Shown here: positions 1-64,000 of the stretch, in pieces
Numbering within the stretch: position 1 is the stretch's first letter
Layout: every line of letters begins with the position of its first letter
Assembly (NCBI RefSeq): GCF_002113885.1
Contig: NW_018405338.1
Span: 353,317 to 417,316, forward strand
Source of the DNA: Mizuhopecten yessoensis
Taxonomy: Eukaryota
Length of the DNA stretch: 64,000 bases
Direction of reading: 5' to 3'
Made by a program: the position numbers and the translations under genes
The notes under the pieces: model-generated
What the model saw: the letters and a program-made list of their open reading frames with translations, nothing else
Databases searched by the model: none
Told to the model about the DNA's origin: nothing

Positions 1-253
1 CACGTCTAAACACTTTCGTTATCTGCATCCCTGGAATACGTCATGGCAAAATTGAAGGCATCGTGTTGCTGGCTTTGAAGTCGGGCGTCGCCCCTCTGTA
101 ATCTTCAAATGACAGGTATCAACATAGCGATTGGTAAGGTTTTTTTTACCCGAGACCAATCAAATAGCTAACCACGTGCCTTCAATTTTGCTATGACATA
201 TTCAAGGGGTTTAGAGTGCAAAAGTGACCATAATCCCTGGAGTATCGAGGATG
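1..253. mobile_element. MITE family 1 copy (~75-bp TIR), left end cut by the window edge
   Basis: Shares the TIR (cactttcg...cccctggaat..gtcat.gcaaaattgaaggc / gccttcaattttgctatgacatattc...gagtatcgaggatg) and internal sequence with copies at 1240, 28696 and 55467. Confidence 0.75.
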
Positions 254-287
254 AAATGTACCAAAACGATAAGTTAAATATACCTAC

Positions 288-3200
288 CTGCTTTTGTATC
301 GACTATGAGGCTGCTGGTCTGAGTCAAACACTTTTCATGCGGATTTTTTCGGCACAATTTACATAGGTAATACCCACCATCGGACGATTTAATGGTCGGA
401 AAAGGCAATTGCAATTCTGACACATTTGTTTCTGAAAATATTAGCCTCATTATGTAAAAAAAATGGGAAGGGGAAAGTAAGAAAATGTGATATCTAACAG
501 TCACAATATATTAATTATCTTCGTTATAGCATTCTACAACTCATCTGTTATTTTCCAATATTAAATAACCGACGGTAATATTATTGAACGTTATATGTAA
601 TTTTACTAATGTAATATATATTGCTATTCCCATAACTGAAAGAAAGCAAAACAACCTGCTACTGATTATTCAGACATATTTTAAAGACTTTATGAAAACT
701 TTAAAGTTTTCTTGCAGTAATTTAAAAATATCTCAACAATTGTAGGCTGCATTGGATGAATGAATAACTTGATTTACCGCTTAGCAGTGGTGATCCATCA
801 TGGAACAAGGTAATTGTCCAATTAGACCAGTTGATTTCAAGCCAGTTGCTTATCTTACAAACGATGGTTGCGTTATTCCCTTCCTCTACTGCCGTAGACA
901 AAGGAAAAATCTTCAGAATCGGCAAAGGTTGAACCGTTACATTAAACACCATGTTTTGGCCTCCCAGACCACAGTATACCTTTCCTGAAATCAATATATT
1001 TTTTATTAGTATTGAAAGGGTTCCCGTTTTGCTTTGTATCTGTAAAACCTAAATGCATCTTAGGATAATTATACCTTTCATTTTAACATTGTGCTAGTCT
1101 TACAAAGAAAACCCTGATAACTGAAGGAGTATTTCAAGATATTTCGTTGAGCAGAGATACCTTCGTATATAGTTTCTTTTAAAACATATTAGAAATGTGT
1201 TTTGATGATATTTCATAAATAAGTAAAGGGACGTTTCCTTACAGCTTACTTTCGCCACAACCCTGGAATATGTCATAGCAAAATCGAAGGCGCAGTGTGC
1301 ACCACCTTTTGGACGAGACGAGAAGACTAGTTTGATCCTTTGATGTACATCAAAAGAATCTCACGGTCACCTAACGGTAAAATTTTCAGGCTTTGAAGTC
1401 GGACGTCGCTCCTCTGTAATCTTCAAAGAACAAGTCTCAGCCTAGTGATTGGTCATGATCTTTTACCTGACACCAATCAAATAGCTAGCCGCAGGCCTTC
1501 ATTTTTGCTATGACATATTCCAGGCGGTGTGTTCTCCTTTCCCCAACTTTTTAAAAAACAACATAGAGGCAGTAATGTTGTGATAGCAGTTATAGTCTGT
1601 TTCATATATATTTTACCTAGTTTTTACCTGTGTTCTCCTACATTATCTGTATCCTGTATACAGTACTGTCATATACATGTAGCTTTGATATAGTCTATTT
1701 TCATCATTTTTAGACATTTTTTTCATATCATATACCATTTTCATCAGCTAGATCCTACAAAACAGTAACGTGAAATCCACAAATATTTTATGTATTATAT
1801 ATACTTAATAGTATATATATATAGATGATAATGCTTTGATTATTTTTTTTATTTTTTTAATTTAAATTTAAATTGATTTAATTTAGGGTGAAGCAAATTC
1901 ACATTGGAGCATTATTTTCAGAGAATCTTTTTACCAATAAATGCGTCTTCAGTGTAATTATTAATAACTTAGTATCACTCATTAGATTATTTCCCCCTAG
2001 AACATAATCATTAGTTATATTTCTATTTGATAACCCCATATGTCTTGGGTCCACCGATATTTCTAGTTGATAATAATGAATCTTAACACCTGACACCGAC
2101 ACTCTCTTCTGTGATGGAACGTTTTACATGTGCCCGACTCAGTTTCAGCAGATCTACACCGTCCACGCCAGGATTGGAGACCAGATGTACCCACTTGTAT
2201 ACAGTCTACTTCCCAGCAAGAGCCAGGCAACATACCAAAGATTCTTTACACTACTCAAGACCAAGATTCAACCTCCAACTCTGTCTTTACTGATTATATT
2301 TGTCATAAATTGCTTGCTAAATTTAATTCTATTTTATGAAATATATATATAACATACATGTAAATGTATAGTAAAAATGTATAAAATTGATTTAATATGA
2401 AATTGATAGAAGCAGGTTTTCAGTTAATGTATTTTGATGTGTTTTTATTAAGTAATAACTGGAATATTGTATATATGTATTCATAATTCCAGTAAATATT
2501 ACGAAAAATCAGGAAATGTATTTGTTAAATATTCCTATAAATAACAAAGTATTTCCTATTGGTGAACAGGTAAATACAGGTAAATAATCTACCTGTAATA
2601 TACCAGAACAGAATATAATGACACCTCTATTGTTGTCCAGTGTTTATATAATTCCTTTGATCAGAAAAAAGTGGGAGAAAGGAGAACAAACCTTCCAGGC
2701 GTACAGAGAACGAAAGTGAGCGTAAACCCTGGATATCGAAGATGTTTATAATTCTACGTATCAAGTATAATTCAAAGGTTGTTGAAAACACGTTTGAATT
2801 ATATCATATAACATATATGAATTTAAGAAGCACTCAAACCAAATTTCAATGCCTTTCAATTTTCCTTCTTGAGGATGCAGACTGCACTCAGTTGCGTTCG
2901 CATAATTGCATTGTCACCGTTTAAGACTACCTGCACATTTTGTTTGGTGACTCAAGATATTTACCTGCATCTCTCGGGGTCAAAGAGTGAATAGTAATTT
3001 CTGATTGTTTTCTAAAACCATCATCCCTGTGTGTAATCGTTATCTTTGATGTGTTTTTACTCGCACTGTAGTCTCTGATTCGCCATTCAATATTGCCGCA
3101 GCTTCCTTTCGCATCAAATTCGCAGGTCATTTTCAAGTTGCCATCTTCCTCCGGTGAAGCTTTTGACATGTTTCGTTGAGATTCAGTTGTGTTTATTATA

Positions 3201-4299
3201 CAAATTTACATAAAAATGAATAACTAAATCGTAAGGATTTACTTGATTTTGTATTTTTAAATAACATCGACGCTCATTTCTGCTCCTTTCACCTTATAAC
3301 GTGATAGTGTCTTCTTTGTCAAAGGTTAAGTTTAAACAAAAATGAAATTGGCCTGTATACCATTTACAATATCATGCTGTTAAATTGTTAAATTATATTT
3401 CAGAATTAATAATGAGCATTTCATAAACATTTCAATATCATCATCATGCTTTACATGACATTATTGTATGCATATAGGTTGTCCTCGATTTCAAACAAGG
3501 TTTAATTTATGTTATTTCTGTTTTAATTGTGACATCATATGAGCATACATTTCGATGTTGCATATATATCCCATTCAGATTTTTGTATTCGTTGTCAAAA
3601 GCAGCATTGCTTATATGTTATGAAACAAAAAACAGCTTAAAGAAGCGACTGTCCTGGTTCTAAACTAAACCACATTTTTCTGAATAACAAACACAAGATA
3701 AAGTAAGGGGCATTTAAATAAACCAGTTTATATAAAAACTGCATGTTCCCAACGTAGGCGCAAAATTGTATTCCAGACGTACCTTGTGTGGTCTTTTCTG
3801 TGATATGTGGTGTCGTGTGATCCGTTGTTGTCTCAGATGAAAAGTCTGTTGTAGATAACACATCTGTTGTGTGATCTGATGTATATTCTGATGATTGCTC
3901 TATATAATCTGTTGTTGTCTCTGCATGATATGTTGTTGTTGTTGTATTATCAGTTGTTGGGTTTGTAAAATATGTTGGACTTGTATTTCTAAATCCTGTA
4001 GTATATTTGTATGTTGAAGATGTTGGATCTGAAGTGGGTGTTGGCGCTATGGATATGGATGTAGTTGTGGGTGGAGTGGGTATAGGTGAATAAGGTGGGA
4101 GCGAAGTGGGTATAGGCGAATAAGGTGGGAGCGAAGAAGGTATAGGTGAAGAGTGTGGAAGTGAAGTAGGTTTAGGTGAAGAGGTTAGAAGTGAAGTGGA
4201 TATAAGTGAAAAGGGTGTGAGTGTTGATGTACTTGCAGTTGCGACAACTGATATATTTGAATGCATGATAATAAATGCCACCAACAGCATCTGACGCAT
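288..4299 (-). CDS. Adhesion GPCR paralog A, 5' part (signal peptide, short Ser/Thr/Pro mucin exon, two Ig-like domains); gene runs off the left edge; one acceptor may be damaged
   Basis: Exons 4299-3783 (MRQMLLVAFII..., donor ACACAAG|GTACGT; acceptor TTAG at 4338-4337, 37 nt before the ATG), ~3200-2965 (MTCEF...CGNIEWRI...DAG), 984-778 (KVYCGLG...IVCKISNW...W) and 431-288 (SSDGGYYLCKLC), all phase 1. They match paralog B exons 41548-38608, 37655-37425, 36550-36344 and 35872-35726 one for one. The receptor call rests on this paralogy; the 7TM exons lie outside the window. Confidence 0.8.
1240..2744. mobile_element. MITE family 1 copy whose right TIR is split by a nested insertion (pieces 1240-1525 and 2693-2744)
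   Basis: The right TIR stops at tgacatattccaggc (1525) and resumes at ttccaggcgtacagagaacgaaagtgagcgtaa...atcgaagatg (2693-2744). Confidence 0.75.
1526..2692 (+). mobile_element. Non-autonomous Mutator-like (MULE) DNA transposon with a transposase remnant
   Basis: ~27-bp TIRs (GGTGTGTTCTCCTTTCCCCAACTTTTT / AAAAAAGTGGGAGAAAGGAGAACAAACC) and TSD TTCCAGGC at 1518-1525 and 2693-2700. Positions ~2104-2265 read LFCDGTFYMCPTQFQQIYTVHARIGDQMYPLVYSLLPSKSQATYQRFFTLLK, matching the MULE transposase DGTF..P..F.Q.Y..H...PLVY.LL..K...TY motif. Confidence 0.85.
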
Positions 4300-4375
4300 G
4301 ACTGCTGGTAAGTTCCGGTGATCAGATAACGATGACCTAATGCCAATATAATATTATTTAATACATTATATCAAA

Positions 4376-4665
4376 CCTTTACTTTCTAAACAAACAATGT
4401 ACGTTTTAAACGAGTCACAACGTTTCCAGACCGAGTGAGCGATTTGTATTTTTTTCTATTTTTGTTTATGTGTATTAAAAAATATGTAATTTCGTCACAT
4501 CATCGTACAGGTAAAAATACAAATCGATCCCTCAGTCATAGCTTGACAAAGGGATCAGTCGGTCTTGACACGTTGTGACACGTTTAGTACGTACACTGTT
4601 TGTGTAGAAAATCAAACTATAATATGACATATTTCCAAAATGACGAATCTTGTTGAAGATATCAC
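4376..4665. repeat. Interspersed repeat with internal inverted arms; related partial copies at ~17360-17475 and ~37680-37985
   Basis: The segments cttgacaaagggatcagtcggtcttga.acgttg.gacacg.tta.tacgtaca.tgtttgtgtagaaa and atcttcaa.aagattc.tca recur at the three loci, in both orientations. Confidence 0.6.
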
Positions 4666-5724
4666 AATGTCAGTATGTTATTTCTGTCCTTTAATTTCAT
4701 GGAAATTAACCGTTTTTTGCTGAATGGTCAAAATAACACTTTTGTTGTGAATTTTGTTGAGCTCTACCAATACAACTGGGATTACCATTGCTTTGCTTGA
4801 TGTGTATCCGTTTCTCTATTCGTCTCTCTATTCGTCTCTCTATCCGTCTGTTAGTATAATTAGTGTCTGGATCGTTTACATTTGATTAAACGAAGAGTTT
4901 TTTTGCTCAAACTTTTGAATCTATACTAGACGCTAAACCATGTGTTCACTTTCATCATCAAAATATAAAATGTTGACTAAAAGTTCGATTATCATGTGTC
5001 AATCGTTTAAAGATCAGTGTCACGTGCCATGTTCATACGTCACAGGTCAAGGTGACGGGGAGGGGTCATATGGCAAGTAATTAATGTGCTTATTATGTCA
5101 ATAATTTCATAAATGCCTATTTTATCACATTTCACTGATACATGCATTGACACTACAAGAGGCCCAATGGACTATTTCTGATCAATAATGTGTAAAACTT
5201 GAAAAAAAAAAGTTAGCAACGCCTCTTGGTTATCGAGAAGCTGGTTAAGACAAGTTATTTGAGCCGTCTTGTTAGCCCTTCATCCCAGCATGTAACTGAC
5301 CAATATAATCATCATTGTTTTTTATTTATTTTATCCTTGTAACCTTGAAAGTAGATCAAGTTAATTATACCATAGTTTATTGGGCTTCAATAAAGGAGCG
5401 TATTAGCCAAATATTATGACCCTAGACATATTTGTGTTTCAGAAGAAGTGCTAAAAGATTCAGACAAGGTAAGCTAAAACCTTAATACATGTCATTACCA
5501 GGTCATCGTCCTGAAGGTCAAAAAAGAAGTACAAATGTCAAAGATACTTTAAAAAATAATTATCAGCGAGTTATTCTTTAAAAAACACACACTATGCTTA
5601 TTTTCTCATTTCGCAAACATTATATGTATCTTGTAACTTTGATTTATTATTTAAACCTGTTTTAACTACACTCGTTGCCAAAGAAAAAGCTACATATCCA
5701 GTAAGTTCAATTAGAGAGAGGAAG

Positions 5725-6670
5725 GCACAGCTATCAAACCATTTGGTTAAACATGATAATTATAATGACTACAAATAAGTAACTATATATATGATATTTT
5801 GTTACAACACATACCGTTTCAATTGAAATCTTCTTTTCAAAGCTGCTTCTTAACTGGCGCTAGTTTTAAGGTGAGCTCCCGGCTAGTTCAACGAGGACGT
5901 TCTTTTTACCTTATCGGTGTCAAAGGTGAATCCATTCTCTTTAAATCGGAGCAAAATCAATAATAAAACAATTTGTTGTTCAGACGTTGAGGGAAGCAAT
6001 GTGAATATTAGATTAGAAATAACCTCACAAGATAACCTTATCGTCGTGGAATTCAAAATACTTGTATCGGTAGAGTACAAATCCAATATTGATTTGATGT
6101 TCAAAAATGCATCCTTTTACCTGTGAAGATTAACCATTTTTGTTACTGTAGATTGTATCATTATTATGTAATGTAGATATTTTTCACTTAAAAATGTGTA
6201 TAAATACGTATTTTTTAATGAAACATGAAGAAATCAATACATTTCGTAAACAGACATATATTTTATCTCTGTATTACTCACCACATTGCAAGGTTGGCAA
6301 GGAACAAGTGTACTTGGACTTGGAGCATTGTCGGCATATGTCAAGATATTTAAACAATTTTAATCAATTTTATTTGAAATCGTCACAGTCCGTTATCAGA
6401 GAAATGTATTTCAATATTGCAAAGATAGTCTAAGCGGCCAATTAACACAACAAGGCAATTATGTGCACGTTGTGCTTTTAATAGTCCATCAAAACAGTAA
6501 GGTAACCAGTACTCCTCTGAATAAGTTCAGAAGTTAAAGGGTTTTTAACGCCCGTCCTCTTCTGTTTCAACAATAGTTTTGACCAAATTGCATTTCTAGC
6601 ATTTTGGTCCCTAGCATCACCAATTAGTCCTAAAAGGACAAAACATGCAGTGTAATTCATGTGTATATTC
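5725..6670 (-). promoter_or_regulatory. Upstream/leader block of aGPCR-A with putative non-coding exons (donor at 5814-5813; acceptor at 6122-6121; donor at 6281-6280)
   Basis: Near-identical to 11678-12740 and more distantly homologous to 42460-43220. Splice signals are AAACG|GTATGT, CACAG|G and AATGTG|GTGAGT. The 6120-5815 segment has stops in all three frames, so it is non-coding. Confidence 0.6.
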
Positions 6671-7112
6671 ATAAGTGTCTGAAACAAACCAATGTCAACA
6701 CCCTCGAGAATTTCTTTTCAAGATTAACAAACTTCACTTTGAATATTGAACTATGTATCATAAATATGTATTGATATATAAATCACAAAATAACTTCCGA
6801 CTATAGTATAACTACTAACCTATCTGTACCAGTTTCATCCCGCTTTTCCTCCCGGTTTAAATTGCAACCTGTACGATTTTAACCTGTCCTTTTACTTCTA
6901 ATTGGCTGATCGTAACTCGTTGGAAGGTCTTATGCTTCAAAGACCTAGTTCTGAACTAATTAAAACATGTTCAACTACCCTTGAGTTGGAATTTGGATGT
7001 TTTACCCGGGCGTATAAAAAAATGTTTATCTAAAGTGTATTATATATAAGCGCTTAAAAGAACCTTCAACGATTAAATATCTCAGTACTACTGGTGTTTA
7101 CAATGTTTATAA

Positions 7113-7375
7113 TTATTACAATTACTATACGTGTATGTAAACTGACAATTACTACACGTGTATGTAAACTGACAATTACTACACTTGTATGTAAACTGAC
7201 AATTACTACATATGTATGTTAACTGACAATTACTACATGTGTATGTAAACTGACAATTACTATACGTGTATATAAACTGATAATTACTATATGTGTATGT
7301 AAACTGACAATTACTACACGTGTATGTAAACTGACAATTACTATACATGTATGTAAACTTACAATTAATTTACGT
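7113..7375. repeat. 27-bp minisatellite (gtgtatgtaaactgacaattactacac), left block
   Basis: About 9-10 tandem 27-bp units visible directly. Confidence 0.95.
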
Positions 7376-7761
7376 GTAAGCATAGACATTTTCTATCATT
7401 TTATAAAATAGTTGGCGTTCTTTACTCGACACAAAGCGTTAATGAAATATAATTATAAAAAACGGGTCATGTGATAATGCATAAGGTAGCAGTATACAGT
7501 AGAAATGGCCCGACTCTGATAAACAAGACACATGTCGAGGGAACGTAAACACAGCGGATTTACCGTACACAACACATGTATACATGTATATATATTTGTA
7601 GACTGCATTACATTTACAATACATATAAAGTACTGAGAAGTGTATAAACCTCTTTTTTCTATGTATGTCACTTGTGTGAAAACCATGGTTACCACATCAT
7701 AATACCAAAAAATGCCAAAAATTGCTATTTTTAACCCAAAATTTGACCCCCGCAACTAGTA

Positions 7762-8463
7762 NNNNNNNNNNNNNNNNNNNNNNNNNNNNNNNNNNNNNNN
7801 NNNNNNNNNNNNNNNNNNNNNNNNNNNNNNNNNNNNNNNNNNNNNNNNNNNNNNNNNNNNNNNNNNNNNNNNNNNNNNNNNNNNNNNNNNNNNNNNNNNN
7901 NNNNNNNNNNNNNNNNNNNNNNNNNNNNNNNNNNNNNNNNNNNNNNNNNNNNNNNNNNNNNNNNNNNNNNNNNNNNNNNNNNNNNNNNNNNNNNNNNNNN
8001 NNNNNNNNNNNNNNNNNNNNNNNNNNNNNNNNNNNNNNNNNNNNNNNNNNNNNNNNNNNNNNNNNNNNNNNNNNNNNNNNNNNNNNNNNNNNNNNNNNNN
8101 NNNNNNNNNNNNNNNNNNNNNNNNNNNNNNNNNNNNNNNNNNNNNNNNNNNNNNNNNNNNNNNNNNNNNNNNNNNNNNNNNNNNNNNNNNNNNNNNNNNN
8201 NNNNNNNNNNNNNNNNNNNNNNNNNNNNNNNNNNNNNNNNNNNNNNNNNNNNNNNNNNNNNNNNNNNNNNNNNNNNNNNNNNNNNNNNNNNNNNNNNNNN
8301 NNNNNNNNNNNNNNNNNNNNNNNNNNNNNNNNNNNNNNNNNNNNNNNNNNNNNNNNNNNNNNNNNNNNNNNNNNNNNNNNNNNNNNNNNNNNNNNNNNNN
8401 NNNNNNNNNNNNNNNNNNNNNNNNNNNNNNNNNNNNNNNNNNNNNNNNNNNNNNNNNNNNNNN
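7762..8463. other. Assembly gap (N run)
   Basis: Run of Ns. Confidence 1.
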
Positions 8464-9110
8464 GTGTATGTAAACTGACAATTACTATATGTGTATGTAA
8501 ACTGACAATTGCTACACGTGTATGTAAACTGACAATTACTAAACGTGTCTGTAAACTGACAATTACTATTCGTGTATGTAAACTGACAATTACCATACGT
8601 GTATGTAAACTGACAATTATTATACGTGTATGTAAACTAACAATTAGTATAGTGTATGTAAACTGACAATTACTATATGTGTATGTAAACTGACAATTTC
8701 TATTCGTGTATGTAAACTGACAGTTACTACACGTGTATATGAACTGACAATTACTATACGTGTATGTAAACTAACAATTAGTATAGTGTACGTAAACGGA
8801 CAATTACTATATGTGTATGTAAACTGACAATTACTATATGCGTATGTAAACTGACAATTGCTACACGTGTATGTAAACTGACAATTACTAAACGTGTTTG
8901 TCAACTGACAATTACTATTCGTGTATGTAAACTGACAATTACTACACGTGTATATGAACTGACAATTACTATACGTGTATGTAAACTAACAATTAGTATA
9001 GTGTATGTAAACGGACAATTAATATATGTGTATGTAAACTGACAATTACTATACGTGTATGTAAACTGACAATTACTACACGTGTATTTAAACTAACAAT
9101 TAGTATAATG
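8464..9110. repeat. 27-bp minisatellite, right block, ~110 bp downstream of the FKRP-like stop codon
   Basis: More than 20 tandem units of the same 27-mer, some with small deletions. Confidence 0.95.
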
Positions 9111-9223
9111 TACGCATGGACATTTTCTATCATTTTATAAAATATATGGCGTTCTTTACTCGATACAAAGCGTAAATGAAATAAATGTATAAAAAACGGG
9201 TCATGTGATAATGCATAAGCTTG

Positions 9224-10972
9224 TTACACCAACGTGTATTTGAACTGAATATTTCCCTCTTCATAGTAACTATCTATGCAATCCTGATTGTCAACCACTA
9301 AACAGCTTGTAAAGCGATTGTGGACGTTTGTCCCTCCGCCACCTTCGCTTGGATGTTGTTTGTGCCGGAATAAACCAGGATACACATTACGTGTAGCTAA
9401 AGCCGGGTTTTTGTTTACATAAACTAAACGTCCATTATGTGGAATCCTGGTCAGATCACGACTTTGAGATCTTAGAATGTAGGAACCGGTAATGGACGAA
9501 GTAGCCCATATATCAATATGCCAATGTTTGCTACTTGCACTTAAAATCGACGGTTGTTCAGATGCTGAACAGTTCCGAGGTTTTCGATCCGTCCCAAATT
9601 TAATGCCTTTGGACCGTAGTGTGATTCCGGCTTTCTCTAAGGTCCTGAAGTCTTCACACCAAAATTTGATGTCTCCGTCAATCTCCCATGGTATCACCTT
9701 ATACAATTTCACAGCTCCCAGGTGTGTCCCGGCATTCAATTGGCACGGCACACCTGCTTTCTCACACATCTCCATGACGCCGTTGTTTAAATCTGCCAGT
9801 TCCTGAACGCAACATGGTGATCTGACATACCCTTTCCCCTTCTTACATTGGTACGGGTAGTTACATCCAAAATGTATAGTCAGACCCATTGAGAATTTCA
9901 ATTTGTAAAGATATCGTTTTCTTCCAAATTTCTCCCAGTCCGTGGTTATCTCGCTACGGCGAGGGGAGTCCATATAAAACATTGCATCAGGACAAACAGC
10001 AACTTCACCCTCAAGTCTCATAAAAAAGTCTTCATATAATCCCATAGGCGTCAAATTGCCATCAAATTGTACCTGCTTCAATTTGTCGGTTCTGATCAAA
10101 AACGGTCCGTCCACGTGATCACAAAATACACAGTCGTGCATGGACTCGTCGTAGCCCTCCTCATATGCTACCGTGTAGTTTCGGAGCACCCTCTGATGAC
10201 AACCTAAACTCCAAACAGAGTCAGAGTTTCTGATGGACCCTCCTACTGCGGTAACTTGCAGCCTCTCAATTTCCCGTACGAGTCGCTCGATGCGGGAATC
10301 AGAATCAAGTGCCGTCATATTTTTAACAACTAAAGTGTATTTGGTTTTCACTCTAGCTATTAACTTGTTTAAAGCTTCCCCCTCTTTGATACTAGACGCC
10401 AAGTGTATGACATGTGTACGGTTCTGCTCCTTGATATTACCACCATAGTCCCCGACTACAGCCAAGATATACCCGCCGTAACCATTTGAGAAGAACTTTG
10501 TACTATCAGCATGTGAACCATAATCGAGGCGAACAATTGTGACGATTTCCTCAATACGTTTAGAGTAGGAGCAATTTTGGACCCGATATCCATATATATT
10601 GTCAACGTAATACTCCGGACACACGCTGTCGGACTTATACTCCTTCCGTTTTGTGACGTTTTCAAAGGAGGTTCCGAATCTTTTCAGTACTCTATCCATA
10701 TGTTCGCATGCATATCTCAGTGCTTTGCTTGTTTTGGAGCATCTTGCGTGTAACCTTGCTTGTTTTAGATACAGGGCTACATCAATTATTTGCCGTTTAA
10801 TATCTGACACATCCAAGTGATCTATTGGAGTATCCAATGACGCCGATTTTGTGTAGTTTTTAGAGAAAGCATGATGATTGGTTGAGCGTTGAATGTCTGT
10901 CCATATACATGTATATATAACGAGTATTCCGACCATTCCGATTCCGAGATATAGTGCAAAATATTTCTTCAT
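9224..10972 (-). CDS. Fukutin-related protein (FKRP)-like / LicD-family phosphotransferase, type II membrane protein, single coding exon, 582 aa
   Basis: ATG at 10972 lies 9 nt after a TTTTACAG|G acceptor (AG at 10983-10982). N-terminal TM helix YFALYLGIGMVGILVIYTCIW; GT-A-like stem; FKRP-type Zn-finger cysteines FGC...C...PCC; LicD/FKRP motif AGTHLGAVKLYKVIPWEIDGD (FKRP: [21 protein letters not shown]); downstream HIDIW (FKRP: HVDLW). Confidence 0.85.
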   Translation of the reverse strand: MKKYFALYLGIGMVGILVIYTCIWTDIQRSTNHHAFSKNYTKSASLDTPIDHLDVSDIKRQIIDVALYLKQARLHARCSKTSKALRYACEHMDRVLKRFGTSFENVTKRKEYKSDSVCPEYYVDNIYGYRVQNCSYSKRIEEIVTIVRLDYGSHADSTKFFSNGYGGYILAVVGDYGGNIKEQNRTHVIHLASSIKEGEALNKLIARVKTKYTLVVKNMTALDSDSRIERLVREIERLQVTAVGGSIRNSDSVWSLGCHQRVLRNYTVAYEEGYDESMHDCVFCDHVDGPFLIRTDKLKQVQFDGNLTPMGLYEDFFMRLEGEVAVCPDAMFYMDSPRRSEITTDWEKFGRKRYLYKLKFSMGLTIHFGCNYPYQCKKGKGYVRSPCCVQELADLNNGVMEMCEKAGVPCQLNAGTHLGAVKLYKVIPWEIDGDIKFWCEDFRTLEKAGITLRSKGIKFGTDRKPRNCSASEQPSILSASSKHWHIDIWATSSITGSYILRSQSRDLTRIPHNGRLVYVNKNPALATRNVYPGLFRHKQHPSEGGGGTNVHNRFTSCLVVDNQDCIDSYYEEGNIQFKYTLV

Positions 10973-11677
10973 TGTTATCACCTGTAAAACGAAATATAAA
11001 ATTAATAGATAATATCATCACATAATGTAGCAGAGATCACATTGTCTGTATTTCACCACTGTAGTCGTTTGTCGTTTAGATCAACTATTGATTCAATTGG
11101 TTTCACAGAAAGCATCTGTGTCAAAATGTGAATGCTCTGAGTAAAACTAACTACATAGTTTAGTGAAAATTATATATTTTAGCTAGTTAGTGCATCTAGT
11201 GAGTGGGAACTGTTCATTATAGACATTCTTTGAAGTAATTAACAGGTAGAAACGTATTTAGAGAAGAGAAGCATGTTTTCACATATTGGGTTGATATGAT
11301 TTGTTCTATAATGTGCTACCCAATTCGTAAAAAGTGAAAAGAATCATTGTATATTTTAGCTAATTAGTGTATCTTATTAGTGGAAATTATTCACATTAGA
11401 CCTCCTTTGAATAAGAAATAATGAACAGATAGTAACTTAGGAATTTAAAAAAAAAAATCATGTTTTCACATATTGGGTTGATAGGATTTGTCCTATCATG
11501 TGCAACCCAATTCGTGAAAAGTGAAAAAAATAATCTTTGTATTTGTTTTGCTTATTCGGCGATTTAATTAGTTTGGATGCTTCACATAAGAGTTAGCTTG
11601 AATAATAAGTAATCTAAACACAGTAATTAATGAATTCAATATAGATTTTTCTGTCTTCACATATCGGCACGCTGCAC

Positions 11678-12740
11678 AGCACAGCTATCAAACAATTTGG
11701 TTAAAGCTTGATAAATGTAATGACTACAACTAAAGTGATATATATGATATTTTGTTACAACACGTACCGTTTCAATGAAATCCTTCTGTTCTAAACTGCT
11801 TCCTCACTGGCGCTAGTTTTAAGGTGAGCTCCTGGCTAGTTCAACGAGGAAATGGTGTTTACCTTATCAGTGTCAAAGGTTAATCCATTCTCTTTAAATC
11901 AGAGCAAAATAAATAATAAAACAACNTAAACTGCTTCTTCACTGGCGCTAGTTTTAAGGTGAGCTCCTGGCTAGTTCAACGAGGAAATGGTTTTTACCTT
12001 ATCAGTGTCAAAGGTTAATCCATTCTCTTTAAATCAGAGCAAAATCAATAATAAAACAATTTGTTGTTCAGACGTTGGGGGAAGCAATGTAAATATTAGA
12101 TTAGAAATAACCTCACAAGATAACCTTATCGTCGTGGAATTCAAAATACTTGTATCGGTAGAGTACAAATCCAATATTGATTTGATGTTCAAAAACGCAT
12201 CCTTTTACCTGTGAAGATTAACCATTTTTGTTACTGTAGATTTTATCATTATTATGTGATGTAGATATTTTTCGCTTTAAAATGTGTATAAATACGCATT
12301 TTTAATGAAACATGAAGAAATCAATACATTTCGTAAACAGACATATATTTCATCTCTGTATTACTCACCACATTGCAAGGTTGGCAAGGAACAAGTGTAC
12401 TTGGACTTGAAGCATTGTCGGCATATGCCAAGATATTTAATCAATTTAAAAAAAAAAGATATCTTCAAAGCCCGTTATCAGAGAAATGTTTTTCTTTATT
12501 GCACAGGTAGTCTTAACAAACCATTAATGCTATAAAAGAATTTCGTGCACACGGCGCTTTTCATAGTCCATCAAAACAGTAAGGTAACCAGTACTCCTCT
12601 GAATAAGTTCAGAAGTTAAAGGGTTTTTAACGCCCCTCCTCTTCTGTTTCAACAATCGTTTTGACAAATTTGTATTTCCAGCTTTTTGGTCCCTAAAAGG
12701 ACAAAACATCTGTATGATGCAATGTAATTCATGTATATAT
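11678..12740 (-). promoter_or_regulatory. Duplicated receptor upstream/leader block in front of the FKRP-like gene (donor at 11767-11766; acceptor at 12210-12209; donor at 12368-12367)
   Basis: Aligns by eye at high identity with 5725-6670 and keeps the same splice signals (AAACG|GTACGT, CACAG|G, AATGTG|GTGAGT). Confidence 0.65.
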
Positions 12741-15186
12741 TACCAATTTGTAAAGGTACAATCACCTTAGAGTAATATGATATATTTGTAATTCCACCAT
12801 CACAGTAAGTCCAATCAGGGTCATACGGAAGTTAAAACGGCCAGTCATTGAGGGTCATACGGTGATCTTAATAGCCCGTCAATACACTAAGGTAATTTAG
12901 GGTACTTTGTAAGAGATCTGTTATGAACATTTAAGTGTATCATTATCGCGTATATGTATGTACTGTTAAATGAAATTCATGAAATTAAAGACAAAAACGT
13001 TTTATGGAGAAGACAGAAAACATCTTTTAAAGACACATAAACCCCTGTTCTCATAAGAATAGTTCATCTGGAATAATTTACAGTGTTAATATGAATTATA
13101 ATTTCGTTGAGCTTTTCAAACTTGATTCCGATACCATTTATATATACTTCCTTCTATTTAGGCCACTCAAATTTGCTAACTCTAAGATGATTTTCCACAA
13201 TGCCTCAACATCTAACATTGAGACAATACAGGCTCTAACGGCCATATATCTTTTCTATGCCCTTAAAAAACAGTGAGTGTAGCATGTGACACTAACTTAA
13301 TTTTTAGAGATCTGTTTAATTGCAACAAATTACAACACTGAAAGTCCTTTCAATATTTTATTACTCTAACAAAATAAAAATTAAACAGATGTAAAAAGAT
13401 AATTTACCCTTTGAACTTTGCATTTTTACAAATACGAAGAAGCTTATCTTTGACTGATATATTCTGACTATATAAATCAACATAACCATTTATAAAAATA
13501 TTTCACTCTCCGTATAAAATTCAAAACAATGAAGTCATGATAATATTAATCTGATTCACAATTTGTCAGAAAACTACATACATAATTTTCTTTCGTCAAA
13601 AATACGTATATTTACTATTATGCTTAATTCGGGAATTTATCTTGCAACAAAACCTCAAGATTAGCAAAAGTAACAGGGCGATAAATACAATAATGAGGTG
13701 ATCCTTTTTCCACCGTTGTACAAAAAATGTAATTAATCAAACAAATAACTAGTAATATAAAACATAACATGTATCACACAGCCACGTCGAACAGTCACCA
13801 TTTTCTCAGCACAATCATGACGTTATAATGGATTGGCAGTAAATCGACGAAACTTTTAAAGGTCATTAATATAAAGAAAATTTGATTCTTTTAAAATGTT
13901 GGAGAAAAGCGAGGTGGCATTGAAATAAATGACATTATATTACAAACTTATTGGAGCATTGTATTGAAATTTGATAGAGATAAGTTGATACTTGTAATTG
14001 TAATGGAATGTACCATGTTCGTTTTCCTCATTATCATTATCCCAAGGATTGATTCAATATATTTGAATACATGATTATCTTTCCACACCTCGCCGTTTGT
14101 CAACCAGTAAAGGCAACAATAAAAGATAATAAAGCCACAATGATCGCATGTATTATGGTGACGTCACTCCTGAAATAGACTGCGGTATCCTGTGGTTACA
14201 CGAACAGTAACTATAAAGTATAGTCTCATACGAAACCGGTACACGCAGAGATTGTTGATCGACATATACCATCTGTCTCCTTCCAGATTGGCCTCTGCAT
14301 GAATATATTCATTGACCCAATTTACTCAGTTAAATCAGTTAAATGTAACAGATGTTTCTTGACAATATTGTATAATGCAAAAAACTTTAATTCATAAATG
14401 AGTCTATAAGACACCAACCTTATTAGAGACACTATTTATCACATTTATAATTATGACAGTCCAAGACAAAAGAAGCATAAGAATGATGTGATGCGTCCCC
14501 GTCGTCAATGATTTTTGTATGGTGTAACTATCAGTTCCTTTTTCAGCTTTTTAGTGCGAAGCAAGCTACACACTACACAGATTAGTACGTTGCTCGTCAT
14601 CTTAACATGTACGTGCAAGATCTGTAATTGTATCGACCTTCAACATTCTGAAAACATAAAACATACCACTGTACATTCTGAAAACATAGATATCATATAT
14701 TACACAATGTGGTCGGCTGTTCACTATTTGAAATTTATAATTCGTCATGGTTACTTTTTTTAGGCAAAGAATGATTTTACTGTTCACAAATACAACAGTC
14801 AATGAATATTCGAACGGAAATTATAAGAATGATGGAAACATATTAAATAAGTCTAGGCCTATTTGATAAGCAGCTGTAATGCTAATATATTGTCGAACAA
14901 CTAATATCGTTATTGTGTGTCCAGGCTATTTTATGCCGTTGAATGATATATACTTCGAGGCAAGGTAAAACTTGAAAATTTTTCTTTTAAATAAAGCTTA
15001 GCGCGTGATTAGTTAACTGCCAAATGATTTAGAATTGTTCAAAACGTTATGAGATTGAAACGTATTATTGTACTATTTATATGGATTTTAGCCTTTATAA
15101 CGACAAATCTGACAATAATGCGAAACAAAATCGGTGGAAGCATGTTAGTACTGACGTAACCATTTGATCATAATAATTTTACATAC

Positions 15187-16572
15187 GTATTGAGGCTCTC
15201 CGATGTTATGGTCCATAGAGGGACGAGGAAAACGGAACACTGGGTTATCAAACTCCTTCTGTGGTCTATCTTCATCTGCAATAAGATATCAATGATGAAC
15301 CACACTAGTCTTGCTTTAATAAAAGTCATAGAAAGTAGCAACGTTATTTCGTGACGTTATACTTCGGTTGGTTGCAGGGATAATGTTAATTTCACATCAT
15401 TCACATCTAATGTCTAACAAACGAAGGACACAATGATATTATTCTTGATATAATCTCATATAAAGAAATAGCGATGGATTGTATTGTAAGTACACATTCA
15501 ATAGCATCTCTCTCGGAATATCATTTCACAGTGTGTTTAGAAGTGACAGGGATAAACAAGCTAAATCTCATATCAAGAGAGTTAAACACGTTGCTTGTTG
15601 TTCATTAATGCTACGACAGATAGAATTGTTTACATAAGCAATCACAGCATTTTATGAAAGGGACATAACTCTAAAGATTTGCTTGTCAGATCCACATTCC
15701 TTCAGTCTGTCATTACATAATATATAAAAAATAGTGTGATAACGTTATTCCAGCCAGTGCCGTGTTAAATTTCCTTTTACACAATAGATACGATCAGCTT
15801 ATTGTATCTTTTTAAATGTTTTTACCTTTAGTATTACCGCTATCGGTGGACTTTGTTTTCATAACCTGTCAAAATAAACATTCAAAAGCAAAAAGAAACA
15901 TTTGATCAATGTATCGACAAAATGTATCATGTCAAAAACAAAATAATATTTAATAATATTAAATTCTGATCGGAGCGGAATGTCATATTATCAATTGTCT
16001 TAGAACTCCCGGAAGTTCATCAACCACTAAAAATTGAGTTCATATTCATTACCTGTAATTTGCTTCCGGTTTTTGAAGACTGTGTTCTGTATTCAAATCG
16101 TTTGATTTTTTTCTCTAAAGCTCTTCTGACCTACATAAAATAAATATGTTGCAACCATGTAGATATAAACAGCACGAAAATACTTTATACCGGGAAACGT
16201 TCACTGAGTCAAACTTACGCCCTACGCCGGTAAATCCTAATTCGCTAGTGTCAATTTCGTCTTTCAAATATGAGTACTATGCTTATCATATCGTTTACTA
16301 ATATTTGCTGTAATGAAGAATTCGCCCCCATTACAGAGGGCCAAATGGCAACAGTTAAACAAAAATGAACATTTACAGGTATACAATATTTTGTGTACAT
16401 TTTATAATTTTTGATCGCAGTTTTAATTGCCCATTTTCTTGGATGTTATCTAAAGGATTTTGATCTCAATGCTAACAGATACTATAATAAGTATGAAAGT
16501 CAACCAGTAGAGGTTCGCTGTATCTTTATTTATTTTTTTGAAATAACAAAATGTATGTAAATACAAAATTAN

Positions 16573-16615
<43 letters not shown>

Positions 16616-19600
16616 CACTGGCACGTTGAAAATACAGTAAAACAGGAATATGAAGAAACCCTGAAAAATGACAAAATAATATGATTAATTATATTTTCTA
16701 TGACATTTTTATATTGGATTTTGAGAATGTAATTTACTATATCAAAATATTTGCATACCTAGAAGTATGTATATGTTAAATTTGTTTGTTTGTTTAAATC
16801 AGAGATGTCTAGTTAGAATAATCACGTTAATCACTTCTCAAGAAATATAACATTTAACTCATTCTCCCCTGAAATTTCATAATGGACTATTCCAACCTTT
16901 GAATAACAAGATTTCAAATGTGTCTTTAGGGGTGAATGAGTTAATTCTTCAAAATCATGAAACGAGTGAGAGTCTAAGTATTTCACTGAAGACACACTTT
17001 CGGTATGCCCAAAGTCGACACAAAAAAAAAGATAAAATCGTGAACCAATGTAATTTAGCATGCATGCCCTCAAAACCAATGTGAACATTTGCACATGCAT
17101 AATATGATGACATCACAATCTGATTACATATAAAATGTGTATATATAACAGAAACGCACACCATCATGCTATGATAACAAAAAGAGGGGAGTATAGATAA
17201 TGGTATCTTGCCTGTAGTGAATTGGTAACAGCAAACAGGTACTGGAATACGATAAGGTCGTCATTAACGGATATAACTCCAAATATCCACGTGACACCCA
17301 AAACCGGAAGTAGCACTGTCAAACTCCTAATCCCTGTGCTGTAAAACACAATAGATGACATCTTCAATAAGATTCATCAGTTTGTAAATATGTAAGCTTG
17401 ACAAAGGGAGCAGTCGGTCTTGAAACGTTGCGACACGGTTAATAGTACATTGTTTGTGTAGAAAGTAAAAATTTGATAGAAGAGATTGCAGAAGAATTTG
17501 GAGCTGTTCAAAAATGAAATGTGAAAATGATACATTTTTTCATGTAGTGTGTAATATCACATTTAAGAATGTTGTAAGAAACATGAATATGACGCCATGT
17601 TCTAAGTCGAAGGGAAACACGGTGGCGTGTTTTTTGTACTTTATTCTAAATGCTTTTGAAGAAATATGTCTGTTTGAATTATTTTGTGACGCATGTAATA
17701 AAAGTTTCTCAAGCGCGTTCCGTTTTTACACACTTTCTTAAACACGCAGAAGGAAGTTTCATAAAAATCGACCCATATGACTTAATCACTTAACGTCATT
17801 GCAAGCATGTTTCCTAAAGTTGACTGTTTTATAACATTTTACGTCGTTCTTATTTACACACTGTTCTTGGATATGACGTCATAATGAATCATCCGAGACA
17901 CGTTATGCTTCATGCTAAATGCTTGGGTCAATTAAAAAATACTCCTGTGATAATTTCATCTGATACACGCTTACTAAAATTAACTAGTCCTTAACATGTT
18001 TGATTAAAAATATTCCAAGTCGAAGTGTTTCAAATTATTCATAAATTTGGTTTATGTTTTACGTCCTATTAACAGCTATGGTCATTTAAGGACGTGCCAT
18101 GTTTTGGTAGTGGAGGAAAGCCGGAGTTCCCGGAGAAATACCCCGATTTCATGTATATCTAAAGTTAATATTTTGTGAAATGAATACACCCGAATTCCGT
18201 ATGAAACTTAAGAATTAAATATATGTACAAACCAAAAGATCAACATTTAATGAGACAGTTTTTTATATTTCTTTTGAACATGTTATTGTTTAGAAAACAA
18301 ATGGATTGGACCACAGGCAAGCCTATATAAGTCCTCTCCATATTTTTATATATATTTTGAAAACAATATGGAACAACTCACACAATTTTCTGTTTTTCTG
18401 TTTTTGTTGCGATGAACTGTGACGAAAACAGAGCTTTCATTACACAGAAAATGACGATGATATTCACCTGTAAAAATAAGCATATCAATACCAGTGGAAG
18501 GGTTATAAGGTTACACGTGCTATCAATATTATTTTTCAAAATTTAATTGCACAAAAATGTTTTTAAAAACAATTAAGCGAAAAAACTTTTTGGTGGTTAA
18601 AAAGAACTATTAGATTAAAAACAATACGTATTTCAGAACAATTCTCTTAAAAATGTACACAACGATATTAAAAGTTTGAAAATTATCAGCAATCGTTTGA
18701 TTGAACTATATAATTGCAAAAGCAATATATAACCCGAAGATATAAAGATCAATAATAATATGCATTCCATTGAGGTGAAATATTGCAATTATTATATAAA
18801 AATCAATAAACACTTGTCATTTGTTATTCCATGCGCAAAGTACATCATACTAGCAAGCTACGTCAATTTTGTATTGTTAAGCGAATGGACATTTCCTTAT
18901 GGCATCTAGCACTCCCAGAAGATTCTGCAGTACTGAATCCCCTTTATGTAAAATTAGATACATTCAATACCTACCAGTATGATACCGACAGCAGGTCCAA
19001 CAAAGGAATATAAGACGCCGTTTGAAAGTGTAAGCCAGCAGCTGTAACAGTGTGTCCGGTAATGTTTACATTTGTGAAATTTTGAAAACTTTGAAATAAA
19101 AAAGGTTTGATTAAAAATAAAACTATATCACTGAAAAGGAAAATTTATAAGAAAAATAAAACTTTTAAACAATATTGAAAATGAATTTTTATAATTGACA
19201 ATATAATTCTATAGTTGATATTAAACTACTATTATAATATTGACAATAGAAATATATAATTGAAAAGAATGGGCGTGTATCGCTCACCTGTTTCTTATGT
19301 TAATTAAATGTAAAATGTTGAAATGTCTCTGTAACATGTTAATTTCTAACCTCCTACAGTAAGGTTTTATATTGAAACGATACATAATAATTTGAAAATT
19401 GTCTAAAACCTACGATGGAGAGTAAATGGACTTAATAGAGTGGTTGTCTTTATAAACAGGTGGTCATTATAGACGGGTATGTATGGAATGTAAACGTAAT
19501 TTGTGGTATCCTAATATTTATAGGCAGGTGTCCTTTACAATAAATTGTGCACTGTACTGATGGGTGGTCGAACGCAGTACATAGTACACTCGGCTGTCAA

Positions 19601-22600
19601 CAAGATGAACTAGGTTCGATTCCCAATCGAAGGAGAAAGTTATTGTGTCACCTGCCAAACAAAAAGGGTTTTCTCTGGAATCTCCGGTTTCTTCCCACAT
19701 TAAGAGCTCCTCCGTGCTTATATCGGGGATTGAATAATATCACTTAATAAATCAGTTTAATTAAAAGAAAAAGAAAATTGCATTCGTCTTTATGATATTT
19801 TTGTAATGTGATTAACAAAACATAAAAAATTAGAGATTTTATCGCCGAATCTTTTAACATTTTTGAGTTCTATGATACACAATACTTCCTAATCAATATT
19901 TCTTTTCAAATTTTATCTATAAAAATTACACTTAATCATCTTATAAGTGTCATCTACCATATTATTTGACTGTTTACGTTGAAATTATTATCGTAAAACC
20001 TGACAACATCCGTTGTATATATATCCAGAGTTTAAAGTCAAGGACAACACAGACTCATCTATTTCAGCCGTTTTTCTTGATCTTGACTTACAACAGGACC
20101 AACAGGGACGACTAAGCTGTACAAAAATCGAGTCGAACTTGAACTTTCCCTTTCTTGATATCAACATCCCTGTTTCCCCTACCTACGATGTTTACATGTC
20201 GTAGTTGATTCGGTACTAAAGAGCCTGATCCGAATATCACGACTTCGGTCATGGATGTGGACTGCTGACTGACAAAATTACAACACAGGGCTTCAAAAGA
20301 TGCAGGTTGATGAAGACTAGGAAAAGTGCTGTAGTCGCCATCAGGATCTCAGAGAGAAATATTCTATTTCTTGGTGTAATATTAAGGCTAATGTTTTTTA
20401 TCATGCTCATTAAAGTGCCTTGTGGTTTTGTTGTAACTATCCGAGTTCTCCATGCGAGGACGTGACATTACTTTGATTCGAGTTAGATTTACATGGCGGT
20501 TGTCATCGATGAATCAGAAGACGGTTATCAGGTTATCCTCCGGAACACCTGGTTTATTCTAATTGTACTTTTGCAAGGGTACCGATGTAAATATTTCCTT
20601 TGTTCATATTTTGCCCTAAGAATATCGATTTTGAGTTTGAATTGTGGTTTTGTTGACACTTCGGTATCCTCTTGTTATTTTTTGGTATAGTATATACTTA
20701 ACTCTTTCAACATAAAACATGCTTACCTCGCTTTAAGTTATGTTTATTTGTCCTATTATATTACCTTTATGGTATAACTGTATTAAAATACTTACTAATC
20801 TTTAGAGTGGTATTTGTTGTTATATTGTATTCCGACCGTCACGCCCACTACCACTAAAGGAACACCTGTAAGTTTGATGGTTGAGTAGCACTCAGATACA
20901 TCAGGCAAACATAGGCCGTGTATGGATATACGAATGAGATATTATTTATTGTTTAAATTTCATTTCATATATAAACAGATACAGCTAACACATGAAATAT
21001 TAATGAGAAGAATATCAAATTAATAAAAACATAGCATGCATACAAACATTGTTCGACAGAAATAATGTCATTGATAAAGCATTACTACAGAATATCTGCA
21101 ATATATTTTAAATCAGTATTTTAGTTTCAAGGTCTAAACAGTTGTATGCAATATTCTCTCTTTAATCTGGCTATTCAAACGGAGCTACATAGAAACGGAG
21201 GTCATAGAAGAAATATGATCAAAACGATATTCGAGTTAAAAAGTGCTTTCTCTTCTTTATATCTGAGTTTGCAAATACCTGGTCAATGTGTCTACTAACC
21301 CCATCCAAGAAGAAGTAACCATCTCAACTTTGACACAGCTTGGTAGACAAATGTCACGGATATGAGAAGTTGAATTCCTTCCGCCAGCATCAAACAAAAC
21401 GTCGACAGGAAAAAGTAGTGTAGCAATGCGGCTATCACGGTACACAGAGTCTACAATTTAAAATACAATTAAACATTTAATTCAGTTCGGTTTAGATTTT
21501 CGCTTTTTCTCATAAAATAATTAAATTCAATACAATCAATCGCTAACACTAGTAAAAAACGTTATCTTCGTTTTAAGAATATAAAAAAAAGTTTTTTAAA
21601 CTTATCACAGTCGAATATAGCGATTGCAAACACCTCAGGTTTTGGGAAAGCAAATAAAGTAAAAGTTTACTACGTCATTAATGTCTTGTTCAAATGTCAA
21701 TTTATGTTTTATGTTTCCAGAGAACATGACTGGGGTTGATACGATATGTCTAACACTATATCAAAGAAACGTCTGTATTGAATAGCGACTGTACTTCTTT
21801 TTAATCTAAATTTCTTCGTGCACTCTTTGAAAAGATTGCTTCATGAAATTGATACATCTTTTTCTTAAACTTTAATTGTCTGGATAAATTTTTCTTGTAT
21901 TTTTATAATAATAAACTAATTTTCTTGTCAAGAACATGACCTACTTTTGTTTGATATCATCGGCAATTTATGGTAAAAATAATTATCAAATATTTATCGT
22001 AACATGCTCATTAATAATTTGACAATTGATTAACTGACATCTTTAGTTAAATTTCTATAACACTACAAAATATGTTGCACATACTTACATTGTCTTGTGT
22101 TTTGTCAATACCCGCAAGAAACAATACATAGGCAATGGTTAGCGCTGCACACAGGTTCAGTAGTAAACGGTTACGGTCACTTTTCAAAAATCTTTAGAAG
22201 CAAAAGATTGGTTAAAAAGAAAATATTCACTTTAATACGAAGTGAGGAAGCATCTTTTAGACAACTTATCAAGCGCATAAAGAAATTCCAATAAAGTTAA
22301 TATTTATTGCAACATATAACGATTGCATCCATTCAGAAGTCATCTAAATATCTAAAGCATGAAATACATAACGAAAGAGTTCTCATAACATATGTAGAAA
22401 TCCTGAAAAGGGAGAAATGTGCCTAAAAATATAAAGCATCAACTTTAAGCTACAAAATATACTTCATATTTAATACCATTTGTATGTAGTTCGTGCGAGA
22501 TATAGTGTTATGAGCCTACTCGTTCATAAACATGTAACTGTCAATTGAAAAGTTAACCTAGTAAATCGCTTATATGTGATCACTCCTACAGTAGGTAAAA

Positions 22601-25600
22601 AATACAAAACAACATGAATATTAAACCATGTAATGAACATCAGCCAACTAACTTTTAATGTTTAGTATTTGTGATTGACTCATTTGAATCTATGCGAAAA
22701 CAATACTTAAATTATAATTGAAGTAAATTATAATATTTTATGTAGCATATGTACCTCCATAGCTTCAGGTATACCACCATTGTTGTCACTGTGGATAACA
22801 CAGACAGGATACAGCCCACAAAACTGATTATCCGGAGAACATAGGAATCCTACAAAACCGTCAAAAGAAACATTATTTTAGAACATTAAAAAATGAATGA
22901 TCAACAACGCGCAGCATATTATCATGAAATTACTTTGAAACACATCGCAATACGTCCGACAATCTTGTGAAACAATTTACGACAATCTATTTAATATTTG
23001 CATGTTTCTCAGTTTGTGTGTAAGCTAGGCTCCGTGAATCCCAACACTACCCCGCAGTCGCAATTGAGGCTAATTGAAGTCTCCGGTCTGTTTGTAACCT
23101 ATATACTAAATTAGATTAGAAATTGAGTTTGTAAACCATATTTGAACCTTTGAAAAAACAAACCTTTACAGTTTGAAAAGAAAGTTTCATCGAATTGCTT
23201 TAAAGAAGATGAAATGGTAGTTTGAGATTATATTTATCACCAATAATGTAGAATAACACGCTTCCCAACAAAGTTAAGGATGTACTCTTCTGAGGTTTCA
23301 ATCACGTTCAAGTCTCGTTTTGATCTGGTGTAATGGGTTTTTGTAATATTTAACAAATTATGATCAAGTTTATAAGCAAACACGCATCTGAAAAATATGT
23401 CAAAATACTAGATGCCTGTTGTTTGTAGAACTTTTTTCACAAGAATTTAAAAAAATTACAAATTCCGCGTCGATTTTGAAAATGTGTATTTCTTGCGTTT
23501 CAAAAAAGGCCAAAATTTCACCTTTTTTGACACTAGATTGATCACTTAAATTGTCACTGTGTCGCCATTTTTAATTGTAGCAGGTTCAATTTTGCTGTAC
23601 AACTTTACAATGTTCAATATTATAAAAATAATATGCAACAAATTGGGAAATTTTCCATTATTGATATTTTTTTTACGTAATTAGTGTAACTGAAGCACTT
23701 TTGATTTTTGACCCCGAAAAAGATAAAATATAACACAAATGATAATGGGACAAAAAAAGAAGCACCCTGACCCCCCATTTTTGTAGATGTTTTAGAAAGA
23801 GAAACACATTTTCATTTAGTTCATTAAATATCAAAAAAAGTTTAATACCAGAATTTTTTATATCAAGCGTTTAATCTGCAAAAAAATGGTAAACAATTAC
23901 TATATTTTCATGAAAAAAAAGGGGGTAGGGGTATTTTAAATCGGCTTTCTGAGTTAAAAAAAATAAGATTAAGAAATTTAACTTCCATAGTTAAAAAGAA
24001 AATAATATTTTCATCAGTTCTATAAACATTCATACATATCTGATAACACACTTGGAAGAAATTGTATGAATTTGTTCTGCAAATGGTCAAAACCCAAAAA
24101 ATCACCTGAAATCACATGTTGTGTTAAATTGGTATCTTGACCGATCATAGCACAAAAACGAACACACCGACATATAGTTTTTTTGCAATTTCTACTATGC
24201 CATTACCTCCTTTTTCAAAAAAAAACATAAAAGAAAAAAAGTTTAATACAGGAAATGTTGGACTTCTCAGAGGTGTACATCCTTAATTAAGTAAAAAAAT
24301 ATTGCTTTTTTGCCTTCAACTGTAAACCCAGGACGTTATCTCATAGGACGTCATCTCATTGTTACTTGTGACGTAACAATGGCTATAAAAGGTTATTTAA
24401 AGAATATCGTTTATTTTTGTCAATTCATCATTAAGTAAGATGCACGTAACACGATCACAGGTGATCGCACCTTAAACATTTTGTAATAGATACAGTTTGT
24501 CAAAAATAGTTTAAACTGAATCATTCAACTGTTTCGTCTTTCTAGGACCCATCGATGATGCTAGGGCCCATAATCTACTGTTGAAACAGAGGGCCAGGTA
24601 CGTGAAATAAAATATCAAATATTTGTACATACCGTCACCTCTATAGGACTGATAAGAACGGCGAAGTTTGTCAGATGTGTACACTGACAGGAACTGTTTA
24701 CCCAGCTACAGCCCTGCGATAACCAGCCCTGTGTTCTGTAAATAGAAAGGTAAATCGAGAACACCTTCCATTAACGTTATTTTTTTACATTTATATCCAA
24801 ACATCAAATTATAAAGGTTCAGATTTGCTACATAGAAAACTGTTACAATTGAATATAGTTATAACCTTTGAAAAACATGTTATTCTAGTCATAGTCAAGT
24901 TGTTGCATGTTACAACAAATTCCACTTAAGGCGTTAGCTTAGCATGCTACAGCATAAAATACCGGGAATGAGATAAGTAAATTTATTTCACTCTAAATCT
25001 ATTATTAATCATTTGCTGAACGCCGGAAGCTTATCATCGCAATCTAATTTATGTCTTTTTCGGCCGTCCGAAATGAGGGCAAAGTGTTCATAACAGCAAA
25101 TAATGATAAACAATTTGATAAGCAAATTAGGTAAAAGTATATGACGAAATTAACACTGGGTAATTTTGGAGTTTACTGGCGTAGTCCATCGTTTCGAATA
25201 TTGTCACCACAATCCGCAATATCCGATGACGCATGAATTGTTTTGATTACATTTCACTTCCGGTTATACATTTATACATTATAGCTCATTGCAATATCTG
25301 TACAATCTATGCTATACTTACTCGTTCCAGAATACACATTTCTTCCTTGTGTTGTCCGTCAGGTTATTCTGATAAGAAAGATGGAAGTATTTTACCGCAC
25401 ATATGTTTTACAAATTCTGGTGAATGCTAGAATCTTGACGATATTGATACACACATGCATACGTGTTCAATGTCAACAGTTTGTAGCCTTTGATATGACA
25501 AAAAATAGTAAATTAATCGTAGGGGACAACTATGCATTCTATTGCATTTTATAAAGAACGCTTTATATTCGAAAATATAACGTGACAATATTATTGGTTT

Positions 25601-28600
25601 GAAAACGTGTAATTATTACACAATGGAGCTAAAGACATTATAAACAGGATCTCATTGTAACGGCAGCTATTGCAAAAGTCCCCAAAACTACCCCTCAATC
25701 GCAATTGAGGCGAATTGAAGTCACCGGTCTGTTTGTAACCGGATATTTCACCTATATACTTAATAAAATTGAAATTGGTCAATACTTAACTTTCATCCAA
25801 TCAGAGGCCGAGGCGGCCATCTTAGAAGCGCAGCTGCATAAAGAAAGTTTTTTTTTGCACATACACATGTGGCCACCAATACTCGTTATAGTTTCGTTGA
25901 AATACGCCTGGTAGAGTCCGATATAATAAAGGACTTAATAAGCATTGCTGACATGGAACATTTGATATTGGTTCAAATGGAAAATACAATGAACGTAAAA
26001 AATACGTACGTTTCTTGCAAGCGTATCGGTGTTAAAGGTCAAAATAACGGGCGTCGTAAGGTTACTCGTGTTTGCACCGAGAAGGGACAGTGACAGGACT
26101 TCAGATGTAAAATGATGAACACCATCAGAGCTACAGAATATATATATAAGATCGAATAAATAAGTGCAAATTTTAAATGTTATAAAGCACCTTTTCGGTG
26201 CCATTTATCACTGATTTAAGATGTTATCAAAAAAGAAAAATTACAAAACTTTTCATCGAAAATTTATATATGTTATTTCTGCAACTTAGTATTACTAGGT
26301 TATGTTTTTCTTAATTTCATAGTTGATTCACCTACTTTTATTTAGAAGTGAGATTCACAGTTTTTTAATAGGCTATTCTTTCTAATTTCAAACTTGATTT
26401 ACCTATGTTCATTTTGAAGTCAGGTTCCCATTGTCTGACTGGGTCGGTTTTGTTTCTAAATTTCAGATTTATTTACCTGTTTTTATTCTGAAGTAAGGTT
26501 CCCATAGTTTTATAGAAGGCAGCGGTAAACGTAACGTTACCTGTAAACAAATGAAAATGGTGTCGATTTAAAGCACCATAGAGTTCTTTTATCAGCAATG
26601 AATCAATATTATGTCCTCGTCATAAAAACATCATTCATAGCATAACACTGATTTAAACATTTACAATAAGGTAAGCCTTTCATTCGCGTTAATTGTGATA
26701 TATACGCAATCGAGATCTAAGAGCTATTTGAGTGGTGTATAGTAATCATGGGTAAAACCTGAATATCTTGGAACAGCCAAATTTGCATTAACAAAATATA
26801 CTCTCATTATATGGAAATTGAAGAAACTCAAACTTTATAAACTTATTCCCATTTGCGAGTTCCAAATCATGTTTCCGGACCAGCAGAACGTTATTGGTTA
26901 TGTAATTCAATACATTGCATGAATATTTTAATGAAGCGCGTTTTAGAGAGTCAGATAGAATGGGAATGGGAATGGATAGTCTAGTGGTAGGACGCCGGGC
27001 TCCTGACCGAACGGTTGTGGGTTCGAGTCACAACACGTCACTGTGTTATATCTTTGAGCAAGATACTTTACTCCGCTTGTTCCAGTCTACTCAGCTGTAA
27101 ATAAGTCCGTGGTTGGGCAGTGCTAGAATTGGTGAATGATACCTGTGAGCGCCGAAATGGCAGCACCGGCTGTATGCTCCCCATGGAGTTGAGAAAGGTA
27201 TTGGCTGATTGCAAAGGCTCTATAACCACGGATATTAATTTGTGAACCGCTTTGAGACGACCTACGAACTAGGTGTGATAAAGCGGTATACAAGAACCTC
27301 GTATTATTATCATTATTATTATTTATAAATGGGATATTGGGGTTCCGTTACTGTGCTCAATGAAGCAATAGCACAGCAGTATCTTTTTACCGAATAAAAG
27401 AAAACATCGTGAGGTGCATGTATATCTATCAATTGAAATAAAACAGACATTGCTCTTACGTCACAATGAATCATAATCTCGAATTATTATTATTATTATT
27501 ATTAAGACATTCACACTAACACATGTGATATTTTTGATTTTTTTTTTTTGCGTGAATTCGTGACGTTACAGTTTTATTCATATAGAAAATTATGTATTTA
27601 GAAAACCATTAATAAACTGTATAACAGAGTATATGATAAAAAAATACTTACACACCAAGTGACTCAGGCTTAAACATCACATTCACAATCCCGACCTTTT
27701 TATGTGATACTCACCGAAACTGTTGCTGGTCAGATTCAACTCTATACCGGATGATGTGTTGTTTGGTTTAAATGCAATTTTGGGCTTTTCTGTTCTCTCA
27801 ATTTTTATAACTGAAGTATAAAACAGTAAAATCATTGAAATCAAAATACGAAACATAGAAAGAAATAATTTATTTCCTTTTTCCATTTCAAGATCGTTGT
27901 AATTACCACTGTACAAAATTACCTCTCCTGTACCTGCTATCGGTTTTATTCCCCCTCCCCAGTCATTGCTTTATTTGTTGTCGATAACTTAATACATGTA
28001 GTTTGAAATATCATCGGATAACTTGTCAAAATGTTTATGTTTGCTCAAAACCCATATAAAATAATTGCTAACTTAACAAATATAAATATTATCTAACCAT
28101 CACTCATTATGATAACATCAAAATAGACCCAAAAAAGCATGTAATCTATGCCTTTTAAGGCGACAAACCCACGACCTCTGGTTTACGCTGACGCTCTACC
28201 AAATGAGCCAAAGAAATACTTTTCTAGCCGAATCAGTAGGAAACATCTAGACTTTTGCCAGCGTCACATACACCCCTCCTCCTATCATCCTCTAGGAATG
28301 AACGTATCCCGAGATTGCCAAGGGCGATAGCGGGTAATATGAACAAAAATCGCTCAGTTCTTTTGTCAATATTTCCCGGATACATTTCATGGGCGCCAAT
28401 GCAATTTAGTAATACAAAAAATATCTTGAAATAAATACGTAAAAATACACAATACCATCACCACAAAAAAACGAAAAACCAAAATACGTAATTAAAAAAG
28501 CATAGAAAACATCTGTATTGCACCGTATGGCCATTCGTCTATTGAGGGATCAGGAAAACATCAGAAACCAGGGATACATGCAAAAAAACGAGATATCTAG

Positions 28601-31600
28601 TGGTCCCATTAGAGCACATGATTCAATATTATGTTCTCTGAAAGGTTATCTCCCCCATGACACCCATCTACCTATGTTAAGGATCCCTGTACGTACCTCC
28701 TTGATACCCCAGGGGTTACGCTCACTTTCGCTCTCTGCACCCATGGAATAAGTCATGGCAAAATTGAAGGCACGAGGCTAGCTATTTGATTGCTCTCAGG
28801 TAAAATAACCTGACCAATCACTATGCTGATAACTGTCCTTTGAAGATTACAGAGGAGCTACACCCGACTTTAAAGCCAGTCAAGTAAACCGTTACGCAAC
28901 CAAAGAACCAAACTAGTCTTTTCGTCTCATCCAAAAGGTTGCGCACACTGAGTGAACCTTCAAAATTGCTATGCCATATTCTAGGGGTGCAGAGAGCGAA
29001 AGTGAGCGTAACTCATGTAGTATCGCGAACGCTGTACATACTGTATAGTCAGGGTTTTTTTGTGAGAGGAGGGGGGGGGACTATCAGAAATATTTATTTA
29101 CCTATATTGGATTTAACAAGATTTATCGGTTTTCCAGTATCAATGTTTTTCGCGACAGCCGCGCCGAATTTTTCTACTGTTGCTAGCAAACTACCGGCAC
29201 CTGATGGCGAAGAAGTGATGCTGTTCTACAAACAAAATCAAACAAATAAATTGGTTTGCAATATGCAGATAATGTGCACAAAATTTCCCGATTGATTTCA
29301 TCTCAATAAAAGTATAAGACATCCACTCTCGTCATCAAAACATAACTCTTTTAGACTGTTTTTTTATCAACATAATATTTTGGAAAATCCGCAAATGAAG
29401 CATGCGGTCCTACTATTATTGTTCTTAATTGTTATTTCCGTTTAGTTATCTATAACATTCGACAAAATTATATTTTAAGCTGATCACTGAACTTTTATTT
29501 TAATTGTTTTAATTTTTTTTCACTTTTGCTTCTTTAATAATATTTTTTCAATGTGTATGTTGATATGCTCTGTTCTCACTATTAGCACTGAAGATTTTAA
29601 CATGAGCACAAATGATTTTAACATGAGCACAAAAGATTTTAATATGAGCACAAATGATTTTAACATGAGCACAAATGATTTGAACATGAGCACAAAAAAC
29701 TAAACATTAGCACTGTAGATTTTTACATTAGCGCAAAGGATTTCAACATTAGCACAAAAGATTTTAACATGATCACTATAGATTTAAACGTTAAGCACAA
29801 AAGATTTTAACATTATCACAAAGGAACAAAAGACACCAAGAAGAGTAGATTTCCTTTAACTTTAACTTCAGCTTTCGCGTTACATTATAAGTTGTAGGTC
29901 GCTTTTCATTCCTCTTGTGCTTTATTTCTTTGCCCGTTCCTTGTATTCATAATTAATTTTCCTTTTAATGAAATATATACCCCACTGTCTTCGTCATTCA
30001 CTTGCGTCCATGCGTCTTCGTTTTTCTCTGACAGCATATCATCAATGATTCCTACGAAGTTCTTCCGACAGAAGTAAAGAAAAACATCAATTGATGTAAA
30101 TATATATAAATGTACTTCAATTATATACAGGTAGAATCTACAGTATCACTTAAATTTATTACAAGTTTTTCTTTCTTTCCTCTGGACTTTGAAAGTATAT
30201 AGAGATGTGATGAGATTTGTTTTATGTTATAACTTTCCATGTATAATTTTATTGCATGTTCGTTTTGAGTTTTTACACTGATCGCTGTTTTCCCGTTGAA
30301 AATGGTTCTGAAATCTATATTCTGTATACGGCTTTAATTTCGCGGGGTCAATATTTCGTATTCAGTACATATTTCGCTGTGCACCCAAATCCCATGTGCC
30401 GTGCAAAGTATTTTGACTGTCATCATTTAAGGGTTAAACCTCAAAATATAGGTAAACCGTTTGAAAACACTGATCCCGAGCGTCGTCATCCGCCAGTGAC
30501 TTCACTCGAAAGAAAATCAAACGTGTATGTACCTTTGTAGGAGTAAACTGTTATCAATTATACTGTGGCTACTTCGCGGATATTTGTCAAAACGCAAATA
30601 TAGCGAAATTAAACCCCTGCGAAATATAACCGTTATATATCTATAATACATGTAATCTATGAATATATATTCGCGTTCGTATATTTTCACGCTAATTTAC
30701 CCAACGTTGAAAATGCGAATGTTTCCACACCGCGAAAATTTCCACTTATACAGTATTCGGTTTTTTAAAAAGAAACATACCTCTTGCACATTCTCATCCA
30801 CAAGAATTTTACTAGTATTGGAGCTGCTAAGGTTGATCATTGTGTTTAAGACAGTAGTCGTTTTCTTAAGATTACCCGAAGATATCGACTTCGAACTGGT
30901 GCCCTCTGCAGTAGCTACATTTTTTATACTATCTAACACAACTTTTATCACTTCCTTTTTCTCCTCTTCGGATCGTCCTTTGATATCTTCAAGCTACAAA
31001 ATTGAATCATACGAAATTGTATATTTGGTCAATTTGTACAATAATGAATAAATGTAATTTTCCAACGAGTCGTGAAAGTTATCAACGACAGACATTTGAA
31101 ATGTTGGTAGCCTAACCATGCTTTATATACAAAATGTAATAATGTAATTAATAAATTACTTTTAAAGGTTCGGAGAAATCATTTCTAAACTTTCCTTAAA
31201 TAAATATTATTATACAGTATCATCTTTCAAATCATGGATATAAATCTGAAGAAAAACCGTAATGAATTGATAAAACACGTTAGAGTAAATTACATTGATA
31301 TTCTATTGTGATAAATTGTTTGCTTGAGTTTAGAACGATGAAGTATGAATATTAAATATGGCCACTGCCAAGGAATGGTATATTCTGATAAGTGAACTAA
31401 TGTTAAGCATGTTGCTATTACAATGAGATTAGTTTTGAAAACACCACATCACGCTTGAAAAATCAAACGCTACAAAAATACTGAAGAAACGGATAACACT
31501 TAGGTATGGCAATATACTTCGTTACAAAGTTCTTTTTGCTGTTGTGAATGTGACTTCAAGCTACTTACCCATCGCCATATTCAATTTGCATTGCTGACTC

Positions 31601-34600
31601 TAACTTACATATTCATTTTAACTGAAAGCGTGGTAGCATCAAATGACGTCATTGCCGCTGATAATGACGCTTTGGAGGCCAAATAGCATGCATTCAACAA
31701 CAACGTCAGTATGAACCAATACAGACAATGCTGCATTAAAATACGTTTTTATTTATTTTTGAATTATGATATAAAATTGGCAAGGTACAATTGAATGTGG
31801 ATTTAACCAAGAACGTTCGAATGCTTGTATATGCATGTTTTAGACATGACAATGAATACTTAGATGACAACAAGTTTGATAACGAAAGAAATTCGTTTCA
31901 CTATCATGGTCTAAAAACACATCCGAACAGTTCTGAAATGTTTACTTGATACACTGGTGATAAGGACCTAGAATGCCTTTAAAGAAACATTTAAGATACA
32001 GGAATACTCAACTATTAAGCTTGCCTGCTGATATTTTAATTCAAAATTTAATTATTGATTATTATGTTGTATTTCAGTCATAGTTCCCTCACATCTTAAA
32101 ACATGAAACACACATACTGAAAAGCATTGCTGCAAATCACTTTTTTTGAAATCACTTTTTTTTGCGAGATAATATTTTCCCATTCAGATGCAAATTCAAA
32201 CACCTCCAAAACATTTATCAATGACAAAAATGACGTTGTTGTTTCTATTGATCGCAAAATGAAATATCCCACATATGTATCAATAACAAAATAAGTAATA
32301 CCTAATTTAAAGGGTTATCGATTTTTACCGGAAATTTCTTGTTACTGACCCATTAAAAGATTGATACGATTCCGTCTGGTTTGCTGGATATACTGACTAC
32401 ATACCTTCTCAGTTGCCTCTTCGAGTTCCTTTCTAACACATTTGATCATATTTGTAATACCCCAGTTCCCATCAGCTTCACAACGACGTGTTGCTATTCC
32501 TATAATTATAATCAACAAAGTTTTCGTTATTACAAATTTGAAAGACAAGAAAATTCAATTTTGGCCCCAAAATTACTTAATAGATTTCGTTATTACCTAT
32601 TTTAAGGTAAACTAAATCGGTGTTAAAGTGACCTTACTAATAAAACAAAAAAATCATGATTTCTTTCTCTCTTTCTTTTCTTAATTAGTGTTAAGATATT
32701 TCTGTTGCTGAAACAATGAGGTATCATTTAACTCCAATCCACATTCAATACGTGTTGTTATATGCCTTGATTATTCGAAGTTATTAATAGCTTAAAGCGC
32801 CTAAGAGTAATTTTACAAATTATATTGGGCGCTATGTAAATGTTGTATATGATTATGTATTACTATAGCTTACAATTGTATACCTCCTACATGTTGTTAA
32901 TTCTTCTTTAGATGTGCTTACCGATGTTCGGGGCAGGACATGTCTTTTTCAGAGTGTAACTCGCTGGAGTTTCTTCCCATATAATCCCTTGATTATCCTT
33001 CTCTTCATGGCAAACATCGATTGTTGCTAAAAGAAAGTTTAGGAAAACTTAACAAATGTGTATAACATCGTCCAAACAACGAGGATAGAATTAGGCCTTA
33101 GCCTCGACATGAAGAAAAAGAATAGGAACTGATGAGCTTTCTATGTAGAACAAATAACGTCATAACCGCCATCTTAGGTAAGCATTAACTGCACCACTCG
33201 TACTGAAATAGCCTTTCAATAACACCAACTACATAAAAATGCGGTGAAAAAAATCTTAAATCAATTTAGTCACTAAAATCACAAAACTACAAAACTACAA
33301 AGAAAAAAAACAAAAGAAGAAAATGCTGACTAAGTAGCTTATCGATCAAATGGACGCATAATTAATTAAATCAAATGAAGAAGAGACTCTAGAGAGTGAA
33401 ACAACACTAATATTTTAATACTAATGAAGGCCAAGGTTCTGTTCATAATCTTTAAATTGTAATCATCCTTCTTTTCTGCTTTTTCTCCAATGAGAAGACA
33501 AATATTTCTTTACTTCGGAGAAGTTATGGAGAGAAGAAAGGGGTGATTTTAGTTCCATGACCTAAAGGATTAGTTTGATTTCAGTAGTTTTTGCAGAGAT
33601 TGTAGGATTCGTGAATGAAACATTAGTTTATTAACATATTTGCAGTATCGGCTAGTAATGGAACTCATCCAAATTCAATCGTTTCAATCAATTCCGATCG
33701 TTAGATTATAATAGAGGAATTCCAGCCATGTGGTCAGGAATATTTTTTTCTACAAACGTAATATCCTCATCTCCGAACAAGAAGTTAACAAATTGAAAAA
33801 GAAATTAAAATTAGTTTAGTAATTAAACCATACCAATATAAATATTTCCTAGTTGAAATTTACAACTGAAATGTACATTTATCAATGTGTCAATGAGGCC
33901 AAGTATTGCAAGGAAACCAGGGTTGTCAAATGTTAAATGATGTCGCCGTTATGGCATTATTATTCAGACCAAACTAAGGCAAAAAAGCAAAGTGTAAGTT
34001 TAGCAAGTTTGCCTAGAGAAAGTGACACACTAACACAATATCAATTTATCGACTAACAGACGGATACAGGACCAGATGTCAGTAAGCAACACAATGCATT
34101 ACCGGAGGTAACCATTTCGTATAGAAATTGGTAAAAAGCAATCAAAACTTATCGGCCCTTGCATGGGTATTATTTCTGTGTAGTTCTGTGATGATGAAAC
34201 GCAACACTAATTAAACGTCTTCACAAAGGGATGGGCGGACAGACGAACGGACGGTCTGTGTTTGCAAAGTAAATGAAACATTACCATGACGTCATAAATA
34301 CTCACCACATTGTGTCGTCTTTAACTTTTTAAGTTGGTTATATGTGAAAATTGATTATATCGCCCGAACGGCATCAATGACCTACCTGTATTCGTGCTCT
34401 AGCAACCTGATAGTCCTCTATGCCTTTTGAATTACTTACAATAACAACCTAACACATGCATGTTCATATGACCCCGAAATAAACATACATCGTGTGTCAT
34501 CATCATTGCAACGGAATCACTGATGAGGGAATGGGGACGTGATCTGATATGATCATGTGATAAGTGTCTGCTGCAGAAAAACTAAAAAGACAACTAAAGA

Positions 34601-37600
34601 ATTGCGTGAATAAATAAGCTTCACCAAATGAAATTATACAAACACAAGCAATATTCATAATTTATCAAGGTTCCAAATGAGCATAGGGTCCAACATTTTA
34701 AAATTTAAATAAAAAAACACTTTGTTGTAAGACCTGTCATCGATTATATTTTTTTACATTATAATCACACATATGGTCCTTGTATATGATGCAATTAGGT
34801 CTTAAATATTCAAAGGCAACCTGCCGGTCTGTGTTCAAATGGTCTAATTCAAAAATGCAATAAGCATGAAGTTATTAATCCTTTCTGCATCAGAGATATC
34901 AAATCATCATATTTACATGATACATCTCATGCCATTATGGCCTCAGGATATTAAATCACCAGCGTCAGTGGTATAACGTCATTATTTCATCAGTGATATT
35001 ACGTCATTATTTATCAGTGTTATTACGTCATTATTTCATCAGTGATATTAAGTCAGTATAGCCATAGTGATATTACGTCAGTAATATTTCGTCAATAAAT
35101 ATTATGAATGACCATTATTGAATTAGTGATATTACGTCATTATTGCATAAGTAATATTACGTTATTATTGCATGAGTGATTTTACGTCCTTACTGTATTA
35201 GTGATATTACGTCATTACTACATCAGTGATATAACGTCATTACAGCCTCGGTGATATAACGTCATTGCATCAGTGATATTACGTCATTACTACATCGGTG
35301 ATATTACGTCATTACAGCCCTGGTGATATTACGTCATTAATCACATTACGACAATAGTTTTACATCATTTATATTGCATCAACATTATTACATCAATTTT
35401 ATCCATATATTGCATTAGTGTTATTACGTCATTATTGCATCGCTGATATTACGTAATTTTTATATTTATGACATTTAGTCATTATTTCAATAGTTACATT
35501 ACAAAATATCAAAACATTGCATTAGTGATATTCATATACAAAATAAATATATTTCATCAATTAATTAATTAAGGTCAAAATTATCATCCATAAACAATGT
35601 TTCTTGCTTTGGAATTATTTTATAAGAAAGAACGTAAAGCAGAACATATCGTTGATTTATTGCATTTAATTCATTAAATCATATGGCAATTAAACGTTAC
35701 GTCCATGACAAATAAATCTACGTACCTGCTTTACTATAGACATGTATGCTGCTGGTTTGATTCAAACACTTATATGGACTTGTTCGGCACAATCGACATT
35801 GGTAATCCCCATTGTCGGAGGTTTTAACGCTCGAAATGGACAATAGTGACCCTGACACTGTGTGTGATGTCTCTGAAAAACAACACACAATCACAAATCA
35901 ATCTCGATATCATCACCAGGTGTATTGGTCCGAAAGGAAACTAACGTCGCCTATTAAATTAATTCTATTCATATTTGTTTTAACGTGATATGTTCATCCA
36001 AATTTAAAACTCAAATACTTTTCTACCTCATCATTTTATTTTTCACTTATTTTTATATATATATATTATTGAGCTTATTATGTCATTATACCGGTGCACC
36101 TATTAATGATTACAATGCTTTTGTATTCGACGATTGCAAGATCCTCTACTGATCCGTCAGAGATATTTGGGGACGCTAAGCATTTAATGTACTACATTCT
36201 TTCAAAGTATCCTCAAAATCAAAAGAGTTTAAATTCTGTCGGTATGTTTTAATTTTTTTATTTCCCATACTCAACGTTACAAAGAGTAAGATTATAGATC
36301 TTACTGGACTATCACAAGATGAGTAAAGATGAAATAACATTACCTGTCATTTTTTTAGAGTTTTCAAGGTACCAGTTGAATTTCCATTCAGTCATGTTGA
36401 TTTCGGCCGCGTTGCTAATGTTACAAACCATGCTGACCTTTTGACCTTCCTCTAATGCGTGAGAAAGAGGAGAAATGGTCAAAATCGGTAAAGGCCGAAC
36501 CGTCACACTAAACGTTATGTTTAGATCACCAAGACCGCAAATAATGTTTCCTGTAAGCAAAATAACTCTTTATTACCACATTTTGTTTGAAACACAGTTA
36601 TTTGGAGATAACGTGTCACCAATGGTTATACACAATAATGAATTAAGAAAGCAATATACATTACATTAAAAGGTTGTTTTTTCTTCATGAGATGTTTCCC
36701 TCTATCTTTACTAACTACATTATCAACAGGAACAGCTTACTACTAAGCTGTACGAAGGGCGGGTCGATTTAAATTTTTCCTATCGTGACCTTTCCCGTTC
36801 TTTATAGTAACATCCCTACTTCCCCCACCAACTGTGTCTACATGTCACAATTAATTCGGTATTCAAGAGTTTGCTCTAAATATCATGATCTGTTATAGAT
36901 ATTGACTGCTGAAAGACAAACTTATAACAGAGGGTTTCAAGAGATGCAGGCTGATGATGAACATTGTTTGTTTTTTTTTTTATCAATTTCCAGTTATCTC
37001 ATTAGGAAATATTTTATTTTCATTTATGACATGAATGTCAATGTTTTTTATTATGCTCATTAGTACTGTGCTTTGTTGTTACGTTGTCAGCACTCCAGTT
37101 CTAGCTTTGAAGACGAGATTTAAATTTGCAAGGCAAGTGTCATCGATTAATAAAAGACGCTTACCTTTCTGGAAACCGGGTCTTATTCTCCTTCTACTTT
37201 TTCAATATTTTAATGCAATTATTTCCTTTGATCATAGTTTTGCCTTTGTTTTATCGTTCAGTTGACGGTTTTGTTGACTCTATACAATTTTTATTGTTTT
37301 TATCACACGTTAATATCAATGAAAATAATTATTTTTGAATTACTCTTAATATCATTTAGTAATTGTAATTGAGTCACTGTTGCAGATTACTTATAAATGT
37401 TTCTTGTTGACTCAAGCGTTTTACCTTCGTCTCTTAGGTACAAAGGATGAATATCCATCCTCGACTGTTTCCCGATACCATCGTCATTGTGTGTGATCGT
37501 GATCTTTGAGCTGTTTATATTACTGACATAGTTTCCTATTCTCCATTTAATATCGCCGCAGCTTCCTTGTGTGTTAAACTTACAGGTCAATGTCAGAGTA

Positions 37601-40600
37601 CTCCCTTCCTCTTGTGACACATTTTGTCGCAATTCTGTCGTATTAGCTGTGCAACCTGAAAATCGAAATAAATCAAATTGATCTTCAATAAGATTCATCA
37701 GTACTGAAATATGTGAAAAAGTATGTAGCTTTTACTTTCTACATAAACAATGTCCGTTTCTAAACTGTACAACCTGAAACATGAAATAAATGAAATGAGT
37801 CGTCAGTAAGATTCATTAGTATGGAAATATGTAATATTAAAGTTTTACTTTGTACACAAACAATGTACGTATTAACAGTGTCTCAACGTTTCAAGTCCGT
37901 CTGATCCCTTTGTCAAGATATGACTTAGTGAGCGATTTATATTGTTTACCTGTACAGCAATGTGACGAAATTGCATATTTCATAAGTCACTTGACCTGGG
38001 ACGTTTTGCCTAGCGATAGAGAGTGTAAACACACTGAATCGAATAGGTTACGAGTCGAGTGACATATGAAATATACCGTTTACTTTGGACATACTTTTTG
38101 AATAAAGTGTTCAATGTTATATGGTAATAAAAATTTGACTGAAAACAGGTATGGACCTGTTCACCTGCACACTGCTTCGAACGATAAATGTGTTTCTTAT
38201 TTATCTCCAGGGCCAAGTTCATTTACAGGTTCATATCGTACACAGTGTCCAATATAGTATACGCTATAGTTTGCTTTTCGTGACAACAAGATATTTGAAA
38301 GGCATGTATCTTTTAAATCGATATGTATGAATCTTTTCCGCTCTGCACGATCTGGTTGTAGAGAGCAACACTCCTGTCAAACAGATTTAATAAAAACCGA
38401 CTCTGTGTAAGTCGAGTCTTCACAGATAAATAATTTCTATCGATCTAAATGATATTTTTGCAGAAACAATCGTGTTTATTGTTCATCAACCATCTTACAA
38501 ATAACAGAAACTAAATCAGTACAGATACAGATAGATCATATAAATGCTACTGTCTACTTCCTCCATCATGTTCCCGTTCTAAGAAGAGAATTTAATTCTG
38601 CACGTACCTTGTGTGGTGCTTTCCAGGGCTTGTGTTGTAAAATCCGTCGATGTCTCAGATAAGGAGGTCGTTCGGAAGTTAGTTGTTGTGGGTGTTGTTG
38701 GTGGTGTTGTTGTTGTGGGTTTTGTTGTTGTGGTTGTTGTTGTTGTGGGAGTTGTTGAAGTGGGTGTTTTTGGAGTGGGTGTTGTAATATTGGATGTTTT
38801 TGTTGCTGCGGGTGGTGTTGTTTTGGGTGTTGTTGGGGGTGTTGTTGTTGTGGGTGTTGTTGAAGTGGGTGTTGTTGATGTGGGTGTTGTTGTTGTGGGT
38901 GTTGTTGAAGTGTGTGTTTTTGGAGTGGGTGTTGTAATATTGGATGTTTTTGTTGTTGCGGGTGGTGTTGTTGAGGGTGTTGTTGTTGTGGGTGTTGGTG
39001 GTGGTGGTGTTGTAGTGGGTGTTGTTGTTGTGGGTGTTGTTGTTGGGGGTGTTGTTGTTGTGGGTGTTGTTGAAGTGGGTGTTGTTGATGTGGGTGTTGT
39101 TGTTGTGGGTGTTGTTGAAGTGGGTGTTGTAATATTGGATGTTTCTGTTGTTGCGGGTGGTGTTGTTGAGGGTGTTGTTGTTGTGGGTGTTGTTGAAGTG
39201 GGTGTTTTTGGAGTGGGTGTTGTAATATTGGATGTTTTTGTTGTACTGGGTGTTGTTGTTGTGGGTGTTGTTGAAGTGGATGTTGTTGGAGTGGGTGTTG
39301 TTGGAGTGGGTGTTGTAGTGGGTGTTGTTGTTGTGGGTGTTGTTGTTGTGGGTGTTTTTGGTGGTGGTGTTTTAGTGGGTGTTGTTGTTGTAGGTGTTGT
39401 TGTTGTGGGTGTTGTTGAAGTGGATGTTGTTGTGGTGGGTGTTGTTGTTGTGGGTTTTGTTGTTGTGGGTATTGTTGAAGTGGGTGTTATTGTAGTGGGT
39501 GTTGTTGTTGTGGGTGTTGTTGTTGGGGGTGTTGTTGTAGTTGGTGTTGTTGTTGTGGGTGTTGTTGTAGTGCGTGTTGTTGAAGTGGGTGTTATTGTAG
39601 TGGGTGTTGTTGTAGTGGGTGCTGTTGTAGTGGGTGTTGTTTTAGTGGGTGTTGTTATTGTGGGTGTTTTTGTTTTTGTTGTTGTGTGTGTTGTTGTTGT
39701 GGGTTTTGTTGAAGTGGGTGTTGTTGTTGAGGGTGTTGTTGTTGTGGGTGTTGTTGAAGTGGGTGTTTTTGGAGTGGGTGTTGTAATATTGGATGTTTTT
39801 GTTGTTGCGGGTGGTGTTGTTGTGGGTGTTGTTGAAGTGGATGATGTTGGAGTGGGTGTTGTTGGAGTGGGTGTTGTTGTTGTGGGTGTTGTTGTAGTGG
39901 GTGTTGTTGTTGTGGGTGTTGTTGTTGGTGTTGTTTTAGTGGGTGTTGTTGTTGTGGGTGTTGTTGGAGTGGGTCTTGTAGTGGGTGTTGTCGGAGTGGG
40001 TGTTGTTGTAGGGGGTGTTGTTGTGGGTGTTGTTGGAGTGGGTGTTGTTGTTGTGGGTGTTGTTGTTGTGGGTGTTTTTGGTGGTGGTGTTTTAGTGGGT
40101 GTTGTTGTTGTAGGTGTTGTTGAAGTGGATGTTGTTGTAGTGGGTGTTGTTGTTGTGGGTTTTGTTGTTGTGGGTATTGTTGAAGTGGGTGTTATTGTAG
40201 TGGGTGTTGTTGTTATGGTTGTTGTTTTAGTAGGTGTTGTTGTAATTGGTGTTGTTGTTGTGGGTGTTGTTGTAGTGCGTGTTGTTGAAGTGGGTGTTAT
40301 TGTAGTGGGTGTTGTTGTAGTGGGTGCTGTTGTAGTGGGTGTTGTTTTAGTGGGTGTTGTTATTGTGGGTGTTTTTGTTTTTGTTGCTGAGGATGTTGTT
40401 GTTGTGGGTGTTATTGTAGTGGGTGTTGTTGTTGTGGGTGTTGTTGAAGTGGGTGTTGTTGTAGTGGGTGTTGTTGAAGTTGGTGTTGTTTCAGTGGGTG
40501 TTGTTGTGGTGGGTGTTGTTTTTGTGGGTGTTGTTGGAGTGGGTGTTGTTGGAGTTGGTTTTGTTGTTGTGGATGTTGTTGTTGTGGGTGTTATTGTAGT

Positions 40601-41548
40601 GGGTAATGTTGTGGGTGTTGTTGAAGTGGGTGTTGTTGTAGTTGGTGTTGTTGTTGTAGGTGTCGTTGAAGTGGGTTTTGTTGTTGTGGGTGTTGTTGAA
40701 GTTGGTGTTGTTCGAGTGGGTGTTGTTATTGTTGGTGTTGTTGTGTTGGGTGTTGTTGGAGTGGGTGTTGTTGTAGGTGTCGTTGAAGTGGGTTTTGTTG
40801 TTGTGGGTGTTGTTGTTGTGGGTGTTGTTGAAGCGGATGTTGTTGTGGGTGTTGTTGTTGTAGGTGATGTTGTTGTGGGTGTTGTTGTTTTGGGTGTTGT
40901 TGAAGTGGATGTTGTTGTGGTGGGTTTTGTTGTTGTGGGTGTTGTTATAGTAGGTGTTGGTGTTGAGGGTATTGTTGTTGGGGGTGTATTTGTAGTGGGG
41001 GTTGTTGTTGTTGGTATTGATGTGGGTGTTGGTGTAGTGGATGTTGTTGTAGTGGGTGTTGTTGTTCTGGGTATTGTTGTGGTTGGTGTTGTTGTTGCCG
41101 GTGTTGTGGTAGTGGGTGTTGGTGTCGTAGTGGGTGTTGTTGTAGTGGGGGTTGTTGTTGTTGGTGTTGATGTGGGTGTTGGTGTAGTGGGTGTTGTTGT
41201 TCTGGGTATTGCTGTGGTTGGTGTTGTTGTTGCCGGTGTTGTGGTAGTGGGTGTTGGTGTCGTAGTTGGTGTTGTTGAGGGAGATGTTTTAATGGGTGTT
41301 GTTGTTGAGGGTATTGTTGTAATGGGAGATGTTGTGGTAGGTGTTGTTGTCGTTGTTAAATTTGTTGGTGTTGTTGAAGTTAGTGTCGTTGTTGGTGTAG
41401 TGGTAAGTGGTGCTGTGATGGGTGTTGTTGTTGTTGTGTTTGTTTTTGTTGTCCTGGATAGAATAAGTGGTGTTGTTGAAGCTGTAGTAGTGAAAACGGT
41501 TTTATTTAACTCTATGAAGAAAAAGGTCACCAATAGCAAATGACGCAT
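15187..41548 (-). CDS. Adhesion G protein-coupled receptor paralog B: signal peptide, ~950-aa Thr/Pro mucin stalk, 2 Ig, HRM, GAIN/GPS, 7TM (7tm_2), cytoplasmic tail; about 1840 aa or more
   Basis: Phase-consistent exons: 41548-38608 (mucin); 37655-37425, 36550-36344, 35872-35726 (Ig x2); 33026-32922, 32499-32405 (HRM: C...IIWEETP...CP..GIATRRC...GNW....C); 30993-30781, 30061-29981, 29225-29102, 27810-27715, 26540-26477, 26130-26010 (GAIN); 25368-25322 (CVFW); 24735-24633 (WLSQGC...CQCTHL|TNFAVLISP); 22849-22755 (TM1); 22191-22089 (TM2, NLC); 21450-21300 (TM3, LHYFFL..F.LMLAEG); 20865-20796 (TM4); 19041-18975 (CWL...FVGP); 18467-18382; 17338-17212 (TM6, LLPVLGVTWIFG; GC donor); 16660-16619 (GFFIFLFYC); 16130-16053, 15865-15826, 15275-15187 (tail). 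The stop-containing exon is unresolved; candidates are 14294-14270 plus 14169-14153. Confidence 0.92.
16854..16944. mobile_element. ~90-bp palindromic MITE flanked by TTAA (possibly piggyBac-like); further copies at ~52503-52592 and ~58532-58620
   Basis: TIR taactcattcacccctga / tcaggggtgaatgagttaa around a conserved ttccaacctttgaa core in three copies. Confidence 0.7.
18047..18146 (-). mobile_element. 5'-truncated SINE with a V-domain-like core; the same tail occurs at ~62434-62500
   Basis: Reverse complement reads tttctccgggaactccggctttcctccac...ggcacgtccttaaatgaccatagctgttaataggacgtaaaac. Confidence 0.55.
19562..19750 (+). mobile_element. Degenerate tRNA-derived SINE (V-domain-like family)
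   Basis: B box ggttcgattcc and core ggttttctctggaatctccggtttcttcccac; homologous to 44149-44345. Confidence 0.65.
20010..20650 (+). mobile_element. Degenerate Penelope-like element, RT C-terminal fragment plus 3' region
   Basis: Reads IYPEFKVKDNTDSSISAVFLDL...NFPFLDINIPVSPTYDVYMS*LIRY*RA*SEYHDF...LLTDKITTQGF, the PLE RT thumb pattern (FLD...NFPFL.SNIP.SPAYGVY.SQLIRY.RAC), with several stops. Confidence 0.75.
23278..24282. mobile_element. ~1-kb non-autonomous DNA transposon, Kolobok-like (TTAA TSD, GG...CC ends)
   Basis: TTAA|GGATGTACTCTTCTGAG ... CTCAGAGGTGTACATCC|TTAA. Confidence 0.7.
26968..27322 (+). mobile_element. tRNA-derived SINE family 1 with (TTA)n tail
   Basis: A box TAGTCTAGTGG, B box GGTTCGAGTC, core tgtgtt.tatctttgagcaagatactttactc and a TTA tail; copies at 47006 and 54484. 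Confidence 0.85.
28140..28405 (-). mobile_element. Partial TRIM with a tRNA-like LTR (one LTR, PPT, internal region, PBS)
   Basis: On the minus strand: PBS TGGCGCCCA (~28398-28390), PPT GGAGGAGGGG, then a TGTGAC... LTR containing TGGCTCATTTGGTAGAGCG...GGTCGTGGGTTTG. Homologous to the 49593 element. Confidence 0.6.
28696..29030. mobile_element. MITE family 1 copy
   Basis: TIR ggggttacgctcactttcgctctctgcac... / ...gtgcagagagcgaaagtgagcgtaac. Confidence 0.8.
29578..29822. repeat. 21-bp minisatellite (ttaacatgagcacaaatgatt)
   Basis: About 11 tandem units. Confidence 0.9.
30322..30640. mobile_element. Probable Tc1/mariner-type MITE
   Basis: Imperfect TIRs ctgtatacggctttaatttcgcggggtcaatatttcg / gcgaaattaaacccctgcgaaatataaccgttata. 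Confidence 0.5.
34965..35530. repeat. Degenerate ~21-25-bp minisatellite built on cagtgatattacgtcatta
   Basis: About 16 recognisable units, roughly ten with an intact TTACGTCA. Confidence 0.85.
38680..41400 (-). repeat. Coding VNTR of the mucin exon (15-bp TTTPT-type unit with higher-order duplications)
   Basis: gtgggtgttgttgtt units; the blocks ATTKTSNITTPTPKTPTSTTP and TKTPTITTPTKTTPTTTAP...TSTTRTT recur. Confidence 0.95.
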
Positions 41549-42139
41549 GGTTGCTGTTGTCTTCTGTTGGCGTGCTGAAGATGACCTAAACGAGAGGTTA
41601 CAATATCAATTATTTAAACTAACCCTTTCTTATATAATAGGATGTTTTTGCTGAACTGTAAAGAAGCATGGTAAATGTCCATACCGTCATAATTGGTCAC
41701 CCGCTTAAATAAATAAGAGGGTCAACTTGGTGTCTGTCTGTCCCTCTGCCCGTCCGGTCGTCCCTCTGTTAGATTTTTTTCTCTCTTCATTAAAGCTCAT
41801 TGTATAACGTGTGGATCATACAGAGAGGCTTCACTTGTATCACATTCATCATCCTTGTCCAAACATATACGTCCAGTGGTCAATAACACCCCAAGGTTCT
41901 ACTGTTTTCCCAAAGGTCACACAAAGTGTGTTCCTAATTATTACAATTCCAGGGCAATAAATCATTTTTATGAAACTTTAAAAAATGCATTAAATACTTA
42001 CTGCTAATTATGCCCATTGGCATTGATCAGCTTAAAAGTGTTGTTAGGAATACAAACTAACAAAACGCCTATTCAAAAATGTATGAAATTGATGCGAAAA
42101 GTTTAAACAAATGTCCGTTTTCTTAGAATACATCCGTGG

Positions 42140-42303
42140 NNNNNNNNNNNNNNNNNNNNNNNNNNNNNNNNNNNNNNNNNNNNNNNNNNNNNNNNNNNNN
42201 NNNNNNNNNNNNNNNNNNNNNNNNNNNNNNNNNNNNNNNNNNNNNNNNNNNNNNNNNNNNNNNNNNNNNNNNNNNNNNNNNNNNNNNNNNNNNNNNNNNN
42301 NNN
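42140..42303. other. Assembly gap (N run)
   Basis: Run of Ns. Confidence 1.
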
Positions 42304-42459
42304 CTTTTTGCTATGTTCCTAATTGTATGTGAGAATACGGCTGGTAAAACGAAATCATTGAAAGGGGTGAGAGTGGGCCGTCACACCGATTTAATGAGGT
42401 TAGAAAGCGAGGCAATTTTAAAAATAGTATGATTAAAATAGTCGTAAATATGTTTTTCG

Positions 42460-43220
42460 GTCATAACACCTACCTTTTTAAATGAAATCCTGCTTCTTTT
42501 CCAAATTGCTTCCAACAGGCGCTAATGAATTCCCATTTAGTTTAACAAGGACGTCATTTTACTTTACCAGTCCTCTTCTCTTTAAATCAGTGCAAAATCA
42601 ATAACACTAGCTGTCTGTTGTTCAGATATTGTGGGAAGCAATGTGAACTTAAGATTAGAAATAACCTTGATAACCTTATCGTCGCGGATTCCTAATACCC
42701 GCGGAGTACAAATATTTTATTGATTTTATGTTCAACAGTGTGTCCCGTTCTACCAGAAAAGATAAACAAAGTTGATAAAAACTAGGGGACCCTAAAGTAC
42801 GTAATGTATAGCTTGGAGGAGGTTTTTTTATAGTCATTGTATGTATTGTACGTTATTTTGTCGATAAATGCGGTGGGGGATCAATATATTTTATATCTGT
42901 CAAGCTTGATTTTGGCCACACGGATCAGAGAATATAGTTACACCTAAACGGGTGGGATGTTTTCAGGGTTATATTGGACATTTAGGGGTTTAGATCAACT
43001 TTCGGTAAAAATCCTATCTTGTAGAATACCATCATGGGAGGGGGCATTTACTTAAAAGGGTTATCTGAACCCTTGAACAAATCAGTTTAGGTCCAAGATC
43101 CAAACATAGATAAATTGTAACAAAGTATCATGTCCCTGTGATTTCGGAATTACATGACACATTTCAAAGTTGGCAAGGAGCAAGTGTACATCAAACAGAG
43201 GCATTGTCGGATTTTAGACA
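42460..43220 (-). promoter_or_regulatory. Upstream/leader block of aGPCR-B, a diverged homolog of the 5.7-6.7 kb and 11.7-12.7 kb blocks (donor at 42473-42472)
   Basis: Shared segments ttctctttaaatcag.gcaaaatcaataa, tgttgttcaga...gggaagcaatgtgaa...gattagaaataacct...gataaccttatcgtcg and gttggcaagga.caagtgtac; donor AAAAG|GTAGGT at the homologous position. Confidence 0.6.
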
Positions 43221-44148
43221 TTGACGGCATTTTTCAGGAGGTTTAAAAATTAAATGAGGACAGAAATGTAAACAGAGTATGTTGATCGATGTAATGGAGA
43301 TACGCATGCTCCTGCTGTTTCTCTAGTTGAAGATGCGGTTGCCATGGTTACTACTATTACGGAAGTCTTACGTCAACACAGTGAGATGTGGTCACACGGA
43401 AGTATTATATTACGTCAACACAGAAAGATCATTCATGGTCACACGACAGTTTTAACATAACGTCAACACAATCAAATCAATCATGGTAATTTTGTATCAC
43501 ACGGTAGTTTTTACAGCCCATCAACAATACAATAAGGTTATTCAGGGATTAACGACAGAAACTCGACAGACACAGAATTTTACAAAGTGTAGAAATTATG
43601 CAAGGAAAAAAACCTCCCAACTCCTTCCCCGGCCCCCGATTCCGAGGGGCACTACAGACTTTAATAGTCACTCAATACGATCATGCAGTGGGGTTCGATC
43701 CTCGAACCTCGACATGGTTGTTGAAATACTTTAAAATCCGTGGTTTATAAACTTTGACCATGCCTCGGTGAATAGTGAATACCATCATCTACAACTGTAA
43801 CCCATTATATTTCCTTTCATAGAATAGCAGCCTGAAATATGAAATGTACATTTGTATATGTTACAGCGGGCACTCTCAGCCGATTGTGATCGGCTGAGCA
43901 GTGCGGGCCTTTTATGGAAAAGTACGCCGGGAAATTAGAGTGAGTTGAAATTTCCGTTCTTATGGTCGTACAGGACCGCAAAAATCGGCAACGTGCATTT
44001 CTCCGTGACTGCATCCAATATAATGTGCTCTTTTTGTACAAACAATTAGTTCTGATTTTTTTTTTTTTTATAAATATCTGGTATTTTTTACGCATCTCCG
44101 GCAGAAGATTTGTATGGCCAGTAGCAACCATTAAACTGTATGCAAGTT

Positions 44149-44345
44149 GGGTGGTCGGGTGGCGCAGTGGATAGCGCACTTGCCTTTCACCAAGGCTACC
44201 GGGGTTCGATTTCCCGATCGGACGTGAAAAGGTATTGGGTCACCTGCCTGACCACATTGGTTTTCTCCGTGTACTCCGGTTTCCCCCCACATTATGACCA
44301 CCGCGCGCTAACATCCGGGCCAACAAGAGTGATTTATATAAGTTG
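44149..44345 (+). mobile_element. tRNA-derived SINE family 2 (V-domain-like core)
   Basis: A box TGGCGCAGTGG, B box GGTTCGATTTCC, core ggttttctccgtgtactccggtttccccccac. Confidence 0.8.
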
Positions 44346-44864
44346 AAATAACTTGTTTCATAATTGTTGTAAAATAAAAAAAAAATACATATGCAAGTTG
44401 ATATATTGAAAAATCCTCCCATATATTCTTTATAAATTTGGACATTAGGTAATGTGACTACACGGTGAAGGAGAAGAGGATGTGGAGGAACCAGCTTAGA
44501 TATATGTACGACCCCCTTCATACTGACCCAAACTACAGAGTTGTAAGTAACATCCGACTGATTGAAAAATTAGTGTTCTTTGAAAAATGGAATAGAGTTC
44601 TAGAACTTAAAGACACACAAAAAAACCATGAACATTAAGTGTTTGTTAAGAGTTTTGCATCATTGCAAAAGTAAGAAAAGAAAGAAGAAAGAAAAAAATA
44701 GATATATGTCCAAAATATCTCAATAGGGACAGTACATCAATCTTTGTTATTTAAATATCCATATGCTAGGCGCTTTTAAAACAATGAACAGAAGCAGATC
44801 CATTGCGGAAGGGTAAATGTAAATTTTATTTATTCAAAAACAATAATGAAACAAATTTAAAACT

Positions 44865-45058
44865 TATATTAATCACTAATGTTTGCCCGGCTGTTGGCGC
44901 ACGAGGGGTCTTAATGTGGGACGAAACCGGAGTACCCGGAGAACACCCATGTGGTCAGGCAGGTGACCCCATACCTTTCCACGTCCGATCGGGGAATCGA
45001 ACCCCGGTCGCCTTGATGAAAGGCAAGTGCGCTATACACTCCCCCTACCCCGACCACC
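44865..45058 (-). mobile_element. tRNA-derived SINE family 2, inverted relative to the 44149 copy
   Basis: The reverse complement aligns along the full length of 44149-44345. Confidence 0.8.
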
Positions 45059-45192
45059 AATAGTATTTTCATATTATTTGTGCCCGCGGTTTGGCCACAC
45101 TTATTTCATATTGTGGAGCAGTTTCTTATTACACTACATTTGTATGTCATTTATTTTTCTACTTCCATTTAAAAATGCAGATAAACGGATCT

Positions 45193-45543
45193 GGGTCGTT
45201 TCGCCCTAAATCCCGTTCGCCCAATGTTGTTTCGCCCTAATATAGATATATATTTTAAGTTATAAATAACAGTTGAAATGGTTTTAATATTAAAAAATAT
45301 TTGGTCTTTTTTCACGCTTCACCAACAATTGTGCTGTCGGGAAATTCCATGCTGGTGTACATTGTATGTGCAAATCTTATTATAAATCTGGTTAACTACG
45401 TACGAATGACTAAAAAGGTTAAGGGAGACTTAGGAAAACTTCAGATGAGGCTGTATTAGCTATACACAACTAAACAGGACTAAAAAGTTTCACCCTTAGT
45501 GCGAAACAACCCAGGGCGAACGGGATTTAGGGCGAAACGACCC
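45193..45543. mobile_element. MITE with ~48-bp TIRs, ending ~130 bp upstream of the RPF2 ATG
   Basis: GGGTCGTTTCGCCCTAAATCCCGTTCGCCC... and ...GGGCGAACGGGATTTAGGGCGAAACGACCC form a perfect 30-bp inverted match. Confidence 0.85.
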
Positions 45544-45674
45544 GACACCATCAAAACAGACCCATTAATGCCTTTTGGTTTTGTTCACACGAATTACGCC
45601 CCTTGACGGGAGTTCTTCATTAAAAATTAATAACAACACGTGTTTTTCCTGTAGAATACATTCATAAGTCAATC

Positions 45675-48600
45675 ATGGTATTACAACGTATCGTGTAAGT
45701 ATTTTCAGCTTGCTATTTAATCAAACAAACAACTGTAAAGACAGCCTACTATTGAGAGTTCACTGGATGAGTTTAAATGAAGGAATGTGTTAAAATATTG
45801 CGGTGAAATGTACCGTACTGGGCTGTTTATGTAGCATGGTAATATCGGCCCGTTATCTGTTAAATTACGTGCACTGAATGCTGTTTGGAGTGATATTAAA
45901 GGAAGGAGAAGCGAATTGATTTAAAACAACACTATACAATATTACCAAACAAATCTTCTTCTCTCTCATCGAGTGTAAGTCCGCTAAATCTGACCATAAT
46001 CGCAGGCTCCAACATTCTGATCAGTCGTCTATTTATACAGGTCCAGTACACTCTGCCGATTGAGCTATATAGCTATAAAGACCTATATAGCTATATTCAC
46101 CTATAAATTATAGCTGTATTGAGCTATATTTTCTCAAATTTCAATTTTTATTAGATTAAAGCAAAGTCGCATAAAACAATAAGGTTTATGGAAATCATTA
46201 ATGTTGAGTACAAAAAGCCTACATTTAGATGTTTATTTTCATTTTTCATCAATGTTAAATTTTCGAGTTTTTTACATCATTATTTTAAAAAAAGAATACT
46301 TATATTTAATGTCTTTGTTATCAACCTTATGATACAATCTTCTTTTAAAAGCGACTTTGTTTCGTTTTCCTTAAAAAAGATAATCACATGAAAATAGCTC
46401 AAAATACCTATATCATATAGGTCAATAGAGCTAATATAGGTCTTTACAGCTATATAGCTCAATCGGCAGAGTGTACTGGACCTGTTATCAACAGGCCCGA
46501 GTGATGACTGATATACATGTATGATCTTTTAAAAGCAAAGTTAAAAAGGTCTCAGTTTATCTTCTAAATTCCGTTTATGTTTTGGTTGAGCTCTGTCAGT
46601 GATATTTAGTTGTCAATAGTTTCTGCTTTTCATCAAAAGTAGTGATTCATAATAAAGTTGCTTTTATTTTGGAACATCAGGATTTCAGTAGAGAAAATTC
46701 TGAGATAGTGAGTTGTCAGTTTTTACGCAATTTTGGTCTCTGTGGAGTATAACATATAGATAGTTAGATTTGTCATCAGTTTCTGCGAAGACAGTTACCT
46801 GTCATTTGTTTATTAAACAGACAAATAGAGATGTTATTATTTTCTGTCGATGATGTCTTGTCTTGTTCTGGTGTTTTCCCCTCCTTTCTATTTAGGAGCT
46901 GTCAATGAAGGATAATACAATTTGTTGTCAAATGAATCCATGGATAAGCAAGACAATTGTTTCTGTAAAAGATGGTATATACCAGATATATATACATAGG
47001 ATATAGGAGGCACGGCAGTCTAGTGGTAGGACGCCGGGCTGGTAACCGAAGGGTTGCGAGTTCGACTCTCGTCATGGCACTGTGTTGTATCTTTGAGCAA
47101 GATACTTTACTCCGCTTGTTCCAGTATACTCAGCTGTAAATGAGTATGTGGTTAGGTAGTGCTAGAATTGTAGAATGCTAACTGTTAGCGACGAAATGGC
47201 ATCACCCGCTGTATGCTCCCCAGCGAGTTGAGAAAGATATTGACTGGTTACAAAGGCCCTATAACCACGGATAATAATTTGTGAACCGCTTTGAGATGAC
47301 CTACAAACTACTAGGTTGTGATGAGGCGGTATATAAGAACCTCAAATTATTATTATTATTATTATACATCAAGTCTGTCAGACATGGCCTGATATTTGGC
47401 TCCACAACCATGACTGGTTTGGAACATTGTTTCCACCAATTTAGAGAAATTTGATGCATTAAAACATGACTTTAATAATGGTTTACCTTTATGAAGTCTA
47501 CTGAAAGATTACTAGCATTAGATTAGAAATACAAGCACTGTGACCAGTTGTAAATAATAGATGAATAGAAGGTGGAACATATGTATCGCAGCATATCATC
47601 CTTATGCTGAAGATCCTGAAAATAAAAGGAAATGTAAAATAAATTACAAAATATATCTAAAGAGCTCAGCACCCAGCCAGAAATAGTGATTAAGATGCAT
47701 TTGATATAAGTGATTCCTTCTTTGATTTCACTAGACTAAATTGCTATTTCATTTTGTGTTGTTGTTATTTATTTAAAAGAATTCTGTACTTGCAGGAAAC
47801 CCAAAACCCAAAAGGGTAAGCGGTTCTTAGAGGGGAGAGAACCCAAAGTTATAGAAAGCACGAAGTCAGCCATCTTCGTAAAGGGAGGAAACACTAGTAT
47901 AACTGTCACTGAAGCCTTGAAAGAATTGGTAAGAAAATTTATTTAAATATGCTTTTTTCAGAACTTCAGTAGAAGTTGGGATACATTGTTTATAATACTA
48001 GTACATGTATATGATAGAAAAGAACACGTTTATTTGAGATGTGTTTTGATCCTCACCAATCTAATTAAAATGATATCTTCGCATCAGTCCCTTTTACTGA
48101 TATGTCGCATGGAAGATCTAACAACATGGTTTCGTCAATAACCCCCCCCCCCTGTTAAGTTGCAAGAAAAATAAATGTTTTTTCCTACCTATCTTCACAA
48201 ATGTTTTGAAGCAGAATTTCAGAACATTGTTCGGCTAATAAATTGGTCTAGAAAAAAAAAAAAAAAAAAGCTGATAATTTCATATTTTATTTTCCAGTAC
48301 ATACTGAAGAAACCAAACGCAGTATCCTACAAGAGGTATTTATTTTATAATTCAGTAAATCCTTGACAATCAAGTAGAGCTGTCACAATACACTTTACCC
48401 ACGATTCGATACGTATCTTGATATTTGCACCACGATTTCGATTATTTCGTTTCGATACGCCTTTATTTTAAAATATAAACAAAAGGAGATATTTAGCCGT
48501 TGATACACTGAAACCCGAAGTGTTTCCACACTTTTGATTTGAAGTTTGCCGGAGCATCACAAATTTTCATTTCCTTACCGTGGTCTGCCATTTTGTTGTA

Positions 48601-51600
48601 TGAATGTTTTGTGAAAATTGCATCCTCGCAGCCGTTTGGCTGAAGGTTTAGAGATCAGCCAATGCAATTGAACGTCTCACAGACGTTTCGGCTGAAGCAA
48701 CATATACTAATATTCAGATTGGTACGTATAGAAAATCCGGAAAATATATCATGAATCGAATCGAAATATAAATAATCGCAGTACAAGTGCATCATGGTGA
48801 ATCATGACGCCTCTACAATCCAGCCTCCCTAATGAAACTTGCACAAATATCTAATATTCCTGCTAACTGAACCTTTTCAGTGACTGATAATCCAGCCTCC
48901 TGTTGATAATTTTACTCTTATTCTACAACTTTTATCCCTCTTGAAGTTGACACGCTAACCATTTGTCCATTTTGTGTTGTGTCATCCCGTGTAATGTTCT
49001 TGTGCTGGTTGGCCTTTAAGACTTCACATTTTGATACCAAATTGATAATCTTGACTCTGACAGAACTTTTATCCATATCTAATAATTGTACCATAATCAA
49101 ACTAATTAATACCTTTTGTGCCTAATTTCTTGTACTCTCTTCTGTCATAGGAAAAACATTTTGAGGCCTTTTGAAGATGAAACACCACTTGTAAGTACAG
49201 CTATCGTAATAACCAGCGACAAATGAAAATCAAAACCATTTAAGTAGACCTTTACTGGTCAGCCTTTCATTCCCAAATATGTGAATTTTGTTTTGTCATG
49301 AATGTATATATTACACTACACACACTGCTAACTTTTGGCAAGATATTGCAACTGAAATATAAAATACTTAGGCCAGCTATTCCAGAAGTAAAAATACCTG
49401 TATGTGTAGAAAATGGGGAGGAGGGAGGCATTTTTCATATTTCCCCACATGATAATCTGAGGGAAACAGAGAATTTTGTTTCCCTACCATAGTAGCAATA
49501 ACAGTTATTACACTGGAATAAAACGATAACAAAATGGTGAAGATGATCAGGCTTATGAACTCAGAATTCAGGTGTGGTTTCTCATGCTCAATTGTAACAG
49601 AGGTCCTTATTATTTCCATGTCTCCGCTAGGAATCAAACTCCTGACCTCTGGTTTACTAGTCTTCTACCAAATGAACTAAAGAGAAATTCTCCCTAGCTG
49701 AGTCAGTAGGAAGCAGCTAATAATTTACCAGGGTGACATTTTCCCCCTCCGGGAAAGAACTCGTCCTGAGTTTTCTTGGAGTTATAGCGTTCTTGTGAAA
49801 GCATCACAGAGAAGTATTCTTGCAAAAAAATCACTGGTATCTACGCAAAATATTCCCTGGTATCTACGTAAAATATTCCCTGGTATCTACGTAAAATATT
49901 CCCTGGTATCTAAGTAAAATATTCCCTGGTATCTACGCAAAATATTCCCTGGTATCTACGTAGACGTCAGTGTAACAGAGATCATTATTTTGCAATGGGA
50001 GTCGAACCTGGGACCTCTGGTTTAGTAGTCTTACGTTCTAGAAAATGAACTATAGAGACATTTTTCCAAGATGAGCCTGTAGGAATTCTAGAAAGATTTT
50101 TCGGAATAGGGATATATATACATGACCATGAGAGAAACACAATGTTTTACTTGCTCATCATGTGTTCAGTATAATCCAATCAGACACACTATTATATATA
50201 GATGAAGCATAATTTATTGTAAGTGCCTCCCTCCCTTGTCCATAAATGGCCCAAAATATTATGTACAGGTTTCACCATTCTAAGCCCAGTCTTTGTTTAC
50301 TGGAGAATTTCACAATGTGAATTAACATCATGCGACACAATGTTAAATTGTAGCAATTTACTATTGTATTAAGTGAGTGTGAGAAAAACAGAATATTCAA
50401 CACTATACCATGATGATTGATCATGATTTAAGTATACTTTCGTCAGTTTATTCTCTAGTGTATTTTGTACCCACTAAATTATTGTAGGTGTAGATCTCAC
50501 TGGATCTGTAGAAGACGATTAGAAGTACCGTAAATTTGCGCGTATAGTGAACACTTTTTTGGCCAAATATTGTAAGAAGAAGGAAACACTTAAACATGAT
50601 CAGGAATCAGGACAGATCTTTATAAGTCCTTAACAATCGTTCTTATGATTAAGGAAAAATGTAAGAATTACAATTTGCTTGTAGGGTTTTACACAGTTAC
50701 CGGTACATTCTTTTTCAGGAATTTTTTGCAAAGAAGAGTGATGCAGCATTATTTGCCTTTGGTTGTCACTCCAAGAAGCGACCAGATAATTTAATTTTAG
50801 GTATGTTTGATCGAATTCTCCTTCTTATACATTTTTAAGCTGAAATTTTAATAAACGTGCGATGTCATTTTAACCTTCTTTTGCATATTTGTGGAATAAT
50901 CACAATGATAACATCCATATGAATAAAAAAAATAAAAAATAGAAGAGGTTTTTTGTATCAAAAAATCTATTCAAGTCTCACGAAAATATGAGATTTAAGC
51001 ATTTGTTGAACATTGATACACACAAAGCTTTGAATCAGACTCTTCAAATGTTTCTATCACACATTCACTGAACATCCGCTAGCGGACGCTGGATCTCATT
51101 TTCCCTTGTATAGATTTTTTGTTTTGTTTTACAGGACGAATGTTTGATTTCCATGTACTGGATATGTTTGAGCTGGGAATAGAGAAATTCAAGTCAATGT
51201 ATGCAATGCAGGTGAGACAAATATTGCGTAACTAATAACAGCAATGGCCTAATTAATTAGATGGGGGACTTAAAAGTCCTGAAAATCTCCCCCACCCACC
51301 CACTCACTAGGATGAAATGTTTATATGTATACCCCCATAACAAAGTTAGGGGGTATACTGGAATCAGATTGTCTTTCCGTCCGTTTGTCTGTCCGTAGAA
51401 AATATTTGTCTGGACAACTCCTTCTAAGGTAAGGGACTGATGGGGAGGGAGTACAGGAAATCATGTTATCCAGTAAAGAACTTGTCCCAAGTTTTCTAGG
51501 GGTTATAGCATTCTTGTGAAAGCATCGCAGAGAAGTATTCTTGCAAATATTCCCTGGTATCTACATAGAATATTCCCTGGTATCTACGTAGAATATTCCC

Positions 51601-54600
51601 CGGTATCTACGTAGAATATTCCCTGGTATCTACGTAAAATATTCCCTGGTATCTACGTAGAATATTCCCTGGTATCTACGTAAAATATTCCCTGGTATAT
51701 ACGTAAAATATTCCCTGGTATCTACGTAAAATATTCCCTGGTATCTAAGTAGACGTCAGTGTAACAGAGATCATTATTTTGCAATGGGAGTCGAACCTGG
51801 AACCTCTGGTTTAGTAGTCTTACGCTCTAGTAAATGGGAGTAAGAGAAATTATCCTCTCCATGGCCGAGTCCGTAGTCATGTTATCAGGATTTGCCCCAT
51901 AGACAGGCCCTAACCCTGCCTCCTGTTTATTACAAAAGATACCTCAGTATGTCACTGACTAAAATAAGTGTACAACTCAGTAGATCAAGAAATTATTAGT
52001 GGTGAGGTTCTATGGATTGGTTTGCAAAACATTGCGTGTAGTTAGCCTTTAGCTTACAGGTCTGGCTTATTTGGAAGCGCGGGGGGGGGGGGGGGTTAAA
52101 ACTTTTGCATGATCTCTGTTCATGCTCAACAGTAGACATGTAGACAAAATCTAAAAAAGTGTTATTGATCTACACAAAGGAGAAAGTTTCTAAACTTATT
52201 TGTCTGAGACAATATGGGGTTATACATTCCCAATAAAAAAAACATTAATCCCAACTGGAAATAACAAAGTAAATGAAGTGTGCTTCTTTTTCTTGGCATA
52301 ATGATTAAGATTGAGTTTTATTCCAATGGAAAGCATATTGGATTTTTAGAAATATTTCATTCTTTTAAGAAAAGAAAATTTATAAAATTTCAATGTTAAG
52401 TTCAAATAATAAATTACCTATACCTGTACCTAGCATCTACCCTACAAACCTGTGACCCAGCGGTGATTTTTTTTCCATATTTGGGCCACGACCAAAATAG
52501 CTAAACTCATTCACCCCTGAAGACACATTTGAACTCTTCCATTTCAAAGGTTGGAATAGTTTATTATGAAACCTCAGGGGTGAATGAGTTAAATAAGACA
52601 TGGTTTTATATGTTGTTGTTTGAAGTCTAACCTGACTCAAAGAAGATTTTTGCAGATATGCCATTTAATCCAGTTGAGAATACGTTTAATTAAAAGGAAT
52701 GTCTATGACAGGGTTGTGAATACAACTTGAATTTCTGTGTTATACAGGGAGCTAAGTGCAACATGGGCAGCAAGCCCTGTCTGTTATTTTGTGGGGAAGC
52801 TTTTGACCAGGACGCGGAGCACAAGAGGTTGAAGAATCTCTTTATAGGTAAGTCTCTTCATAGCTTACACTGGAGTCGAAAATCCTAAATTGTTTTGTTC
52901 AACGTTCATTCTTGTGTACTTAATTGATGACATATAACATCTTAATGTGAAATGTAATTTTAAATGTTGGAAAGGAAATTATTTTATGGCAGCAGATATG
53001 AAGTTTGTAGTAATCATAATCACAGTTCATATTAACACCCCACTCTTTCTCTATCCCGTCTTCGAAATTTGGTTCCTGTATATGTCTTGATAGATGCAAA
53101 TTCCAAGTACCATTTCACTATCAGAAACAATTAAATTGCTGTATAAAATGTTGAATCAGGATAAAAGTGGATTTAGATTTCCATCTGAAAACAGCCAGCA
53201 CAGTTTTACCGTTGATGTTGTGACACTTTCATTTTTGTTTTCAGATTTTTTCCGCGGCCCCGTAATAAGTCAGGTACGACTTGCTGGTCTAGAACATGTC
53301 ATACAGATAACTTCTCTGGATGGCAAAATACTACTTCGGAACTACAAGTAAGTGCTAGCTATGAATCCATCTCTGTAACATTGCCTCCCTACTGTAGTGT
53401 GAATGGGGACGTACCTTTATCATAGTCAGGTGTACGATTTGTCAACTGATTGTCTTGTACGTAAGTAGTAAAATCAGGACTAGATCAGGATTCAAACCTG
53501 GGACCCTCTGAACTCTAGACTTGACGCTCTACCAATTGAGCTACCTTGTTGTCGACGATCGACCCAGTCAGGTCCCACTACATTCCTCCCATCCTTGTGC
53601 TAAGTCTTCACCCCCGAACACAAAACTATTTATAACCCATGCAGGTTCAGGTATCCCCTCGTCAAGTACTCACCTAGCACTTGAACGAAGGGTTGGTCAC
53701 AGGCACCATTGTAACAGGAGAAGATAAATGCATGGCCAGTAGGGGAATCAAACCGAAAACCCTTCAAACTCTAGTCGAACGCTCTACCAATTGAGTACCT
53801 AGTCGCCACCGGTTAATGCAGTCCAGTTCCGCTAAACATATACCTATACAATCTGGTCTGTTGGCTTAGAAAAAGTTTAATTATAATCAGTATATCAACA
53901 CATCCAGAATGAAATCATCTTTGTTCGAAATTAAGTAAATTAAAAAGAAAATGAGAAAAAGTGAAACGATGAAATGAGAAAGAAATTACATGTTGGTGAA
54001 ATGAAGAAAGTAGATTTGCTTTTCATCTGCTAGATGAGTCATTTATCCGATAACTTGATAACAACTCTAGGATGAAAATATTTAAGAAAGTGAAAGTGAT
54101 CCTGACGTGAATTTCCTTAATGCCATATTAGCAAGAACTCGAAATTGTGTCATGATATAACATTGTAAGTGGTACAAGTATCTAATTCAGTGAAAATAAC
54201 CTACAACAAATACCTTAGTAATGACTTTGTACTCACCTCTGTACAGGATCATGATGAAGAAGTCTGGCAGTAAAACTCCCAGGGTAGAATTGGACGACAT
54301 GGGCCCCTCAATCGACTTCGTCATACGCCGGACCAAACTTGCCTCCGACGACCTCTACAAGCGCTCGCTCAGACAACCAAAGACAGTTAAGGTGGGTTGA
54401 TTGTCATAATAGGATAAAATAACTTCACTACTATTTTAACTCTTGTATTTATTTTTACTAGGAACAGAAAATGTAAAATAATAGGAGGCTTGGTAGTCTA
54501 GTGGTAAGATGCCGGGCTCGTGGCCGAAGGGTTGCGGGTTCGAGTCATGTCACGGCACTGTGTTGTATCTTTAAACAAGATACTTTACTCTGCTTGTTCC

Positions 54601-56486
54601 AGTCTACTCAGCTGTAAATGAGTATGTGGTTGGACAGTGCTGGAATTGCTGTGAGCTCCTCAGGGAGTTAAGAAAGATTTTGGATGGTTGCAAAGGCCAT
54701 TGAACTACGGATAATAATTTGTGAACGGCTTTCAGACGACCTAGGTTGTGATCAAGTGGTACATAAGAACCTCAAAATATAATTATTTTTATCAAATATT
54801 CGTCAAAAATATCCAGAAATGTTTCATTCCATCATCAGTGACAAAGTATGGCACTGGGTGTGTGACAGGTATTTACATATTGGGGTCCTTACCCCCGATC
54901 AGGGTAATTGTTTCACACTCTCTTTAATGGTAATTAGCAGGCATTTACCGATAGATCAAGTGTTGAGTGAAGGCCTTTTCAGCAGTGACACAGCTTGTAT
55001 CTCACTTGAGTCAGCTTTTTTATGCCCTCGAAACATTATTGAGTGAAATCAAATGTTTACCTATTCAACTATTGTACAGTCCAATAGTCATCTAATTACT
55101 TTACATGTGAGTTAATCGTCGGAGCTGCACCATTATATCAAATGTAGGTCAGTGTGACATCAGATTTAAAAGGTTCTCTCTCACATATTAACTAGCACAA
55201 GCTTATGACCAGAAACTGAACTCTTTTGTTAATGAACACTCTGGCCTTGTTAATCATGATGAGTGAGTACCGAAGCGAAATCAACCGTGGGTATCAAGGG
55301 TATCAACCGTGGATATCTGACGATGGGCCTTGTTATGAATTTACAACGTTTGCTTAATCTTTAAATTTTATTTTAAAATATCAAATGTAAGTTGTTACCT
55401 ACAAAAGTAGATATGTTACGTTTATTGGGAGAAATTTGTTAATCTGGACATGTTCTCTTGGAACCGCATTCTCGATACTCTAGGGGTAACGCTCACTTTC
55501 GCTCTCTGCACACCTGGAATATGTCAGCAAAATTGAAGGCATGCAGCAAGCTATTTGATAGGTCTCAATTAAACAAAAATTCTTGACCAACCGCTAGGCT
55601 GATACCTGTCCTTTGAAGATTACAGAGGATCGACGCCCAACTTCAAAGCCAGTTAATTTTACCACTACACGGCCGACAGATGCTTTTGATGTATATCAAA
55701 GCATCAAACTATACTTCTTGTCTCATCCACACGGTGATGCACACGAAGCCTTCTAATTTGCTATGACATATACCAGGGGTGCAGAGAGCGAAAGTGGGCG
55801 TAATCTCTAGAGTATCGAGGATGTCGGAACCACAATATTAGGGATAATGAGGTTCAGCTGTACATGTATCACTTTTTAGGATTAGTACTTTGGGTCATCA
55901 CATTTTCTTTTAAAATGTCATAAAATGTTCCATTTATCAGAATGTTGGTAAACTTGACTCTGGACAAGCTTCCACATTCTTTAGTAAAGTATTATTCAGT
56001 CTACCCAGTTAGTCAGATGGGTAGTGGTGTGTGAGGAAGAAATTATATGAGAGTGGCAGGGTATTTTCTGTCAACTCAACATGATACAAATAAGGGGGAA
56101 AACTCTTTTAGTCTTGACACAATATGTTGTAGGTTAACAATATTTGGATTTGTAACATTTTTTAACAGTTGCCAAATTTCCTGACAGTACTAAATTGATA
56201 CAGAATGGGATCGTGATTGGCACTTTATCAAAATAAATTATTTCAATTCAATCTTTTTCTGTTGCAGCCAAGAAAAAGGAAGAACATTTCCCAAAATGCT
56301 TTTGGTTCCAAACTTGGCAGAATCCACATGGACAAACAGGACCTCGGGAAGTTACAAACACGCAAGATGAAGGGCCTGAAAAAGCGAAAGAGTGCCAAGT
56401 CAAAGGACAGTGTGACACAACCTAAAGTTGTGAAGGAAACGAACGGTCCGCCGAAAGCCAAACGAGCCAAAAAAACTGTGGAATGA
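45675..56486 (+). CDS. RPF2: Ribosome production factor 2 homolog (Brix domain), 10 exons, 318 aa
   Basis: Exons 45675-45694, 47796-47928, 48298-48335, 49151-49190, 50719-50800, 51135-51211, 52748-52847, 53245-53347, 54247-54391 and 56268-56486, all GT-AG and phase-consistent. Translation: MVLQRIVKPKTQKGKRFLEGREPK...LKKP...KNILRPFEDET.LEFFAKKSD..LF.FGCHSKKRPDNLILGRMFDFHVLDM.ELG...DFFRGP...RLAGLEHV...KSGSKTPRVEL..MGPSIDF..RRT.LASDDLYK...GRIHMDKQDLGKLQTRKMKGLKKR. Confidence 0.96.
46037..46485. mobile_element. MITE with long TIRs in RPF2 intron 1
   Basis: ACAGGTCCAGTACACTCTGCCGATTGAGCTATATAGCT... is mirrored at 46440-46485, and TAT flanks both ends. Confidence 0.85.
47006..47364 (+). mobile_element. 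tRNA-derived SINE family 1
   Basis: Full-length copy with A and B boxes and a (TTA)n tail. Confidence 0.85.
48375..48815. mobile_element. hAT-like MITE
   Basis: TAGAG...CTCTA termini with an 8-bp near-perfect TSD CAATCAAG / CAATCCAG. Confidence 0.6.
49593..50110 (-). mobile_element. TRIM (miniature LTR retrotransposon) with tRNA-like LTRs and an internal 23-bp tandem array
   Basis: Direct repeats 49593-49738 (TG...CA) and 49971 to ~50110. PPT GGAGGGGGAAAA on the minus strand abuts the 49738 LTR end. A degenerate PBS lies next to the other LTR, and each LTR carries A/B-box tRNA-like sequence. Confidence 0.7.
49832..49962. repeat. 23-bp tandem repeat (tattccctggtatctacgtaaaa) inside the TRIM
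   Basis: About 5-6 units. Confidence 0.9.
51471..51876 (-). mobile_element. Truncated copy of the same tRNA-LTR TRIM, with ~9 units of the 23-mer, flanked by a 10-bp direct repeat
   Basis: Aligns to 49755-50085; TCATGTTATC at 51461-51470 and 51877-51886. Confidence 0.7.
53455..53838 (-). mobile_element. Second TRIM family with tRNA-like LTRs
   Basis: Direct repeats ~53455-53582 and ~53710-53838 contain (minus strand) GGTAGCTCAATTGGTAGAGCG...GGTTTGAATCC. PBS TGGTGCCTGTGACC follows ...TGTTACA, and PPT GGATGGGAGGAA precedes TGTAGTGGG. Confidence 0.7.
54484..54790 (+). mobile_element. tRNA-derived SINE family 1 with an internal deletion
   Basis: Aligns to 47006-47364. Confidence 0.8.
55467..55823. 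mobile_element. MITE family 1, most complete copy
   Basis: ~75-bp TIRs cattctcgatactctaggggtaacgctcactttcgctctctgcac... / ...gtgcagagagcgaaagtgggcgtaatctctagagtatcgaggatg. Confidence 0.85.
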
Positions 56487-57027
56487 TAAATGTCGTCGTT
56501 TATTTATGAATAAGTGTGAAGTAAGAAATGACAAGAGGCTGTGTGGAAATGTCATCTGATTGTTTAGTGGTATTTATCCATTAACAAACATGGATATATC
56601 AGAACTGTGTTGGATGGGAATGGCCAGACTATATGAATTAGCCAAAGTATGCTTCATAATGTACAGCGAAAATGTTTTCGACATGGATCTCGTCATATTC
56701 GTGTCTCCGCATGGAAACGCACAGAATGGTTGTTTGACAATACAGTTATAAGCTACTCAACCAGGAATGTTGTTTCAAGCAAGCGAAGGAAGAATGAAAG
56801 ACATAGAGAACAGATTATATGTTCATATTTCCATTTCCATGGCATTGTCCCTAGATAACTTACTTGCAATTGAAAGCTGTGTCATTGATAGGACTTTACA
56901 TGACATGCATCACAAGACACAATTTTCAGCCAATCAGCACGCACCAACATTCCGTCGATAAGGCAGGAATTTAAAATTTTGTATATAACTTGTAAAAAGA
57001 TTTTTTTCAAAGGTGGAGAAACGTAAC

Positions 57028-57033
57028 AATAAA
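57028..57033 (+). terminator. Candidate RPF2 polyadenylation signal (AATAAA)
   Basis: First canonical AATAAA I see downstream of the stop (~540 nt), followed by a GT/T-rich stretch. Confidence 0.4.
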
Positions 57034-57198
57034 CATTGAACTGTTTTTGTATGGCATCCCATTTTATGATCTATTTGAATGACACAGTTTTACATGCAAA
57101 CCAATCATAATGTACTAGTGCACATTATGATGTTTGCTTGCAAAGTAGTGTCATTCAAATAGATCATAAAATACCATGCAAAAACCGTTCATTGCTTA
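57031..57198. repeat. ~170-bp imperfect palindrome (foldback element)
   Basis: Arms attttatgatctatttgaatgacac...catAATGTAC / GTGCACATTatg...gtgtcattcaaatagatcataaaat, centred on ~57116. Confidence 0.8.
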
Positions 57199-57304
57199 AA
57201 TGTATATAAACATCCCAAAGTACCAAAAATATTTGCAGGAACCACACAGCTCAATGTCCGATCAAACTTAATACGAGAATGGAATTCGGAATGATAAAAC
57301 GTGG

Positions 57305-57570
57305 AGGTCTGTATTTATGAAACCGTCCTCATACTCGAGCATGAATTCTGTGCTCAAACTAAAAAAAAATGTACCTAACTCCAGTCATCGTAAAAAGAAG
57401 CAAAGTATGGTATGAACATTTCAAATAATATTTGGCTTGAAAACTCATCCCAATCACGGAAATATCATATGTGATTTTATATTTTATTATCACAGAAACA
57501 AGTAATTGGGCGTGGGCTTCAGCACAGAATCTGAGTTTGAGCATGAAAATGGTTTCACGAATACGGGCCT
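57305..57570. mobile_element. Solo copy of the Harbinger-like MITE that is arrayed at 60.8-62.0 kb
   Basis: TIR gg.ctgtatttatgaaaccgt.ctcatactc / gagcatgaaaatggtttcacgaatacgggcc. Confidence 0.7.
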
Positions 57571-57694
57571 TGAACTTTTCTTAATGTTCTCAATTCTCAA
57601 AATCAGTTCAGGGACTATATTAAATCTCAAACACTCCTTGAAAAATAATTGAATAATAGCAGGTAGAAGCAAGTCATTAAAGAGAATCCACTGT

Positions 57695-57820
57695 TGTATG
57701 TGTGTTATAAACAGGGTGTGTGTTGAAAGTGTGTACTAAAATTGGAGTGTTCTGTATGTGTGTTATAAACAGGGTGTGTGTTGAAAGTGTGTACTAAAAT
57801 TGGAGTGTTCTGTATGTGTG
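57695..57820. repeat. 58-bp tandem duplication
   Basis: Two identical 58-bp units plus a partial third. Confidence 0.9.
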
Positions 57821-59634
57821 AGGGTGTTTGTGGAAGACAATTTAACCTCGGAAATCTAGAGGTTTCGGGAAAGAAATTGATCCAATTTTTGAGGGTTATT
57901 TTCTGAATTGCTGCAGTAAGAGATTTTATTACAGACAAACCTGTTTAACTGGAACTCTGTAAAAGTCTAAAACCATGTTTGACAGTTTATTCTGTTACAA
58001 CTGTCATAATCCTCATTGTTTTCCGTACTACAACTCAGACTGGCTATACGTTCTCCATGATTTTCACCAATACTTTCTCCTTTTATATGGACTTAAGCAA
58101 GTCTACAGTCTCTTGACTATAAGATTTACTAGAACTACTCAAATACATAGACCAGAAATAAAATGGTCTTATAGACAAAAGGCCAGGTTACCAAAACAAT
58201 AACAGTCTCTCTCTTTTTCATTATCCAAACACATTTGGGTTGAGACGTTTTCAGAAATATTTGGTAAACATTTGCATACTCAGAGGTGTCAGTCCATATG
58301 AAACGGTGCCCCATGCCTTGTATGTGCGATGTAGAAGAAAGTGTTGGCGGTGGAGAAAGGGGGGGGGGGGTTACTACCTTAAGGTGTGAGCATTATGTGA
58401 AGTCTCACTGACACCCATGTGTTATACATTTGGTTGTTAATTGAAATAAAAGGAAATAAATGTATTATGTTACTACATGAACCAGTCTATGGACTTTGTT
58501 GGTTTTTTACTTCAAATGTATATTTCATGTATAACTCATTCACACCTGAAATTTTACAATGAACTTTTCCAACCTTTGAATTGGAAGAGTTCAAATGCAT
58601 CTTCACGGGTGAATGAGTTGAGGGTTTCCCTTTATGTACCATTTATAAAATGTACTGTGTCACCACTGTAACAGAATGCAGTTAATTTTCATGAGTGCAT
58701 GGACTGTTACCCAAACATCTTTCCATTGTCCTTCCTTAAATCATCTTGGTGTCTCTATTTCTCAAGTATTTCTCAAGAAATAATGTACAGATCTGTTTTC
58801 AGATTTCATTTGTAGGTTCCCTGTGATCCATAATTGTACATGGAACATTCAAAAGTTGATTGGAAGAACAAAATGGCTACCAGTTGTCCATCCAGGATTT
58901 TGACAATTTATTGACCTTTTTCTCAAAATTAAAGCACTTTACAGATCTTTCTAAAATTTCATACAGTATAACTGTTGCCTTTGGTCCTTTGTTTTGGTAA
59001 TAAGTCTCCCCAACAGTTATGATAGGTGGGAAAAGGCTCTAACCAATTGAGTTTATTGAGTATAAAACCCTAAAAAGGCTATCTGACTGAACATTGAGGA
59101 AGATAAAATTGTTCTGACACCTAATTAAAACACTGTTTTTTCTTTATGTCAATATGACTCTTGGTGGGATAAAAAAAACGCACCATATAGCTGGATTTTG
59201 GAGATCTGTCTGGGAACCATTAAATCGATTTGAACTGTTCAATCAGATATGGACAATCTAACATACTGTTAACACTTATAAAGGAACAAATGATCTAAAT
59301 ACAGTCTACTTTTTAAAAGAGGTAGTAAATTGAAATAATCACAGATTTTTTACAGTTGTTATAATTTAGAAATTACTAGAGATATAGTTACTGCAGGCAT
59401 ACAACCAGATAATAAGGGACAAGCTATTTTAGTTCATTTTTTTCTTTTTAGATTTTTGAGATATTTACTCTTTATTTTTAAATAGATACATTAAATTCTA
59501 TTATTGTTTTCGATTTCAGAGATGATGAGTTCAATAACATGCATTAAACAGATTTATAAAATATGTATTGATTTATTCTAAAAAAAAAAATCACTTAGTT
59601 TATATTCAAACAATAGAATTATAATCTCTGAGTT

Positions 59635-60235
59635 AACAAGAGATCCTAGAAGGATCTTGGCACCCACCATGGAAGGATCTTTATCAGATCTACAAAGGAT
59701 GATATTTTACCTTTGTTGCCCTTCTTTTTTCCCTTTTAGGCACTCACCCTGTCCCACGTGGGAAATCCTTAAAGTGAATCTAGTACATTAACTTAGACAT
59801 CGTAATGTCATGATATTTGCCAATATGACAAATGTTATTTTATAGGAATTGAAAACTATATTCTAAAAGCTAAAAAATTGTAATTCTTACATAGTTAAAG
59901 TGCTGTTAATGACGAATGAATATTCATAAGGGCAGGGATAATTTTAACAAAGGGAACATACATATAAAATAGTGATAACAAAATTGAACTGTCAAAATTC
60001 AAGATGGCTGTCTGGTGTCCATCTTGGTTTTCCTATATGTCTCTCACGTACTTTCTGGGAAATAGTGCAAACAAACTTTAACTCTTAAAATGAAGAGCCT
60101 CAATGTGAAATTTGAAAACGATCCCTTTAGTACTTTATTAGAAATAGCGCCAACAAGAATTGTTCTCTTGAAAAGACGAACCACGGGCGGACGGTAATTT
60201 GAATAGCCCACCGTCTGATGATGGTGGGCTAAAAA
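59635..60235. mobile_element. Probable Helentron/HINE-like non-autonomous element
   Basis: AACAAGAG start, a degenerate gacg/ggac tract and a terminal hairpin TAGCCCACCGTC...GATGGTGGGCTA followed by an A run. Family assignment is by structural analogy only. Confidence 0.4.
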
Positions 60236-60818
60236 TTATGACATGGATATATAAAACCAGCTCACAAACGGCTGGTTTCAAAAGAGACGTGAGGACACGA
60301 CTGTTTTAAATATTTGTGAAAAAGAAGCATTACTTATGAAGGTAAATAGTATACCAGAACGTCATCACAGGAGCAAAACGATGGGATTCTATGTTCATAG
60401 TTGACTCGCGGAAGGCAAAACTGGACTCCCCACCTCCAATCCCCCTTTCGAGCAAGGCAAAATATGACAACCAAAATCAAAACAAAAGTAAAGCAGGTCC
60501 CTAGACCTGAACTTGTTCAAAAGATGAATCTCAGAGATGTAACAATTTTAGCAAAATTAATTGCACTGCATCATACAGCTGCTTCACCTTCTAGGACTTA
60601 TCAGGAATGCAGGTGGTTAAAACGGTGGAATTCAAAGTCAAATTATGTGTTCAAGTTCAATTCCCAATTCAATTGACAAAGAATAATTTTTAGATACATT
60701 AAGGGTGACTATATTATATAAAATATCTTCTTTTAGAGACTGTTTTTGGGTTTAACATCCTCACATCAGCTAGGTTTATGTTTAGACGGTTTTTTTAGAG
60801 ACCTATACCCGAATTTCA

Positions 60819-62010
60819 GGGAACCGTTCTCATACTCAAACATGGATTCTGTGCTCAAACCAACTTTCTTGCAACTCGCTTAAATCATGTGACACGAAAA
60901 AAAACGTCAAGTGTAAATGTTGATAACGATCTTCAGTTGGGAAAATGCGGAGTTTTATTTATTTATCATCGGAACAAGAAATTGGACTTGGGCACAGAAT
61001 TTGAGTTTAAGCATGAGAACGGTTTCGTTAATACGGCCCCAGGAACCGTACTCGTGACCAAGCATGGATTTTATGCTCAACCCAACTTTCTTGTAACTCA
61101 GTTAAATCGTGCGACTCGGTCAGATATAGTCAAGTGCGAACATTTCAAACAGAATACAGCACGAAATCTTCCAAAAATGTTGACAAAATGTTGTTTTTTC
61201 ATTATCAATCACAGGAACAATAAATTGGGCTTTAACACAGAGTTTGAGTTTGAGTATGAGAACGATTTGATTTCATGAATAATGATCCAGGAATGGTACT
61301 CTTGCTAAAGCATATGGGTTTTGTGCTCAAGCAAACTCCCTGAAAACGGGAATCGGCTTTTTGTCTATCCAATAGTATTCGAGGATGATTGACAAAATGT
61401 GAACAGTTCAGAAATTGTGCTTTGCACAGAATCTAAGTTTGAGTATGAGAACGATTTCATGAAGAGAGGCCAGGGCCTGTATACATGAAACAGTTCTCAT
61501 CCTCAAACATGGCTTTTTCGCTCAAGTCTAATTTCTTGTTGCGGATATAACTTAATAAAAAAATCTTATTTTGTCAATGGTTTGAAAGAAACTTTGAAGA
61601 GACTTAAAGCTGAATAATGTTTTCAATGTTTTCATTTGACTATTTGATCGTTTGACATGGTTTAAGTGAGATACAAGAAAGTTGGTTTGAGCACAAAATC
61701 CATGCTTGAGCATGAGAACGGTTTCATGAAAACGGGCCCATGTGGTGGCCCCTAGTCATGAAACTTTTCTCAATCTCAAGCATATAGGTTCTTAGCCTAA
61801 TCCAGCTTCTTTCAACTCAATTAAATCGTGACACGGCCAAAATTGTCGAGTTTCAACACCGAAAAATGTATTCCGTTTAAATCTCTCCAAAAGTCTTCCA
61901 AATTACTGACAAAATGTGACATATTAATCACCGGAGCAAGAAACAAAACAGGAATTGGACACATGTTCTGAGTTTTGGCGTAAGAGTGGTTTCGTGAATA
62001 AAGGCCCCAG
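60819..62010. mobile_element. Tandem cluster of about five ~180-265-bp PIF/Harbinger-like MITE copies
   Basis: Units ~60819-61042, 61043-61290, 61291-61472, 61473-61740 (inverted) and 61747-62008, each bounded by aaccgttctcatactcaaac / gtttgagcatgagaacggtttc, with GGCC ends and CAG at several junctions. Confidence 0.7.
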
Positions 62011-62940
62011 AAATCTTCGATCTACCAATAATGAACTATACAAAACGATAAATAAGAACTACCTGTAACCTACCAACCACAACACGTTGCAAAGATATTG
62101 CTAATAATTTAGAAAAAGTCATAACAATTACTAGAGTTTTCACAGTAAAGATCTATCAAAAAACTGGTACATCGAAAAACGCAGTATCGTATCGCAATAC
62201 AGAAATGAAATACCACAGTATCGCAATATTTTCAAAAGCTTATTTGTTTTATGTATCCTCTATGTGTTTTAACTTTTTCAATTGCTACATATTCAGACCA
62301 AAATGCCAAATAACATACGCAGGTTTTTTTTTAATAGAGGTTGGAATTGGCTTAGATTTCACAATCCATTGTTTGTTTTACAAACAAAAAGTCAGTCTCT
62401 TCTTTTATATCTTTCTCCGGCACACATACACGGAGGCACGTCCCTCAATGACCATAGATAGCTGTTAATAGGACGTTAAACATTATAAAACCAAACCAAA
62501 TCTTTTATATTATATCTTTCTGACAACAATTTTTTTTAAAATTGAGAATCGTTTACCCCATGACTATATATCGGAATATGTATCGTAATACATTCCATCT
62601 GTACTGCAATATATCGTGATACACTCCAGGTGTATCATTAAACAAATATTTCCTGTAGATATCTATCATAAATCCGCATTGTATAGCAATTATCGAACTG
62701 ATCATTAACATATAATGTGTAAAACTTCATTCAAAATTGTAGCTAAGTACTGTTTTCAGTTATAGTGTATTTTTTCATTTTAAATCCAACAATGCGGATA
62801 TTTCCCCGTATTTTACGGTTCTTTGAAAATATATACTTTATTTATTTTACAACAATTTTGAAACAAGTTATTGCAATGACAAATATTGTAAAGTTCTTGG
62901 ATCAATTTCTTACTAAGCCCATGAATCACACCGGTAAGGG

Positions 62941-63655
62941 ATGTCAGAAAATAATAGATTACCTATTACCAAACTACGTACGTGTAATTTGAAATTTCCC
63001 ATTGAAACTGGGAGGTGGCAGAATATTCCAAAAGTGGATAGGATATGTAACCTTTGCCTTGAAAATATTGGAAATGAATTTCATTATCTTTTTACTTGTA
63101 GTAATGTGGAAGTGAAAAATTTACAAAGAAAATACGTTCCAAATTACTATCGTACAAATCCAAATGAAAATAAAATGAAAGGTCTTTTGTCAATATGTCA
63201 CCAACAAATTCTGAAAGGATTATCAATTTTCCTAAAGAAATTGATTCCTTTACTTTAAACTAAAACATAAACATTATACATATACTATTACTTGTTGATT
63301 CTATAGGTCCATAATATTGAAGCNTAATAAAAAGGGATTAAATGTCCATGTGAAGGAAGTAAATATAAAAAAAATAAAATTAACGACCGACTAAAAAACT
63401 AGCTGCTTTCACCCTTCACAGGGCTCTTCAGGTTTATTCAAAAGAACAACGTCGTGACGTCACAATTACATGTCATCACACTACAATCGTAACGTGACGT
63501 CACGAAGTACACAAGATTTGACTTATCATCAGTATCTTCATATACATGCATGCACCTGTCCATCCTGTCATAATTTAATATATGAATTCATGTACATGTA
63601 CCTCATGTTACACATTTGCATGTGTCCGAGTGTTGGAAATAAAATCTGAAATCTG
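62941..63655 (+). mobile_element. 5'-truncated non-LTR retrotransposon (ORF2 C-terminus with CCHC zinc finger, RTEX/CR1-like), 3' UTR interrupted
   Basis: ORF 62941-63258 reads RLPITKLRT..LKFPIETGRWQNIP..DRICNLC...IGNEFHYLFTC; the 3' end is AATAAAATCTGAAATCTG at ~63638-63655. Confidence 0.75.
63392..63440 (-). ncRNA. Minimal type I hammerhead ribozyme (Penelope-associated type)
   Basis: Minus strand: AAAC-CUGAAGA-GCCC(UGUGAA)GGGU-GAA-AGC(A)GCU-A^-GUUU. It has the conserved core, stem II, a short palindrome-like stem III, a CUA cleavage triplet and stem I AAAC/GUUU. Confidence 0.7.
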
Positions 63656-64000
63656 GGATCATGAACTTATGTGTGTGACCTGCAGCTTTTCTGCGCAGGT
63701 GATATTTTAACATTTAGATCATTTAAAGACAACCAACTATAATAATCTTTCTAACAACATTCTTCTCTCAATACTTTTTTTAAACTGGGAAAACTCGAGA
63801 CCAGACCCTTATACGGGCCGGGGTGAAAAGGGCCTAAATAACGTCGGCAGTGAACGAAAGGATATTCAGACGTATTATGGTACACTATAAATTGATATTT
63901 AATTATTTTTAACAACTTCGGTGTTTTAATAATGCATTATTTCAAATCATTGCACCATTTTTGGAATAGATACTCTTTAACATTTTACTAAGGTATTTAA

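Follow-up and report, generated by a model that had tools for sequence, protein, structure and literature searches.

The 64,000-nucleotide stretch of Mizuhopecten yessoensis contig NW_018405338.1 analysed here (the window) probably records the insertion of a multicopy Pack-TIR beside an adhesion GPCR gene, together with a duplication of the receptor's promoter. The proximity of the enzyme carried by this element to two receptors most likely arose as a side effect and has no specific function in modifying receptor stalks, since splicing from the receptor leader is possible in principle but the RNA is weak, unspliced or broken. The relevant features, all on the minus strand except the one marked as unstranded, are as follows.

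1..4336 (-): 5' part of adhesion GPCR A (ATG 4299, mucin exon, Ig exons); about 18 kb more lies outside the window
5725..6670 (-): block A, a 946-bp promoter/leader copy before receptor A, GT donor 5814 (alignments, donor string)
6671..7117 (-): element interior, restricted to copies with the enzyme
7118..7484 (-): second copy of the cargo 3' UTR and minisatellite, 7.5% diverged (alignment)
7485..7761 (unstranded): one terminus of a young high-copy MITE bordering the gap, within the second 3' UTR copy (1330 candidates, 96-97% identity)
8464..9223 (-): 3' UTR and 27-bp minisatellite of the cargo, also at C239, C5459, C5530, C4203 and C76744
9224..10981 (-): FKRP/LicD-like single coding exon (ATG 10972, 582 aa, intact)
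10982..11038 (-): captured parental intron, 57 bp, with polypyrimidine tract and AG acceptor (homology to C239 begins at 11038)
11039..11678 (-): left arm, a long TIR with internal repeats of about 177 bp (154 candidate sites, shared terminus)
11679..12740 (-): block F, receptor promoter/leader, GT donor 11767 (alignments, donor string)
12791..12902 (-): unique stretch beyond block F, with weak colinearity to the region preceding B's block
13345..41585 (-): adhesion GPCR B (mucin exon with ATG 41548, Ig, Ig, HormR, GAIN/GPS and 7TM exons)
42445..43230 (-): leader/promoter block of adhesion GPCR B, GT donor 42473 (homology to block A, donor string)

As the initial annotation had reported, homologous blocks lie upstream of all three minus-strand genes. 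In alignments, blocks A and F share 88-91% identity, with 5-14% substitutions depending on the segment, and block B matches block A at 70% over about 350 bp (356 bp) and in a further piece of about 90 bp at 43141-43229 (74% over 70 bp). The sequences at the three donors and at the acceptors (4337, 10982 and 41586) read as claimed, and the interpretation of the block as a duplicated receptor leader/promoter region, with the enzyme exon placed where leader splicing is physically possible, is borne out. Block F contains a 135-bp tandem duplication (12059-11791) that is extra relative to block A. Genome-wide, the block core is low-copy, unlike the distal ~170 bp of blocks A and F, which a genome search identified as an old dispersed repeat (590 candidates, about 75% identity), located at 12740-12570 in block F. 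Because dispersal is limited to this distal part, the whole block is not a high-copy repeat. An LTR-like origin was also rejected, since in Pecten the block is a receptor leader, conserved and present once, and it is missing from the sister elements described below. The assertion that the block has no TIR or repeat features, on the other hand, does not survive, given the dispersed repeat and a transposon TIR that begins where block F ends.

The position of block F is probably that of the original receptor promoter. The segment 12791..12902 upstream of it aligns weakly with the region upstream of block B (score 55 vs a shuffle maximum of 50, z 6.5), is single-copy in the genome, has a marginal match in Argopecten intergenic DNA, and has no counterpart upstream of block A.

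Genes A and B are complete adhesion GPCRs (mucin, two Ig, HormR, GAIN/GPS, 7TM), as judged by exon-by-exon comparison with the Argopecten protein P0043 (Pfam HRM, GPS, 7tm_2); both have the GAIN/GPS, secretin-type 7TM and long N-terminus that define this class. The last exon and 3' UTR of B (14647-13345) are represented in RNA runs X1 and X2 by a spliced 3' end and UTR, and the assembly gap at 42140-42303, within the putative first intron of B, touches no reading frame. In both Pecten (P0034) and Argopecten (P0043), the receptors have a leader block with the same donor 1.5-2 kb before the ATG, and the block is single-copy in Pecten. These mucin-stalk Ig/HormR/GAIN receptor arrays agree with the present one in exon order, leader block and donor, with one block per receptor and neither enzyme nor arm; of these scallops, only M. 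yessoensis has the transposon-borne enzyme and the second leader between receptors. In particular, a synteny check covering 10 kb ahead of the Pecten receptor and the interval between two Argopecten receptors found no enzyme.

The element is delimited precisely on both sides. Its terminus begins at 11678, immediately next to the point at 11679 where F/A homology stops, and the arm sits 88 bp downstream of the leader donor 11767; at the other end, the element interior stops at 6671, adjoining the start of block A at 6670, and the right arm is missing. The terminal 24-mers occur 128 times in the genome, compared with 0 for the control. The TIR family comprises at least 19 inverted pairs with spacings from 78 bp to 25 kb, and its arms, 500-640 bp long with tandem repeats, are foldback-like. 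One complete empty copy of 982 bp retains the two termini and is flanked by a target duplication of 6 bp, which is known from this one element; no target-site duplication was found at the loaded copy C5530 or at the window site. The inverted copy of the window arm is present in sister elements. A Helitron was ruled out, because the termini are inverted repeats.

Cargo copies with 91-98% DNA identity were found in at least five other places (C5459, C5530, C4203, C76744 and C75058). At C5459, C5530 and C4203 an inverted arm lies downstream of the cargo, whereas the window copy has the left arm only. The left flanks at the window, C5459 and C5530 are mutually different, and no full receptor block was found beside the scaffold cargo copies. 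C75058, which was found by protein search, was kept as a separate copy; the 34 bases that it has in common with the gap edge lie in the high-copy MITE. The locus C239, in contrast, is transposon-free and parent-like: its homology runs from 11038 onward, right at the inner edge of the arm (11039), no arm was found in the 1.5 kb upstream of it, and a tree places it outside the window and C5459 copies. A retrocopy was excluded, since the 57-bp intron and acceptor accompany the exon, and members of this family have a single coding exon in any case. Note that the sides of the gap at 7762-8463 are not simply continuous, having the minisatellite of the intact copy on one side and the MITE followed by the second 3' UTR copy on the other.

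These boundaries suggest the following course. A non-autonomous DNA transposon with long repetitive TIRs captured an FKRP/LicD-like exon together with its acceptor and 3' end, presumably by template switching, and the loaded element then moved to several loci, as seen from the copies with differing flanks. One copy lies in intron 1 of adhesion GPCR A, with the leader donor 88 bp upstream; transposition at this site is deduced from the clean left terminus, as the site has neither target-site duplication nor right arm. A break within the element was then probably linked to an element-free copy of the locus, at a position 946 bp upstream of where the insertion lies. That would have cost the element its right arm and provided receptor A with a new promoter and leader, shortened at the 5' end, the arrangement now present. 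The enzyme exon would thus be a promoter-trap passenger behind the old receptor promoter. One linked event is favoured because the duplicated block stops at an element boundary on either side (11679/11678 and 6671/6670). The initial annotation had proposed that a recent duplication gave the enzyme the receptor's promoter; the duplication itself stands, but its direction and mechanism do not, the enzyme being transposon cargo behind the probable original promoter and receptor A having the copy.

Two observations speak against this course: the reading frame is uninterrupted, and comparison of the copies gives a family-wide dN/dS of 0.33-0.40, so that some copies are under constraint. For the window branch alone, constraint is not significant (3 synonymous and 3 non-synonymous changes, p 0.12). 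Positions 10816, 10888 and 10929-10931 are private to the window copy. Moreover, the divergence of blocks A and F exceeds that of the window and C5459 cargoes (dS 0.036, two differences after codon 171), which requires either that gene conversion followed or that the block duplication is older; the cargo sequence is a visible mosaic.

The latter option leads to an alternative in which block F served as promoter for an A-like tandem paralogue of greater age, whose intron 1 was hit by the loaded transposon and whose receptor body was then deleted or scrambled. We consider this unlikely. It would account for the excess of block over cargo divergence, for C75058, where part of a receptor Ig exon (91% identity to A) lies beside enzyme pieces and an A-type leader piece, and for the extra mucin exon and block in the Argopecten array; but mosaic cargo means that low cargo divergence cannot date the insertion, the readable sequence from 6.7 to 11.7 kb holds no receptor remnant, and the exact coincidence of both block ends with element boundaries is more simply explained by one linked event. 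That A and F are one locus assembled twice is barely conceivable. A gap and repeats do lie between them, and portions of the region recur in small orphan contigs; nevertheless, misassembly was rejected because A and F differ far more than A differs from its other haplotype (0.5%) and because contigs of two independent runs and C42874 span the block/arm junction. Their upstream flanks also differ.

Whether the enzyme is expressed from the receptor promoter was judged from four RNA runs (two contig sets, plus two raw runs that gave 2 and 15 reads). The predicted 11768->10981 joint did not appear in any of them, at shallow cover, with B well covered in two. RNA contigs run unspliced through donor 11767 and the block/arm junction, cover of block F is low, and the contigs are mostly of other or broken alleles, the listed variants matching other copies. 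The window-like alleles in X1 and X2 are broken, by an acceptor change AG>AA in one run and a 4-bp insertion in another. It is quite improbable that an accidental insertion now functions as a spliced gene under the receptor promoter, with a receptor-like tissue pattern and a substrate unrelated to the receptor. Such co-option would agree with the intact frame, donor and acceptor in the reference, with the kept catalytic residues and the family-wide dN/dS, and with one X2 contig that ends exactly at the exon start 10981; against it stand the missing joint, the broken alleles and the non-significant constraint on the window branch.

The protein itself is predicted to consist of an N-terminal anchor, a GT-A-like stem, a Zn loop and an NTase domain. 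Its best fold match is human FKRP (PDB 6kak, E 5e-21), which also has the stem and NTase domain, and it keeps four Zn cysteines (370, 376, 387, 388), an AGT at the hG[GS] position, and D432, D434 and D487 in the places of Asp362, Asp364 and Asp416 (human residues from PMC6965139). In contrast, Arg295, which binds the acceptor ribitol-phosphate, is replaced by Q375 before the second Zn cysteine, identity is 16-18%, and the enzyme belongs to a bivalve-expanded family with at least 10 intact genes. Its Pfam FKRP_N score is 24.8 bits against a cut-off of 27, and the true FKRP is another gene (C3547, 207.9). Judged from sequence, the enzyme has an FKRP-type fold and catalytic aspartates, lacks Arg295, and does not qualify as an FKRP orthologue. 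A literature search on a bivalve fukutin-related expansion returned no matching work.

For these reasons, the receptor plus glycan-modifier module proposed in the initial annotation, in which the enzyme is co-expressed with the receptors and attaches a group through a phosphodiester link to the O-glycans on their Thr-rich stalks, is unsupported and very improbable. The shared leader and the predicted fold, cysteines and aspartates speak for it, as does the action of vertebrate FKRP on a mucin-like domain (PMC6965139). Sister copies, however, lie at unrelated loci, the pairing is missing in two other scallops, Arg295 is not kept, and run X24 has enzyme-family reads with none on B's 3' UTR. Furthermore, gene adjacency is not known to confer substrate specificity on a Golgi-type enzyme.

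The insertion nevertheless has wider significance. The window shows, base by base, how an insertion can duplicate a host promoter, and offers a testable case of new-gene birth via promoter capture and a candidate route for the bivalve expansion of FKRP/LicD-like genes; about 10 further elements of 4-25 kb exist in the TIR family. More speculatively, and in our view doubtfully, this family of giant foldback-like transposons could act as a natural promoter trap, in which single insertions of a promoterless full-length enzyme exon with its acceptor become functional genes under host promoters; here an adhesion-GPCR promoter would have been taken, the receptor rescued by promoter duplication, and the enzyme given a new tissue pattern, possibly altering surface glycans.

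Multicopy Pack-TIRs with intact protein-coding cargo are rare among animals, and the scallop family carries a whole 582-aa enzyme, with two intact mobilised copies. A literature search on scallop gene capture and on large target duplications found nothing relevant. In the survey that introduced multicopy Pack-TIRs, Ssk-FB4 of Drosophila is called the first potentially functional coding case, and molluscs are not mentioned in the main text (Tan et al. 2021, PMC8277862). Like the scallop element, Ssk-FB4 has host gene sequence within a non-autonomous element with long TIRs (~700 bp); it occupies several sites, its coding cargo is intact, it forms chimeras with adjacent host DNA, and one site shows local tandem duplication. 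The scallop cargo differs in being a single-exon enzyme of 1.75 kb that brings an acceptor of its own but lacks a promoter, compared with a median Pack-TIR cargo of 224 bp (PMC8277862); the termini are TG..CA, the target duplication (one element) measures 6 bp rather than 9-10 bp, and the window copy is one-armed with a 946-bp host-promoter duplication, in a mollusc, and is known here from sequence. The TG..CA termini are shared with IS3EU/GingerRoot, whose target duplication also fits the 6 bp of the one element, and with Ginger, where the TGT start fits (PMC10045372); the likeness to both is in termini and duplication, and the tandem-repeated, foldback-like arms of 500-640 bp set the scallop family apart from them.

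Comparison with related copies elsewhere in the assembly (988 Mb searched; the window is G000:C2011:353317-417316) indicates that the FKRP/LicD-like enzyme next to receptor gene A is the cargo of a DNA transposon. The stretch at 11678-11039 belongs to a dispersed element with internal repeats of ~177 bp and 154 candidate sites, copies of which have a common sharp terminus starting TG. The genome contains 128 matches to a 24-base terminal pattern (control, 0), often forming inverted pairs with spacings of 78 bp to 25 kb; an empty copy, complete at 982 bp, has the terminus at either end and a target duplication of 6 bp. Ten inverted pairs 4-25 kb apart contain no FKRP-like gene and are candidates for an autonomous partner or for other captured genes:

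Inverted terminus pairs without the enzyme (genome G000)
C1211:172344-186116, inverted terminus pair
C4190:156517-168053, inverted terminus pair
C4574:39504-49795, inverted terminus pair
C4871:512938-521675, inverted terminus pair
C5295:926234-951503, inverted terminus pair
C76620:60489-78841, inverted terminus pair
C76693:67864-74838, inverted terminus pair
C76588:37659-48022, inverted terminus pair
C2850:48651-54065, inverted terminus pair
C5553:291427-295322, inverted terminus pair

Two element copies (L065 and L066, on contigs C5295 and C4261) have ~2 kb of a different interior in common and form a second loaded subfamily. At C5565:1081879 (L069/L032), an older FKRP-like paralogue with 63% identity has an arm of the family 1.6 kb upstream, facing away from the gene; its near twin on C4037 lacks ~290 bp near the start.

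Intact copies of the enzyme are found on contigs C5459 and C239 (98% and 95% DNA identity to the window copy, respectively) and broken ones on C5530, C4203, C76744, C75058 and C58209; the best protein match, a RefSeq entry from Mizuhopecten yessoensis, has the same sequence as the C5459 copy, which makes the Yesso scallop the very probable source of the window. An upstream arm is present at C5459, C5530 and C76744, and an inverted downstream arm at C5459, C5530 and C4203. The inner edge of the window arm is 11039, and homology to C239, which is arm-free, begins at 11038; the same comparison shows that 57 bp of intron and the splice acceptor came along with the enzyme exon. In a quick tree, C239 branches outside the window and C5459 copies, and the relatives found across scallops group in a clade of their own at ~60% identity. 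The genome search found the receptor block absent from all scaffold-placed sister copies. The enzyme-carrying element has the anatomy of a multicopy Pack-TIR (PMC8277862). A donor-like site lies ~140 bp upstream of the left terminus at C5459 (L030:125-136), so this intact copy, too, may act as a promoter trap in intron 1. In Pecten (L070), FKRP-like relatives form a tandem cluster in which some members are broken and a leader exon precedes the coding exon by ~3 kb; the cluster contains no arm of the element.

Exon-by-exon model searches show that A and B are complete adhesion GPCRs (mucin stalk, two Ig, HormR, GAIN/GPS and 7TM). The array includes, on the same strand, a third and more diverged paralogue ~38-49 kb to the left of the window (L025/L024), with no leader block detected in the DNA examined there. 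Between A and B, identity is 80-97% in the 7TM exons (B: 22848-15190) and ~50% in the Ig/GAIN exons, a pattern that suggests either conversion or strong constraint on the membrane region. Stalk length differs strongly between the two: the B mucin exon (38579-41548) comprises 989 codons of a 15-bp Thr/Pro repeat in 180 copies, that of A ~170 codons. Upstream of B are long palindromes or inverted repeats of MITE-like type (46037-46485, 57030-57198, 44150-45058 and 60814-61731).

The initial annotation described homologous blocks, with their donors and acceptors, ahead of A, B and the enzyme, and sequence comparison confirms them. Its statement that they lack repeat or TIR features is wrong twice: blocks A (5725-6670) and F (11679-12740, on the enzyme side) each end distally in ~170 bp of an old dispersed repeat, and the transposon terminus starts at 11678, adjoining the end of F/A homology at 11679. 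The two blocks differ by 5-14% substitutions, depending on the segment, as against 0.5% between A and its own other haplotype, and are therefore separate loci. In the Pecten homologue there is a single block, which aligns over 316 bp at 62% identity and keeps the same GT donor, located 1.5 kb ahead of the ATG; Argopecten has one block in front of each receptor. The block is a genuine conserved receptor leader region. In Argopecten, a lone mucin exon and then another leader block precede a full receptor (L073:3719-7754), so leader-plus-stalk duplications recur in the array.

The element interior extends as far as 6671, where it abuts block A (from 6670), the right arm being missing; the order is thus promoter, element with one arm, a 946-bp copy of the promoter and the remainder of receptor A. 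Block A is preceded by element interior, whereas the DNA upstream of F is unique and weakly colinear with that upstream of B (z 6.5; marginal in Argopecten). F therefore probably represents the original promoter, and A a shortened copy. As the simplest path we infer that the element inserted in intron 1 of receptor A, and that a join would then have formed from inside the element to an upstream point on an element-free copy of the locus. A difficulty is that the divergence between blocks A and F is greater than that between the cargo of the window and of C5459 (dS 0.036), as would be expected under the main rival, in which the element replaced an older third receptor; an Ig-exon piece 91% identical in the scrambled contig C75058 also favors replacement. 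However, the cargo is mosaic: beyond codon 171 it shows only two differences, and 114 bp of 3' UTR show none at all, so that recent conversion can account for its low divergence under insertion and joining.

The gap at 7762-8463 is no simple break: it is flanked on one side by the minisatellite of the intact copy and on the other by one end of a high-copy MITE, then a second 3' UTR and minisatellite. Further rearranged element sequence must lie inside. C75058 matches the gap edge in 34 MITE bases, and its own MITE occupies the corresponding 3' UTR position; it was treated as a separate copy rather than joined to the gap. This contig (L037, 2149 bp) is a scrambled mosaic of an A-type leader piece, inverted arm repeats, an internal deletion and a MITE, in which a receptor Ig-exon piece is joined out of frame to enzyme pieces via short microhomology. 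No gap interrupts 8464-42139, the stretch that contains the enzyme ORF, block F and gene B.

Four sequencing runs were compared over 9150-15100. Runs X1 and X2 splice the last exon of B at 14647 and are thus RNA; the B 3' UTR has a depth of 25-47 and ends ~600 bp short of F. No 11768->10981 joint is listed in the four runs over this region, where cover is shallow and contigs lose rare forms, so that splicing may have escaped detection. Low-depth unspliced contigs read through the donor and across the junction between block and arm (X1, 11490-11908; X2, 11575-11771), which confirms this junction in other animals. The listed variants mostly fit C75058, C76744 or C239-like copies, and X1 carries the C75058 deletion (9637->10197); there, the deletion and the MITE junction are deeper than the intact copies. 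The most window-like contigs are defective, with acceptor AG>AA and read-through into the arm in X1 and a 4-bp insertion in X2, and likely belong to the window locus. X24 has a few enzyme-family reads and none on B.

The predicted enzyme model (pLDDT 78) best matches the structure of FKRP (E 5e-21, 16-18% identity), and retains its Zn cysteines (370/376/387/388) and D432/D434/D487; Pfam scores are under the cut-off. FKRP Arg295, essential for acceptor binding (PMC6965139), corresponds to Q375, and a true FKRP gene is at C3547. LicD enzymes transfer phosphorylcholine, and many invertebrates have such groups on glycans (PMC11982090). The putative activity is most likely that of a CDP-alcohol phosphotransferase for glycans with a donor or acceptor other than FKRP's. 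Between enzyme copies dN/dS is 0.33-0.40, with constraint significant on the C239 and C5459 branches; the window branch shows no significant constraint (3 synonymous and 3 non-synonymous changes, p 0.12).

Neither enzyme nor arm is found in the 10 kb upstream of the Pecten receptor or between two Argopecten receptors; the receptor-enzyme pairing is lineage-specific. The proposal of a receptor plus glycan-modifier module is unsupported, and we consider such a module very improbable. The locus presents a real, well-bounded case in which a long-TIR DNA transposon captured a gene and the promoter was duplicated at one insertion site. The element shows what is looked for in Pack-TIRs, target duplications of the loaded copies excepted. 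It works in the same way as Ssk-FB4, but differs from it in its termini, its cargo size and its promoter-trap layout.
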